DNA from: a virus
Virus genome (UHGV): UHGV-1428581
Length of the DNA: 35,768 nucleotides
Strand: one strand, 5' to 3'
Shown: one piece after another, positions 1-35,768 of the stretch
Layout: each line of letters begins with the position of its first letter
Numbering within the stretch: position 1 is the first letter of the stretch
The notes under the pieces: generated by a model
What the model saw: the letters and a program-made list of their open reading frames with translations, nothing else
The model's database searches: none
Told to the model about the DNA's origin: nothing
Made by a program: the position numbers and the translations under genes

Positions 1-22
1 AAAACCACCCGTAGGTGGTTTC
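1..22 (-). terminator. Rho-independent terminator downstream of the host tRNA locus (read on the minus strand: GAAACCACC-UACG-GGUGGUUUU)
   Basis: Perfect 8-bp inverted repeat AAACCACC/GGTGGTTT with a 4-nt loop. A T-run follows on the minus strand, located 3' of the tRNA remnant. It may be truncated by the window edge. Confidence 0.5.
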
Positions 23-63
23 ACGACACTGCTTATTGCTTTGATTATTCTGCTTTATCCCAA

Positions 64-119
64 TGGTACCCGGAGCGGGACTTGAACCCGCACAGCGCGA
101 ACGCCGAGGGATTTTAAAT
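64..119 (-). other. Partial tRNA-Leu(UAA) 3' segment (anticodon loop through CCA), the displaced att core copy (attR-like) of the prophage
   Basis: Reverse complement of 64-119 reads ATTTAAAATCCCTCGGCGTTCGCGCTGTGCGGGTTCAAGTCCCGCTCCGGGTACCA. From memory this matches the 3' 56 nt of the enterobacterial leuZ-type tRNA-Leu(UAA), including the anticodon loop and the T-arm GGTTCAAGTCC. The 5' half of the tRNA is absent: similarity stops at 120 and no acceptor-stem partner is found. Confidence 0.7.
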
Positions 120-257
120 TGGTGTTGATTATTTTAAATATCAATGAGATATGAAAATAATCCGAACATACACCAATAAACTAGCAGCGAGAAAACAATA
201 AGTTACAGCACTGTTTTAGACTATCTTCTGACGCTTATAATACCCCAGATTCAATAT

Positions 258-497
258 TTATTCAGTCGCACGATACCACGATTGCCAGCGGTAGATATTG
301 GTACGAAGCTCCCGTACGCACTCCGCTGATTGTGTGTCCGCCAGCAGATCAGCGTCGCTATCTGCACCAGCGTTACTTAGTTTGCACGGCCGGTTCATCA
401 AATCCGGGGATGGAGTTGGCCGCGTCGATTGCTCGTTGGCGCAGCTGCACAGCGTCGCTATCAAACTTGCACACAGTACGATTCGGGTCATTGACAT
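258..497 (-). CDS. Rz1-like outer-membrane lipoprotein spanin (o-spanin), nested in the +1 frame inside the Rz gene
   Basis: 79 aa, N-terminal signal with Cys-containing lipobox region (LIATLCSCAN). Pro-rich mature part. Entirely embedded within ORF 373-750 in a different frame, the classic Rz/Rz1 architecture. Confidence 0.6.
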   Translation of the reverse strand: MSMTRIVLCASLIATLCSCANEQSTRPTPSPDLMNRPCKLSNAGADSDADLLADTQSAECVRELRTNIYRWQSWYRATE

Positions 498-732
498 ATT
501 TCACCACATCACGATAAACGGTACGGTAAATCACTTTGGCTTCGGCGTTCGCCGTCGCCGCCTTCTGCTCGCCAGCAGCTACAGCCTTTTCTTGCTTCGG
601 TAGCCTTTCTTTATCCTGGCTGTTTACTTGCTCAGAATGCGCGTACCAGCCTTTCAGATACCCCGCCCAGAAAATGCCGGCGCATACCGCCAGTACGCCA
701 CCAACAATTACCAATTTGGTTTTTCCGTTCAT
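373..732 (-). CDS. Rz-like inner-membrane spanin (i-spanin)
   Basis: N-terminal TM helix (LVIVGGVLAVCAGIFWAGYL) followed by a charged coiled-coil-like region. ATG at 732 overlaps the endolysin stop in an ATGA arrangement; GTG at 750 is an alternative start. Rz1 is nested inside. Confidence 0.65.
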   Translation of the reverse strand: MNGKTKLVIVGGVLAVCAGIFWAGYLKGWYAHSEQVNSQDKERLPKQEKAVAAGEQKAATANAEAKVIYRTVYRDVVKYVNDPNRTVCKFDSDAVQLRQRAIDAANSIPGFDEPAVQTK

Positions 733-1265
733 TCGTATAGCCCCCAGCACGTCAAAGTACTTTCCTGATCCCGGCGGTCAACCTGCCCGTAGCAGCCATT
801 CTTCTGGCCTTTTGTCAGTCGGCAATCCCGGCCACCGTCGAACACCCATCGCCGGATCTCCGCGCATGCACCTTTGCGGTCACCGGCATTTAGTTTGCGG
901 TAGAACGTCGAGGGAAAGCATTTTCCCGGGCCGATGTTGTAGGGGCAGAAGCTGGCGATCCCGACCTTCTGCGGTGGCGTAAGCGGAACGTGCACATTCT
1001 TTTCAACCCACGCCAGCGCCTTATCGCGCTCAATAGCATTAACCTTCCTGCACTGTTCTTCAGTTGCTCTTTGGCCCTTAATAACACGCTTACCATCTAT
1101 AACGGTTACTCCATGGCACAACGACCACACCCCCCCAGGATCAACAACGGCCACCAGCGCGTTACCTTCTTTTTCGCTGATAAACTGATCGAACAGCACC
1201 GGCGCAGATGCACCAGCGGCCAGAAGTGCCAGCATTGCGGCACTGAACTTAGCTTTGTTGCTCAT
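729..1265 (-). CDS. SAR endolysin, T4-lysozyme family (GH24), phage-21 R-like
   Basis: Catalytic E-8aa-D-5aa-T signature ([22 protein letters not shown]). Weakly hydrophobic Gly/Ala-rich N-terminal SAR segment ([19 protein letters not shown]). C-terminal region resembles R21 (GACAEIRRW...). Start chosen at the internal Met (MSNKAKF), which overlaps the holin stop. Confidence 0.85.
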
Positions 1266-1479
1266 AGTCCTGTGCCTTCCGCCGATCGTCTTTGATTTTG
1301 AAATACAGATTGGTGAGGTAGGTAAGCAGCCCAAAAACAATACTGGCCAGAACACCTATAGCCGCCCACTGGCTGGGGCTTACCTTATCGAGAAGTTGCA
1401 GCAGCCAGTAGCTGCCGCTGACGGTGGATGTGATATAGGACGTTCCCGCCGCCACATCCGGCAAATTCTTCATTCGCAT
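1249..1479 (-). CDS. Class II holin / pinholin, phage-21 S-like, with dual-start motif MRM
   Basis: 76 aa. [11 protein letters not shown]...[16 protein letters not shown] closely resembles S21 pinholin. Two TM segments. Met1-Arg-Met3 dual start typical of holin/antiholin pairs. Confidence 0.85.
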
Positions 1480-1535
1480 GCCTTACCCCCATGGGGATCA
1501 CTATGTAGAGTAGTGTGAGGGTAAGGTGTGGTTCA

Positions 1536-1551
1536 GGTCGGAATCCCGACC
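1536..1551. promoter_or_regulatory. 16-bp palindrome GGTCGGAATCCCGACC (copy 1 of 5), 57 nt upstream of the holin start
   Basis: Perfect inverted repeat GGTCGG-AATC-CCGACC. Identical 16-mer at 4902 and 17735; degenerate copies at 6841 and 21689. Confidence 0.5.
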
Positions 1552-1683
1552 TTATCAACCAGGTAGGATATCCAAATCAACAGCAAGCTTTTCAGCGTCG
1601 CTGATTTCAACATTGTTTTCTTCAATGGCTACTGATTCCTGCCGATACTCAAGATTTTCCTCTGACAGATAGTTTTCTTCCAT

Positions 1684-4600
1684 TTACGCCCAGCCTTTGG
1701 ATTTAATGAATCGCGCTACAAAATCTGCGTTGACCTGAACACCTGACCATAATGCATTAGCCTGACGATAACGCGACGGATGAAGGTTGTCATAACGCAG
1801 GGAGGATGGTGTTATGCCGTTTCCGATATCAGTTACATCCTGCGCATAATCAGGATTGTGGTGGTTTTTAAAGTTTTGCAGAAGATCCACCCCGCCGATT
1901 TCACAGTAGTTATCCGGCCAGGCCGCTTTGAGTTGCGCATTATAATTTGTCACAGTCGTTGCTCCTGCCGTTCCTGTCTTTTCATACGAATACGGGAATT
2001 CCGGCAGGATAACGAATTTCCCTGTACCCAGTGAATTGACGATAGCGGTCACATCGCTGATACCTTTAGCCCATGATGCGTTGTTTCGCATGCACTGGAT
2101 TATCACTATGTCATTTTTGAATGTCGGGTGGTCAGTCAGGTATTTTGTTGACCAGCTGTTCTGACGAACCCAGGACAATACAGTCATGGGTACCGCAGAA
2201 GGTACAGAAACAGCCTCACCCGGAGATGAGCGGGTGAATGTGATTTTTGACATATTTCCCCCAACATTTGTAGCGTTGATGATGCCCTCTACCCCGGCAA
2301 GTGTCACGTAGGCCCACGCTCCGCCATTCCATACAGCTTCTTCCTGTGGGGACAGTTCAACCGCGCCACTGGCGGGTATAACCCCACCTGCTGGCATGTA
2401 GGAATTTTTGTATGCGCCGAAAACAAGCGCGGTCTCTGTGGAGTTGGCACCGCCGCGAGCATAGTTAAACGCCCGCAGGCCCAGAGATTCAGAAACCCCG
2501 TTTGCAAAACCCTGTTCCGACAGAAACGAATGGCCAAACAGACTGATTCCGGTGGCGTCGTTTGTCTTTGTCGTTGTGTTTACCGTCGCTTTTGCGATTA
2601 ACCGGATGCGCGTTCCTGTCCCGATGCAAGCCGGGATATCACTGATAATGTCAGAGCCGTACCGCCTGGCAATGCATAGCTGCGCCGGATCGTCAGCGAG
2701 GAAGTAAGCAAAAAGCTCGCTGCCGGGCAGAAAGTTATTGTTCATCCCTGAAACGTAAGTCACTTCCACGCTTTGTTTTTTAAGCAAAAGCCCGTTCAGG
2801 GGGTTGAAAGTCCCGATATATAAATTTCCGTTCCCTCCACTTGCTGTCAGATGAAGGTCAATTTCATAGATAATCGAGTTATCATCAATCGTGTAAGCCG
2901 CGCTGGATGAAATCATGCTGATATTATTGTAACCGGCCCTCAGAACTGGCGTTGTAACCCCTTTATAATTTTTGAACTTCTGGGCGAAAAGCACTTCACG
3001 GATATAGCCAGATGCACCGTCATTGATAAAGTTGGTATCATCAAAGATAGTGTTAGTTCCGGATGCTGAATAGGAAAAATTATCGTTTTTAGTAGTATAT
3101 AGCCTGTTTCCCAGAATATTACAGTTGAACCCCGCAGCAGCCAGAGCCTGCCGGTTTTCCTTCAGGGAGTAAGCACCAAAAATAGTTTCATATTCGCTGG
3201 TTTTTTTACAGACATTATTAACAATGACTGCATCACTGGATGCATAAATCCAAAAGTCTACGGTACGGTTATCCTGAGAGAAGTTTCCGGATGCCTGAAT
3301 CCCGTTAACATTATTAGTTTCTGAGGGTGTTCCTGACACACCAATATCAATGCCACGGTTGAAATTATGCCTGACCGTATTATTTAAGTATTTATTTGAA
3401 TGCGAGTACGACCCGTTACCCCCAAGGTAGATACCAGACTGACCGTTGCATTCGCATGTGTTGTTGCTGATAGTGCAGCGCACAGAACCCTCCCCGGTAA
3501 TCCCATCCCAGAAAGGTGAAGTTGGATACCAGTCCTGTAAAAACTCATCAACAAAATGATTATTACAGTAATTATTGTCTATCAGAAAATCTTCACCACG
3601 ATGAGTAATCCCCATGGAGCAATACTGAATATCGCAAAACAAAATTTTGTTTCCGGCACCAGTACAGCGAATTCCATTGCTGAAGCCCATGACAGTATCA
3701 CCGGGCTTTCCGTTTATGGTCAGTCCATTGATTGTGCAGTCTTTCGAGTTTGCCTGGAGAAATACGCCGTATACCTGAACCGCTGAAATGCTCCCCTGAC
3801 CGCCCGTGTTGAAATAGACACCAAAGTTTTCAAGCCTTGACCCCACGCAAGCCATATTAAAAATAATGTGCATAGGTTCAGCGGGTGCTGTTTCCAGATA
3901 AACACCTGTTTCTGGCCCACCGCCACGGATTGTAACCCCATCCGGTATATCGAAAGACGATGATATTTTATATAGGGAACCCAATATTATTAATTTCACC
4001 GGGCCTTTTTTTGCGGCTTCAATGGTGCGATGAAGTGCCAATGAGAAATCATCATCGAGGGTTATATTTTCACTGAACATTTCAGGAGTCAGAAACCCAA
4101 GGCCGCCGATATTAGAAGCACCAGTAGGTTTTGCCAGTTCAATCATAACATCGGATGCGGATCCAGATTCTGGCAGGATCATTATCGGATTGCCGTCATT
4201 ATTCATTGCGACAATCTTATTTCTCCGCATTACCACCGAAGGTAGAGAGCCTATGTAACTCTCAGGCACACGTAAAGTTCGTATGAAATTGGCGTCGATC
4301 TTCTGATCAAGTTTTTTATCTGCCTCTTTCCATGCGTCCGTATTAGCATCAATTTTGTCATCAACATACTTTTTAGTTGTAGCATCATTGTCATCAATCG
4401 GATCTCCGAGGTTGGCGATTCGATAACCATCAGCGTTAAATGGACCTCCACCAAACAATGGGCGGCGAAGTGCAACACCGAGGTAAATAAACGCGCGTTG
4501 AATGGCCATCCATAGCCGGTCGAAATCTTTGTTAACCGTGTCGGCCAGAAGGTCGCCGTTGTCCTGGTAATCAGTGAGCCTGTACGTCGGCGTTACACGC

Positions 4601-4821
4601 TCAAAAATGACCGTAGAGCCATTCGCCGGCGCGGTAAGAAAAGTAATCTCGCCGCCATTGGTATTACCCACACCTGACACGGTATAGCCGGACGTTACTT
4701 CATTGCCGTTGATTGTCACCTGAATATCGCTGGCGCTAATCAGGTAAAATTCATAGGCAAAGACAGTGGTCAGCCCGTTGGCAGTATAGATGTTATAGGG
4801 TGTCTGGTTCGGTACCGACAT
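1684..4821 (-). CDS. Tailspike / tail fibre: T7 gp17-like N-terminal tail-adaptor domain, central right-handed beta-helix (pectate-lyase-like depolymerase), additional C-terminal domain
   Basis: N-terminal segment (PYNIYTANGLTTVFAYEFYLISASDIQVTINGNEV) resembles the T7 tail-fibre N-terminal domain. The middle region has beta-helix repeat character (NNTCECNGQSGIYLGGNGSYSHSNKYLNNTVRHNFNRGIDIG). Start set at the internal Met (MSVPNQ) at 4821, with GGAG upstream and 18 nt after the TerL stop. Confidence 0.8.
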   Translation of the reverse strand: MSVPNQTPYNIYTANGLTTVFAYEFYLISASDIQVTINGNEVTSGYTVSGVGNTNGGEITFLTAPANGSTVIFERVTPTYRLTDYQDNGDLLADTVNKDFDRLWMAIQRAFIYLGVALRRPLFGGGPFNADGYRIANLGDPIDDNDATTKKYVDDKIDANTDAWKEADKKLDQKIDANFIRTLRVPESYIGSLPSVVMRRNKIVAMNNDGNPIMILPESGSASDVMIELAKPTGASNIGGLGFLTPEMFSENITLDDDFSLALHRTIEAAKKGPVKLIILGSLYKISSSFDIPDGVTIRGGGPETGVYLETAPAEPMHIIFNMACVGSRLENFGVYFNTGGQGSISAVQVYGVFLQANSKDCTINGLTINGKPGDTVMGFSNGIRCTGAGNKILFCDIQYCSMGITHRGEDFLIDNNYCNNHFVDEFLQDWYPTSPFWDGITGEGSVRCTISNNTCECNGQSGIYLGGNGSYSHSNKYLNNTVRHNFNRGIDIGVSGTPSETNNVNGIQASGNFSQDNRTVDFWIYASSDAVIVNNVCKKTSEYETIFGAYSLKENRQALAAAGFNCNILGNRLYTTKNDNFSYSASGTNTIFDDTNFINDGASGYIREVLFAQKFKNYKGVTTPVLRAGYNNISMISSSAAYTIDDNSIIYEIDLHLTASGGNGNLYIGTFNPLNGLLLKKQSVEVTYVSGMNNNFLPGSELFAYFLADDPAQLCIARRYGSDIISDIPACIGTGTRIRLIAKATVNTTTKTNDATGISLFGHSFLSEQGFANGVSESLGLRAFNYARGGANSTETALVFGAYKNSYMPAGGVIPASGAVELSPQEEAVWNGGAWAYVTLAGVEGIINATNVGGNMSKITFTRSSPGEAVSVPSAVPMTVLSWVRQNSWSTKYLTDHPTFKNDIVIIQCMRNNASWAKGISDVTAIVNSLGTGKFVILPEFPYSYEKTGTAGATTVTNYNAQLKAAWPDNYCEIGGVDLLQNFKNHHNPDYAQDVTDIGNGITPSSLRYDNLHPSRYRQANALWSGVQVNADFVARFIKSKGWA

Positions 4822-4838
4822 ACGAGGGACTCCGGCGG

Positions 4839-6449
4839 CTAGTAATCTACGGCGACCATGTGATCGCCATCGTTTGGTTGCCAATGTTCCCGCGCCTGTG
4901 CGGTCGGAATCCCGACCAATTTACCAATGCGCACTGGTGTTGAACTGATAGCGCCGGAGCCGGAGTCGATAAAGTCATCGGGCTGATTAGTCAGCGCCGG
5001 GTTAAAGTCGCGCATCTGGTCGTACATTGGGCCGTCGAGCACGTCGGTATGCGCCCAGAGGAACTGCGACGACAGCGGTGCCTCGAAGGCATCGAGGATG
5101 CGTTTTTGCTTGTTGGTGACGCTGAACTCTTCCCGTACGCCGCAGCCGGTACCCTTCAGCGCCTGAATCAACAGTTTCCCGGCGAAGCTGCCCGGGCCGT
5201 TCACTTCAACGCATACCAGCGGGATCTGATACTTCAGCACCAGTTCTTTAATCTGCATCACCTGACCGCCGGTGATTTTGTCGTTGTCGTCGAATTCAGC
5301 CAGTTCACCGGTAAGCCCCTGACAAACATGCCAGTACAGGTGTCCTCGTGCGTCGGTGAAAATCAGGGAGAATGCCGAGGCATCAGCCTTAACTTTGCCG
5401 GTGGCCACATCCCACCACGCGACAGCACCAACTATTTGTGTCTGGCCCAGCCACATCGAGCAGGAGCGGTTCGCGTATCGGATTTCGGGCTGGACGTTAT
5501 ACTCGCGGATACGGTCGGGATCGAGTCGAACTTTACCAATCGGTTTACTGTGCAGCTGGTACTGGCTGTCCCATTCGTTGACGGTGCGGCACTCTTTACG
5601 GCGCAGCAGCAGTTCATCATGATCGAAACGGCCCGGCCACGCGCAACCGGCGTAAAAATCCACGACCGTTTCGGGCGGCGCCGCGAACTCTACGCCGTCT
5701 TCCGTCAATCGGTAATCAGTACCCTCGATCAGTAGCCTGGCGGCTTTGTGGATCCCCACGAAAACATATTCCGGGCGGAACGGTACCCGGTATCGTTTTC
5801 TGGTCGCCTTCTTCGCTTCGACGCGATGCTCTTTATCGAACAGCTTTATCGTGAGGCAATCAGCGCCCTCCGCTTCTTTTTCATCGTAAAGGCTGTCGTG
5901 GGTATGCGGAGTACCGATGAACAACTTACGGCCTCCGGGTATCAAAATATGCGTCTGCTCGCTTAGGCGATAGCGCAGTTTTTCGCGAGCCTCCGGAGTC
6001 TGGATATTGCCGGGTACCTCCACGTCATCATTCTGGCACTCGTTGGCACGGGCGCCGGTAACGTTCGACAGAATGCCTTTTGCGAACATGCTGGCGTTAC
6101 GCATATCCAGCGCGCCGTTTACCCACCATTGCTCGATGGTACCGATGCCGTCAGGCAACATGCCTTTCGTCAGTGGATGGTTGCGCAGAACGTTTTGTGT
6201 ATCGCGGCTGGTCTTTCTGGCGGTCGTATCGGATTCTGACTGGTGCAAAATGCGGTACTGGCGATCGCAGTAATACCGCCAGGCGTTATAAACGCCCAGG
6301 ATAGTGGATTTACCAAAGCCACGAAAACAGCGAAGCACCGCGAGGTTTCCGCGATGCTCCAGCCAGTGGCAGGCTTTATAGTGGCAGTCCGGCACATCCC
6401 AGTTCATCCGCTCCGCCCACATCAGGAAAAAGGCGAGGAACGAAATCAT
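4839..6449 (-). CDS. Terminase large subunit
   Basis: 536 aa. Walker A motif FRGFGKSTILG near the N-terminus. C-terminal nuclease-like domain with acidic residues. ATGA overlap with the upstream small terminase gene. Confidence 0.85.
   Translation of the reverse strand: MISFLAFFLMWAERMNWDVPDCHYKACHWLEHRGNLAVLRCFRGFGKSTILGVYNAWRYYCDRQYRILHQSESDTTARKTSRDTQNVLRNHPLTKGMLPDGIGTIEQWWVNGALDMRNASMFAKGILSNVTGARANECQNDDVEVPGNIQTPEAREKLRYRLSEQTHILIPGGRKLFIGTPHTHDSLYDEKEAEGADCLTIKLFDKEHRVEAKKATRKRYRVPFRPEYVFVGIHKAARLLIEGTDYRLTEDGVEFAAPPETVVDFYAGCAWPGRFDHDELLLRRKECRTVNEWDSQYQLHSKPIGKVRLDPDRIREYNVQPEIRYANRSCSMWLGQTQIVGAVAWWDVATGKVKADASAFSLIFTDARGHLYWHVCQGLTGELAEFDDNDKITGGQVMQIKELVLKYQIPLVCVEVNGPGSFAGKLLIQALKGTGCGVREEFSVTNKQKRILDAFEAPLSSQFLWAHTDVLDGPMYDQMRDFNPALTNQPDDFIDSGSGAISSTPVRIGKLVGIPTAQAREHWQPNDGDHMVAVDY
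4902..4917. promoter_or_regulatory. Palindrome GGTCGGAATCCCGACC (copy 2), inside the 3' end of the TerL coding region, 81 nt upstream of the tailspike start
   Basis: Exact 16-mer; encodes VGIPT in TerL. Confidence 0.5.
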
Positions 6450-6793
6450 TTTTTGCCTTTTTGTTGCAGCCTCTCGATCACTTCCAGCGCTTTACGTTCA
6501 GCAGCTGCTACCTGCTGACCTAACTGGAACGCTTCATCGTCCGGATCCTCCCCGCCGGGTTTAGGCGTTCCCCCGCGCGTGTGCATGCCAATCAGCGAGT
6601 GGACTTTTACCAGCAGCGTCAGCGATGCGGCCGCGTTCTTCTTATGCCAGTAGCGGTCGCCGCGTTCCTGTTTTGTGTGCTTTGTGATTTCCTTCCCTGC
6701 CCCCGGCCAGTTGTCCGGATCGGCTTCTTCCAGAACTACATCGGTGAGCTTATCGCTAAGAGCGGTCAGGCGGGTTTTGTAATCTGAATGCAT
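6446..6793 (-). CDS. Putative terminase small subunit
   Basis: 115-aa basic/acidic protein immediately upstream of, and translationally coupled (ATGA) to, the terminase large subunit. Called by position; no motif seen. Confidence 0.5.
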   Translation of the reverse strand: MHSDYKTRLTALSDKLTDVVLEEADPDNWPGAGKEITKHTKQERGDRYWHKKNAAASLTLLVKVHSLIGMHTRGGTPKPGGEDPDDEAFQLGQQVAAAERKALEVIERLQQKGKK

Positions 6794-6796
6794 AAA

Positions 6797-6822
6797 AAAG
6801 CCCCGTGGTTATCCATGGGGCT
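6797..6822 (-). terminator. Rho-independent terminator on the minus strand whose U-tract runs directly into the TerS start codon
   Basis: Minus-strand RNA AGCCCCAUGG-AUAA-CCACGGGGCU followed by UUUUUUAUG. The stem is 10 bp with one mismatch. No other SD between the stem and the ATG. Confidence 0.6.
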
Positions 6823-6840
6823 ATGATGTATGCTTTTCGA

Positions 6841-6856
6841 GGTCGGAATCCTGACT
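6841..6856. promoter_or_regulatory. Degenerate copy of the palindrome (GGTCGGAATCCTGACT), copy 3
   Basis: 13/16 identity to the consensus. It sits between TerS and the plus-strand moron. Confidence 0.35.
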
Positions 6857-6874
6857 ATTACAAGGAGCATAAGA

Positions 6875-7396
6875 ATGAAAAAACTAATACCTTTATTGCT
6901 AATTTTTCCCTTTATTGCCTTTTCCTCCACAGATTTAGTTGAGGATTCAGGATATATCGTACCAATATCAGGCCCAGGAATACAAATTACTAACCCGTAC
7001 ACTGATTATAAGGTCATTAGCGGTATCGACAACGGTAAAAAAATTGTACTAAATGTGTCGGTATTAAACCTACGTACCTACAAAGAGAATGCAGACCTAA
7101 GCGAATCTAATAAAAATTATGCTGAAGGAAGTAAAACTATATACAGTTATGGCGATAACGTTTATACAAAGGATTTTATAAAATTCTCCTCGGAAGCCGC
7201 TATAAACTCGACAAAAGAAGACTTAAAAAAATTATATTGTACACCTGATGATATTTACCCTATGTCATCACAGGAGAGACTATTCTACGAAGCAAGGAAA
7301 GAACATAAGATAATAATGCTCAATTACTACAGTGATTCAGGAAAAACCCTCATATTTGGGTTTGGGGTTTCTCCAGAATCATGTAAATCGAAATAG
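6875..7396 (+). CDS. Moron: low-GC secreted or periplasmic protein of unknown function, encoded antisense to the late operon
   Basis: 173 aa. AAGGAG 7 nt upstream of ATG. Sec-type signal peptide (MKKLIPLLLIFPFIAFSS). The gene is strongly AT-rich relative to flanking phage DNA. Its stop abuts the stop of the convergent 1001-aa gene (TAGCTA). Confidence 0.75.
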   Translation: MKKLIPLLLIFPFIAFSSTDLVEDSGYIVPISGPGIQITNPYTDYKVISGIDNGKKIVLNVSVLNLRTYKENADLSESNKNYAEGSKTIYSYGDNVYTKDFIKFSSEAAINSTKEDLKKLYCTPDDIYPMSSQERLFYEARKEHKIIMLNYYSDSGKTLIFGFGVSPESCKSK

Positions 7397-10300
7397 CTAT
7401 CGCATACCAGGGTCTACTTGGTTAATCAGTGGTGCAATCCAGAACAGATTATTACCGGGTAACAGCGTACGCACGCTATGCAGCACACGGTCGCCAGCGT
7501 CACCATTCAGCACGCCGGCGGTCACATCGGTTACAGTATCCAGCAGGCCGAAGGTCGGCCCCAATGCAGAACCGATAAAGCCGCGGCTGGCGTAACGGGA
7601 TTGCGTACCAGTGCCGAGTAATGATCCTAACCCCAAAGCCCCGCCAGTTGCCTTCTCCGCCATGTTGTTGTATTCCATCAGCGGGCCAAGGATACCGGAA
7701 CGGTCAATACCCTCGAGTGCCAGTTTTTGCGGCGACCAGTCGATCTCTTTACCATTTGCCGCTTGTTTAAGCGCATACGTGAGCGCTCCGAGCGCAATTT
7801 GAAAGGCAGTACCATAGTAAAACTGCGCGCTCCCTTCTGATAAACCACCAATTGTTGCACGGTTATATGATGCAGTCGTAAACGAGCGGAACTGGAATAC
7901 CGTACGCCCAATTGGAGAGCTGGCCCATAAAGGCGTGTCTCCAACACCCGGAGTGATAATGATGTTGTTTGTGTCCTTCATAACAGCCGACTGAAACACG
8001 CCAGCGGCATAATCATCATCCCATTTGTCAAAATTACCGATGTGCCAACCATCAATCACCTCGCCATGCTTACGAAACTGTTCGTTTATGCGCGCGGCTG
8101 TGGCTGGACTTATACCCAACTTAGCAACTCTGGAAGCAGGAACGGCCCCCGAAAGAATGCTGTCAGCAGTCACCATTCCATTAATTGCTTTGTTAATGTC
8201 GTTATATTGCCCCATCAGGGTAAGCTTTCCGAATACGTCAGTAACACGATCCAGCCCAGCCTCAGCGGCGTTCGTACGGGTAGAGCTGTCAACCAGATCG
8301 GCCATTAACCGCGAGCGGGAGTTAAGCACCGTTTCGACCATAATACCCATCTTTTTCATTTCGCTTTTGTTAGCAGCGAATGCCGGTGATTTGGAAATTA
8401 GTGCACCATAACCCTTCATAGTTTTGCCAAATCCATTGACCATGACGCCGCGAGCAAGGTCGGGAATAGCTGAAACAGTCATGCCGCCCAGTTTAGTTAC
8501 AAAGTTTACGTTACGCATAGCACGGCCAGCGCGGACAAAGAAAGATGATGGGTCGTCAGGCATGCCATATGTACCGACCAACCGATCCCGCATGGCTGTG
8601 ATATCCCGGATATCATTCTCACGGGCTTTGGCTAATTTAGACTGTTCCTTTTTAATCCTGGACTCTAATTCTTCGTCCATTTTATCCAGTTTATTTTGAG
8701 GTACCGAAGAGTTTCCATTTTTACTGGCTTGTGATTGAAGCTGCCTAACTTTATCAGCATGCTCTGCCTTCAGTTTTTCAGGCACAGAACGGAGTAGGTC
8801 GTCGTACTCATCCTGTATAGCTTTAAGTTGAGACTCAAGGTTCCTGTGTCCAAACACTTTGGTTAATTCAATGTCCGGCGCAGCTTCCCGGATATGCCGC
8901 TGCAATACGTAGTTAGCATCACTCTCCAGATAGTCCCGCATCATTTTGTCCGGGAGGTTTAGAGTCCGCTGCCGCGAACTGCCAGGAACTTTAACGGTGA
9001 ACACATTCACGAAGTCTTGAGGTATTTTTGCGCCAACAATTTTATTGATCGTTGCATCTGCGGCGATTTCCGCATCTTCCCGTGACATAGCCGAAGCGCC
9101 ACGCGACCACCAGTTAACTAAAAGCTCACGGAATTTATCTCGTTCCTCCACAATTTTCCCAACTCTGTAGATTCGAGGGAAGTAACTGGTTTGGCCCAAT
9201 GCTTTTAACTCAGCGTCAGGTGGTAGTAAGCCAAGATCCTGCTGAGCAACTTTTACCCTATCGACTACCTGACGCAATGCACGCGCGGCATCCTGAACAG
9301 CAGCGTTACCGTGGATATCACCATTTCTCATGGCGTCGCCAACTTCTTCACGGAATCGGGTATAGTTTAAATCTCCGCCGTCAGCCTTATATTTAGCGTA
9401 TGCCTGCTTATTTGTAACCACTACAGCGGCTTCCTCCCTTCGCCAGCCGCGTACACGGGTTTCAGCGGCTACGGGAGTCTCGAACCCGCGTTGATTACCG
9501 CGCAGCGCAAAGTTATTTTCCGCTAGTTCCAGTGCTGTGATCCGCGCGTTGCGTGACGGCGACGATATAACACGTGATATAGGCGTCATGTACCCGCCAG
9601 CTTTTAACGCAATATCTGCAGCCTTTCCTCCGTCAAGAGTGAGGTCGTCAAGAGTTGCCTGTTTTATCCGCATAGCGCCCACGCTTCCACCATCAGGTAG
9701 GCTGTCTATGCCACGATTAATAGCGTTAGCCGTACCTACATTTTCAAGTGCATCGGCCATTTCACGTGTGGCTGCGGCTCTGACTCCGGGGGATAGAATT
9801 GCACCAGCACTTGCGAAAATACCGCTGAACATAGCTCCGGCGGTGATATGCGCTGCACTTTCACCCAGTGTCCTTGTGAACTGCTGGTTATTAAGTGCAA
9901 CTTCGCTAAGTGCGGTACCGGCGGCACCGATCGCTACCTGCGAACCGATACGCGCGGCCAAAGTACCCTGTGCGCCAGGAATGAACATTGACGCTACGGT
10001 AACCGGGTCGATAACACCCGCAGCAATGCTTGCTAACGTACCTTCCGCCCCCGCCTCTGAAAGTACGCGCCGGTCTTCATTTTCCTCGTCAATTTTATTT
10101 TTAATCCAAGCGGTTTCCTCTGGTGACTGAGAATCAGCGAACACCGATCCCCATTGCTCATAGCCATGAATTTCATTCTTATCTGTGTAAGGGTTGTACC
10201 CTTCGGCTGGTTCAAATTGCTTAGCCGGGCGGAATATTCCCGCCAGCAGGTTATTCTGTCGAAATGCTGCATTCCATACAGAAGGCCCAGCCTGCTGCGG

Positions 10301-10402
10301 TTCTGGGTTAGTACCCTCAGGCAGAGAAACGTCAAAGCCCGTTGGGGCCTGAAGTGCGTTATCCATAACACTCGGCGCGTTTGATTGCGGATAGATAGGC
10401 AT
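7397..10402 (-). CDS. Large internal virion / ejection protein (T7 gp15/gp16-position)
   Basis: 1001 aa. Gly/Ala-rich with long predicted helical regions. Translationally coupled to the upstream 904-aa gene (ATGA at 10402). Called by position within the T7-like gene order. Confidence 0.55.
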   Translation of the reverse strand: MPIYPQSNAPSVMDNALQAPTGFDVSLPEGTNPEPQQAGPSVWNAAFRQNNLLAGIFRPAKQFEPAEGYNPYTDKNEIHGYEQWGSVFADSQSPEETAWIKNKIDEENEDRRVLSEAGAEGTLASIAAGVIDPVTVASMFIPGAQGTLAARIGSQVAIGAAGTALSEVALNNQQFTRTLGESAAHITAGAMFSGIFASAGAILSPGVRAAATREMADALENVGTANAINRGIDSLPDGGSVGAMRIKQATLDDLTLDGGKAADIALKAGGYMTPISRVISSPSRNARITALELAENNFALRGNQRGFETPVAAETRVRGWRREEAAVVVTNKQAYAKYKADGGDLNYTRFREEVGDAMRNGDIHGNAAVQDAARALRQVVDRVKVAQQDLGLLPPDAELKALGQTSYFPRIYRVGKIVEERDKFRELLVNWWSRGASAMSREDAEIAADATINKIVGAKIPQDFVNVFTVKVPGSSRQRTLNLPDKMMRDYLESDANYVLQRHIREAAPDIELTKVFGHRNLESQLKAIQDEYDDLLRSVPEKLKAEHADKVRQLQSQASKNGNSSVPQNKLDKMDEELESRIKKEQSKLAKARENDIRDITAMRDRLVGTYGMPDDPSSFFVRAGRAMRNVNFVTKLGGMTVSAIPDLARGVMVNGFGKTMKGYGALISKSPAFAANKSEMKKMGIMVETVLNSRSRLMADLVDSSTRTNAAEAGLDRVTDVFGKLTLMGQYNDINKAINGMVTADSILSGAVPASRVAKLGISPATAARINEQFRKHGEVIDGWHIGNFDKWDDDYAAGVFQSAVMKDTNNIIITPGVGDTPLWASSPIGRTVFQFRSFTTASYNRATIGGLSEGSAQFYYGTAFQIALGALTYALKQAANGKEIDWSPQKLALEGIDRSGILGPLMEYNNMAEKATGGALGLGSLLGTGTQSRYASRGFIGSALGPTFGLLDTVTDVTAGVLNGDAGDRVLHSVRTLLPGNNLFWIAPLINQVDPGMR

Positions 10403-13116
10403 TATTCATTGCTCCACGAGAAATAGTTTTTAAAGCGATCCACTCGTTCACCATGCAAACGTTGATACTGCTCATCGAGCGCGCGATGTTTTTCCTTAAA
10501 TCCACGAATATCTTTACCGCGAGAGATCTCATATTCTTCTTGCTGTGCCCTCTCCCGCTGCATTTTTTGGTAAGGCTCCCACACTTCTAAAGACGGTTTC
10601 CAGCGCATAGGACGGCCGAATTTATCGTAATAAGGCTGTACGCTCTCAATACCCTCTTTATCCTTCATACGAACCATAATGGCGTAATCACCATTACGCG
10701 TGGTTAAAACATCAGGGGTAATTTCCAGTTCACCACCGATTCGGGATTCAGGTGTATTTGATGTAATTACGGGTGCTGAACCTGATGTAATTCCCAGCTG
10801 AGTCGGGCTGGTTTCAATTTTTTCTCCACGTTCGCCATAGGTCAGCCGCTCTTTTTCTTCTTTCCACTGCGCAGCCTGCCAACCAGACGGCCCGTAGTTA
10901 TACAGCGCTTCAGGCGCATATTTCATAAACTGGGTGCTGCCATTTACATCGCTAAGACTCCAGGTGCGGGCGATCTGGGTATTGGTCATCTTTTTGGCAA
11001 CATCGGCATTACCGCCCGAGTTGCGATAATTGATGTCATAAAGTGACTGGTAGTCGTTACGGAAATTGACGGCGTTAAGATTCTGGTCATCTGCTGCAGG
11101 ACCGCCAAAGCTGTACCACGGTTTCATGCTGCTGACTGCGGAATCCATCGCGCTGGCACGCTCTTTTTTGTATTCCTTCGTGCTCTGCGTAGAAGACAAT
11201 TGTGATTTAAGGGCATCAGTCTGGTTATAGGTAACGTTCTGCGCCTGCTTCACCGCTTCGTCTGACGCCATGCCCGAATCGGTAAGTTGTTTAACAGTCA
11301 GGTAAAAGCTTTGCATATCCTTTGGCATATCACCCACAGAGGCAGGATCTGTATCGTACAGCGCGTTAAATAAGGTCGATCCCTGCTTTACCACGTCGGG
11401 GCTACTGGAACGGGCGATCGCATTCAGTTGCGATGTAACTTGCGATGGGATAATGCCTGTCTGGTTAACCTGCTGCACGATAGCGTCGTGGGTGGTGGCG
11501 TCGTTAATGCGGAAGTTAAGCGCCGATGGCGTATTGTCTGCCGCCTTCTGCATGGATTTGTTGCTCGGGTCGAGTTTCTCACCGGAGATCAGCGCGTCGT
11601 TAAAGCGAGCGGAATCACGCTGCGCCTGAATATTAGCGTTGCTCTTCTGCACCAGCGCACTAAGTTTGCCATACGCATCGAGTTTCAGCGCGTAATCCGG
11701 GTCGTTTGCCTGCGGCTTAACTTTCGCCAGTTCGGCCTGCTGTTCTGCAGGGGTGACGTACTGGATAGCCTGGAAGGTTTTGGCGTTATCGATCGCGATA
11801 TCCAGCTGCTTGACTGCTGTCTGCCCCTGCTCACCGTACGCAAACAAAATGGTGGAGGCGTTCGGCATAGCATCCGGCACCTCGCCGTTATACAGTTGCG
11901 CCATCGTATTATTGAGAATCGGGTCAATCTGCTGCCGCAGCGCCGTACGCTGCTGCCGGATCTGCGATTCGGCGATATTGTCGATTTTGTTTACTGCTAC
12001 CGGGTCGAGACCGGTTTTATTTTTGTTGTAGCGGGACAACCAACCGCGCGTTTCTGCGGGCAGCTGCTTAACGAAATCCGCCATCGAGATTTCGCCTTTG
12101 CGCGGGTCGCCCACTTTGGCGATCAGTTTATCGACGTTACCCATCCCCCAGTTATATGCAGCCCCGGCCAGTGGTTCTGACTGGTATTTTTTACTGAGCT
12201 GCCCGGCATAATCGCGCGCCAGCTGCGCATGCTGCACAGGGTCGTCAGGGTTGTATTCCACGCCGCGTTTGGCCGCCAGTTCTTTCCCTGTGTCCGGCAT
12301 CAACTGAAATCTACCCTGTGCGCCAGCAGGAGATGTAACAAGACTACCATCCGCATTGCGGTGCTTACCACCGGACTCCACCAGGCCAACGGTGCGCATA
12401 TCGAGTTCGCCGGTGCTGCTATTAATCAACGAAAAATCGCCATTCAGCCAGCCAGTGGGATTGGTTACCGCGTAGTTCTGCGCTCGCTGCTCCAGCGCTT
12501 TTTGATTCGCTTCTGATACCGCCGCGTCGATGCGCTCCTGCGGCCAACCACGCGCCTGGCCATACATCTCGATCGAGTGTTTACGGGCGCTGCGTATCAG
12601 CCCTGCCTGCATTGGGTTATCGTAGGCGCTGGCCTCCTGTTCAACGGAAGTGGTCACCGTCGCATTAAGCTGCTGGCGCTGGGCCTCATCCGTCTGCGCA
12701 CGCTCGAAACCGCTATAGGTGCTTGTCCGGCGTACCTGCCCCGCTTTCCACTGCGCATCAAAATAGTTTAACTGGTTGGGCGGTACGCGCTTCCGCGCTT
12801 CCTCGTAATCGCCAGCGTCGGCCTTATCCATATCGGTGACTACACCGGACGATTTAAAGCCCTGACGCGTGACCGTGGCGCCCGTCTCCGGGTTTTCCCA
12901 GCGGTCATTAGATTTAGCTTCCAGATCAGTCAGAATCGCCTGCGTGGCTGCCACATCGGCTTTATCCTGCTCATGCTGTACTTGCTCTGCTACCTGCCCT
13001 GTAGCGGCCCCAAAACCAGACACCGCATTGCCGATAGTGCCTACATTGCTAACAGCGACACGCGTCTGCTGTGCCTGCGGTGTCACATTACCAAAATTAC
13101 CCGTTGGAATTCTCAC
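10402..13116 (-). CDS. Internal virion protein with soluble lytic transglycosylase (SLT) domain
   Basis: 904 aa. SLT signature VESGGKHRN...GAQGRFQLMPDTG...AYNWGMGNV with a catalytic Glu-Ser pair, as in T7 gp16-type cell-wall-degrading ejection proteins. Confidence 0.8.
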   Translation of the reverse strand: MRIPTGNFGNVTPQAQQTRVAVSNVGTIGNAVSGFGAATGQVAEQVQHEQDKADVAATQAILTDLEAKSNDRWENPETGATVTRQGFKSSGVVTDMDKADAGDYEEARKRVPPNQLNYFDAQWKAGQVRRTSTYSGFERAQTDEAQRQQLNATVTTSVEQEASAYDNPMQAGLIRSARKHSIEMYGQARGWPQERIDAAVSEANQKALEQRAQNYAVTNPTGWLNGDFSLINSSTGELDMRTVGLVESGGKHRNADGSLVTSPAGAQGRFQLMPDTGKELAAKRGVEYNPDDPVQHAQLARDYAGQLSKKYQSEPLAGAAYNWGMGNVDKLIAKVGDPRKGEISMADFVKQLPAETRGWLSRYNKNKTGLDPVAVNKIDNIAESQIRQQRTALRQQIDPILNNTMAQLYNGEVPDAMPNASTILFAYGEQGQTAVKQLDIAIDNAKTFQAIQYVTPAEQQAELAKVKPQANDPDYALKLDAYGKLSALVQKSNANIQAQRDSARFNDALISGEKLDPSNKSMQKAADNTPSALNFRINDATTHDAIVQQVNQTGIIPSQVTSQLNAIARSSSPDVVKQGSTLFNALYDTDPASVGDMPKDMQSFYLTVKQLTDSGMASDEAVKQAQNVTYNQTDALKSQLSSTQSTKEYKKERASAMDSAVSSMKPWYSFGGPAADDQNLNAVNFRNDYQSLYDINYRNSGGNADVAKKMTNTQIARTWSLSDVNGSTQFMKYAPEALYNYGPSGWQAAQWKEEKERLTYGERGEKIETSPTQLGITSGSAPVITSNTPESRIGGELEITPDVLTTRNGDYAIMVRMKDKEGIESVQPYYDKFGRPMRWKPSLEVWEPYQKMQRERAQQEEYEISRGKDIRGFKEKHRALDEQYQRLHGERVDRFKNYFSWSNE

Positions 13117-13121
13117 GTCAC

Positions 13122-13610
13122 TTACTCCGCATATAAACCGTATTTGCCTGTTTTTGCTTTTTTCCAGCCGCTGTATGCGGTACCGCCAGCACTCAGTAAT
13201 GAACTGCCAGCACTAATATTCCCCGCTGTCGCCGCATTACTGCCGCTGATCCTGTCGGCTTGTGCCTGCGCCTGCAGGCGATTAGAAGAATTCACGCCAT
13301 TAAGGATCGTCTGGTATGCGTCCTGCTCCGCATCCCCGGTAATACCTGACGTGACACGCAGCGCCGTTCCCTCACCCGTTTCAACGCCTGAAGCCGCCAT
13401 TGCAGCGTTAGCCGCAGCGGCCTGCTGGCGACCGGCTTTACGAATACGCTCCGCTTCCACTCGGGCAGTAGCCTTTGCAGCTTCGGCGTCGGCTTCAGCC
13501 TGCGCGGCCTGATAGTTCGCCATTTTCTTTTGCTGCTGGCCGCTGGCCACTGCACCACCAGCAGCGAGAACAGAAGAAGCCACCAACGCGATTTCAACAC
13601 CTGTACACAT
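13122..13610 (-). CDS. Small internal virion protein with N-terminal TM helix (T7 gp14-position)
   Basis: 162 aa from the internal Met (MCTGVEIALVASSVLAAGG). GGAGG 7 nt upstream. Ala/Gln-rich. Starts 2 nt after the GNAT stop. Confidence 0.5.
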   Translation of the reverse strand: MCTGVEIALVASSVLAAGGAVASGQQQKKMANYQAAQAEADAEAAKATARVEAERIRKAGRQQAAAANAAMAASGVETGEGTALRVTSGITGDAEQDAYQTILNGVNSSNRLQAQAQADRISGSNAATAGNISAGSSLLSAGGTAYSGWKKAKTGKYGLYAE

Positions 13611-13612
13611 CG

Positions 13613-14062
13613 TTAAACCTCCATCGAATAAAGCAGCCCGGTACTTTGCAGACCGAGGCGGGAATAAAGCTGGCCAGTACGTTCGGCATGTACGCCAGTC
13701 GTGATCCCCATGTTGATCACTGCGGCGCCATGTTCTTTCGACCATTCGATAAACGCACGGGCCAGTCGTGGGCCAGCGCTTCCGCCCCGATGCTCCGGAG
13801 CGACGAACAGGCCATATTCAAACGCCATCAACTGGCGGGAAAAAAACTGCTCCGCGATACCGCCGCCGAGCCAGCCAATCACCTGTCCATTCTTTTCAGC
13901 TACCAGCACGCAGCCGGCGGCGGAATAAATCAGGCTCTCAGCCAGTTCCGCGCATTTGTCCGCGTCAAAAGGTGAGTTTTCGGAATAGCGGGATTCCAGA
14001 TACATCCGGGTTCCCAGTTCAATAAGCGCCGGAATATCACCGGCGGTTGCATTGCGGATCAT
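13613..14062 (-). CDS. GNAT-family N-acetyltransferase embedded in the virion module (T7 gp13-position)
   Basis: 149 aa. Acetyl-CoA binding motif A (QVIGWLGG ... VAPEHRGGSAGPRLARAF). Typical GNAT length. Confidence 0.7.
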   Translation of the reverse strand: MIRNATAGDIPALIELGTRMYLESRYSENSPFDADKCAELAESLIYSAAGCVLVAEKNGQVIGWLGGGIAEQFFSRQLMAFEYGLFVAPEHRGGSAGPRLARAFIEWSKEHGAAVINMGITTGVHAERTGQLYSRLGLQSTGLLYSMEV

Positions 14063-14064
14063 CG

Positions 14065-16056
14065 TTAGCCCCCGTTGCTGGAGAACGTGAAAATAATCGC
14101 CAGCAGGTGAAACGGCAGCGGCTGGCGTTGCTGAATAATCAGAGTGTCTTCTCCGCGCTCCCAGCCAAGTTTCCCGAAATAATGATCACCAGTGAACAGC
14201 GGCGCGGGCTGGTTAAGGATTTTCGGGCCGAAGGTACGGAAAGGGAGCACCTGACCGTTGCACTCCGCGCCAGTGGTTTCCATAAAGCGCAGCGTGACTT
14301 CGCTGGTACGCTTGCGGGCGTTCTGCGTGGTGCCTTCGGTCGTTGAGATTTCCGGCGTCAGTGTCTGGATAGTGGTTTCATAATGCAGGCCGACTTCGAT
14401 TTTTTTCGCTTTGCGGCTGAGAGTGATTTGCCCGTCTGTTACCGTTGCCTGTGGCATCACGGAACCATCGGCCACCACATCAACCGTTTTTCCATTGAGA
14501 TGAGAAAGGCCTGTCCATGTGGTGGCACCTTCTGAACTGGAGCCGGTTACTGCGGAATCGGTATTCAGGGTGCTGTCGAATACTTCAACATAACGAACGG
14601 TCTGGCCGTTAACTTCACGGCGCACCAGCACATAAATCACGTCGTCGCTTTCCGAGGGAATACTCGCCACCGATTCAAAAACGCCATCGGTGATCTGGCG
14701 TGACCATGCGACTACATCCTGCGCCCGGTCGATCCCCATTGTGACCAGTACGCCATCGGCGCGGATCAGCCACACGAACGCATCAGGCTGTTGTTGATAC
14801 GCCATATCGAGAACGCCGCCGGCCGTGATGTGTTCGGCCAGCACCGTTAAATCATTGGCGGAATACGAAACGTAGCTGTCGGGGTCATACGCCACGGCAT
14901 ACAGTTTTTTTCCGGCGCGCTGGATAAACATAATTTCGGTACCGACACGAACCGGGCGAATGCTGTTGCATCCGTAAGGACTGGGATTTTTTACCGAAAT
15001 ATTGGTCGGGGTGATCGCCGCGTCGCTGCCGGCAGTGATTGTAAACTCGCCGCCGTACGTCAGCGCGATAAGCGTATTCATCTGCGCCAGATGCACAATC
15101 GGGTTTAACTGGTCAGAAGACAGCGTAAAGCTGATCGCGTCGTCGTCGTCCGTTCCCAGCTCAAACGACAGGTAAACGCCGGTTTCGCTCCACCAGATTG
15201 TTTGCGGGTACTGTGGGGAACCAGCCAGAACCAGCCGCTGCTGGTACAGCGTCACCGCGCCGGGGTAGCCAAATTCCTCCGTCCATACAGTATCCTCACG
15301 TGTCCAGGCTCCGGGGGATGCCGCCTGCGTCGCGCTTAAATCGGTGCGGATGGTGCCGACAGCAATCTGCGCGCTGGTGATGCTCTTAATCAGCACCAGA
15401 CCGCTGTTAATGCGAACGTATGAACCAACGTCCTCCGATACCCAGCCGGTGCCAGTAAACGCTGGGGAATCGTCATCATCTGCGGGTTCGGCATCACTGA
15501 GCGTCAGCGTGATTTCTGAGCCAACGAATTCTTTAACCGATGGCTTACACCATTTCTCCGGCGTGTCGCGGATTTCGTCGAATGGCTCAACGATAAACGG
15601 CGCGGCTTCCAGTACCCAATCAGTTTGTCCCTTACGCTGTAAGCGGTGCGGCGGGACGCTCTGGTGCACTAAAAACATCGTGTCAGCGCCCTGCACGTAA
15701 TTCACCTCAGACAACATATCGACGGTGTACGGGCTGGCGATTTCATACGGGGTATTATCGTCGTTTACCAGCTGCCGGCCGTTCTGGTAAATGCGCAGGT
15801 ATCCGTCGCCGAATTCGAGCATGTACGCCTGCGAGCGGTTAAAGACGTAGGGGATCAGTCGTGCTGTCCGGTCACCATATTTAGCGGCAGCGGCAAAGCG
15901 CATACCTGGTCGGCGAACGACACCGCCCTGCACCACGCACACCGCGTTTTCGATAATTTTTGCACCGTTGGCATAGCGGGCGATATCAACACGCCCCATC
16001 AGGCGCGGGGAAATTTCCCCGGCTGTAAAATTGGTTTTTATCAGGTTCGCGCGCAT
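14065..16056 (-). CDS. Tail tubular protein B (T7 gp12-like)
   Basis: 663 aa. N-terminus (LIKTNFTAGEISPRLMGRVDIARYANGAKII...RRPGMRF) resembles the gp12 family. Follows the gp11-like gene with a 1-nt overlap. Confidence 0.65.
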   Translation of the reverse strand: MRANLIKTNFTAGEISPRLMGRVDIARYANGAKIIENAVCVVQGGVVRRPGMRFAAAAKYGDRTARLIPYVFNRSQAYMLEFGDGYLRIYQNGRQLVNDDNTPYEIASPYTVDMLSEVNYVQGADTMFLVHQSVPPHRLQRKGQTDWVLEAAPFIVEPFDEIRDTPEKWCKPSVKEFVGSEITLTLSDAEPADDDDSPAFTGTGWVSEDVGSYVRINSGLVLIKSITSAQIAVGTIRTDLSATQAASPGAWTREDTVWTEEFGYPGAVTLYQQRLVLAGSPQYPQTIWWSETGVYLSFELGTDDDDAISFTLSSDQLNPIVHLAQMNTLIALTYGGEFTITAGSDAAITPTNISVKNPSPYGCNSIRPVRVGTEIMFIQRAGKKLYAVAYDPDSYVSYSANDLTVLAEHITAGGVLDMAYQQQPDAFVWLIRADGVLVTMGIDRAQDVVAWSRQITDGVFESVASIPSESDDVIYVLVRREVNGQTVRYVEVFDSTLNTDSAVTGSSSEGATTWTGLSHLNGKTVDVVADGSVMPQATVTDGQITLSRKAKKIEVGLHYETTIQTLTPEISTTEGTTQNARKRTSEVTLRFMETTGAECNGQVLPFRTFGPKILNQPAPLFTGDHYFGKLGWERGEDTLIIQQRQPLPFHLLAIIFTFSSNGG

Positions 16057-16619
16057 CAGAACCTCGATTCATAAGTTGGATAGCCGTCCAATGTTTCCGG
16101 CGGTTCTTCCTGCCCGTCGATAGATTTAGCCTGGCGAAGAAGGTATGCAGCTTCCTGCGTCAGACTGTCGCGCAGACTCGCGGAGCCGGTGACGGCGTAC
16201 GCCAGTTTTGCGGCCATGAACGCTTCGGCCAGATTGACCAGCGACGAATCCCACGTTGACTCATCCTCGTTACGAAACAGGTAGCGCAAATAAATCACGT
16301 TCTGGTTGGCCAGCAGCCGGTTTCCTTCAACGCGGTACCCGATATCCTCATACTCACGGCCAATGGACAGGATCCGGATTAAATCGCCCGGTAGCGGGAA
16401 CTGGTAGCCGAAACCAAATGCGGGCGCGGTGCTGGACGGTGAGAGCACAACGCGTTTTACCGCGCAGTTCCATGGATGTTTTCGCAGCAGGTCGTTGCGT
16501 ACGGTGGGGTAAATATTGGAGCACAGGCGGGCGTGTTCGGTCGCTTCGTTGAAGCTGTTAATTGGATGGGCGCCGAGCGCCAGCAGTGCGTTAGAACAGA
16601 TAGAGATACTGGAAGCCAT
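16056..16619 (-). CDS. Tail tubular protein A (T7 gp11-like)
   Basis: 187 aa, about the same size as T7 gp11. The N-terminal region (ICSNALLALGAHPINSF...) resembles the gp11 family. Placed immediately after the capsid gene, as in T7. Confidence 0.6.
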   Translation of the reverse strand: MASSISICSNALLALGAHPINSFNEATEHARLCSNIYPTVRNDLLRKHPWNCAVKRVVLSPSSTAPAFGFGYQFPLPGDLIRILSIGREYEDIGYRVEGNRLLANQNVIYLRYLFRNEDESTWDSSLVNLAEAFMAAKLAYAVTGSASLRDSLTQEAAYLLRQAKSIDGQEEPPETLDGYPTYESRF

Positions 16620-16634
16620 AGCCTTACCTCAGAT

Positions 16635-16662
16635 GAAAAAAGGCCGGGAGGGATCCCCCGGC
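16635..16662 (-). terminator. Rho-independent terminator after the major capsid gene (minus strand)
   Basis: Minus-strand GCCGGGGGAUCCCUCCCGGCC followed by UUUUUU. Terminators after capsid genes are typical. Confidence 0.6.
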
Positions 16663-16678
16663 AAAGGCACCAGCGGCT

Positions 16679-17584
16679 TTATGCTACAAAATCGATGGCA
16701 ACGACTTTCTTCTCGTTGGCGCGGCCAGCACCATAGGACGCATCAACGGAAATCTGGATGGTGTTATTTTTATCGCGGCGCGGGCCAATATCGACGTTGT
16801 ACTCGGCGCCGGTACCGAAATGCACAGCGGATTTACACCAGGCGGCGGCGGTTTTGGTGGTGACGCTTTCGGCAGTGGCAGAATCCAGCTTCTCGTATGC
16901 CAGCCAGTTAAAGCCCAGCCATTTAGACGACACCGCACCTTCCTGAAGCATTTTCACCGCCATAAAGTCGGCACTGGTCAGCGTGGTATCGCTGAGGATC
17001 TGCGTCAGCATGTCGGCGTTGTAAGTCATGTACAGTTCTTCACCGTTCTGCTCGTCACACTCGTTACGGCGGAACATGGCTTTTGCTGCGATCAGCTTGG
17101 CTTTGGTCATGCCGGTACCACCAGCAACGATTTTCTGCGAGGCCGGGAGCGTAACGGATGCATACGCGCCGTTGTTCTCGGTCTTGCGCAGTACCGCATC
17201 CAGCAGCGCGCGATAAATAACATCGTCTTTTTTGCGGTTGGCGGCGGACAGGGTGAGCTGCAAATACGGCCCCTGAGGGTCGGCAATCAGCTTGCGCAGG
17301 TCGCGTTTCTCAACCGGCACGAAAACGCCGTAGTCGGCCATCAGCGCATTACGGGTACCGGCTTCCGGAACATCCCAGACGGTATCACCGAAACGCGTGG
17401 TGATCTGGGTCATCTCAATGGTACCCATATCGTTGATGGTGAACGACGCACCGGTGATGCTGCCACGGTCATGGACAGCCGCTTGCAGGCGCGAATCCTT
17501 TTGCTGTGCAGCAATTTCGAAAGAATCATGAAACTGCGTAACAAACGCAGCGGTGATCATGTTCTTGTTTGCATCAAATGACAT
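16679..17584 (-). CDS. Major capsid protein (T7 gp10-like)
   Basis: 301 aa from the internal Met (MSFDANKN) with GGAG 8 nt upstream. The N-terminal region pattern resembles T7 gp10 (FVTQFHDSFEIAAQQKDSRLQAAVHDRGSITGASFTIN vs T7 FLKVFGGEVLTAFARTSV..RSISSGKSAQFPV). Confidence 0.8.
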   Translation of the reverse strand: MSFDANKNMITAAFVTQFHDSFEIAAQQKDSRLQAAVHDRGSITGASFTINDMGTIEMTQITTRFGDTVWDVPEAGTRNALMADYGVFVPVEKRDLRKLIADPQGPYLQLTLSAANRKKDDVIYRALLDAVLRKTENNGAYASVTLPASQKIVAGGTGMTKAKLIAAKAMFRRNECDEQNGEELYMTYNADMLTQILSDTTLTSADFMAVKMLQEGAVSSKWLGFNWLAYEKLDSATAESVTTKTAAAWCKSAVHFGTGAEYNVDIGPRRDKNNTIQISVDASYGAGRANEKKVVAIDFVA

Positions 17585-17734
17585 AAAAATCACTCCAGTA
17601 AAAAATCGCCTGCGGGGTGTCGGTTTCCCGGCCCAAATCAGCACAATGCGGTTGGCGCTGGCGCATTGCGGGAGAAATCAGGTATCCGGCGTCCCCACCG
17701 GGCTGGTTATGGAGTGATTGTTATCGAGGTGCGC

Positions 17735-17750
17735 GGTCGGAATCCCGACC
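17735..17750. promoter_or_regulatory. Palindrome GGTCGGAATCCCGACC (copy 4), in the long 5' leader of the capsid gene
   Basis: Exact 16-mer immediately downstream (minus-strand sense) of the terminator at 17751-17779. Confidence 0.5.
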
Positions 17751-17779
17751 AAATAAAAAAGCCAGCGGGTTAGGCTGGC
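17751..17779 (-). terminator. Rho-independent terminator after gene 17804-18220 (minus strand)
   Basis: Minus-strand GCCAGCCUAACCCGCUGGC followed by UUUUUUAUUU. Confidence 0.6.
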
Positions 17780-17803
17780 TTCTGGTTGTGACTGGTCACG
17801 GTG

Positions 17804-18220
17804 TTACTTGTTTTTACAGGCGCCCTGGCCGGAGTAGCAGTTTTCACACATGCGCTCATCGGTACACTGCTCACTGAGCTTTTGTTTCAGCAGGTAACCT
17901 TCCAGCATCCAAATCTTGTTAACCGCATTCTCGCGGGCAATCTTGCGACCGATCTCCGGGTCGAAGTTTTGCGGGCTGGCGCAGGCGCTTTCGCCCGTGA
18001 CGGTGAAGCCGTTGTGCAGCACCAGAACACAAATCGTCAGCAGGTTCAGCGCTGGGCTGCAATCGTCCATTGCCGACTTATCAGGCCAGCCCGCCTGAAC
18101 CGCTTCGCCGACGTTGAGATAATGGCACTCTTTGATAACGCTCTCGATATGATCAGGCGTAACGCGCGGCGCGGTTAAGCCTTTAGCCTGAATTTGCTGC
18201 TCGATATCTTTGTCGCTCAT
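17804..18220 (-). CDS. Hypothetical 138-aa protein with Cys-rich C-terminus, inserted between scaffold and capsid genes
   Basis: Uses the conserved GAGGAAAGACCAATG initiation module. C-terminus CTDERMCENCYSGQGACKNK. Has its own terminator. Confidence 0.6.
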   Translation of the reverse strand: MSDKDIEQQIQAKGLTAPRVTPDHIESVIKECHYLNVGEAVQAGWPDKSAMDDCSPALNLLTICVLVLHNGFTVTGESACASPQNFDPEIGRKIARENAVNKIWMLEGYLLKQKLSEQCTDERMCENCYSGQGACKNK

Positions 18221-18253
18221 TGGTCTTTCCTCTGGTTAGGTTGTCGTGACATG

Positions 18254-19102
18254 TCACGCTACAGTTTGATCACCGTAACGCTTCTGGTAGTACGCGCGAA
18301 CCCGGGCGGAAACGTTCTCATGGTCGGCGTGTTTCGGATCCATGTAGGCCGGGGACTTCATCAGGTCGCGGACTGATTGCTGCTCTTCGAGATTCACATC
18401 GCCGCCCGCCGGCGCATCCTCCTGCATTTCAGCGCCGATTTTCGCCAGCATGCGGATCACCATCGGGTTATTGCCGATTTCATCCATGCGTCCTTTGTCG
18501 CTGTCATCCGCCAGAGAGTTAAATGCCCGGAAAGCCAGACCGATGTTTTTATTAAACTCGGCGTCAGTTTTCCACGTCTCGCGCAGCTGCGTGGCGGCGG
18601 CTTCCGAATCCAGCGCCGCAGCACCGTTAACCAGTTCGGGGGCCAGCTGTGCATATTCGCCCAGGATGAAACCCATCTGATCGTTGGTGATGCCTTTGGC
18701 ATGCGCTGACTTCATGAAGGATTGCATGCGCGGGTCGGCTTTGAATTCGTCCCACTTAAAGCCCTCGACCTCTACCTTTGGCGCATACTCATCAGCAGTT
18801 TTCGGCGGCGTGTCCCCGCTGCCCATGCGCTTTTCAAGGTGCGAGTAAGCATCCGCCAGTTTGCGGGCTGAGCCTTCAACGTTGAGTTTTCCGTCATCGC
18901 CCATAACGCGGTATTTTTCAGGTAGCCAGTCATCCGCGCCTTGTTCGCCCGCGCCGGTGCTGAGTAGCGAAGTACCAGCAGGAGTACCGCCGCCCGGATT
19001 TTGAGTACCATCGCCATTACCAGCATCATCCCCTCCTGCGTTACCTGCTGGCGCGTCTGCGCCTGTTTCGGTGTTCATGAATAAATGTTTAAACTTCCAC
19101 AT
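18254..19102 (-). CDS. Capsid assembly scaffolding protein (T7 gp9-position)
   Basis: 282 aa, acidic and Gly/Ala-rich, located between portal and capsid genes. The start could alternatively be at 19078 (MNTETG). Confidence 0.6.
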   Translation of the reverse strand: MWKFKHLFMNTETGADAPAGNAGGDDAGNGDGTQNPGGGTPAGTSLLSTGAGEQGADDWLPEKYRVMGDDGKLNVEGSARKLADAYSHLEKRMGSGDTPPKTADEYAPKVEVEGFKWDEFKADPRMQSFMKSAHAKGITNDQMGFILGEYAQLAPELVNGAAALDSEAAATQLRETWKTDAEFNKNIGLAFRAFNSLADDSDKGRMDEIGNNPMVIRMLAKIGAEMQEDAPAGGDVNLEEQQSVRDLMKSPAYMDPKHADHENVSARVRAYYQKRYGDQTVA

Positions 19103-19322
19103 CGTCGTTTACTCCGTCTGCTTTGTTGATTTGCATCAGAATGAAATCGAGCACGGATCGCTGTCCGGCCCGGTAACAGGTTTCGCGGTCGCCCTCGGTA
19201 CCACCTTTGACATATGCCTCACGGCCAAAGCGGCGCGTTAGTTCTTCCATCACCTGCGGCCCGCCTGGCATTTCTTCGAAAATGCGCCGGTAGTCTTCAG
19301 GGGTTACGTCTTTTTTGATCAT
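19089..19322 (-). CDS. Hypothetical 77-aa protein between portal and scaffold genes
   Basis: ORF coupled to the portal gene (overlap at 19319-19322). Confidence 0.45.
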   Translation of the reverse strand: MIKKDVTPEDYRRIFEEMPGGPQVMEELTRRFGREAYVKGGTEGDRETCYRAGQRSVLDFILMQINKADGVNDDVEV

Positions 19323-20944
19323 TGGTTGCCCGCCAGTCGTTGTCCCATAATTGCGCCTGCTGTCTGCCCTGCTGCGCCTGCGGCTTCCGTCCCGGCCTGC
19401 ATCAGCATCTGCTGTTGCGCCTGCTGCTGTTGCGCCTGCTGGCGCTGCTGTCGAAGTTGCTCGACCGCATCATCGGAGCGCATAACTTTTGCGGGAACGC
19501 CAAGCGCTTCGCCGACAACCTTGCTCGCCTCGTCGCTGTCCATGTTGTCCAGTACATCGGGGTACGCCTGCGCCAGCTGCATGATGTTCTGGCCGTAGCG
19601 CTCGATGGCGGTCACATCTTCCAGCTTCTGCGCGCGGGCCAGCGGGGAGATATAACGCACGTTGAAGTTGGCGCTCTGGAGGCTCTCGGGTGCGGGAGGG
19701 AAAACGCCAGCACGGAACGCAATACCGAAGCAGCGCTCCACCAGCGGTTGCAGGTATTCAGCCTGGAAACGGCCATAGACCGGGCCGAGCAACTGGCGGA
19801 TCAGCGCGACACGCACATGCACTTCGGTAGCGGTCATTGCCGGGCCGTCCTGCGGTTGCAGCTGGTCGGCCATCATGATTTTGCGGATGGAAGCCTGCAG
19901 GCGTTCTTCAGCGGTAAATGCGACGTTGAAATCTGCGCCAGTGAGCAACGGTTTCATGCTGTCGGTGCTGTTCGCCACGATGATGCGGCGTGGGCCGACT
20001 TTGACCGTGCGCGGGTTGAGTACGCCGTCATCTTCAGCAATCCACATCCCGGAGATAGCCAGATCCTGCGCGGCCTTCTCCATGCGTTTGGTTTCGTTCA
20101 GCTCTTTGCAATCCGGCAGCGCGTCGTATACCGGGCCGATGCCGTAGGAGCCGCCGGGGATTTTCATCCAGCGCGGGACGCATACAGGGAATTCGTGATA
20201 GCCTGATTCACGCACGATACGCTTGCCGCTCACTTCCACGTTGAAAGATGCAAAGCGCATGTTGCGCGCCAGCTTCGCATTTACGGCGTAGGTATCGCGC
20301 GGGAAAATGCAGTGCAGGAAATCAAATTTATCGTCGGGTTTGTTTTTTGCAGCATCGCGGATTTTTTCGCTTACCTTGTCCGCGCCAAATTCTTTCACGG
20401 CCTGTTCAGCGGTGAGCTGATAGCAGCGATAAATCGTGTCTACAATGCCGTCCCGGCGGGTGGAGGTCACAAAGCATTGCGCCAGCGGCCACTGCTGAAA
20501 GGTAAATCCGCCCTCTTCCTTGTCCTCATCGACGTACAGCGCGAACCAGCCAGCGCAGACCACATCGAGATTGGCCTCGTACCCTTCCGCGTCAAAGTTA
20601 GCGGCGTGGATATTTTCCCATACCAACGTTGCACAGGTGGACAACCACGCCTTAGCGTCATCAGGCAGTAATTCGCTGTCGAGGTTCAGCCATTGAGCAT
20701 TCGCCGGGGTCATCCCTGACATAAGCGCGGACGCCAGCATGCGGGCGCTGTCGGTGGCTGTGCCGTCCAGCAGCTTTGCAACCTTATGTTTCGCGCTTTG
20801 TGCGTCCAGCACCTCAGACGAAAACCCGGCCCCGCGCAGCGGATAGGTGTAGTCGTAGCACTCCCGCCAGACGCTTTCGTGCACCTGGCGATTTGCTTTC
20901 AGCGTGTCAGCGCGCCTGATTAACCGGCTGGCGAGTTGATCCAT
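19319..20944 (-). CDS. Portal (head-to-tail connector) protein, T7 gp8-like
   Basis: 541 aa (T7 gp8 is 536 aa). Gln/Ala-rich C-terminal tail (QQRQQAQQQQAQQQMLMQAGTEAAGAAGQ) resembles the T7 gp8 C-terminus. Confidence 0.8.
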   Translation of the reverse strand: MDQLASRLIRRADTLKANRQVHESVWRECYDYTYPLRGAGFSSEVLDAQSAKHKVAKLLDGTATDSARMLASALMSGMTPANAQWLNLDSELLPDDAKAWLSTCATLVWENIHAANFDAEGYEANLDVVCAGWFALYVDEDKEEGGFTFQQWPLAQCFVTSTRRDGIVDTIYRCYQLTAEQAVKEFGADKVSEKIRDAAKNKPDDKFDFLHCIFPRDTYAVNAKLARNMRFASFNVEVSGKRIVRESGYHEFPVCVPRWMKIPGGSYGIGPVYDALPDCKELNETKRMEKAAQDLAISGMWIAEDDGVLNPRTVKVGPRRIIVANSTDSMKPLLTGADFNVAFTAEERLQASIRKIMMADQLQPQDGPAMTATEVHVRVALIRQLLGPVYGRFQAEYLQPLVERCFGIAFRAGVFPPAPESLQSANFNVRYISPLARAQKLEDVTAIERYGQNIMQLAQAYPDVLDNMDSDEASKVVGEALGVPAKVMRSDDAVEQLRQQRQQAQQQQAQQQMLMQAGTEAAGAAGQTAGAIMGQRLAGNQ

Positions 20945-20947
20945 GAA

Positions 20948-21169
20948 TTAAGCCCCTAACGTATTTTTTGCGGCCTGTGCGCCAGTGGACAGCAGGGAAG
21001 AACCTGTATCCGTCGCGCCTTCTGCGCCGCTGGCCAGCAGGGATGATCCCTGTTTGCGCTTTTTGCGCGCTGCTGCGTCAGCGTTCGCAGCTTTGGCCGC
21101 TGCGTCTGCTGCTGCATCGGCTTCGGCCTGCGGGTCTGACTGAACAACTTTGGGTGCGCTACCACACAT
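20948..21169 (-). CDS. Small Ala-rich virion protein (T7 gp7.3-position)
   Basis: 73 aa, low complexity (AEADAAADAAAKAANADAAARKKRK...SSLLSTGAQAAK), immediately upstream of the portal gene. Confidence 0.45.
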   Translation of the reverse strand: MCGSAPKVVQSDPQAEADAAADAAAKAANADAAARKKRKQGSSLLASGAEGATDTGSSLLSTGAQAAKNTLGA

Positions 21170-21179
21170 AAAATTCTCC

Positions 21180-21650
21180 TTAGCCCGGAACGTGCCAGCC
21201 GTGTTCGGTTAATACCGGCGCGCTGCGTACGGGTTGCTTTTTGCCTTCCTCGTTTGTCACCTGCTCCGCCGTACCGCCAGTGCTTACATCAGTGGCTTTG
21301 TGTACGAGGGTGAGGAAATCGAGGTTATTGGTCAGCGGGTGGCCGAGGCTGTCAGTGAAGGCGTACTCTTCGAAGCGGGCAACGATGGCAGCGCCCTGCG
21401 CGTTGAGCGTGGCGAGAATGGCGTTGCGGCCTGCAAGCAACAGTGCCTCTTTGCTCGGCTGCGGTTCATCAATGGTGACTACCAACTTGCCTTCAACGTT
21501 CTGTACGTCGCTACCGTTTCCCTGCTGCTGCGCGCCGTTCTGTTCAGCAGTAATTAACTGCCCCTCTGTAACGAGCGTTTTTTCTTCCGGCGCCGCTTTT
21601 TCCTGCCCCGGCGTCTCAACGATTTTTTTCGGTCGAGCCATTTTTTTCAC
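21180..21650 (-). CDS. Hypothetical virion-associated protein, first gene of the morphogenesis block (T7 gp6.7/gp7-position)
   Basis: 156 aa; called by position. Confidence 0.45.
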   Translation of the reverse strand: MKKMARPKKIVETPGQEKAAPEEKTLVTEGQLITAEQNGAQQQGNGSDVQNVEGKLVVTIDEPQPSKEALLLAGRNAILATLNAQGAAIVARFEEYAFTDSLGHPLTNNLDFLTLVHKATDVSTGGTAEQVTNEEGKKQPVRSAPVLTEHGWHVPG

Positions 21651-21668
21651 TCCTGAATTAGTGAGTCG

Positions 21669-21965
21669 TCATTGTGTGTTGCCCTTCTGGTCAGTTTCCC
21701 GACCAAAAACAGGGCGGCGGAACGTCCACCACTGCCGGTAAAGCACAGTAGGGAGTTTTTTACGGTCTGAGCTGGTAGCCAGACACCAGAGAGCAATCAA
21801 CGCTTCACCGTGACCGTGGCGAGGCTCTGATCCAGATTTCCAGCCGAGGACGGCGGATTTTGAAACGCCAAGTTCATCGGCGATTTGCTGAGTGGTGAGG
21901 TTTTTTCGGGTCAGGTCGGTAATGACTCTGAACCAGTCTGTACGGAAGGTGGCGACCAGCGGCAT
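21669..21965 (-). CDS. Small HTH DNA-binding protein at the early/late boundary (candidate late-gene regulator)
   Basis: 98 aa. Helix-turn-helix LTTQQIADELGVSKSAVLGW. GGGGG SD upstream. Its 3' end contains the degenerate palindrome copy 5. Confidence 0.5.
   Translation of the reverse strand: MPLVATFRTDWFRVITDLTRKNLTTQQIADELGVSKSAVLGWKSGSEPRHGHGEALIALWCLATSSDRKKLPTVLYRQWWTFRRPVFGRETDQKGNTQ
21689..21704. promoter_or_regulatory. Degenerate palindrome GGTCAGTTTCCCGACC (copy 5), 39 nt upstream of the first morphogenesis gene
   Basis: 12/16 identity to GGTCGGAATCCCGACC with both outer arms retained. Confidence 0.35.
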
Positions 21966-22120
21966 AAATCAGCCCCCTAAACGCGCGCGTGCGCGAGCAT
22001 AGAGAAGGGCAAAATCGCCGCCCGCCAGAATGAAAAAGGAGCCTGAACAGAATTTCATGCTTTCCGGACGCTTTGGCCAACCGCATTTTTTAGCGTTATC
22101 TGCTGCTCTTAGAGACGGAA

Positions 22121-22423
22121 TTAAATTCTGCATAAGCGTAATTGCTTTACCTCGTTAGTGACCTGTTCGAGCAATTCAGTCTCCGTTCCGTAGTTTTCTT
22201 CCCATGTTTTTTGCCCTGCATGGATAGCTACGCCGTGTCCGCCGGTTCTGTGGTGTGGAGGGCAAAGCGGGAGAGATTCTTTGTGGTCGGCGCGCTGGGC
22301 TATGCCCTGCCCTTTACGGATGTGATGAACTTCTGCAGGTGTCGCGCCATAGCCAAGATTTCTGCATACGACGCAACCCAGTGATGCAACGTCTTCCAGC
22401 CAGCGTTTATCGTCTTTGGTCAT
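22121..22423 (-). CDS. YbcO-like (DUF1364-type) zinc-binding putative nuclease
   Basis: 100 aa. CVVC...HHIR...LPLCPPHH pattern of Cys and His ligands, as in the DLP12 YbcO family. Confidence 0.45.
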   Translation of the reverse strand: MTKDDKRWLEDVASLGCVVCRNLGYGATPAEVHHIRKGQGIAQRADHKESLPLCPPHHRTGGHGVAIHAGQKTWEENYGTETELLEQVTNEVKQLRLCRI

Positions 22424-22434
22424 GGCGATAATTC

Positions 22435-23031
22435 TCAGGCGGCATAGCTGAATAATTGCGAGGCTGCGTTTTCTGCTGCCTGCTGAGTGGGGAAGGTGCG
22501 GAATAGAATAAAATTCCAGAGGACGTCTAATACGGATTTATACAGCTGGGAGAATTCTACATCGTCCATTTTTGCGAACGATATTGATTTGGGTTCCTTG
22601 CGGGTGGTGCCATCAGGCATCTGGTATTCGGTATAAAAACCGGCTTCGATAGTTACCCAGGAACGGAATGCTTCAAACGATTTAACTGCGCTGATATTCC
22701 CTGCGCGTTTTTCTGCCTCATCGCGAAGGTACTGATCCGCCAGTTCCTGCAATGTGTCTGCATGCCCGGCATAGTGGGCCACCAGCTGCACATAACCACG
22801 AACCAGTTTTTTATCAGCTGGCGATATTGCACCGCCGGAAGGCTGCCAGTAATCAAATCCAAGATTCAGGAGGGCAAAAAATTTACGGTGAAATGCCGGG
22901 TTTCTTGCCTGCTTAAAATCTGCATACAAAATACCGCCCAGGCGGACTTTTTTTTCTAAAAAATCGCGGGCGTCAGGCGTTGCCGGAATTAATACACCGC
23001 CGGGTGCTTTTACAAAAGAATACTGCGCCAT
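22435..23031 (-). CDS. Hypothetical nin-region protein (possibly NinB/Orf- or DUF1367-like)
   Basis: 198 aa; weak resemblance only. Confidence 0.4.
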   Translation of the reverse strand: MAQYSFVKAPGGVLIPATPDARDFLEKKVRLGGILYADFKQARNPAFHRKFFALLNLGFDYWQPSGGAISPADKKLVRGYVQLVAHYAGHADTLQELADQYLRDEAEKRAGNISAVKSFEAFRSWVTIEAGFYTEYQMPDGTTRKEPKSISFAKMDDVEFSQLYKSVLDVLWNFILFRTFPTQQAAENAASQLFSYAA

Positions 23032-23099
23032 TGGGATCCCCTTTAGCGCAGCAATTGTTCAGAATTACATGGTGTTGGGTGTTCAGGCCAACAGTGTAA

Positions 23100-23291
23100 T
23101 TATAGCATATTGCCGTCTGGTTTGATAATGGTATAACCAGTCAATTTAGCTAATTCAAACAACGCGTTAAGTGTCGCTACGTGCTCATCGGGATGGACAA
23201 TTCTGGTCTTCTTAATCTTCCCATTTTCACACGTAATCAGTACATCACCATTGTCGGGGAGAAGGTCTCCTGCGTCTTTCTTATCAACCAC
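23100..23291 (-). CDS. LexA-box-controlled 63-aa protein, candidate SOS-inducible antirepressor (GTG start)
   Basis: GAGGAGAGG SD 2 nt before GTG. A strong LexA box lies 20-39 nt upstream. The gene sits in an AT-rich island. Confidence 0.55.
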   Translation of the reverse strand: MVDKKDAGDLLPDNGDVLITCENGKIKKTRIVHPDEHVATLNALFELAKLTGYTIIKPDGNML

Positions 23292-23310
23292 TACCTCTCC
23301 TCAACAATAA

Positions 23311-23330
23311 TACTGTATAAATTCACAGTA
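23311..23330. promoter_or_regulatory. LexA (SOS) box TACTGTATAAATTCACAGTA overlapping the promoter of gene 23100-23291
   Basis: CTGT-N8-ACAG with 17/20 match to the consensus TACTGTATATATATACAGTA. Confidence 0.7.
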
Positions 23331-23434
23331 TATATACTACCAACGAGTAGTGATCGCAAATTTTTAAGGGCATAAATTGATAAATCACATCTTTTATCAA
23401 GAACATATAAGACTTCACAAAAAATGATTACTCC

Positions 23435-23773
23435 TCACACTGCCAGCTTAGTTTCGTGCCACCCTCGCGTTACCCAGCATTGCGAATCACCTGCACACGG
23501 GCAGGAGGTGATCGGCAGCGACTCACCGCACTTTCCACACAGGCGTTTGCTGATCGATTTGATGTGGCCACTAAGCCGCGCATCATCCTGACGGATCAGC
23601 ATAGCTATGTACTCGGCCAGTTCGTACGGTTCACGCCCCGGACGCCGGGCGGCGCAGTTACGCGCCAGCATGTCCATTTCCTGCGCATCGAGAACCAACT
23701 CAATTTTCCGGTTCCCGGCGGCAGACTGCCGCGCTCGCTGCGCGGCTTTACGTTCTGCGGATGATTTAGCCAT
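23435..23773 (-). CDS. Hypothetical 112-aa protein with C-terminal Cys-cluster (CGKCG...C.C...C), possible zinc-finger regulator
   Basis: ORF with basic N-terminus and C4-type cysteine spacing. Confidence 0.45.
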   Translation of the reverse strand: MAKSSAERKAAQRARQSAAGNRKIELVLDAQEMDMLARNCAARRPGREPYELAEYIAMLIRQDDARLSGHIKSISKRLCGKCGESLPITSCPCAGDSQCWVTRGWHETKLAV

Positions 23774-23785
23774 TAACCACCCCAG

Positions 23786-24403
23786 TTAGCTGGACAATCG
23801 TTTGATCGCATGGCGGAGCATTACCTGTGCATACAGCGCCGGAGCAAGCACCTGCGGCATTTTTGCATAACCCGACATTGAAAAGGCATGGCGTATCCCC
23901 TGTGGTGCTGCGCGTAAATTGTCGATGCTGTTATTACTGAAATCATTGTCCAGATGGATAACTGTGTATCCTGCTGGCAGTTTGCCATGCACACACTCGT
24001 AAACGTACACATCCAGCCGGACATTTTTTTTGTTTACGCGGATCCGCTGAGCCTGATTTGGTCTACGGTTTTTAGGTTCCCGAAGCCACCCACGAGCCTT
24101 TTTGGCATACTTGATATGCTTAGGCATTTTCCGGGTTCCAAATCGCTGGTTAAAACGCTCCGTAAGCTCGCCGATCGTCAGATTCTTATTGGCATAAATA
24201 AACGTCAGTTGCTCATCTGTATAGCGAGGAACACTCAGCAAGAACTTATTTAATCCAGTTACCCTGAGGTACTGGCGGATCGCGTCAACGCTTTTGTTTG
24301 TCTCAAAACACACGTTAAACATTTCGGTTAGTTCGCGGGCTGTAACTCCCTTTACGTTCTGCTCCAGGAAAAGAATCTGAGTAGTAGTGTATTTTCCTCT
24401 CAT
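23786..24403 (-). CDS. HNH endonuclease (HNH_3-type, homing-endonuclease-like) with duplicated N-terminal HTH-like repeats
   Basis: VHGKLPAGYTVIHLDNDFSNNSIDNL matches the H-x-D...NN...N HNH_3 signature. Confidence 0.75.
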   Translation of the reverse strand: MRGKYTTTQILFLEQNVKGVTARELTEMFNVCFETNKSVDAIRQYLRVTGLNKFLLSVPRYTDEQLTFIYANKNLTIGELTERFNQRFGTRKMPKHIKYAKKARGWLREPKNRRPNQAQRIRVNKKNVRLDVYVYECVHGKLPAGYTVIHLDNDFSNNSIDNLRAAPQGIRHAFSMSGYAKMPQVLAPALYAQVMLRHAIKRLSS

Positions 24404-24630
24404 TTTTCAATCCCCATAATCTTAGGCACGTTGCCTGCGGTACCGTCATAAATAGCCTTCTGAGCGTCGAGCGCAACGCGATAAGTGCCAACCATCACCC
24501 CGACGATTTCCACTACCGCTTTAGCCCTCGATAACTCTTCCTGAAGCAGGTCGCCTTTGATATTGGGATCAGTTACGGTTTCCAGCATGGCGAACTGGTG
24601 ATTCATTAAATCCTGAATAGTGTTTTTCAT
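24400..24630 (-). CDS. Hypothetical 76-aa protein
   Basis: ORF coupled between the methyltransferase and HNH genes. Confidence 0.4.
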   Translation of the reverse strand: MKNTIQDLMNHQFAMLETVTDPNIKGDLLQEELSRAKAVVEIVGVMVGTYRVALDAQKAIYDGTAGNVPKIMGIEK

Positions 24631-24632
24631 GG

Positions 24633-25223
24633 TTAAGCAACCTCCCCGATATATTCTGCAATGCCCGGCAGCAGTGCCACCGCTGGCGATTCACACTGAT
24701 TACCCCACACGTCGAAACCATGCGAAGACTGGCGGGCGAATAACTCAATACGTGGTACATCGCCCAGCAGCTGCACCAGCTTTTCGCGCACGATATCCGG
24801 TTTGCGCGAATGCTCCAGACGCGGGGCCACGAATGACTGAACGATCCCGGCATCCAGCCGGGCGGGTAATTTCCCCTGCACAGCGAAAAGGCAATCCTCG
24901 CTGTTCGCTCTGGTCATATGGCCCATTCCGAGGGCCAGTTTGTCGGTCTGCCGGCTGTAGCATTTGTTCCACGTAAAGCCTTTCATGGTCATCAGACGGA
25001 AGCCCCACGCCTCGACTACTCGCAACGCCTCCAGTGGCTGAGTCGGTACCCACCACATAGCCAGCAGGCAGTTTTCAGCGGCCAGTTCCCAGACCGGGAG
25101 TCGGCAGATATCGAGCACAGTCATGGTCTGGTATTTATGCCCGGCGCCGCGTTCCCCATCGTTGGCTTTGTCGCGGTAAGTCCAGGGCGGATCCGCATAA
25201 ATCAAGGTGTATTTGTTATTCAC
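24633..25223 (-). CDS. DNA N6-adenine methyltransferase, MT-A70 family (orphan, phage Dam-like)
   Basis: 196 aa. Catalytic DPPW motif (LIYADPPWTY). Confidence 0.8.
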   Translation of the reverse strand: MNNKYTLIYADPPWTYRDKANDGERGAGHKYQTMTVLDICRLPVWELAAENCLLAMWWVPTQPLEALRVVEAWGFRLMTMKGFTWNKCYSRQTDKLALGMGHMTRANSEDCLFAVQGKLPARLDAGIVQSFVAPRLEHSRKPDIVREKLVQLLGDVPRIELFARQSSHGFDVWGNQCESPAVALLPGIAEYIGEVA

Positions 25224-25390
25224 GCCAGCACCCCACTACTGCGGAGATATTCCAGCGTCCACTGCGCAACCTCACATCCAGCCCATATCAGAGCGATAAT
25301 GACTATCCAGCCAACAACGTTTGCACTGAGTACGAGCAGCATCAGCGTCCTGCGGCTGCAATGCATAAAATCAGGTGTTGAAAATTTCAT
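25220..25390 (-). CDS. Small hydrophobic membrane protein (57 aa)
   Basis: Internal Met start (MKFSTPDF). One strong TM helix (TLMLLVLSANVVGWIVIIALIWAG). ATGA-coupled on both sides. Confidence 0.4.
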   Translation of the reverse strand: MKFSTPDFMHCSRRTLMLLVLSANVVGWIVIIALIWAGCEVAQWTLEYLRSSGVLA

Positions 25391-25620
25391 GTCCGCTTCT
25401 CCCGCCAAAAATTCAATCTCTCTTTGAAAAACTCCCGGTAGCTTTCCGGCGTCGCTGCAATCTGTTCTACGATGGCCTGTCGAGTAACTTTCTTCTCGAA
25501 CAGCTGGCGTATGAGTGCCGAGGCGCGCATGTCGTAGTGCTCTTTGATCTGGCACTCCTGCGGCCATTTGGCGCGATTGAGCGGTAAGCCGGGCGGCAAG
25601 TAGTCTGATTGCCCGGCCAT
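25387..25620 (-). CDS. Hypothetical 77-aa protein
   Basis: ORF in an operon context. Confidence 0.4.
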   Translation of the reverse strand: MAGQSDYLPPGLPLNRAKWPQECQIKEHYDMRASALIRQLFEKKVTRQAIVEQIAATPESYREFFKERLNFWREKRT

Positions 25621-25623
25621 GCC

Positions 25624-26292
25624 TTATGCCCTCTTGTTCTTCGCTGACTCGATGTAATAACGGGGATCGACGCTATTAAGCGTGAAGTGAACCACCGGCA
25701 TATCGTCGTGACGGGTAATACCCACGTAATTCGACATGAACATGCCGAACACGCGATCGTGAAGTTCTTTAATCGTCACCTGACAATCTGGATAGTGCTT
25801 CTGGATTAATGCCAGGATGCCCTGGTAAGAAAGCGTTTTGCCTTTCATCACGGATACCAGCTGATGCGCGGTGACGCTCCCGGAGTCCTGTTGTGCGTCG
25901 CTGGCCTGCAATGGGCGGATACTCTCCAGCACCAGACGGTGACGGCCAATACTACCGACACGCAGGCCCGTTTTTTTATCGAAATGCTCATTAGAGCCAG
26001 CAGACCAGACGGTAGCGCCTTCACTCAGGCGAACGTTTTTTTCACCTCTGGAATAAATCACGGTGCCGATGTGGGTTTTACGCCTGCGGCCGGAAACCGT
26101 AGGGGCGATAATTTCACGTTTAATCGGTTTTTGCGGGGTGATGCCGGGTACAGGTGCCGGACGTGGCGCCGCAACGAATACGGAACGGCTGCGGGCGCGC
26201 GCGCCGGCGTTCATGCGCCAGAGAATAACGGGGAGCCAGTTGCAGCCATCATCCGGTTTTACTGGTTTTGGGTAATTTAAATTCGTGGTCAT
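25624..26292 (-). CDS. Hypothetical 222-aa protein downstream of dnaB-like gene
   Basis: Uses the GAGGAAAGACCAATG module plus a conserved 40-nt upstream element shared with gene 28729-28950. Confidence 0.55.
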   Translation of the reverse strand: MTTNLNYPKPVKPDDGCNWLPVILWRMNAGARARSRSVFVAAPRPAPVPGITPQKPIKREIIAPTVSGRRRKTHIGTVIYSRGEKNVRLSEGATVWSAGSNEHFDKKTGLRVGSIGRHRLVLESIRPLQASDAQQDSGSVTAHQLVSVMKGKTLSYQGILALIQKHYPDCQVTIKELHDRVFGMFMSNYVGITRHDDMPVVHFTLNSVDPRYYIESAKNKRA

Positions 26293-26330
26293 TGGTCTTT
26301 CCTCGGTTAAATCGCGCTGGTCAGGCGCGG

Positions 26331-27737
26331 TTAAAATGCATCGGTATTGAATTTCTCAGAGTATTTACGGGGTTGTTTCCGGGGTTTCGCGGCCTCCAGT
26401 TGGATACGTGTTTTCTCTTTGCCAACATGCTGATCCATTGACAGAAAGTGTCCGTTTTTAAATTCCTGATAAATAATTGCGCCTGCGGCACTGAAGCGGC
26501 TTTTACCAAGGATAATTTCAGCGACGCCAGCCGCCGGGCTTTCCGGGTTGTAAACCTCATCACGGTACAGAAACATGATGCTGTCGGCGTCCTGCTCAAT
26601 GGAACCGGAATCGCGCAGGTCTGACATGACCGGGCGGCGCTGGGCCGCCGGGCGGGAATCCACGGCACGGGAAAGCTGGCTAAGCGCGAACGTCGGCGTA
26701 TGCAGGCGCATAGCCATAGTTTTTAAGTTTCGGGATATGTGGGCGATCGCGAGGTCGTTACGCTCTGCCTTCGGTTTTTTAATCAGGCCAAGGTAATCGA
26801 CAACGATCATCGCCAGATGCGGATACCGGCGCTTATGCGTTTCGGCAACGGCGCGGATTTGCTCAATCGTCAGATCGGTAGCGTCAACGATCCAGATATC
26901 GCGCCCGTTCATGGTCTCCATGGCCGCTGTAAAGCGCGCCCAGTCCTCGTCCTGCATGTCGAGGGGATTACGCAGGCGTGACACTGACATGTTGCCAGAA
27001 CCCGCCAGAGAGCGTTCTACGATTTGCGCAGCGGCCATTTCCATGCTGAATATCAACGCACCACCGCCGGTGGCGGTAACACCATCGACAATCTTCAGAG
27101 CAAATTCTGTTTTTCCCATGCCCGGGCGCCCGGCGACGACAATTAAATCCTGCAGGTTGATTCCGCCGGTCGCATCGTCCAGTTCCTCGATCCCGGTTTT
27201 CAGGTTGCGGGTGCCCTCTTCGCCGTCCATGCGCTTCTGCATGGTTTCCATGTAAGGCGGTAACAAATCGCTGATATGTACCGGCTGAACGTCGCCAGTG
27301 TCGCCTGTCATGTCCAGCAGCTGCGCCACGGCAGTTTCGACAACCTGATCGCGCTGCTCCTGGTTTATTGCATCACGAATACCATCCGCACCATCCTGCA
27401 GTAATTGCGCGATGGTTCTGCTTCGCCAGGCCTTAACCATTTTTTTGGCGTAGCCTTTGAGATTGACGATCGATGTCGGAAATTTGCAAATATCGGCGAG
27501 ATTAGCCAGCGTCCCCTGTCCGCCAATGGCTTCGCTAATGTACATCATATCAATTAAGCCGCCGCTCAAGGCCTGCGCTTTGATTACACCGTAAATCTGC
27601 CTGTAGTATGCGACGCTGAAAGCCTCGCTCGGAGTGCTGGCAATCACATCAAAGGCGTCCGGCGTGGCGCCGCCGTTCATCAGGCAGCCAAGAACCAAAC
27701 ATTCCAGTTCCTGAGTGGAATACATCATCTGCATCAT
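26331..27737 (-). CDS. dnaB: Replicative DNA helicase, DnaB family
   Basis: 468 aa. Walker A GRPGMGKTEFALKIV. C-terminal RecA-like fold motifs (IVVDYLGLIK). N-terminal DnaB helical domain. Confidence 0.9.
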   Translation of the reverse strand: MMQMMYSTQELECLVLGCLMNGGATPDAFDVIASTPSEAFSVAYYRQIYGVIKAQALSGGLIDMMYISEAIGGQGTLANLADICKFPTSIVNLKGYAKKMVKAWRSRTIAQLLQDGADGIRDAINQEQRDQVVETAVAQLLDMTGDTGDVQPVHISDLLPPYMETMQKRMDGEEGTRNLKTGIEELDDATGGINLQDLIVVAGRPGMGKTEFALKIVDGVTATGGGALIFSMEMAAAQIVERSLAGSGNMSVSRLRNPLDMQDEDWARFTAAMETMNGRDIWIVDATDLTIEQIRAVAETHKRRYPHLAMIVVDYLGLIKKPKAERNDLAIAHISRNLKTMAMRLHTPTFALSQLSRAVDSRPAAQRRPVMSDLRDSGSIEQDADSIMFLYRDEVYNPESPAAGVAEIILGKSRFSAAGAIIYQEFKNGHFLSMDQHVGKEKTRIQLEAAKPRKQPRKYSEKFNTDAF

Positions 27738-28726
27738 AAAGCGCCCTCCCTGGTCTTACGCAATGTCTCTGGCTTCATCAGATAGTCAAAGCTGGCGCGC
27801 CAGCCGCCATTTTCACCAAAGTAAAAATCAGATGCGTCAGCGCGGAATTTTTCGAAATAGCCCAAAAATGCGCCCGTGGTTTTGTTTTTCATGTGGGCGG
27901 CAAGACGGGTGATCATCCGGCGGCGGTCGGTGTCCAGCTCAGCAGTTGGCAGAACGTCAGCAAAAATTTCGTTGTAGCCGTTCATAACGGCTTCCGGATC
28001 AATATCGGTTTCGGTCTCCGCCCATGCTTCAGCGTCAGCGAGATAACCATCAAAGCGGTTTACCCGGCAGATGTTCGCAGGCTTCGGCAGGCTATCGCCA
28101 CGGCGGCGCCATGTGGCCAGAACCCAGCGGATAACTAACTGCAATTCGTCCAGGGTGTACCCTTCCCGGGTGGTGGTCGGCGTCAGCATCATCACAAACG
28201 GTTTCAGGTCACGGCAGCGGGTACCGGTTTGCTCGTTGTAAAATTCCAGCGCTTTTTGTGCATCAGAAAGAATTAACTCAACGCCTTCCCCCTCTAAGGG
28301 GTTAGGGGTATATATATTCTCTGTAGTATTCTCTGTAAGAAAGTTTGCTGGTTTTCCCCTGACTTGTTTGGTGGTTTTCCGCATTCCAGTATGTGGTTTT
28401 TCCGCATTCTTGTTTGCAGCTACAAGTACCTGATATAAAACGTTATTATCTACTTTGTAGAAAAGTCGAGCAGGAACGCCTTTTCTTTTTTCCAGCAGTA
28501 CACCAATTGAGCGGAGTTTCTTACGCGCCCCCTCCTGCTCATAGCGGGAAAGGCCGGTTTCTTCTTCCCATTCTTCCTGAGTTTTATACACCCATCCGTC
28601 ATCGTCGGACCGGTTAGTCCAGTAGGTCATTTGTGACAGAAACAGCGCAGCCGTCACACCAATATCCAGACGAATAAAACTGCGCTGGAAGGCGATCGGC
28701 CTGTCGAGTAATGGCAAAATATTCAT
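27734..28726 (-). CDS. Replication initiator / replisome organiser (lambda O-like N-terminal domain), contains the origin iterons
   Basis: 330 aa. N-terminal conserved pattern IRLDIGVTAALFLSQMTYWTNRSDDDGWVYKTQEEWEEETGLSRYEQEGARKKL. ATGA-coupled to dnaB. Confidence 0.75.
   Translation of the reverse strand: MNILPLLDRPIAFQRSFIRLDIGVTAALFLSQMTYWTNRSDDDGWVYKTQEEWEEETGLSRYEQEGARKKLRSIGVLLEKRKGVPARLFYKVDNNVLYQVLVAANKNAEKPHTGMRKTTKQVRGKPANFLTENTTENIYTPNPLEGEGVELILSDAQKALEFYNEQTGTRCRDLKPFVMMLTPTTTREGYTLDELQLVIRWVLATWRRRGDSLPKPANICRVNRFDGYLADAEAWAETETDIDPEAVMNGYNEIFADVLPTAELDTDRRRMITRLAAHMKNKTTGAFLGYFEKFRADASDFYFGENGGWRASFDYLMKPETLRKTREGAL
28348..28409. repeat. Origin of replication iterons (three about 16-bp direct repeats TGGTTTTCC(C/G)C..) with an adjacent AT-rich stretch, inside the initiator gene
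   Basis: CTGGTTTTCCCCTGAC (28348), GTGGTTTTCCGCATTC (28371), GTGGTTTTTCCGCATTC (28393). Spaced 22-23 bp apart. AT-rich GGGGTATATATATTCTCTGTAGTATTCTCTGTAAG sits just upstream at 28300-28340. Confidence 0.65.
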
Positions 28727-28728
28727 AC

Positions 28729-28950
28729 TCAGATCCCCAGCGAGTCAGCCAGCTGACGGCAGGCGATTTCGTATTCTTTCTGGGTGAGTCCCGCTTCCTG
28801 CAGGTCTGCCTTGCGCAGTTCATAGCGTTCCCAGATTGTCAGCGCAGTAGCGCGACGCTCTTCGAAAATCGATTCGATATCTTCCATCGGGACTTGTACC
28901 CCGTTCCGGCGAAACCCATTCCGCCAGGTGATGCGGTCTTGTGTTCTCAT
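28729..28950 (-). CDS. Hypothetical 73-aa early protein
   Basis: Internal Met start (MRTQDRITW) preceded by the GAGGAAAGACCAATG module. The longer ORF upstream of this Met overlaps the ydaT-like gene. Confidence 0.5.
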   Translation of the reverse strand: MRTQDRITWRNGFRRNGVQVPMEDIESIFEERRATALTIWERYELRKADLQEAGLTQKEYEIACRQLADSLGI

Positions 28951-28970
28951 TGGTCTTTCCTCGGTACAGG

Positions 28971-29417
28971 TTAAACGCTGGTCAGGCGCTGTGTTTCTCG
29001 CATAGCTTGCAAAGCTCTTGCGACTTGCTGCGGCCCATCTCTGGCGTCGAGTAACAACGCGATAATCGCCGCGGCAAACTCGCGAATGGCCACACAAATT
29101 AAATACTGGGTGGACATACCCAAGCGCGCGTAACGTTCTGCCGGCAGCGCCGCTTCCATCGCTTTGACCAGCGCCAGAGTTTTGGCTCTCGCGGCTTTGG
29201 TCTCGCCTCGCAACCAACGAAAAATTTGTTGGCGGTTGTTGTTGATTGCCCGCCAGTCGGCGTTTCCATCTGCATCTTCGATCTGGTGCAGCTTCAGCGA
29301 ACCGGTATTACCACCAAGACGAAACCACATGCGGCTTATCTCGATAGCAACCAGCTCCTGCCCGCTTTCCGCTGCCCAGTTAAAGATCTCTCGTTTAAGT
29401 TCTTCGAGGTATTCCAC
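28971..29417 (-). CDS. YdaT-like protein (Rac prophage ydaT family; CII-like domain)
   Basis: 148 aa. NNNRQQIFRWLRGETKAARAKTL resembles YdaT NNQQNIYHRWLKGETKTQREKIQKL. Follows the cro-like gene as in Rac. Confidence 0.65.
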   Translation of the reverse strand: MEYLEELKREIFNWAAESGQELVAIEISRMWFRLGGNTGSLKLHQIEDADGNADWRAINNNRQQIFRWLRGETKAARAKTLALVKAMEAALPAERYARLGMSTQYLICVAIREFAAAIIALLLDARDGPQQVARALQAMRETQRLTSV

Positions 29418-29479
29418 TTCGAGCGTCTCCTGTCGCTGAAAATTGATTAAGCGTAATCAGATTTCGATAACGCAGATTG

Positions 29480-29713
29480 TTAAGCTGCATTCTGTTCCGG
29501 CAGTCCGTCAGTTGGTTTTCGGTAAATATTGGGGAGTAGATCATGCGGTGTTACTTGATAGCCAGTTGCAGCGGCCCATTTCAATGCAGTTGCAGCACCA
29601 AGTAGGCATTTTCCTGATGCAACGCGACTGACATAGCCCTGCGTCTCGCCAACCACTTGAGCGAAATCCTGCTGGCGAACGCCAGAGGTCTTTAGATAGG
29701 TTTTAAGATCCAT
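29480..29713 (-). CDS. Cro-like HTH regulator (YdaS / DUF1019-type)
   Basis: 77 aa. HTH VRQQDFAQVVGETQGYVSRV. AGGAGG SD. Divergent from the repressor gene. Confidence 0.75.
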   Translation of the reverse strand: MDLKTYLKTSGVRQQDFAQVVGETQGYVSRVASGKCLLGAATALKWAAATGYQVTPHDLLPNIYRKPTDGLPEQNAA

Positions 29714-29812
29714 TTGTCCTCCTAGAATGTATGTGACACATGAATATTAGTATCACGAATATAGAAGTGTCAATAGTTACACGATTGGGAGGAAATTAAT
29801 TTTACGAATAAT
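29714..29812. promoter_or_regulatory. Divergent promoter/operator region between cro-like and repressor genes
   Basis: Leftward candidate promoter TTGACA-N18-TAATAT (minus strand). Weak rightward GTGACA-N18-GAATAT. Repeated lambda-like half-sites GTGACAC, GTATCAC, GTTACAC and inverted GTGTCAA. An 11-bp palindrome ATGTGACACAT. Confidence 0.5.
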
Positions 29813-30277
29813 ATGGGCGCCATGAGAAAGAAAACGCTTGATGCAGCTGAAGCTGATGCAGCCCAAAGGCTGCGTGACATATGGAACGAGAAAAAAGTAA
29901 CTTTACGTCTCACTCAGGAAAAGGCGGCAGACGCTCTCGGCTTTAGCACGCAGGCTACTGTTAGTCAGTATTTGAATGGCAGCATTCCACTAAACACAGA
30001 TGCGACATTAAAATTTTCAGCTCTTCTGGGCGTAAAACCTGAGGACATTAGGCCAGACCTCGCTGAACTAATGAATTATGTCAGGAAATCAGGATCCCAC
30101 GTTCAAGATTATTCAGCTGCTGGCTGGCGACTTCTGAAACCAGAAGAGGCAGAATTAGTAGAACTGTACGAAAGACTTCCTCTGAGCGAAAAAGAAAGGC
30201 ATCTAACTGAATTAAAAGATAAAGTCAGTGGATTCGACCGCCTTTTTGAAGAACTTCTAGCCACAAGAAAACAATAA
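29813..30277 (+). CDS. Prophage repressor, XRE-family HTH, lacking an S24 (LexA-like) autocleavage domain
   Basis: 154 aa. HTH LTQEKAADALGFSTQATVSQYLNG. The C-terminal half is helical and charged with no Ser-Lys dyad or Ala-Gly site. Confidence 0.7.
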   Translation: MGAMRKKTLDAAEADAAQRLRDIWNEKKVTLRLTQEKAADALGFSTQATVSQYLNGSIPLNTDATLKFSALLGVKPEDIRPDLAELMNYVRKSGSHVQDYSAAGWRLLKPEEAELVELYERLPLSEKERHLTELKDKVSGFDRLFEELLATRKQ

Positions 30278-30293
30278 ATTCCCCTCCAAAATA

Positions 30294-30319
30294 ATCCCGC
30301 ATCGTCGGGATTTTTTTTA
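30294..30319 (+). terminator. Rho-independent terminator after the repressor gene
   Basis: ATCCCG-CATCGT-CGGGAT followed by TTTTTTTT. Confidence 0.7.
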
Positions 30320-30372
30320 TCCTTTTTTATCAATGGCATACAAAAAATATTCGCATTACGATTATTTTTATC

Positions 30373-30401
30373 TTGACCATAAATATACGCATAACTAATA
30401 T
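30373..30401 (+). promoter_or_regulatory. Near-consensus sigma70 promoter TTGACC-N17-TAATAT, rightward early promoter candidate (PL analogue)
   Basis: Hexamers at 30373-30378 and 30396-30401 with a 17-nt spacer, in an AT-rich stretch downstream of the repressor terminator. Confidence 0.55.
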
Positions 30402-30549
30402 CTACCACATCAACGACGCACTAACCACGCGGCAGTTGTTCAGAAACAGTTCTGACAGTCCGGAAAGACGGGCACGAATTCTTCGGGTCGCCGACAGTAC
30501 GATGACATGCGGGAAAGACCGCAACGAATACGAATTGCTGTGTGTAGTC

Positions 30550-30577
30550 TTGGCCCGGGCGCCCCGGGCATTTTTTT
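30550..30577 (+). terminator. Rho-independent terminator about 170 nt downstream of the early promoter (attenuator or small-RNA terminator)
   Basis: GCCCGGG-CGC-CCCGGGC followed by ATTTTTTT. Confidence 0.6.
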
Positions 30578-30909
30578 AACACAGTAACGATTTATGCGAC
30601 CCTTCAGTGAAAACTGAAGCCCTCGAAAAGAGGGACCCTGTGAGGAAAGACCAGTGAGCCTGACCAGCTCTGGCGCCGGGAAAGACCGGGAGGAAAGACC
30701 AATGACCAACGGGCATGACCAGCCCTGACAGCCGGGAAAGACCGGCAACCTTTAGATGGCAAAAGGCCCGCACAAGGCGGGCCAGTTACCCCGAACGGTG
30801 ACCAAACCATTCGGACTTATCACAAGCGACCAAGCTTGTGATGAGGAAAGACCAATGCCGACAGAGTCAACACTGATCGGCTCTGAGTATACATCAACAA
30901 GGAGTCGCT

Positions 30910-31233
30910 ATGGAAGCGCTTACCATCCCCGTAACTGTTTACGTTATGGCCACAACGAACCCATATCTACCAACGTCTTATCACTCATTCACCTGTGACA
31001 TGTCACAGCAATACCCTGATCTGTATGTCCTCGTTACTACCAAAACGGTAGAGGTTCCCATTCCGGCTTTAGAGCCAATCGACATTATTGGTATGCAGGT
31101 TAATGCCCTTCGCGCGAAGAAAGAGAAAATCTCTGCCGAAGCAAAGAAGGAGCTGGGTGTTATTGAAGACCAGATTCAGCAGCTGCTGTGCATCGATCAC
31201 TCTCCGATTGAAGAAAGCGACGTACCGTTTTAA
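30910..31233 (+). CDS. Hypothetical 107-aa early protein
   Basis: AAGGAG 6 nt upstream of ATG; first substantial ORF of the rightward operon. Confidence 0.55.
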   Translation: MEALTIPVTVYVMATTNPYLPTSYHSFTCDMSQQYPDLYVLVTTKTVEVPIPALEPIDIIGMQVNALRAKKEKISAEAKKELGVIEDQIQQLLCIDHSPIEESDVPF

Positions 31234-31277
31234 TTAACCGGCGCGTGACCTGCGCCAGAAACCAAGAGGAAAGACCA

Positions 31278-33485
31278 ATGACCATCTACAACGGCTTATT
31301 TGAGCCAAAGAAATCGGCGATTAAAGACTGCGGCGCCGTGCAGCTGGCGATCGCCATCGATGCGCCAAACAAAAAAGTGGCCGAAAGCATTATGACCGGC
31401 AAACTCTGGGAATCATACCCGGCCAATGGTGACAACTATTTCAAACCGAAACTGTGGGAACACATTGAAGGCCAGCCGCTGCCTACCGTTGGCCAGTTCG
31501 ATGAGTCATTCGCCCTGCAGCATACTTTTGACGGTGAAAAATGGATTTCTACTGTGCAGGATAGCGCTTCCGGAAGTAGTGCTGGTTTACCTGCCGACGA
31601 TGAAGTGATCGACCTGATGACCGTTTCCGCAGAGGAACGCTTTGCTGCCGTCCTGCTTTTTAGCACCGCTGCGATTGATGGCCACCTTTATTCTCAGGTT
31701 GTGGATTATCTGGATAACCTGAAAAACCACGATGGCGAATTTGAAGAGGAAGATCGCTTTAACTTTAATGTGCTGTGCGCCCTGCAAAATAACTTCCCGG
31801 TTCAAAGCATGCGTGTGGAAGGTCTGAATAATCTTGTTCAGGGTATTTTCTCCCACTTTGAAAACCAGACGCCTGGCAAAGCGGCTATCTCTCAGTTCGT
31901 TAAACGCTGGCTTGAGAACCCGGGCAAGCGAGACGAACTGGCCCCCGGCGTATATAAAAATACCGCTCTCAGCACCAGCACCGATGATAAAACACCCGTG
32001 GTAATTTCTAAGCGGGGTTATAAACACACATATGCAACGCTGGATCAGGAGATCGCTACCGCCCTTCTCCCGCTGGCGCCTGATGCGCCGGTACTATCCG
32101 GAAACCTTCTGGACGCTAAGAAGATGATTTCCGATGACCGGGAAGACTTTAAACGCTGGTCAGCATCGCTGCACACCACGCCGCAGATACTCAAATACGA
32201 CCGCGCCAGCATCTTCGGCGTGGTACAGAACGTACCGGCGAAAGATACCTACCATTTCCCTGACAGCCTGCGCCGCCACATCGATTCATGGCTGGAGGCA
32301 AACGGCCGCTTTGAAGAAACCGAGAAAGGATCCGTTAAACAACCAGAGGCGACGCAAAATACCGCCTCAAACGTGGGCGAAAAAGCGGAAGTGCCGCCGT
32401 CGGTTGTAACCGATACCCAGGCGAAACAGGCGCGTGAGGCTCTCAATGATATGGGCTATGGGGTATATGCATCTGGCGAGGGGGCTGAGCCGGAAGAGAA
32501 GTTAAGCGTTAAGGCTGAAAAAGTGGCAGGCGAAGCCGCTCGTTTGGCTCGTGATATCAACCTCAAAGATCGCATGCCAGATGCCGGAGATTTGATTCCA
32601 GCAACTCAACCAAATGAAAATATAGCCTCAAAACAAATTGAATCATATCTATCTGAATTGAGTGACGACCAGGCCAAAGCAAACCTTAGTGTCTGGAATC
32701 GAGTCCAGCGCACAGATCCGGCCTTCGTCGAAAAGAACAGTTTCGGCGCAGGGCTTCACTCAATCCGGGCGCAGTACATGCTGATGCGCGCAACGGAAGT
32801 TTTCGGAATGGAAGGAACCGGTTGGGGCGTTGATATCAAAGAAGAGCGCATAGATCGAGGTGTGCCGCTTATGGAGCCAATACAGGACCAATCAGGAAAA
32901 ATAATTGGCCAGAAACCGGTAAGGGACGGGGATGGCTCATTATTCTGTTTATCCGTACATACAATTCGGATTGAACTCTGGTACCTGCGAGACGGAAAGA
33001 AGGGGCGCATTCCGGCCTATGGACATACGGATTACATCACCAAGGGTGGTGATGGTGCATTAAAAATGGAGAAAGAAGCCGCCAAAAAATCACTGACTGA
33101 CGCTACAACCAAAGCACTATCCCACCTCGGATTTGGTGCAGACGTTTACATGAACATGCATAACGACAATGAATACACTTCAAAATTGAATGAGATATTC
33201 GAAATCAAAAAAGCCAGCGAAAACATTGAAGATATAGTGCGACTTCGTCAGGAATTAGACGACGACCTTACCTCCGTTGCTGAAACCCTATCTACTGGCG
33301 TGTCTGTTAACGAAGTTGAAAAGGTGTTTGGCACTATTGCCCGAAAACTCGAAGTGCACCGCAAGGATGCAGAATCAAAAGGTGACACTCAGCGTTCTCG
33401 GTACCTCAGTGGCCGGTTGCGCCGCCTCACTGATATAAAAAATGGACGTATCGCCGAACTGAATAAATCCGAGGAGAAAGCATAA
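31278..33485 (+). CDS. Fusion protein: about 500-aa N-terminal domain of unknown function plus C-terminal Erf/Rad52-family single-strand annealing domain
   Basis: Start at the ATG that follows GAGGAAAGACCA. The C-terminal region (...TDATTKALSHLGFGADVY) resembles the Erf motif (...SSYARKYCLNGLFGIDD). Confidence 0.6.
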   Translation: MTIYNGLFEPKKSAIKDCGAVQLAIAIDAPNKKVAESIMTGKLWESYPANGDNYFKPKLWEHIEGQPLPTVGQFDESFALQHTFDGEKWISTVQDSASGSSAGLPADDEVIDLMTVSAEERFAAVLLFSTAAIDGHLYSQVVDYLDNLKNHDGEFEEEDRFNFNVLCALQNNFPVQSMRVEGLNNLVQGIFSHFENQTPGKAAISQFVKRWLENPGKRDELAPGVYKNTALSTSTDDKTPVVISKRGYKHTYATLDQEIATALLPLAPDAPVLSGNLLDAKKMISDDREDFKRWSASLHTTPQILKYDRASIFGVVQNVPAKDTYHFPDSLRRHIDSWLEANGRFEETEKGSVKQPEATQNTASNVGEKAEVPPSVVTDTQAKQAREALNDMGYGVYASGEGAEPEEKLSVKAEKVAGEAARLARDINLKDRMPDAGDLIPATQPNENIASKQIESYLSELSDDQAKANLSVWNRVQRTDPAFVEKNSFGAGLHSIRAQYMLMRATEVFGMEGTGWGVDIKEERIDRGVPLMEPIQDQSGKIIGQKPVRDGDGSLFCLSVHTIRIELWYLRDGKKGRIPAYGHTDYITKGGDGALKMEKEAAKKSLTDATTKALSHLGFGADVYMNMHNDNEYTSKLNEIFEIKKASENIEDIVRLRQELDDDLTSVAETLSTGVSVNEVEKVFGTIARKLEVHRKDAESKGDTQRSRYLSGRLRRLTDIKNGRIAELNKSEEKA

Positions 33486-34060
33486 TGACTTCCACCACTG
33501 CTATTGCCATCGCTGCCGACTACCAGAGCTTGCTGCAACTGCTGGAAAGCTCTGATGAACTGACTCCGGAAATGATCGCTGATACGTTGGAAGGTCTGGA
33601 AGGTGCGCTGGCCGATAAACTGGATGCGGTCATGGTGATCAAGCGTAACTATCTGGGTAACGCCAACACCTGCGATGATGAAATGAAGCGCCTGGCTGCG
33701 CGCAAGAAATCCTTTGAAAATAAAGATAAGGCCCTGAGTAAGTATATTCTGTTCTGCCTGATGGCGGCCGGGCTAGATAAGCTGAAAACAGCCAAAAACA
33801 CGTTTACTGCCCGTAAAGGTAGCGTCAGCGTCATCATTGATGATGTTGAAAAAATCCCTGACGAAATTGATGGTATTCAATTGGTCGATGTAAAAACAGT
33901 TATTATCCCAGATAAGAAGGCAATCAAGGATATCATCGAATCGGCACAGGCAGCAGCGGCTCAGATTACCGCTGACGGCGGAGAGATACCGGAAGAGCTG
34001 TTAAAACCAGTGCCGGGCGCTCACCTTGAGATTGGCGAACGTTCATTACAGGTGCGCTGA
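33485..34060 (+). CDS. Siphovirus Gp157-family protein (recombination-module associated)
   Basis: 191 aa. N-terminal pattern (AIAADYQSLLQLLES...E....TLEGLEG......DAV..VIKRN) typical of Gp157. ATGA-coupled to the erf-like gene. Confidence 0.55.
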   Translation: MTSTTAIAIAADYQSLLQLLESSDELTPEMIADTLEGLEGALADKLDAVMVIKRNYLGNANTCDDEMKRLAARKKSFENKDKALSKYILFCLMAAGLDKLKTAKNTFTARKGSVSVIIDDVEKIPDEIDGIQLVDVKTVIIPDKKAIKDIIESAQAAAAQITADGGEIPEELLKPVPGAHLEIGERSLQVR

Positions 34061-34061
34061 T

Positions 34062-34247
34062 ATGCTGAAACTCACACTGAAACGAGGCGACGCTCTTCAC
34101 GTCGTGTTTCCGGATGGTACTAACGGGATAATCGAAGCCTGCGCACGTTGCGAACTGGCTATGCATTTCCCGCGTAGTACCAAAATCACCCGCGAAAATG
34201 GCGCGTTCCTGAATAAACCAAACCTGATTAAGCATAATCAGAAATAA
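34062..34247 (+). CDS. Hypothetical 61-aa protein
   Basis: ATG 1 nt after the gp157 stop, with AGGTG upstream. Confidence 0.4.
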   Translation: MLKLTLKRGDALHVVFPDGTNGIIEACARCELAMHFPRSTKITRENGAFLNKPNLIKHNQK

Positions 34248-34295
34248 AAACTAACCATCGCTAGCATAGCTGCCCCTTTGAAAACGGAGAACGCT

Positions 34296-34499
34296 ATGCT
34301 GCGATGGCAACCGGGAGCTGTATTGCTCTCAGATTTCGATATCAAGATTGGCCGGTTATCCGCCAGCGTACGAAAGAAGACCCTGACCAGGACTGAAATC
34401 GAACGCGCATGCGAAGAAGCTGATAACGCGATAGTCGGCATGATGAGGAAAGACCATGCGACACGAAAACGACATCATCTCAAGGGAGGAGATGATTGA
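34296..34499 (+). CDS. Hypothetical 67-aa protein
   Basis: GGAG 6 nt upstream of ATG. Overlaps the xis-like start by 44 nt. Confidence 0.35.
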   Translation: MLRWQPGAVLLSDFDIKIGRLSASVRKKTLTRTEIERACEEADNAIVGMMRKDHATRKRHHLKGGDD

Positions 34500-34701
34500 A
34501 CTAACCGGAACCACTCTTAAATCCAGGCAATGCGAAGCACTGCGCCGGGCTGGTATCTTCTTCATAGAAAGGGCTGATGGACACCCAAAAACAACATGGG
34601 GCCACTTCACTAACCCGATAAAATACCGCAACCAGAACACCGAAGAGTTGCAGGAAGAAGAACCAGATTTCGGAGCGGTATTCAATGGCCGGAAAGCGTA
34701 A
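34456..34701 (+). CDS. xis: Excisionase-like protein (DUF4224-type)
   Basis: 81 aa. ISREEMIELTGTTLKSRQCEALRRAGIFF is typical of DUF4224 excisionase-like proteins. Immediately upstream of, and overlapping, int. Start uses GAGGAAAGACC-ATG. Confidence 0.6.
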   Translation: MRHENDIISREEMIELTGTTLKSRQCEALRRAGIFFIERADGHPKTTWGHFTNPIKYRNQNTEELQEEEPDFGAVFNGRKA

Positions 34702-35701
34702 AAACCCTGCCGATAACTGGATGCCGCCCCGCGTCTACCGTGGTAAAGCGGCATATGAATTCAGGAATAAGGATAACAAGGCTATCAGGCTATGTGCGCT
34801 CTCAGAGCCGCAGTCAGCCGTTTGGTTGGCCTATGAAAAAGCTGTGGGTGAAGAAAAAGAGAGGAGAACCTTTCAGACTCTTGCCGATCAGTTTATGTGC
34901 TCCCCTGATTTTATGGATTTGGCAGCTGAAACCAGAAAAGACTACGTAAAGTATTCAGGCAAAGTTCTACCCGTTTTTGGGAAAATTAACCCTGATAAAA
35001 TTAAACCTGAACATATCCGCCGTTACATGGATCAGCGCGGCCTATCCAGCCGAACTCAGGCCAACCGGGAAAAGAGTTTTCTTTCGCGGGTATTCCGCTG
35101 GGGTTATGAGCGGGGTTACGTTCAGCATAATCCCTGTCAGGGCGTTAAGAAATTCAAAGAGACGGCCAGGGAGCGTTACATCACCGACGAAGAATACAAA
35201 GCGGTTTACGACGTTGCTCCGGACGTGGTTCGCGCCACCATGGAAATCGCTTATTTGTGTCTGGCCAGACAAAGCGATGTGCTGGCTTTGACTGAAGACC
35301 AGATACGGGAAACCGGGATCTTTATCCGCCAGGGCAAAACAGGCGTGAAGCAAATCAAAGCATGGACGCCACGCCTGCGAGCCGCTGTCGCCCTCGCCCG
35401 TTCCCTGCCGTTAAAGCCGGGTATCCGTAGCCTGTTTGTCATTCACCAGACCAGCGGCGGCAAATACACTCGCGACGGTTTTAATTCACGCTGGCGCGAC
35501 GCCAAAATCGCAGCTCAGGAAAAGAACCCGCACCTGCAGATAGATTTCACTTTCCATGATCTGAAGGCGAAAGGTGTTTCTGATCTGGAAGGAAGCCTCG
35601 AAGAGAAACAGGCGATTTCTGGTCATAAAAATTCGAGGCAAACGGCAATTTACGACAGAAAAACTAAAATCGTGCCGGTGGTCGGCGGTCAGAAAAAATG
35701 A
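34685..35701 (+). CDS. int: Tyrosine site-specific integrase (lambda Int family) with N-terminal arm-binding domain
   Basis: 338 aa. N-terminal PPRVYRGKAAYEFR arm-type motif. Catalytic region with HDLKAKG and the terminal tyrosine context TAIYDRK. Confidence 0.9.
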   Translation: MAGKRKNPADNWMPPRVYRGKAAYEFRNKDNKAIRLCALSEPQSAVWLAYEKAVGEEKERRTFQTLADQFMCSPDFMDLAAETRKDYVKYSGKVLPVFGKINPDKIKPEHIRRYMDQRGLSSRTQANREKSFLSRVFRWGYERGYVQHNPCQGVKKFKETARERYITDEEYKAVYDVAPDVVRATMEIAYLCLARQSDVLALTEDQIRETGIFIRQGKTGVKQIKAWTPRLRAAVALARSLPLKPGIRSLFVIHQTSGGKYTRDGFNSRWRDAKIAAQEKNPHLQIDFTFHDLKAKGVSDLEGSLEEKQAISGHKNSRQTAIYDRKTKIVPVVGGQKK

Positions 35702-35768
35702 ATCGCTATGCGTTCGCGGAAAAACCATCTTCGGACGCATCTTCGGAAAGGAGGATTTCAGATACAAA

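Follow-up and report, generated by a model that had tools for sequence, protein, structure and literature searches.

A prophage that joins a lambdoid early region to a YeP4-like late module, probably a temperate podovirus without an RNA polymerase of its own

The Yersinia podoviruses YeP4-6 have been induced, and their podovirus morphology was verified by electron microscopy (PMC6548840). The tail homology group of epsilon15 and BPP-1 resembles T7 in its tail and internal virion proteins; it falls outside the T7 group as defined by RNA polymerase (RNAP), and no phage RNAP has been reported for it (PMC4819975). The Legionella phage LME-1 is temperate and RepO-dependent and has a T7-like virion; a phage RNAP has not been reported for it (PMC12407071). 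Here we compare with these phages a prophage contained in a window (the whole stretch of DNA analysed) of 35,768 nucleotides. Gene identities were taken from Pfam, PHROG and NCBIfam searches, and the PR-like promoter and the terminators were located by a consensus scan.

The window looks like one complete prophage of about 35.7 kb, intact and functional in appearance. Its edges are a tRNA-Leu remnant and the integrase gene (34685-35701), as expected from an earlier, first-pass annotation of the sequence, which had placed xis-int beside a tRNA att site:

62-120, minus strand: att remnant, the 3' 58 nt of tRNA-Leu, read directly from the sequence
34456-35701, plus strand: DUF4224 gene in the excisionase position and tyrosine integrase gene (PF13986, PF00589, PF22022)

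Positions 1-61 are host DNA and contain a tRNA-operon terminator hairpin. No complete tRNA was found in the window by ARAGORN. The remnant aligns with the int-proximal tRNA-Leu of a relative, a syntenic prophage annotated in E. coli 23GD11002, in which tRNA-Leu lies about 130 nt past int; divergence begins at position 121. The att remnant and the synteny with this leuZ-integrated prophage indicate that our prophage is integrated in a tRNA-Leu gene.

The first-pass annotation described a mosaic temperate phage in which a lambdoid, Rac-type backbone is combined with the morphogenesis genes of a podovirus, and gene content and order bear this out. The prophage is probably a two-module recombinant, in which the late module of YeP4-like temperate podoviruses is joined to a lambdoid early region; the latter supplies immunity of the Rac/Qin type, an O-like initiator and its iterons, a DnaB, nin-like genes, a RecE-like/gp157 pair and xis/int. 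The early region, apart from xis/int, consists of:

29480-29773, minus strand: Cro-like HTH gene (29480-29713; PF01381) and PR-like promoter (29744-29773; TTGACA-18-TAATAT)
29813-30277, plus strand: 154-aa XRE repressor with a DicA-like C-terminus and no peptidase S24 domain (PF01381, E 4e-6)
28971-29417, minus strand: YdaT-family protein (PF06254, E 3e-21)
27734-28726, minus strand: O-like replication initiator (PHROG 9773 and 345, 'replication initiation O-like')
26331-27737, minus strand: DnaB-type replicative helicase (PF03796, E 1.5e-71; PF00772)
22121-26292, minus strand: nin-like accessory region (Pfam and PHROG matches)
31245-34060, plus strand: recombination module, a 746-aa RecE-like exonuclease (PHROG 2489, E 4e-283) and a gp157-family protein (PF05565, E 2.5e-30)

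The divergent cro-like and S24-less repressor genes seen in the first-pass annotation both encode HTH_3 proteins, and the repressor partially matches NF007257 (DicA; E 7.8e-14), under the family cut-off. From the proposed YdaS/YdaT-like genes, the YdaT-family member was recovered. The O-like initiator with iterons inside its gene was also confirmed, together with dnaB; three iterons with 23-nt spacing lie at 28342-28416, and the E. coli homologue of the initiator carries a RepO annotation. In the proposed erf-gp157 module the gp157 part stood and the erf part did not: no prophage protein matched Erf or RecT, and we rejected the 746-aa gene as Erf, since PHROG 2489 is annotated 'exonuclease' and the protein partially matches NF007259 (exonuclease VIII/RecE). 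The nin-like region encodes a Ref/DUF968 nuclease, DUF1367, an ASCH-like 112-aa protein, an HNH endonuclease, an MT-A70 methylase and other proteins without assignment. Phages BUCT708 and BUCT709 share the early region, including the nin-like genes, at 85% nucleotide identity, whereas their late module differs and is epsilon15-like.

The late module spans 21650 to 1684 on the minus strand and is followed by the lysis genes:

20948-21650, minus strand: two small proteins of 73 and 156 aa (PHROG 9015 and PHROG 17476)
19319-20944, minus strand: portal, 541 aa (PF12236, E 1.7e-122)
19089-19322, minus strand: Bbp19-family small head protein (PF25181, E 3.4e-12)
18254-19102, minus strand: scaffold or prohead-protease-like protein (PHROG 3742, E 2.6e-80)
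17757-18220, minus strand: moron, an N4 gp49/Sf6 gp66-family gene (17804-18220; PF13876, E 1.8e-33) with its own terminator (17757-17783)
16679-17644, minus strand: major capsid protein (PF19821, E 7.4e-70)
16643-16662, minus strand: strong intrinsic-terminator-like hairpin just 3' of the capsid gene (8-bp stem with 7 GC pairs, then a T run)
16056-16619, minus strand: adaptor, tubular tail protein A (PHROG 394 'tail protein', E 6.3e-62)
14065-16056, minus strand: tail nozzle, tubular tail protein B (PF25675, E 3.6e-8, central domain only; PHROG 376, E 1.9e-220)
13613-14062, minus strand: GNAT acetyltransferase in the gp13 (IVP-A) position (PF00583, E 6.2e-12)
13122-13745, minus strand: gp14-like internal virion protein B (PHROG 418, E 2.2e-41; PF24072 weak, E 0.0016)
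10402-13116, minus strand: 904-aa internal virion protein in the gp15 position with an SLT transglycosylase domain (PF01464, E 2.7e-9; PHROG 1044 full-length)
7397-10402, minus strand: internal virion protein D, 1001 aa, T7 gp16 family without the lysozyme domain (PHROG 342, E 1.8e-183)
6830-7396, plus strand: 188-aa moron with a signal-peptide-like N-terminus (PHROG 8033, annotated unknown function)
6446-6793, minus strand: candidate small terminase, by position only, overlapping the TerL start (PHROG 9277, annotated unknown function, E 1.2e-41)
4839-6449, minus strand: large terminase of T7 gp19 type (PF22530, T7 RNaseH-like domain, E 2.3e-6)
1684-4884, minus strand: tailspike or tail fibre with a T7 gp17-type N-terminal anchor (PF03906, E 1.6e-10, residues 30-178) and a right-handed beta-helix body (PF13229, E 1.5e-6)
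1249-1479, minus strand: class II holin, P21 S type (PF04971, E 1.8e-30)
729-1355, minus strand: endolysin, a phage lysozyme (PF00959, E 9.4e-21)
373-750, minus strand: Rz-like spanin (PHROG 2536, E 2.1e-46)

The prophage has its gene order and terminase type in common with T7. The claimed gp6.7-to-gp19 order was recovered for portal, scaffold, capsid, adaptor, nozzle, internal virion proteins, the ORF in the TerS position and TerL, but the tail fibre and lysis genes follow the terminase here, whereas in T7 they precede it. The SLT-domain ejection protein and the gp17-type adaptor of the tail fibre were identified correctly by the first-pass annotation. The 73-aa and 156-aa proteins, which it took for T7-type small virion proteins, show no similarity to gp6.7 or gp7.3, and the 73-aa protein is kept as far as Pseudomonas. 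A gp10-like capsid N-terminus was not upheld either: in hhalign against T7 gp10 only residues 170-240 aligned (E 0.028, probability 1.8%), and the capsid profile search returned the LME-1 capsid (9eg4, E 7.5e-19) and that of P-SCSP1u (E 4.9e-5). The capsid start is likely near 17584-17590, and the gene call in the ENA scaffold gives a protein of 301 aa. The gp14-like protein probably starts near 13610; its E. coli homologue has 162 aa.

The Bbp19 gene, the GNAT gene, the gp49/Sf6-gp66 moron and the plus-strand 188-aa moron had been overlooked earlier. The GNAT gene is retained in most related loci, and T7 IVP-A has been reported to be acetyltransferase-like (PMC4819975). Neither YeP4 nor the E. 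coli relative has the gp49/Sf6-gp66 moron. At the site of the 188-aa moron, for which PADLOC gave no match, the opposite-strand genes differ among relatives. The scaffold-position protein gave no match in Pfam and a weak one to PHROG 458 ('protease', E 4.1e-8). The gp16-family protein covers positions 199-1226 of the 1235 in the PHROG 342 profile, and the candidate TerS is 64% identical to the ORF preceding TerL in YeP4. The tailspike N-terminus is 40% identical to that of the SPN1S tailspike and 52-67% to those of YeP4 and the E. coli relative.

At BLAST level TerL alone matches T7 (32% identity to gp19 over 215 aa; top PDB matches 4bij and 8dgc, E 1e-16), so that the label "T7-like" is valid for the virion only at profile level. 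Portal, adaptor and nozzle match the epsilon15/BPP-1 group at 28-33% identity (the nozzle about 32% to BMP-1 and SPN1S, and 77% to YeP4). Their best solved structures are those of an epsilon15-like phage: 8ck0 for the portal (E 3.4e-56, versus 5.3e-7 for the T7 portal 6r21), 8ck1_E for the adaptor (E 6.3e-11; LME-1 adaptor 9efk_T, E 0.0039) and 8ck1_A for the nozzle (E 7.2e-102). The module is thus not specifically of T7 lineage, as the first-pass annotation had it, and the results for these three proteins go part of the way to refuting that reading. Judged by its sequence, the late module, which encodes four internal ejection proteins, falls within the broad 'T7 supergroup' of transient-tail podoviruses.

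The homology to BUCT708/709 stops at about 22131, just ahead of two features at the boundary of the modules:

21979-21997, minus strand: conserved element CTCGCGCACGCGCGCGTTT, alternating pyrimidine-purine and CG-rich, then TTT (one exact copy in the window)
21669-21965, minus strand: 98-aa XRE-type HTH protein, first gene of the late module and candidate late regulator (PHROG 16553, E 2.2e-42)

In most related loci a homologue of the HTH gene precedes the portal gene, and nearly all relatives inherit the HTH gene together with the late module; its earlier proposal for late control remains reasonable. Its AF2 model (pLDDT 75.6) has a lambda-repressor-like fold, and the best fold matches, with weak E values (0.03-0.3), were the CapH NTD, P22 c2 and the C proteins of restriction-modification systems; an XRE fold in itself fits an activator, a repressor or a packaging protein. 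In about 50 genome loci the element, about 19 nt long, is present as a single copy upstream of the HTH gene, and an ORF of the HTH family was found at most 450 nt downstream of it in 106 of 120 element-bearing viral contigs. Because it lies only about 11-30 nt from the HTH start codon, upstream of a Shine-Dalgarno-like sequence, the element may belong to the 5' UTR rather than to a promoter. The consensus scan for promoters did no better than in shuffled sequence and revealed no late promoter, and no Q-like antiterminator was found in the prophage. Taking the controller proteins of restriction-modification systems as a model, we tentatively read the pair as a late switch carried by the module itself, which we consider quite possible, if short of probable.

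The pair could also serve packaging, the element as a pac- or cos-like site and the HTH protein as the small subunit that recognises it, with the late genes expressed by read-through from the early operon. Pac sites are commonly found in or beside small-terminase genes heading late operons; the element is strand-specific and never exceeds one copy per genome, the late module runs in the same direction as the early operon whichever of the two types of early region is present, and the HTH protein has weak, sub-threshold matches to HTH_23 and the small-terminase family PF10668 (E 0.003). We nevertheless regard this as unlikely: a separate small ORF overlapping TerL occupies the gp18 position, the HTH protein as modelled consists of a plain XRE domain and has no oligomerisation domain, and the terminase is of T7 type, which acts on terminal repeats and not on a pac site inside a gene.

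Quite unlikely, in our estimate, is a terminator or attenuator acting at the RNA level (a GC hairpin of 5 bp and a loop of 4 nt, then UUU) that shields the late module and is relieved by some form of antitermination. The element is at the exact boundary of the modules, the minimum-free-energy fold contains the small hairpin, and most of the variable positions belong to the predicted loop, the stem being mostly invariant and the T run always next; a palindromic operator, however, would likewise vary at its centre. Moreover, terminators normally keep structure and not sequence, the flanking CCT is conserved too, the stem is short, the U run has just 3-4 nt, the element was not called in the terminator scan and the RNA folding score of the region is not significant (z-score 0.98).

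With the pair as a late switch, the following life cycle can be proposed. The S24-less repressor would hold the PR-like promoter off; upon derepression the leftward operon would express cro, ydaT, O and dnaB, and replication would begin at the iterons. Transcription would then reach, or start at, the late module headed by the element and the HTH gene. The strong terminator behind the capsid gene may raise the relative yield of capsid, the T7-type terminase would package the DNA into a short-tailed virion with a depolymerase-like tailspike, and lysis would be brought about by the P21-type holin, the lysozyme and the Rz spanin.

Such a cycle presupposes a viable prophage, which we infer from its intact ORFs. 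That it is a decaying, cryptic remnant which has lost particle production appears improbable: all modules are present, the ORFs are full-length with no large gene frameshifted, a portal protein of identical sequence occurs on 6 contigs, and the close relatives YeP4-6 are inducible (PMC6548840). Decay would fit a prophage known from metagenome scaffold sequence, the gap of about 930 bp, containing a transposase-like reading frame, that separates the element from the HTH domain in one relative, and the IS110-family element in the early region of the E. coli relative.

As the first-pass annotation had stated, there is no phage RNAP between the att remnant and int: T7 RNAP gave no tblastn match in the window, and each ORF longer than 300 aa was otherwise assigned. 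The complete genome of YeP4 and the E. coli relative likewise have no phage RNAP, and at 70 loci none was found within 10 kb of the portal. Since the prophage has no RNAP, its late genes, and indeed all its genes, would be transcribed by the host enzyme. Integrase-carrying T7-like phages and prophages with an RNAP do exist (PMC10134795) and the late gene order parallels that of T7, but a true T7-family (Autographiviridae-type) prophage with its RNAP gene outside the window or recently lost is hardly credible, given that the tRNA remnant and integrase enclose the entire prophage inside the window, that the relatives and loci just named lack the gene too, and that the core proteins except TerL have no BLAST-level similarity to T7. 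The prophage is very probably that of a YeP4-like temperate podovirus which lacks an RNAP, has a lambdoid backbone and depends on the RNAP of its host.

The first-pass annotation considered this combination unusual and possibly an undescribed lineage. The late module is, however, 63-85% identical to that of YeP4-6; more than 120 viral contigs carry it, as do 70 genome loci representing many species, the E. coli 23GD11002 prophage is syntenic, and LME-1 offers a precedent. The late module is widespread in Proteobacteria, and in different Enterobacterales it is joined to lambdoid or to DNA-pol/primase (YeP4-type) early regions. The joining of lambda-style control and replication genes to those of a short-tailed virion, without a phage RNAP, is therefore a design already known from induced Yersinia phages and from the genomes of many bacteria, and not a new lineage.

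A single real prophage occupies the window, which corresponds to a metagenome scaffold (ENA ERZ28650058 scaffold_100). It holds a complete temperate-phage gene set, and the boundaries of its modules could be located. Nearly all of the genes from 29713 down to 373 lie on the minus strand, and read leftward they start with a cro-like gene, ydaT, an O-like initiator gene and dnaB; a nin-like block of accessory genes comes next, and the last 20 kb are given to morphogenesis and lysis. In the rightward arm (29813-35701) are the genes for a repressor of 154 aa, a nuclease of 746 aa and gp157, then a DUF4224 gene at the excisionase position and the gene for a tyrosine integrase. The following features lie at the left end and upstream of cro:

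1-21: terminator hairpin of host origin, preceding the tRNA-Leu remnant
62-120, minus strand: tRNA-Leu remnant (3' 58 nt), from reading of the sequence
29773-29744: PR-like promoter upstream of cro (TTGACA-18-TAATAT)

The tRNA-Leu remnant aligns with the int-proximal tRNA-Leu of a syntenic prophage in E. coli strain 23GD11002, and the two sequences diverge exactly at 121. Apart from this truncated gene, no complete tRNA or Rfam RNA gene was found in the window with ARAGORN and Rfam. Because the att remnant is at one end and int is at the other, the prophage is bracketed within the window.

The early region has a lambdoid architecture, with a divergent repressor and cro, an O-type initiator gene with in-gene iterons, a nin-like region and xis-int beside att. 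What the first-pass annotation had said of this region was confirmed for the Cro-like and S24-less HTH_3 proteins, YdaT (PF06254), the O-like initiator, DnaB, gp157 and int, and the O gene does contain three iterons at 23-nt spacing. The erf gene that it had also proposed was not recovered: searches of Pfam, PHROGs and NCBIfam gave no Erf/RecT, and the large recombination gene encodes a RecE-like exonuclease. DnaB is phage-encoded. Among the ORFs scanned between dnaB and the portal gene, no family match to a Q-type antiterminator or a P-type helicase loader was obtained in Pfam or PHROGs, the 76-aa, 63-aa and 54-aa ORFs being covered by the Pfam scan only. The repressor (29813-30277) lacks an S24 autocleavage domain, its C-terminus resembles that of DicA, and it is partnered with a YdaT-family gene (28971-29417), like the repressors of the cryptic prophages Rac and Qin. 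From these properties, RecA-stimulated self-cleavage of the repressor is probably not the route of induction. No antirepressor was identified.

The order of the late genes was as previously described, and it was matched gene by gene in profile searches. The features of the late module are as follows:

19319-20944, minus strand: portal (PF12236, E 1.7e-122)
18254-19102, minus strand: gene in the scaffold position (PHROG 3742)
17757-18220, minus strand: apparent gp49 moron with its own terminator; the N4 gp49/Sf6 gp66-family gene itself is at 17804-18220, between scaffold and capsid
16679-17644, minus strand: capsid (PF19821)
16662-16643, minus strand: terminator-like hairpin, a strong GC stem followed by a T run, immediately 3' of the capsid gene
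16056-16619, minus strand: adaptor (PHROG 394)
14065-16056, minus strand: nozzle (PF25675, 3.6e-8; PHROG 376, 1.9e-220)
13122-13745, minus strand: gp14-like protein (PHROG 418)
10402-13116, minus strand: 904-aa SLT protein (PF01464; PHROG 1044)
7397-10402, minus strand: 1001-aa gp16-family protein (PHROG 342, profile positions 199-1226 of 1235)
6830-7396, plus strand: 188-aa moron ORF with a signal-peptide-like N-terminus, in an AT-richer patch between the gp16-like gene and TerS
6446-6793, minus strand: candidate TerS, a small ORF (PHROG 9277) assigned by position only
4839-6449, minus strand: TerL (PF22530)
1684-4884, minus strand: tail protein with a T7 gp17 N-terminal domain (PF03906, 1.6e-10) and a beta-helix body

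Several features had been overlooked at first: the Bbp19 gene, a GNAT acetyltransferase in the gp13 position, the two morons (17804-18220 and 6830-7396) and the placement of the fibre and lysis genes downstream of the terminase, unlike the order in T7. The two small proteins upstream of the portal, which had been set at the gp6.7 end of a T7-like gene order, have no similarity to gp6.7 or gp7.3. For the capsid ORF, databases call a shorter start than its GTG. The hairpin that follows the capsid gene occupies the same position as the T-phi terminator after gene 10 of T7. The match of the 1001-aa protein to PHROG 342 starts only at position 199, so this gp16-family protein is without the lysozyme end; unlike in T7, it is the protein in the gp15 position, not gp16, that bears the SLT domain.

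The gp49-family gene looks like a moron. It is missing from Yersinia phage YeP4 and from the E. coli 23GD11002 prophage, and a stretch of about 170-180 nt of it is 87-89% identical to annotated 'Gp49 family protein' genes on several E. coli chromosomes. The 188-aa plus-strand ORF had no match in Pfam or PADLOC. Since other opposite-strand genes are present at the same site in YeP4 and in the E. coli prophage, the interval between the gp16-like gene and TerS is a hot spot for cargo. PADLOC detected no defence system among the morons and accessory genes.

The GNAT protein (13613-14062) lies in the gp13 (IVP-A) position and is conserved both throughout the lineage and among Pelagibacter podoviruses. 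In phiKMV-like phages, a GNAT (Rac) triggers cleavage of the alpha subunit of host RNAP; a similar activity would be counterproductive in this phage because it depends on host RNAP. As T7 gp13 has been reported to match acetyltransferases (PMC4819975), the GNAT is the expected equivalent of IVP-A.

The late module had been described as T7-like, and this holds for its gene order and its terminase, while a specific kinship with T7 was overstated. When 18 T7 proteins were compared with the window by tblastn, gp19 alone gave a significant match; TerL is 32% identical to it over 215 aa, and among solved structures it is best matched by 4bij and 8dgc, both entries for the T7 terminase. The portal matches the T7 portal 6r21 at profile level only (phmmer E 5e-7), and the nozzle match to PF25675 is limited to the central domain, which is conserved in all podoviral tail groups (Hardies et al. 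2016, PMC4819975). The portal, adaptor and nozzle are of the epsilon15 type, being 28-33% identical to those of epsilon15/BPP-1-type phages (SPN1S, BUCT711, BMP-1). Their best solved structures are 8ck0/8ck1, with E-values of 3e-56 for the portal, 6e-11 for the adaptor and 7e-102 for the nozzle; the phage behind these entries is known only indirectly, as epsilon15-like, the 8ck0 portal being close to that of the Uetakevirus SPN1S (E 2e-178). The nozzle retrieved proteins of BMP-1, SPN1S, BcepC6B, VP2 and Liberibacter phages, and there was no BLAST match to T7 gp11 or gp12. By sequence, the nozzle and adaptor thus group with epsilon15/BPP-1 and not with T7; the 'epsilon15 subgroup' includes BPP-1, BcepC6B, VP5 and Liberibacter SC1 (PMC4819975), and the phages retrieved with the nozzle include these or near relatives of theirs (BMP-1, VP2, Liberibacter phages).

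A gp10-like N-terminus had been proposed for the capsid, but the hhalign comparison with T7 gp10 was not significant (E 0.028). The capsid is not of the epsilon15 type: the profile comparison with that of SPN1S was not significant (E 0.34). In the PDB, phmmer found no match to the capsid, and only with a profile search did it find counterparts, in Legionella phage LME-1 (7.5e-19) and in the T7-like cyanopodovirus P-SCSP1u (4.9e-5). The capsid, TerL and TerS had no tblastn match in SPN1S and BUCT711.

The likeness to T7 and the Autographiviridae consists in the order portal, scaffold, capsid, gp11, gp12, gp13-16 equivalents and TerS-TerL, and in profile-level family matches for the portal, the central domain of the nozzle, gp14, gp16, the N-terminus of the tail fibre and TerL. 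T7 and its relatives have a single-subunit RNAP and class I/II genes, whereas the phage described here has neither and is temperate. The epsilon15/BPP-1 group (Uetakevirus, e.g. SPN1S; Rauchvirus BPP-1/BMP-1; BcepC6B) also consists of temperate podoviruses; it shares the order portal, small protein, scaffold/protease and capsid and the set IVP-A to IVP-D (PMC4819975), and the Uetakevirus records SPN1S and BUCT711 likewise have no annotated RNAP gene. In that group, however, TerS/TerL are of another type and head the late operon, while our TerL is of the T7 type and lies at the end of the module. As in the definition given in PMC4819975, homologues of tubular tail A/B are present, and after them come, in syntenic order, the internal virion proteins A-D: the set comprises the GNAT in the IVP-A position, the gp14-like PHROG 418 protein, the 904-aa SLT protein and the gp16-family PHROG 342 protein. 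Taking TerL, the gene order and the tail-tube and capsid matches together, the late module is a member of the T7 supergroup in the broad sense; its terminase and gene order are of the T7 type and its tail tube is of the epsilon15 type.

The absence of a phage RNA polymerase was upheld. With T7 RNAP as query, tblastn matched neither the window nor YeP4, the E. coli relative or any of 70 related genome loci; none of the ORFs scanned had a Pfam RNAP domain, and every ORF of more than 300 aa was assigned to another function. We also considered a polymerase hidden in the two large internal virion proteins; this is unlikely and was rejected, as both have near full-length PHROG matches to the gp16-type and SLT-protein families. 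The view of the element as a mosaic phage without RNAP, dependent on host RNAP, was the right part of the earlier interpretation.

The closest isolated relatives are YeP4, YeP5 and YeP6 (unclassified Caudoviricetes), which were induced from Y. enterocolitica O:9 and seen as podoviruses by EM (PMC6548840). The whole late module of YeP4 is syntenic with ours (HTH and 73-aa proteins; portal, Bbp19, scaffold and capsid; adaptor and nozzle; GNAT and gp14-like protein; TerS, TerL), and from the HTH gene to the N-terminus of the tailspike the proteins of the window and of YeP4-6 are mostly 51-85% identical; in the YeP4 tblastn, the 1001-aa protein was unmatched and the 904-aa protein matched over 8% only. 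YeP4 also has an integrase and no RNAP, although its integrase and attachment site are unlike those of the window. Its early region encodes a DNA polymerase, primase and helicase of the BPP-1/BcepC6B/Xfas53 type (PMC8579659) instead of lambdoid O/DnaB/YdaT, and none of these three proteins has a match in the window.

The same mosaic, with the same order and tRNA-Leu site, is already annotated in E. coli 23GD11002, where the prophage lies at leuZ (NZ_CM180093.1); the two are 83.5% identical in nucleotide sequence over 70% coverage, and most proteins are 76-100% identical. The E. coli prophage differs in its tailspike body (sialate O-acetylesterase), in its morons and in an early region with an IS110-family insertion and a DUF2971 gene, and it does not have the gp49-like gene, MT-A70 methylase, HNH endonuclease and ASCH-like gene of the window. 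Similar prophages occur in Raoultella, Enterobacter, Serratia and Klebsiella. In a one-genome-per-species collection, relatives of the portal were found at 70 loci, in Enterobacterales, Pseudomonas, Stenotrophomonas, Burkholderiales and Acinetobacter. Within Enterobacterales, the late module comes with either of two early regions: the lambdoid O/DnaB/YdaT one in Enterobacter, Raoultella, Serratia and Symbiopectobacterium, or the YeP4-type DNA-polymerase/primase one in Pluralibacter, Trabulsiella, Pectobacterium and Symbiopectobacterium. In E. coli the lineage is rare, since just 3 of 5,426 complete genomes contain most of the late module.

The early region (22131-32471) is 85% identical in nucleotide sequence to that of phages BUCT708/BUCT709, with homology ending at about 22131; their late module is epsilon15-like and unlike that of the window. 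As a side observation, the late module of 'Stenotrophomonas' vB_SmeS_BUCT708/BUCT709 (OM816835.1, our locus L079) looks podoviral, with a portal, adaptor, nozzle and SLT protein, and the labels for host or morphology ('S' for siphovirus) may be wrong. Similarly, vB_EcoM_APEC (MT664721.1, L007; O and DnaB, 41% GC) was published as a myovirus and carries a podoviral module of the present type (portal, capsid, tubular tail A/B, internal virion proteins, T7-type TerL), so that its assignment looks doubtful.

As a concept the phage has a published precedent in Legionella phage LME-1 (Sci Adv 2025), a very distant relative with another host. LME-1 is temperate and needs a homologue of RepO to be amplified; its virion (portal, adaptor, nozzle, fibres) and the order of its structural genes are T7-like, and no phage RNAP is mentioned for it (PMC12407071). 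The homology is remote (portal E 3.5e-15, adaptor E 0.0039; capsid as given for the profile search). LME-1 also has a head decoration protein, is not SOS-inducible, and its integration splits repO (PMC12407071).

The suggestion of an undescribed lineage was not sustained, given the kinship with YeP4-6, the annotated E. coli 23GD11002 prophage and the 70 portal loci. Within the T7 supergroup, the prophage belongs with the YeP4-like temperate podoviruses, as a variant on a lambdoid backbone. As a whole, the first-pass observation was largely correct; its interpretation was partly right, as regards a mosaic, RNAP-less and host-RNAP-dependent phage, and overstated the specific T7 kinship and the novelty.

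The late module begins with the gene for a 98-aa XRE-type HTH protein, here called HTH98 (21669-21965, minus strand); relative to the recombination boundary, this gene is on the side of the late module. Directly upstream of it, at 21979-21997, is a sequence that we call the CG element, CTCGCGCACGCGCGCGTTT. It is CG-rich, shows perfect pyrimidine-purine alternation, is followed by TTT and occurs once in the window. Its consensus is CTCGCGC-RY-GCGCGCGTTT. About 50 genome loci each have a single copy, on the same strand and usually 28-80 nt before the HTH domain, and the element is kept from Enterobacterales to Acinetobacter, the AT-rich Acinetobacter included; YeP4 has it as well. In our set of compared loci it is noted for L001 (at 17467) and within L009-L078 and L082-L201. 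A scan of viral contigs for the exact pattern gave at least 120 matches, mostly on contigs of 33-39 kb, and among the matches listed an HTH98-family ORF followed within 450 nt downstream in 106 of 120 contigs. The element was absent from the records checked of epsilon15-like phages, BMP-1, HTVC034P and vB_EcoM_APEC, and neither it nor the HTH98 family was found in the epsilon15/BPP-1-group phages compared.

HTH98 is 99% identical to proteins from Klebsiella and Raoultella. At most related loci, whatever the early region, genes for homologues with 31-97% identity share the strand of the portal gene and precede it by 0.5-4 kb; among isolated phages the gene is found only in YeP4-6 and a few Acinetobacter phages. 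The AlphaFold model (pLDDT 75.6) has a lambda-repressor-like XRE domain, and the best fold matches are the N-terminal domain of CapH, P22 c2 and several controller proteins of restriction-modification systems. For C.BclI, C.Kpn2I, C.EcoT38IS and C.AhdI the TM-score to the target was about 0.55-0.6, with weak E-values (0.06-0.3). Profile searches gave no closer named relative. The conserved CG element upstream of the gene is nearly palindromic, and the resemblance to a C-protein-type switch is a functional analogy only.

Translation of the CG element as a peptide ('PRARARF') was rejected, since in Enterobacterales there is an in-frame stop between the element and the HTH ORF. As substitutions in the element also alter the encoded residues while preserving the pyrimidine-purine alternation, the constraint is on the nucleic acid and not on a peptide. 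The reading that we favour, if tentatively, is that the CG element and HTH98 form a regulator-operator pair for the late module; HTH98 had already been suggested as a late factor. Two alternatives are a packaging site and a conserved terminator-like hairpin. RNA folding of the region upstream of the HTH98 gene was not significant. Promoter-scan counts were not above those of shuffled sequence, and no late promoter can therefore be called. A literature search for the sequence of the element found no mention of it, and the pair appears to be unreported.

At loci with a YeP4-type early region, the interval from the primase gene to the CG element contains direct repeats (for example AACCTAGAC three times or CCACTGAAG twice) and a run of (TA)n (L001, about 17250-17460; L010, L012, L015 and L020, about 8560-8790); this looks like a replication origin. 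In Symbiopectobacterium purcellii (L018, about 8078-9040) the distance from the CG element to the HTH domain is about 960 nt, compared with about 30 nt elsewhere, and a transposase-like frame lies between them; this is probably an insertion by which that prophage is inactivated.

We propose the following life cycle. The S24-less, DicA-like repressor would hold PR off; on derepression cro, ydaT, O and dnaB would be expressed, with theta replication from the iterons, and host RNAP would then express the co-directional late module. DNA would be packaged by the T7-type terminase. The GNAT, gp14-like, SLT and gp16-like proteins would be ejected and form a trans-envelope channel, as proposed for this podoviral group (PMC4819975), and lysis would be carried out by a P21-type holin, a lysozyme and a spanin.

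Temperate podoviruses with a T7-like virion and no reported phage RNAP are already documented (the epsilon15/BPP-1 group, YeP4-6, LME-1) and the exact mosaic is annotated in RefSeq genomes, so the finding as first framed matters little. The comparison places the late module between the T7 and epsilon15 groups, shows that in Enterobacterales a late module of the YeP4 type is freely recombined with early regions of at least two unrelated types, and brings out the striking conservation of the CG element and HTH98 pair at the head of the module. It is conceivable, though we regard it as rather doubtful, that the CG element together with the adjacent 76-100-aa XRE protein is an undescribed, lineage-wide late switch that stands in for a phage RNAP and its promoters, the pair travelling with the virion module as a 'plug-and-play' unit behind unrelated early regions. 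The proposed family is large, comprising RNAP-less temperate podoviruses of the T7 supergroup in Enterobacterales, Pseudomonas, Stenotrophomonas, Burkholderiales and Acinetobacter. The pair is directly testable. If it is the late switch, it would account for the way in which these phages manage without a phage polymerase and would give a simple sequence marker for these phages.

Follow-up and report, generated by a model that had tools for sequence, protein, structure and literature searches.

The DNA analysed here is the virus genome UHGV-1428581, and the whole stretch of 35,768 nucleotides is referred to as the window. A scan of the window for the 16-bp motif GGTCGGAATCCCGACC (+ strand) located exact copies at positions 1536-1551, 4902-4917 and 17735-17750, one copy with two mismatches at 6841-6856 and one with three mismatches at 21689-21704. 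All copies share the orientation of the late genes, so that the sense strand reads GGTCGGGATTCCGACC. The five sites yielded 8 strand-matches against 0.23 expected from 100 dinucleotide shuffles, none of which reached 8. With the family consensus RGTCRGGAWWCYGAMC, the matches without mismatch in the window were exactly these five sites; a single look-alike with two mismatches is located in the capsid leader (17618-17633). The initial annotation had described the motif as recurring far beyond chance at five late-operon junctions, i.e. at the holin, in the 3′ end of TerL, at TerS, behind a terminator upstream of the capsid gene and in the 3′ end of an ORF for a helix-turn-helix (HTH) protein, and both the excess and these gene contexts were confirmed.

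The same annotation had called the motif a perfect palindrome, which does not hold. Its reverse complement differs at two central bases (AATC vs GATT), and it is a 6+6 inverted repeat consisting of two 6-bp inverted arms and an asymmetric 4-bp centre between them. The 16-bp site can be written as rGTCrGGAwwCCGAmC with the invariant core GTC-N8-GAC, the invariant positions being G2, T3 and C4 as well as G13, (A14) and C16. The motif is a dyad, and the centres of its GTC and GAC half-sites are 11 bp apart; such symmetry and a spacing of about one helical turn are expected of an operator for a dimeric HTH protein. Conservation is clearly weaker in the 5′ half-site, where positions 1 and 5 are G or A, than in the 3′ half. 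Neither this weaker 5′ half nor the asymmetric centre would be required by a symmetric dimer.

All five sites and the elements around them are located on the minus strand. The site P1 (21689-21704; sense GGTCGGGAAACTGACC) precedes the first late gene (ATG 21641) and falls within the 3′ tail of the HTH ORF, which is not conserved; the site is followed after 12 nt by the −10-like hexamer CACAAT (21671-21676). Directly 5′ of the P1 site, a terminator-like hairpin with a T5 run (21705-21732) marks the end of early transcription. P1 was also present in the related loci L001, L002, L004-L012, L019-L021, L223 and L227. The exact copy P2 (17735-17750) directly follows an intrinsic terminator (17755-17780), which ends the P1 unit; the hexamer AACAAT (17717-17722) and a conserved structured capsid mRNA leader of ~126 nt (17585-17710) are located downstream. 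P3 (6841-6856; sense AGTCAGGATTCCGACC) lies upstream of TerS (ATG 6793) with the hexamer CATCAT (6823-6828), and a structure-conserved hairpin with a U6 run (6794-6822) was found between this hexamer and the TerS AUG. Upstream of the tail spike gene (ATG 4821), the exact copy P4 (4902-4917) lies within the TerL codons for V-G-I-P-T; the final T of its hexamer GAACAT (4884-4889) is invariant, and the codon position that it occupies is a synonymous or variable one. The exact copy P5 (1536-1551) with the hexamer TACCCT (1518-1523) precedes the holin-endolysin cassette (ATG 1479). A strong terminator is located past the capsid gene, and the distant relatives TPWB-05 and Piluca carry a hairpin with a T-run at every late junction. 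The motif was rejected as an intrinsic terminator itself, since it is followed by a GC-rich spacer and not by a U-tract, and the T-runs at P1 and P2 belong to separate upstream hairpins.

A hexamer of the form NANNNT is thus located 12 bp past the motif at all five window sites; as −10-like elements they are weak, and the motif was aligned with them post hoc. In every related site examined the spacing is 12 nt, with 11 nt in a few relatives. The class-weighted site consensus is atT-gGTCgGGAttCCGACC-N13-A..aT, and the class-weighted information content peaks at hexamer positions 2 (A) and 6 (T), giving the order A/T-rich trinucleotide, 16-bp site, 12-bp spacer and weak −10 hexamer NANNNT. In this alignment the motif spans about −40 to −25, is centred near −32.5 and overlaps the −35 position, where the bases are GGATTC. 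A consensus promoter scan detected neither a sigma70 −35/−10 pair nor an extended −10 at the five sites. Judged from the sequence, the motif is most likely a shared cis-element of five late promoters, standing in place of the missing −35 box, with transcript starts predicted near 21664, 17710, 6816, 4877 and 1511. The 17735 site, earlier assigned to the capsid leader, belongs to the promoter, as the −10-like hexamer is located downstream of it. A distance of 46-98 nt between motif and start codon had been given for all copies, which is correct for four of them (47, 47, 80 and 56 nt) and not for the capsid gene, where it is 150 nt (ATG 17584).

The sites are maintained in relatives. L001 and L002 carry the site at the same five junctions, the three TerL-side junctions keep it in 80 of 80 IMG/VR relatives, and the sense orientation was found for 218 of 219 sites in such relatives. 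The five-site layout is repeated in hundreds of related T7-like temperate phages lacking an RNA polymerase, with DNA ranging from 52% to 69% GC; 523 relatives of TerL were found in IMG/VR, and the hosts include Klebsiella, Raoultella, E. coli, Serratia, Yersinia, Pectobacterium and insect symbionts, in which these phages reside as prophages. Among 78 IMG/VR loci with the exact 16-mer, 72 belong to the phage family of the window. The motif is absent from the early region of L001 and L002 and, as had been anticipated for host DNA outside the prophage, from the ~28 kb of host flanks of these two loci. Host REP-like repetitive palindromes, which are dispersed in both orientations, were also considered and rejected in view of the empty host flanks, the uniform orientation and a number of off-target matches not exceeding chance.

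Conservation at synonymous positions of TerL among relatives, proposed earlier as a check, was found as well. Across 74 distinct genes differing in ~20% of their nucleotides, the codons GTC-GGG-ATT-CCG-ACC show practically no change, and nowhere else in the gene is synonymous variation as low as in these five codons covered by the motif (rank 1 of 532). Also, the T at −7 of the P4 hexamer is invariant within CAT, GAT or AAT codons. The P4 site is under selection beyond coding.

The candidate for the protein reading these sites is the 98-aa HTH protein encoded by the last gene of the early-right operon (21669-21965, minus strand). Its conserved core comprises residues ~6-75, and its predicted fold is of the Cro/C1 type, like P22 c2, controller C-proteins and SinR, the Foldseek matches (E ~0.03-0.3) carrying fold-level information only. 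The family is of the XRE type and comprises 272 clusters (E ≤ 1e-10), and the recognition helix of the protein shows high conservation, in keeping with the invariant DNA core. The HTH protein is the only early-region protein common to the window, L002 and YeP4, which have three unrelated early modules, and its gene is the only non-structural one that travels with these promoters across them, always immediately 5′ of P1. The gene neighbours are a Ref nuclease or a primase, plus late genes. Distant HTH homologues are likewise accompanied by the motif, 12 nt and NANNNT in DNA of 59-69% GC. Homologues with the motif were found beside T7-type portal genes as well, at GC contents reaching 69%. Next to the HTH gene the motif shows hardly any variation, and no protein-DNA covariation identifying the reader was detected. 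Neither a phage RNA polymerase nor a sigma factor nor a Q protein was identified in the window.

Every computational test run was consistent with the original proposal of a dimeric HTH site at the starts of late units with the 98-aa protein as candidate binder. The fixed 12-bp spacing to the −10, the single orientation, the five maintained junctions, the synonymous constraint in TerL, the half-sites 11 bp apart, the Cro/C1 fold and the status as sole shared early-region protein all fit this proposal. We therefore consider it probable that the sites are five activator-dependent late promoters of a T7-like temperate phage, driven by the 98-aa HTH family; DNA binding, dimer state, activation and RNA polymerase contact of the protein are the parts that we infer. 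According to this model, the HTH protein would be made as the last product of the early-right operon, in the position that lambda Q has in lambdoid phages. A dimer would bind the 16-bp site and recruit or stabilise the host sigma70 RNA polymerase. Thereby, P1 would switch on the genes for a 153-aa and a 73-aa protein, the portal and the scaffold, and P2 the capsid gene via the structured leader, the tail and internal-virion genes being reached by read-through of the capsid terminator. P3 would serve TerS and TerL, P4 the tail spike, and P5 the holin, endolysin and spanin.

The late-promoter element might be read by something other than the HTH protein, namely a host factor, a modified host polymerase or the 153-aa or 73-aa late protein. 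All cis evidence holds whoever the reader is, and the latter two proteins are conserved, lack an assigned function and travel with the sites. However, both are encoded behind P1 and hence unable to start the cascade, the motif stays the same from Enterobacterales hosts to organisms with 69% GC, which speaks against a host-specific reader, and the HTH protein is the only co-travelling protein of a DNA-binding type. We regard a different reader as unlikely.

A role as repressor operator, in which the HTH or another protein covers the −35 region and keeps the late promoters off for reasons of timing or lysogeny, appears improbable to us. Most XRE/Cro-type proteins act as repressors, the PHROGs label of the family is 'transcriptional repressor', and a site near −32.5 overlapping the −35 position would suit a repressor too. 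Yet promoters with a minimal −10 and neither a −35 box nor an extended −10 should be nearly silent unaided, so no repressor would be needed. Moreover, the HTH gene closes the early lytic operon and lies outside the immunity region, and no other late activator was found in the window.

Still less probable is a Q-like antitermination loading site, at which the HTH protein would bind the promoter, board RNA polymerase and read through terminators. The lambda Q position of its gene would suit this function, as would the hairpin with U6 past the P3 hexamer, the strong terminator past the capsid gene and the hairpins at the late junctions of TPWB-05 and Piluca. Against it, a single promoter would suffice where five separate ones are found, the absent −35 box makes the promoters look non-constitutive, P1, P2, P4 and P5 have no terminator between promoter and gene, and the HTH protein has no similarity to any Q family in Pfam or PHROG. 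A lambda Q-type antiterminator was rejected on the same grounds, only P3 being followed by a hairpin and U-run.

The alternative offered in the initial annotation, an RNA hairpin with a 6-bp stem and a 4-nt loop acting as an RNase III-type processing or stability element, is very improbable: the canonical copy folds at −11.1 kcal/mol (z = −3.4) and one double change keeps pairing (G5-C12 to A-T in L010), but covariation equals that of shuffles with 18 of 126 stem cells unpaired, the commonest variant AGTCAGGATTCCGACC, which accounts for 59 of 219 sites and is the consensus at both the TerS and the holin junction, has a folding energy of −2.1 kcal/mol, no better than that of shuffles, A·C and G·T mismatches both occur, so that neither strand's RNA is consistently paired, and the motif lies upstream of the predicted transcript start. 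RNase III needs about two helical turns of double-stranded RNA (~20 bp), and the 6-bp stem is far too short for such a site; no Rfam family matched in the window.

The proposed activation by the HTH protein from the −35 region has several known counterparts. At PhoB-dependent promoters, too, an activator site ~10-12 bp ahead of the −10 takes the place of the −35 box, but PhoB, a winged-helix response regulator, recognises direct repeats. The C-proteins of restriction-modification (R-M) systems (C.AhdI, C.BclI, C.PvuII) are Cro/C1-type dimers of ~80 aa and among the best fold matches of the HTH protein; the operators they bind are dyads located at or close to the −35 of promoters without a good −35 box, and they activate via sigma70 contact. 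They autoregulate their own operon via paired operators beside R-M genes, whereas here five dispersed promoters are the targets. An assignment as R-M controller C-protein was rejected, as the consensus scan found no motif 5′ of the HTH gene and there is no R-M context. Lambda CII is a small HTH activator (97 aa) of several promoters with poor −35/−10 elements (PRE, PI, PaQ), with a site that extends across the −35 region from about −41 to about −26, nearly the geometry proposed here. However, CII is a tetramer on the direct repeats TTGC-N6-TTGC at lysogeny promoters, in contrast to the inverted repeat at late genes. With this inverted repeat and no match to Pfam Phage_CII, the HTH protein was not assigned to the CII family.

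Among phage late activators, Mu Mor and C, P2 Ogr/P4 Delta and P1 Lpa similarly combine one activator with one conserved site that defines late promoters without a −35 box and read by the host RNA polymerase. Their sites are located at about −43.5, −55 and −22 compared to about −32.5 here, and they belong to other protein families, the HTH protein having no Mor or Ogr match. T7 carries phage-polymerase promoters of classes II and III before genes 6.5, 9, 10, 13 and 17 and the terminator T-phi past gene 10. The window shares with T7 a homologous virion module (T7-type portal, capsid, nozzle, fibre N-terminus and terminase), a conserved promoter before head genes, capsid and fibre, and a terminator past the capsid gene, but has a sigma70-type −10 plus operator instead of the 23-bp T7 promoter and the phage RNA polymerase. 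RinA, Ltr and ArpU are small late activators of Gram-positive siphophages that are needed for late-operon transcription and, like the HTH protein, are encoded immediately upstream of packaging and morphogenesis genes (PMC3753634). They are unrelated families from Gram-positive hosts and usually serve one late promoter before terS instead of five.

In the unrelated contigs L111, L170 and L222, which are siphovirus-like, a gene for a 46-aa membrane protein is preceded by the motif in its exact form, followed by a 12-nt spacer and GACACT. This gene could be a moron, or a 'tripwire' fired only by the activator of a phage of the family. A speculative extension, which we hold to be distinctly unlikely, is that the HTH protein and the 16-bp site form a portable, host-independent late switch that replaces the single-subunit RNA polymerase in T7-like temperate phages by supplying the missing −35 contact, and to which other elements may also listen.

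In T7-like phages, late transcription is carried out, according to textbook knowledge, by a phage-encoded RNA polymerase. The phages studied here are a large temperate T7-like group without that polymerase, whose late-gene timing has not been described before. While this kind of phage late switch is familiar, the HTH protein family and the 16-bp site were not previously described. They provide a testable regulon of one small protein, one 16-bp site and five promoters with predicted starts, as well as an annotation rule for these prophages, in which the motif, 12 bp and NANNNT denote a late promoter. For a family of ~80-100-aa proteins that now carry the name 'hypothetical', annotation as late regulators becomes possible. 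The exchangeable tail-spike cassette is flanked by P4 and P5, which is relevant to host-range engineering.

The plus-strand 16-mer GGTCGGAATCCCGACC occurs in exact copies at positions 1536, 4902 and 17735 of the window, with a 2-mismatch copy at 6841 and a 3-mismatch copy at 21689. Dinucleotide shuffles (n = 100) yielded 0.23 matches at ≤3 mismatches and reached the observed count in 0 of 100 cases, so that the five copies described in the initial annotation, three exact and two degenerate, lie beyond shuffle expectation. The label 'perfect palindrome' given to them there had to be corrected: two complementary arms, GGTCGG and CCGACC, enclose a centre, AATC, that lacks self-complementarity. 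Polarity is identical in all five copies, and since the late genes are encoded on the minus strand, the sense form of the motif is GGTCGGGATTCCGACC. When the window was scanned with the family consensus RGTCRGGAWWCYGAMC, the sites with 0 mismatches were exactly these five, with no further site in the early region and one 2-mismatch look-alike within the capsid leader. The motif frequency outside the phage was approximated from host flanks and phage collections. A tRNA-like origin of the motif was discarded, as ARAGORN detected no tRNA in the window.

All copies from the window and its relatives were aligned on the motif. The five junction classes share an A/T-rich trinucleotide directly 5′ of the motif, the motif itself, and a NANNNT hexamer 12 nt past it, while their flanks are otherwise unrelated. 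The second-position A and sixth-position T of this hexamer are the two key bases of a sigma70 −10 element. With the hexamer set at −12 to −7, the motif covers about −40 to −25; the GGATTC at the −35 position has no likeness to TTGACA, and a consensus promoter scan of the window gave no match at the five sites. The five proposed late promoters, all on the minus strand, are P1 (motif 21689-21704, hexamer CACAAT at 21671-21676, 47 nt between motif and the ATG at 21641 of a 153-aa protein), P2 (17735-17750, AACAAT at 17717-17722, 150 nt to the capsid ATG at 17584), P3 (6841-6856, CATCAT at 6823-6828, 47 nt to the TerS ATG at 6793), P4 (4902-4917, GAACAT at 4884-4889, 80 nt to the tail-spike ATG at 4821) and P5 (1536-1551, TACCCT at 1518-1523, 56 nt to the holin ATG at 1479). 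Terminator-like hairpins with T-runs are located directly before P1 (21705-21732) and P2 (17755-17780), and a strong terminator follows the capsid gene (16636-16662), which is the layout of separate transcription units.

Further structures were observed on the minus strand next to these promoters. Directly after the P3 −10 hexamer, a hairpin and a U6 run (6794-6822) precede the TerS AUG, which has no Shine-Dalgarno sequence; compared with the window, the E. coli prophage L002 has another stem sequence, with pairing preserved. The predicted P3 start at about 6816 would leave out the 5′ arm, and the hairpin therefore might stop read-through from upstream and leave P3-initiated transcripts untouched. 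In the holin 5′ region (1481-1526), a long hairpin CCTTACCC...GGGTAAGG is possible, taking in the P5 −10 hexamer and the ribosome-binding region; its arms are kept in the E. coli prophages L001 and L002, and it may have a role in holin translation control. The 5′ leader of the capsid mRNA (about 126-135 nt; 17585-17710) is conserved in all relatives examined (alignment A4) and contains three hairpins according to RNAalifold, with compensatory changes at 7 pairs and no match to an Rfam family; it may act in stability or translation, as an analogue of the T7 gene 10 leader. Its hairpin 3 (17618-17633, GGCCGGGAAACCGACA) resembles the promoter motif without the invariant T3. In relatives its loop reads GAAA, GCAA or GUAA (GNRA pattern) and one stem pair covaries; therefore, unlike the promoter sites, it behaves as an RNA hairpin.

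The same five junctions carry the site in L001 (83% identity) and L002 (78%), and in Yersinia phage YeP4 it is found ahead of the holin and capsid genes. A search with the 98-aa Cro/C1-type protein HTH, the candidate late activator, returned 20 loci at one genome per species (Raoultella, Enterobacter, Serratia, Symbiopectobacterium, Rosenbergiella, Pluralibacter, Sodalis, Pantoea, Pectobacterium, Mixta and Pseudoxanthomonas), most of which have a sense-strand site right after the HTH gene, before the capsid gene, or both. No site follows the HTH gene in 5 of the 20 loci (three Pantoea, Mixta, Pseudoxanthomonas), where the homologue has no late genes downstream. For TerL, 523 relatives were present in IMG/VR, and site positions were examined in 80 loci kept from these. 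There the sites precede TerS, fall within the 3′ end of TerL (+1532) and follow the variable tail-spike cassette; 218 of the 219 sites are in sense orientation, and off-target matches (three) are at or below chance. Late proteins of the window's phage family are encoded in 72 of 78 IMG/VR loci containing the exact 16-mer. Downstream of distant HTH homologues in DNA of 59-69% GC, the motif, the 12-nt spacer and NANNNT (GACACT, CACACT, GATTCT, GATGCT or AAACAT) are still present. Regarding protein-DNA covariation, the motif is nearly constant wherever such a homologue adjoins late genes; the most distant member checked, L229, has another gene context and no motif.

The copy within TerL encodes V-G-I-P-T, and the initial annotation had suggested a check for synonymous-site conservation here. 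In a comparison of 74 distinct TerL genes (median nucleotide identity, 80%), the codons GTC, CCG and ACC are invariant, GGG is kept in 73 and ATT in 72, at a gene-wide mean third-position entropy of 0.97 bit; the five-codon window ranks first of 532, a sign of selection beyond coding. The T at −7 is likewise invariant, though its codon alternates between CAT, GAT and AAT.

Other arrangements occur in two further groups of sequences. In three siphovirus-like contigs (L111 5508-5532, L170 916-940, L222 10191-10215), the exact motif, a 12-nt spacer and GACACT follow tail-chaperone-like genes directly before an ORF for a 46-aa membrane protein; the available sequence contains no homologue of HTH or of the late proteins, and the element may be a moron with the same promoter type. 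In Acinetobacter phage TPWB-05 (L104) and Alcaligenes phage Piluca (L225), the virion module is homologous, a diverged homologue (~134 aa, about 40% identity) is encoded, and the motif is absent from the late junctions. A de novo repeat search of TPWB-05 gave no result; read by eye in this phage, equivalent junctions of both carry a different, non-palindromic motif, CACCCAACAAAC(C), followed by a hairpin, a T-run and ATG.

The window is a prophage with an integrase gene at 34685-35701 and host-like or att-like sequence at 1-123. The early region is of lambdoid type (CI/Cro-type HTH proteins, YdaT/CII-like protein, DnaB, NinB/DUF1367, Ref nuclease), and the virion genes form a T7-type module (Head-tail_con portal, Phage_capsid_2, nozzle, T7 tail-fibre N-terminus, T7-type terminase, SLT internal protein). 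The tail-spike cassette (1684-4821) is bracketed by the motif copies of P4 (4902) and P5 (1536), and the distance from the P5 motif to the TerL start ranges widely in relatives (L024-L103), from about 3.8 to 7.4 kb; the cassette resembles a host-range module that can be exchanged and has a promoter of its own. Two ORFs within the late region are probable morons: 6877-7396 (+), which separates TerS from the internal-virion genes and has a lipoprotein-like signal sequence, and 17804-18220 (−), a Gp49/Sf6-gp66-family gene between scaffold and capsid with its own terminator 3′.

The early-right operon ends with the HTH ORF (21669-21965, minus strand), and P1 sits within the non-conserved 3′ tail of this ORF. 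The protein has 99% identity to proteins of Klebsiella and Raoultella, and L002 and YeP4 have homologues of 47-53% identity at the corresponding position, within early modules (PolA, VapE, DUF2800) unrelated to that of the window. The family comprises 272 clusters (50% identity) at E ≤ 1e-10 and 1268 at E ≤ 1e-3, with the signature DWFRV...GV.K.T..GWK.G.EP.H..GE.L..LW and a highly conserved recognition helix; its members are always named 'hypothetical protein' in databases. No named family could be assigned, with no Pfam match above threshold, no NCBIfam model and no sequence relative in the PDB. Some members end in ...VGIPT or ...GRETDQ, which are translations of the motif, and the site therefore abuts the HTH gene in those lineages too. 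The C-terminal ~25 residues (21669-21740, alignment A3) are not conserved and the frame shifts between relatives; this tail apparently results, incidentally, from translation running on through the terminator and P1 site. Directly 5′ of the HTH ribosome-binding site, at 21982-21995 (−), CGCGCACGCGCGCG, a 12-16-nt perfectly alternating pyrimidine-purine CG-rich tract, is followed by TTT. This arrangement is kept in all lineages despite differing upstream genes (Ref nuclease, or primase with iterons), and may be a small hairpin, weak terminator or operator governing regulator expression. Iteron arrays are located upstream of HTH in L002 (32663-32963), L003 (17181-17511), L011 and L019, with repeats (ctagaccacc or ctagacaacc) on both sides of an (AT)n tract in the interval between primase and HTH genes; the PolA/VapE-type early module probably has its replication origin here.

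We propose that HTH would be produced at the end of early transcription, bind at five promoters devoid of a −35 box, where the dyad lies at about −32.5, and recruit or stabilise the host sigma70 polymerase, whereby the head, capsid, packaging, tail-spike and lysis units would be switched on together. HTH binding and the transcript starts at P1-P5 are what we infer, and the reading as a whole seems fairly probable. The AlphaFold2 model of HTH is confident over residues ~6-75, and Foldseek matched Cro/C1-type domains (P22 c2, C.BclI, C.AhdI, C.EcoT38IS, SinR, HipB, CapH); because E was 0.03-0.3 and TM ~0.6-0.7 on target, these matches are fold-level evidence only. When each early-region ORF of the window was compared by tblastn with the early regions of L002 and YeP4, HTH alone was found in both, the remaining matches being two marginal ones (E ~5e-4 to 8e-4), each in one region. 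A different reader of the same promoters is unlikely.

In 21 distinct motif variants, G2, T3, C4, G13 and C16 are invariant and G6, G7, A8, C11 and A14 nearly so, which defines the core GTC-N8-GAC. At Cro/C1-type operators, a dimeric HTH protein contacts successive major grooves, and by analogy half-site centres 11 bp apart would suit such binding. The 3′ half TTCCGACC, nearer the −10 hexamer, is better conserved than the 5′ half and the motif centre is asymmetric, both consistent with a polar promoter context. That the site serves as a repressor operator is quite improbable. Pfam and PHROG scans of early and large ORFs of the window revealed no phage RNA polymerase, sigma factor or Q protein/antiterminator. 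In gene position HTH resembles lambda Q, and a Q-like loading site is a further, very improbable reading of the motif.

The initial annotation had also offered an RNase III-type or stability hairpin in RNA. The canonical copy folds at −11.1 kcal/mol. Covariation among stem changes is no higher than in shuffles, with 18 of 126 cells unpaired, and A·C and G·T mismatches are both present at pair 5/12, so that RNA of neither strand would remain paired. The consensus of both the TerS and the holin junction is the variant AGTCAGGATTCCGACC, found at 59 of the 219 sites; it folds at −2.1 kcal/mol, not better than shuffles. No Rfam family matches the window, excluding a known RNA family as motif identity. 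Pair counting and folding of variants thus rule against the RNA hairpin, which is barely credible.

The proposed activation by HTH resembles several known systems in part: lambda CII at PRE and PhoB at pho boxes in promoter geometry, the controller C-proteins of R-M systems in fold and small size, the RinA/Ltr activators in gene position (PMC3753634), and the T7 phage-polymerase promoters in their spread over a T7-type module. Each of these families, and lambda Q, has at least one defining feature not found here. The papers on YeP4 and APSE do not discuss promoters, literature searched on BPP-1, Xfas53 and late promoters contained nothing relevant, and the motif string appeared in no relevant paper. 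An activator-dependent set of phage late promoters is a well-known kind of system; in the searchable literature, neither the motif nor the HTH protein family was found described.

What the first reader, a model, noticed from the sequence alone, without database searches (positions are those of the whole stretch)
23100..23330. LexA-box-controlled small gene plus a non-cleavable repressor: a probable antirepressor-based SOS induction circuit
A strong SOS box (TACTGTATAAATTCACAGTA, CTGT-N8-ACAG) sits 20 nt upstream of a 63-aa GTG-initiated ORF with a strong SD, inside an AT-rich island in the nin-like region. The immunity repressor (29813-30277) has an XRE HTH but no S24 peptidase domain, so it cannot be inactivated by RecA-stimulated autocleavage. 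Established precedent exists for small LexA-repressed antirepressors that bind non-cleavable repressors (coliphage 186 Tum, Gifsy-family antirepressors, N15 AntC). This 63-aa protein shows no similarity I can recognise to those and may be a new antirepressor family. Alternatives are an SOS-induced toxin or another SOS moron.
Basis: partly seen in the sequence, partly recalled or inferred. Interest (0 to 1): 0.65.

Follow-up and report, generated by a model that had tools for sequence, protein, structure and literature searches.

The report
LexA-controlled Gifsy/Rem-type prophage antirepressor
A 63-residue prophage gene behind a strong, conserved LexA box is a relative of the small antirepressors GfoA, FsoA and Rem, so this is a known kind of SOS induction switch in a Klebsiella-type prophage and not a new family.

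Summary
TACTGTATAAATTCACAGTA (23311-23330) is the only strong LexA-like site in the window. It abuts a conserved -10 element and lies 19 nt upstream of a GTG-initiated 63-aa ORF (23100-23291, minus strand) that is under purifying selection. All 64 loci with a close homologue, the window included, keep an exact CTGT-N8-ACAG at that position while the spacer drifts.

The 154-aa repressor (29813-30277) is a DicA/RacR-type short repressor. It has an HTH and a DicA-like C-terminal segment but no S24 peptidase domain, and it sits divergently from Cro-like and YdaT/CII-like genes.

Its claim of a possible new family is not. The 63-aa protein is homologous to Fels-1 FsoA (BLASTP 7e-8; hhalign 97.6%), to a GfoA orthologue (3e-7; 95.7%) and to E. 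coli Rem (hhalign 93%; same PHROG, phrog_340; close relatives labelled Pfam PF27490 'Rem'). It occupies the gfoA/gftA slot directly upstream of an irsA/DUF1367 gene that is 57% identical to the Gifsy-2 copy.

It differs from the Gifsy operon in lacking dinI and in being a minimal 63-aa core. Identical antirepressor alleles occur with up to four heteroimmune repressor types. LexA binding, repressor binding and induction are all inferred, not shown. Verdict: a new member of a known kind, of modest interest.

The parts
23311..23330 (.). LexA (SOS) box TACTGTATAAATTCACAGTA. On the gene strand it reads TACTGTGAATTTATACAGTA.
   Evidence: HI 3.12, and the only site in the window with HI <= 12. An exact CTGT-N8-ACAG is kept in all 64 close-homologue loci.
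23331..23359 (-). Putative sigma-70 promoter. The -35 TTGCGA is at 23354-23359, followed by a 17-nt spacer and the -10 TATATA at 23331-23336. The -10 directly abuts the LexA box, so the expected transcription start falls inside the box.
   Evidence: Read from the sequence. The -35 TTGC and -10 TATAWA are conserved across 47 distinct upstream regions while the spacer varies. The consensus scanner did not report it, because its -10 rule requires T at position 6.
23294..23302 (-). Shine-Dalgarno sequence GAGGAGAGG.
   Evidence: A purine-rich block is kept in the relatives.
23100..23291 (-). 63-aa GTG-initiated gene: a small antirepressor of the GfoA/FsoA/Rem family.
   Evidence: phrog_340, E 8.6e-23. 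Homology to Rem, FsoA and a GfoA orthologue. dN/dS is 0.07-0.21. In L024 an ATG replaces the GTG at the same position. AF2 model pLDDT 85.7.
22435..23031 (-). irsA/DUF1367 (NinB-like) gene immediately downstream, probably co-transcribed.
   Evidence: PF07105, E 6.6e-85. 57% identical to Gifsy-2 STM1020, the irsA homologue, E 3e-88.
29813..30277 (+). 154-aa DicA/RacR-type immunity repressor with an HTH domain and a DicA-like C-terminal segment but no S24 domain. It is the proposed target.
   Evidence: Pfam reports HTH_3 only. 51% identical over its full length to the 'dicA' gene of phage Rac-SA53. 31% identical to K-12 DicA, E 2e-12. NCBIfam 'DicA' matches residues 108-154.
29734..29772 (.). 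Operator-like inverted repeat between the divergent repressor and cro-like genes.
   Evidence: 18-nt arms, 78% complementary.
29480..29713 (-). Cro-like HTH gene, first gene of the early-right operon that the repressor would silence.
   Evidence: phrog_35, E 1.3e-19. HTH_3.
28971..29417 (-). YdaT/CII-like gene.
   Evidence: phrog_163 'CII-like'. PF06254 YdaT.

Best explanation
This is the SOS input module of a lambdoid, Rac/Gifsy-like prophage of Klebsiella type.

In a healthy lysogen, host LexA would sit on the box at 23311-23330. The box abuts the -10 element and covers the expected start site of a dedicated promoter, so the 63-aa gene stays silent. The irsA/DUF1367 gene behind it is probably silenced too. 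The 154-aa DicA-type repressor would hold the divergent early promoters off. It cannot cleave itself because it has no S24 peptidase domain.

DNA damage activates RecA and LexA cleaves itself. The 63-aa protein would then be made, bind the repressor and take it off its operators, as shown for the Gifsy proteins GfoA and GftA. The Cro-like, YdaT/CII-like and replication genes would then be expressed.

What is shown here:
- the box, its strength, its position and its conservation;
- the repressor's family and its lack of an S24 domain;
- homology of the small protein to three proven antirepressors;
- its synteny with gfoA/gftA.

What is inferred:
- LexA binding;
- SOS inducibility;
- physical binding to this repressor;
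- that this route is required for induction.

One further inference rests on allele sharing. Identical antirepressor alleles occur with several heteroimmune repressor types that share the C-terminal LPxSEK..GFxRLFEELL segment. The contact is therefore probably with a conserved part of the repressor, so one antirepressor may also induce co-resident heteroimmune relatives.
For: Box. In each related locus scanned whole, the box upstream of the rem-like gene is the only site with HI <= 8.

Gene reality: dN/dS is 0.07-0.21, and variable sites by codon position are 36/23/52.

Family:
- The protein matches phrog_340 at 8.6e-23, and Rem matches the same PHROG at 4.4e-21.
- hhalign of the 63-aa family (A1) against Rem gives probability 93.4%, E 2.5e-7.
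- FsoA was located exactly, using the primers published for it. It matches the window protein by BLASTP at 7e-8, by hhalign at 97.6% and E 2.9e-12, and by an HMM built from the 63-aa family alone at 2.4e-13.
- A GfoA orthologue in phage SEN34 was found with the published gfoA primer tags. It sits in a dinI-gfoA-irsA operon behind a LexA box, and matches the window protein by BLASTP at 3e-7 and by hhalign at 95.7%, E 9.4e-9.
- Precomputed 'PF27490:Rem' labels are on close relatives.

Synteny: the downstream gene is 57% identical to Gifsy-2 irsA. GenBank MN652886 annotates 'rem: prophage antirepressor' followed by irsA, alongside a dicA repressor.

Repressor. In 47 of 48 related loci where the immunity region is in reach, the repressor is 128-157 aa with the DicA-like C-terminus.

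Function of homologues, from the literature: GfoA, GftA and FsoA bind and inactivate short Gifsy repressors, and gfoA/gftA are LexA-controlled (PMC3121763). Rem derepresses the DicA-controlled dicBp promoter 165-fold (PMC10448788).

Own promoter: in relatives L007-L012 the upstream neighbour is on the opposite strand, so the gene needs a promoter of its own.
Against: Nothing here is experimental. LexA binding, induction and protein-protein contact are all untested for this element.

The link to GftA, the Gifsy-2 antirepressor, is weak (hhalign probability 10-20%, E 1e-3 to 3e-3; BLASTP finds nothing).

Two subgroups of the family lack a LexA box. These are the 83-aa E. coli Rem group, including a functional phage, and the FsoA-like genes in early-left operons. 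LexA control is therefore a feature of this branch and of the Gifsy branch, not of the whole family.

One relative (L065) carries the same box and gene next to a 258-aa repressor that is probably of the S24 type. The module is therefore not strictly tied to non-cleavable repressors.

Free reassortment of antirepressor alleles with repressor types could also mean that the protein's main target is not the repressor encoded in cis.

The LexA matrix was built from boxes recalled from memory.
Confidence: 0.8

Rival explanations
1. The protein is a real SOS-induced antirepressor that works mainly in trans. Its principal targets would be repressors of other co-resident prophages, and this prophage would be induced by another route.
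For: Identical antirepressor alleles occur with up to four different repressor types. L065 pairs the module with a probable S24 repressor. There is a precedent: Fels-1 FsoA plays no role in Fels-1 induction but inactivates the Gifsy-2 repressor (PMC3121763).
Against: In 47 of 48 loci the repressor encoded in cis is the short DicA type, which has no known way of sensing SOS by itself. The window has no other LexA-like site, and no S24 domain turned up in the neighbouring gene products I scanned. In Gifsy-1, -2 and -3 the homologous arrangement is the cis induction route.
Confidence: 0.1
2. The LexA-controlled promoter exists mainly to make the downstream recombination genes (irsA/DUF1367 and the Ref-like nuclease) SOS-inducible. 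On this view the small ORF has some other, non-regulatory role.
For: The box heads a run of co-directional genes: the 63-aa gene, DUF1367 and a RecA-dependent nuclease. In Gifsy the LexA operon also carries dinI and irsA (PMC3121763).
Against: The small protein is homologous to three proteins with demonstrated antirepressor activity. In Gifsy, non-polar dinI and irsA deletions had no effect on induction, whereas the small gene alone was sufficient (PMC3121763). A promoter-like site at 23128-23099 could serve irsA separately.
Confidence: 0.05
3. The gene is an SOS-induced toxin or other moron unrelated to the lysis-lysogeny switch. This is the alternative the first reader offered.
For: Small LexA-controlled toxins exist, for example TisB, DinQ and HokE (general knowledge). 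Rem overexpression causes filamentation, though it does so through DicA derepression (PMC10448788).
Against: The protein is hydrophilic with no hydrophobic segment (read from the sequence). It models as a soluble helix, beta-hairpin, helix domain. I saw no toxin family match for it in Pfam, NCBIfam or PHROGs. The homology evidence points to antirepressors.
Confidence: 0.03
4. The box is a chance palindrome in AT-rich DNA with no function.
For: The region is AT-rich, and AT-rich DNA produces LexA-like spacers easily.
Against: HI is 3.12, against 7.21 or worse for the best site in each of 100 shuffles. The CTGT and ACAG arms are invariant in 47 distinct upstream sequences whose spacer and flanks have diverged. 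Boxes also precede more distant homologues at 40-52% identity (L079, L073, L070).
Confidence: 0.02

Closest known systems
GfoA/GfhA of Salmonella Gifsy-1/Gifsy-3 (Lemire, Figueroa-Bossi & Bossi 2011, PMC3121763)
   Same: Both are small proteins with a non-ATG start (GTG here, TTG in the SEN34 gfoA orthologue). Both lie in the nin region directly upstream of irsA, behind a LexA box 19 nt from the first start codon. The partner is a short repressor of about 130-155 aa in the DicA/RacR/GfoR group. The sequences are homologous (BLASTP 3e-7; hhalign 95.7%). One antirepressor serves heteroimmune repressors: this was shown for GfoA, and here it is suggested by allele sharing.
   Different: There is no dinI gene between the box and the antirepressor. 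The protein is shorter: 63 aa, against about 82 aa for the SEN34 orthologue counted from its TTG. Identity is only about 33%. The host is Klebsiella or Raoultella, and the phage has a different structural module. The function is untested.
FsoA of Salmonella prophage Fels-1 (PMC3121763)
   Same: It belongs to the same protein family (BLASTP 7e-8; hhalign 97.6%). It is a proven antirepressor of a short Gifsy repressor.
   Different: fsoA lies in the early-left operon under the control of a cleavable CI-type repressor. It has no LexA box (and the FsoA-like loci) and is dispensable for induction of its own phage.
Rem of the E. coli K-12 Qin prophage (Ragunathan et al. 2023, PMC10448788); Pfam PF27490 'Rem'; phrog_340
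   Same: It is in the same PHROG, and hhalign gives 93%. The partner repressor is DicA, to which the window's repressor is 31% identical. In intact relatives the synteny rem-irsA-ybcO-Q is the same.
   Different: Rem is 83 aa, with an extra segment of about 24-28 residues after the N-terminal helix. No LexA box precedes it, even in functional phages. [quoted passage not shown]
GftA of Gifsy-2
   Same: It has the same operon slot, size class, GUG start and function.
   Different: The sequence relationship is not demonstrable here. It belongs to a different PHROG, phrog_4847.
Tum of coliphage 186 and AntC of N15
   Same: Both are LexA-repressed antirepressors that act on non-cleavable repressors (as cited in PMC3121763).
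   Different: Tum is 146 aa with a DinI-like half, and it acts on a P2/186-type CI. I did not compare either sequence with this protein. The resemblance is one of logic only.

Membership tests
GfoA/FsoA/Rem small antirepressors (phrog_340; Pfam PF27490 'Rem') | Significant sequence similarity to experimentally characterised members | tested here: met
   FsoA: BLASTP 7e-8, hhalign 97.6%, HMM 2.4e-13. GfoA orthologue: 3e-7 and 95.7%. Rem: hhalign 93.4%, same PHROG.
GfoA/FsoA/Rem small antirepressors (phrog_340; Pfam PF27490 'Rem') | Passes the curated Pfam PF27490 threshold | tested here: inconclusive
   PF27490 appears to be missing from the local Pfam copy: neither the window protein nor P0015, which carries a precomputed PF27490 label, gave any hit. 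Precomputed PF27490 hits exist for P0015 (79% identical) and P0034 (73%), and 'weak' or 'faint' ones for more distant 63-aa members. Most close relatives carry none.
GfoA/FsoA/Rem small antirepressors (phrog_340; Pfam PF27490 'Rem') | Small single-domain protein of about 60-90 aa | tested here: met
   63 aa. The AF2 model is one compact helix, hairpin, helix unit with pLDDT 85.7.
GfoA/FsoA/Rem small antirepressors (phrog_340; Pfam PF27490 'Rem') | Binds its repressor and releases it from the operator | not testable with these tools
   This needs EMSA, pull-down or genetics.
Gifsy-type LexA-controlled antirepressor operon | LexA box overlapping the promoter of the operon that holds the antirepressor | tested here: met
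   The box-to-start distance is 19 nt, the same as for the Gifsy dinI genes (PMC8072944, Table 1).
Gifsy-type LexA-controlled antirepressor operon | Antirepressor gene immediately upstream of irsA in the nin region, downstream of the replication genes | tested here: met
   The downstream gene is 57% identical to Gifsy-2 irsA. The O-like and DnaB genes lie upstream.
Gifsy-type LexA-controlled antirepressor operon | dinI homologue as the first gene of the operon | tested here: not met
   There is no ORF between the box and the 63-aa gene. The same is true in all 64 close loci.
Gifsy-type LexA-controlled antirepressor operon | Rho-independent terminator just upstream of the LexA promoter | tested here: inconclusive
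   Only a weak AT-rich hairpin is present (TTGATAAA-N8-TTTATCAA). The fold z-score is -1.64, and the scanner reports no terminator on that strand.
DicA/RacR/GfoR/GtgR short prophage repressors (the proposed target) | N-terminal XRE-type HTH, about 130-155 aa in total, divergent from a cro-like gene | tested here: met
   HTH_3 at residues 33-78. The Cro-like and YdaT/CII-like neighbours are in place.
DicA/RacR/GfoR/GtgR short prophage repressors (the proposed target) | DicA-like C-terminal segment (LPxSEK...FxxLFEELL) | tested here: met
   K-12 DicA, E 2e-12. NCBIfam DicA matches residues 108-154 at E 7.8e-14, though below the whole-protein cut-off. GtgR C-terminus, E 0.005.
DicA/RacR/GfoR/GtgR short prophage repressors (the proposed target) | No S24 peptidase domain, hence no RecA-stimulated self-cleavage | tested here: met
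   No Peptidase_S24 hit, and only about 75 residues follow the HTH. An Ala-Gly dipeptide is present (..SAAGW..) but there is no catalytic domain to use it. Absence of cleavage in vivo is not testable here.
LexA regulon operator (gamma-proteobacterial SOS box) | CTGT-N8-ACAG palindrome with an AT-rich spacer and a low heterology index | tested here: met
   HI 3.12 with a matrix of 29 boxes listed from memory.
LexA regulon operator (gamma-proteobacterial SOS box) | Bound by LexA; transcription induced on DNA damage | not testable with these tools
   This needs EMSA, ChIP or RNA measurements.
Large Ant/KilA-N/Bro-type antirepressors (P22 Ant-like) | KilA-N, ANT or Bro-N domains in a protein of about 200-300 aa | tested here: not met
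   No Pfam domain, and only 63 aa. A 285-aa protein (P0053) does carry KilA-N and Ant regions followed by a C-terminal copy of this domain.

The most novel reading that the evidence does not exclude
The 63-aa protein would be the minimal core of the GfoA/FsoA/Rem fold, and no solved structure resembles its predicted model. It would recognise the conserved C-terminal LPxSEK..GFxRLFEELL segment of DicA-type repressors and not their variable DNA-binding domains. One SOS-induced antirepressor allele would then act as a master key, co-inducing heteroimmune prophages in Klebsiella polylysogens. On this reading, a LexA box immediately before the antirepressor gene is one input that this family can carry, and the E. 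coli Rem branch lacks it.
Probability: 0.35. Interest if true: 0.45.

Novelty: new member of a known kind. Interest (0 to 1): 0.3.

Why it matters
It extends the Gifsy paradigm to a large group of Klebsiella and Raoultella prophages. In that paradigm LexA controls a small antirepressor, which in turn inactivates a non-cleavable DicA-type repressor. All 64 loci examined here carry a conserved box.

It also ties GfoA, FsoA, Rem and these unannotated 'hypothetical proteins' into one family by sequence. This gives a simple annotation rule: a LexA box, then a 60-85-aa gene with the G..L....NG......R...DEH.ASL...ELA..AGY motif, then irsA.

The natural signal for E. coli Rem is reported as unknown. 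The family's LexA-controlled branches show one input that such genes can have.

For Klebsiella, SOS-inducing antibiotics such as fluoroquinolones would be predicted to induce these prophages through this gene, possibly several heteroimmune ones at once.

None of this is conceptually new.

Tried and rejected
- Pfam and NCBIfam give nothing for the 63-aa protein. PF27490 appears to be absent from the local Pfam copy.
- BLASTP against GftA and against Rem finds nothing significant. Only profile methods link Rem, and GftA stays unlinked.
- The profile search of PDB sequences gave only noise, with E >= 0.17.
- I built a paired alignment of repressor, linker and antirepressor to model the complex as one chain.
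- The search for related loci with the family alignment failed for lack of a conserved stretch. The genome-contig scan gave only two loci.
- Exact gfoA primer tags were not found in viral contigs. A blastn of the tag against annotated phages did find SEN34 and mEp237.
- megablast against the complete E. coli genomes found nothing.
- Rfam finds no family anywhere in the window.
- I considered whether the second CTGT-N8-ACAG match at 30993 is a LexA site and rejected it. Its spacer is G+C-rich, its HI is above 12, and it lies inside an ORF.
- I considered the N-terminally extended 86-107-aa gene calls seen in databases and rejected them for this window, because an in-frame TGA lies at 23301-23303.

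Full report
**What is in the sequence**

The plus strand reads TACTGTATAAATTCACAGTA at 23311-23330. On the minus strand a GTG at 23291 opens a 63-codon ORF ending at 23100. It is preceded by GAGGAGAGG, and an in-frame TGA at 23301-23303 excludes a longer N-terminus. The box ends 19 nt before the GTG.

Read on the gene strand, TTGCGA (23354-23359), a 17-nt spacer and TATATA (23331-23336) directly abut the box. The expected transcription start therefore falls inside the box. The consensus scanner did not list this promoter because its -10 rule requires a T at position 6.

GC falls to 0.29 at 23275-23424, against about 0.5-0.6 on either side.

**Is the box more than chance?**

The bare pattern CTGT-N8-ACAG occurs twice in the window, against 0.28 expected. 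That alone is weak evidence.

I computed a Berg-von Hippel heterology index from 29 E. coli LexA boxes listed from memory. The site scores 3.12, better than recA or lexA in the same matrix. It is the only position in 35.8 kb with HI <= 12. The best site in each of 100 shuffled windows scored 7.21 or worse. The other pattern match, CTGTGACATGTCACAG at 30993, has a G+C-rich spacer and is not LexA-like.

The stronger argument is comparative. I gathered 64 loci, the window included, that encode a 65-97% identical protein. They came from IMG/VR, NCBI Klebsiella and Raoultella genomes and a sewage phage isolate. Every one has an exact CTGT-N8-ACAG 15-24 nt before the start. In 47 distinct upstream sequences ACTGT and ATACAG are invariant. 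The -35 TTGC and the -10 TATAWA are nearly invariant. The 8-nt box spacer, the promoter spacer and the flanks have all diverged.

In each related locus I scanned whole, this is the only site with HI <= 8. More distant homologues at 40-52% identity also have strong boxes upstream:
- E. coli phage vB_EcoM-705R4: TACTGTATAAATATACAGGT, 20 nt from the ATG.
- P0042 loci: TGCTGTATATAATTACAGTA, 75 nt upstream.
- P0039 loci: a box 169 nt upstream.

**Is the ORF a gene?**

Forty-eight distinct 192-nt alleles have no indels. Variable sites by codon position number 36, 23 and 52. Pairwise dN/dS against the window is 0.07-0.21. In one relative an ATG replaces the GTG at the same position. In relatives L007-L012 the upstream neighbour lies on the opposite strand, so the gene needs its own promoter.

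**The repressor**

The 154-aa ORF at 29813-30277 has only HTH_3/HTH_31 in Pfam, at residues 33-78. Its similarities are:
- 51% identity over its full length to the 'dicA' gene of phage Rac-SA53;
- 31% identity to K-12 DicA, E 2e-12;
- the NCBIfam 'transcriptional repressor DicA' model matches residues 108-154;
- its C-terminus resembles that of Gifsy-2 GtgR, E 0.005.

It lies divergently from a Cro-like gene, a YdaT/CII-like gene, an O-like initiator and a DnaB helicase. An 18-nt-arm inverted repeat sits in the intergenic region. None of the neighbouring gene products I scanned has an S24 domain. An Ala-Gly dipeptide is present, but there is no catalytic domain to use it.

Lemire et al. place DicA and RacR in the same group as the Gifsy repressors GfoR and GtgR. 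They showed that the Gifsy repressors are not cleaved and are inactivated by small antirepressors (PMC3121763).

**What the 63-aa protein is**

Pfam and NCBIfam give nothing. PHROGs places it in phrog_340 ('unknown function', E 8.6e-23), with a weak match to the C-terminus of a 268-aa 'anti-repressor' family. Public homologues are all 'hypothetical protein', mostly from Klebsiella. A full HMMER scan of 1.84 billion representatives finds only 28 clusters.

The decisive results are the links to characterised proteins.

- **Rem.** E. coli K-12 Rem derepresses the DicA-controlled dicBp promoter 165-fold (PMC10448788). It matches the same PHROG at 4.4e-21. It aligns to the 63-aa family profile with hhalign probability 93.4%, E 2.5e-7. 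Rem equals the 63-aa core plus an extra segment of about 24-28 residues. Precomputed labels 'PF27490:Rem' sit on close relatives.
- **FsoA.** I located Fels-1 fsoA exactly by finding the paper's own primers le154 and le162 in the Fels-1 record. It is STM0898.2n, 78 aa. It matches the window protein by BLASTP at 7e-8 (34% identity over 44 residues). It matches the family profile at 97.6%, E 2.9e-12. An HMM built only from the 63-aa family scores it at 2.4e-13.
- **GfoA.** The gfoA primer tags (le117, le163) led to Salmonella phage SEN34. There a TTG-initiated gene lies between dinI and irsA, behind TACTGTATAAAAATACAGTG placed 19 nt before dinI. This GfoA orthologue matches the window protein at 3e-7 (33% over 52 residues) and the family profile at 95.7%, E 9.4e-9.
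- **GftA.** Only the Gifsy-2 protein GftA remains unlinked.

**Synteny**

The gene downstream (22435-23031, DUF1367) is 57% identical to Gifsy-2 STM1020, the irsA homologue. The 63-aa gene therefore sits in exactly the gfoA/gftA slot. GenBank record MN652886 already annotates 'rem: prophage antirepressor' followed by irsA, ybcO and Q, alongside a dicA repressor.

The difference from Gifsy is that no dinI lies between the box and the antirepressor gene.

**Variation within the family**

The 83-aa E. coli Rem subgroup (hok-rem-irsA) has no LexA box, and this includes the functional phage mEp460_ev081. [quoted passage not shown]

FsoA-like genes in early-left operons next to CI-type S24 repressors also lack a box. 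LexA control is therefore a property of this branch and of the Gifsy branch.

**Pairing with repressors**

The immunity region was within reach in 48 related loci. In 47 of them the repressor is 128-157 aa with the C-terminal LPxSEK..GFxRLFEELL segment. One locus (L065) has a 258-aa repressor, probably of the S24 type.

The repressors fall into about seven to ten N-terminal types. Mean pairwise identity is 39% in the N-terminal part and 58% in the C-terminal part. Identical antirepressor alleles occur with up to four repressor types.

This parallels GfoA and GfhA acting on the heteroimmune GfoR and GfhR (PMC3121763). It suggests contact with a conserved part of the repressor. That is an inference only.

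**Structure**

**Verdict**

It rests on homology, synteny and conservation, and on no experiment.

The suggestion of a new antirepressor family is not supported. The gene is a short, dinI-less, LexA-controlled member of the GfoA/FsoA/Rem family, paired with a DicA-type repressor. That makes it a new member of a known kind. The allele-sharing pattern and the minimal core give it some modest extra interest.

Noticed in passing
window 30462-30853 (+ strand), also 31268: Seven copies of GGAAAGAC(C/G) lie within about 400 nt of apparently non-coding DNA, between the repressor gene's terminator-like hairpin (about 30290-30325) and the first early-left ORFs. Across the window there are 22 matches at <= 1 mismatch, against 6.6 expected. 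No Rfam family matches. The function is unknown; it could be a protein- or RNA-binding array in the early-left leader.
   Followed up: partly
window 30993-31008: There is a perfect 16-bp palindrome, CTGTGACATGTCACAG, inside the ORF 30910-31233. It matches CTGT-N8-ACAG but is not LexA-like (HI > 12). Similar palindromes with 2-3 mismatches occur at 18245 and 17787.
   Followed up: partly
window 23099-23128 (minus strand): A promoter-like TTATCA-18-TATAAT with an extended-10 TG lies at the 3' end of the 63-aa ORF. It could drive irsA/DUF1367 independently of LexA.
   Followed up: no
window 23032-23099; L001 11690-11767; L004 10190-10260: The short spacer between the antirepressor gene and irsA keeps a TGGCCTGAACA(A/C)CC motif in this window, in Gifsy-2 and in the Raoultella locus, even though the antirepressor genes themselves are very different.
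   Followed up: no
L065 (IMGVR_UViG_2767802184_000002), repressor at 2870-3646: This relative has the same LexA box and rem-like gene but a 258-aa repressor, probably of the S24 type, in place of the short DicA type. The situation resembles Fels-1 and FsoA.
   Followed up: no
P0053 (285 aa), P0052 (120 aa), P0058 (240 aa): The Rem-like domain also occurs fused to other parts. In P0053 it is C-terminal to KilA-N and Ant regions, in P0052 it is in tandem, and in P0058 it precedes another domain. It may be a portable repressor-binding module within larger antirepressors.
   Followed up: partly
Database gene calls P0002-P0013: Many metagenome gene calls for close homologues are 86-107 aa, extended upstream through the LexA box. 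In the window an in-frame TGA at 23301-23303 excludes this. These calls are probably start-site errors.
   Followed up: partly
OM816834/OM816835 (L006): Two phages deposited as 'Stenotrophomonas phage vB_SmeS_BUCT708/709' share this whole regulatory module at about 76-81% identity with Klebsiella prophages. The stated host looks doubtful.
   Followed up: no
L007, L009, L011 at about 15051-15335: Related prophages carry an Acb2/Tad1-hairpin gene, an anti-CBASS/Thoeris sponge family, within the structural module.
   Followed up: no
window 23435-23773 and 23786-24403 (minus strand): Just upstream of the LexA promoter lie a 112-aa protein of phrog_536 ('transcriptional regulator', no Pfam hit) and an HNH_3 endonuclease gene. 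Relatives carry other cargo in this position, for example an RloB/ATPase pair in BUCT708. The position is a variable insertion hotspot.
   Followed up: no
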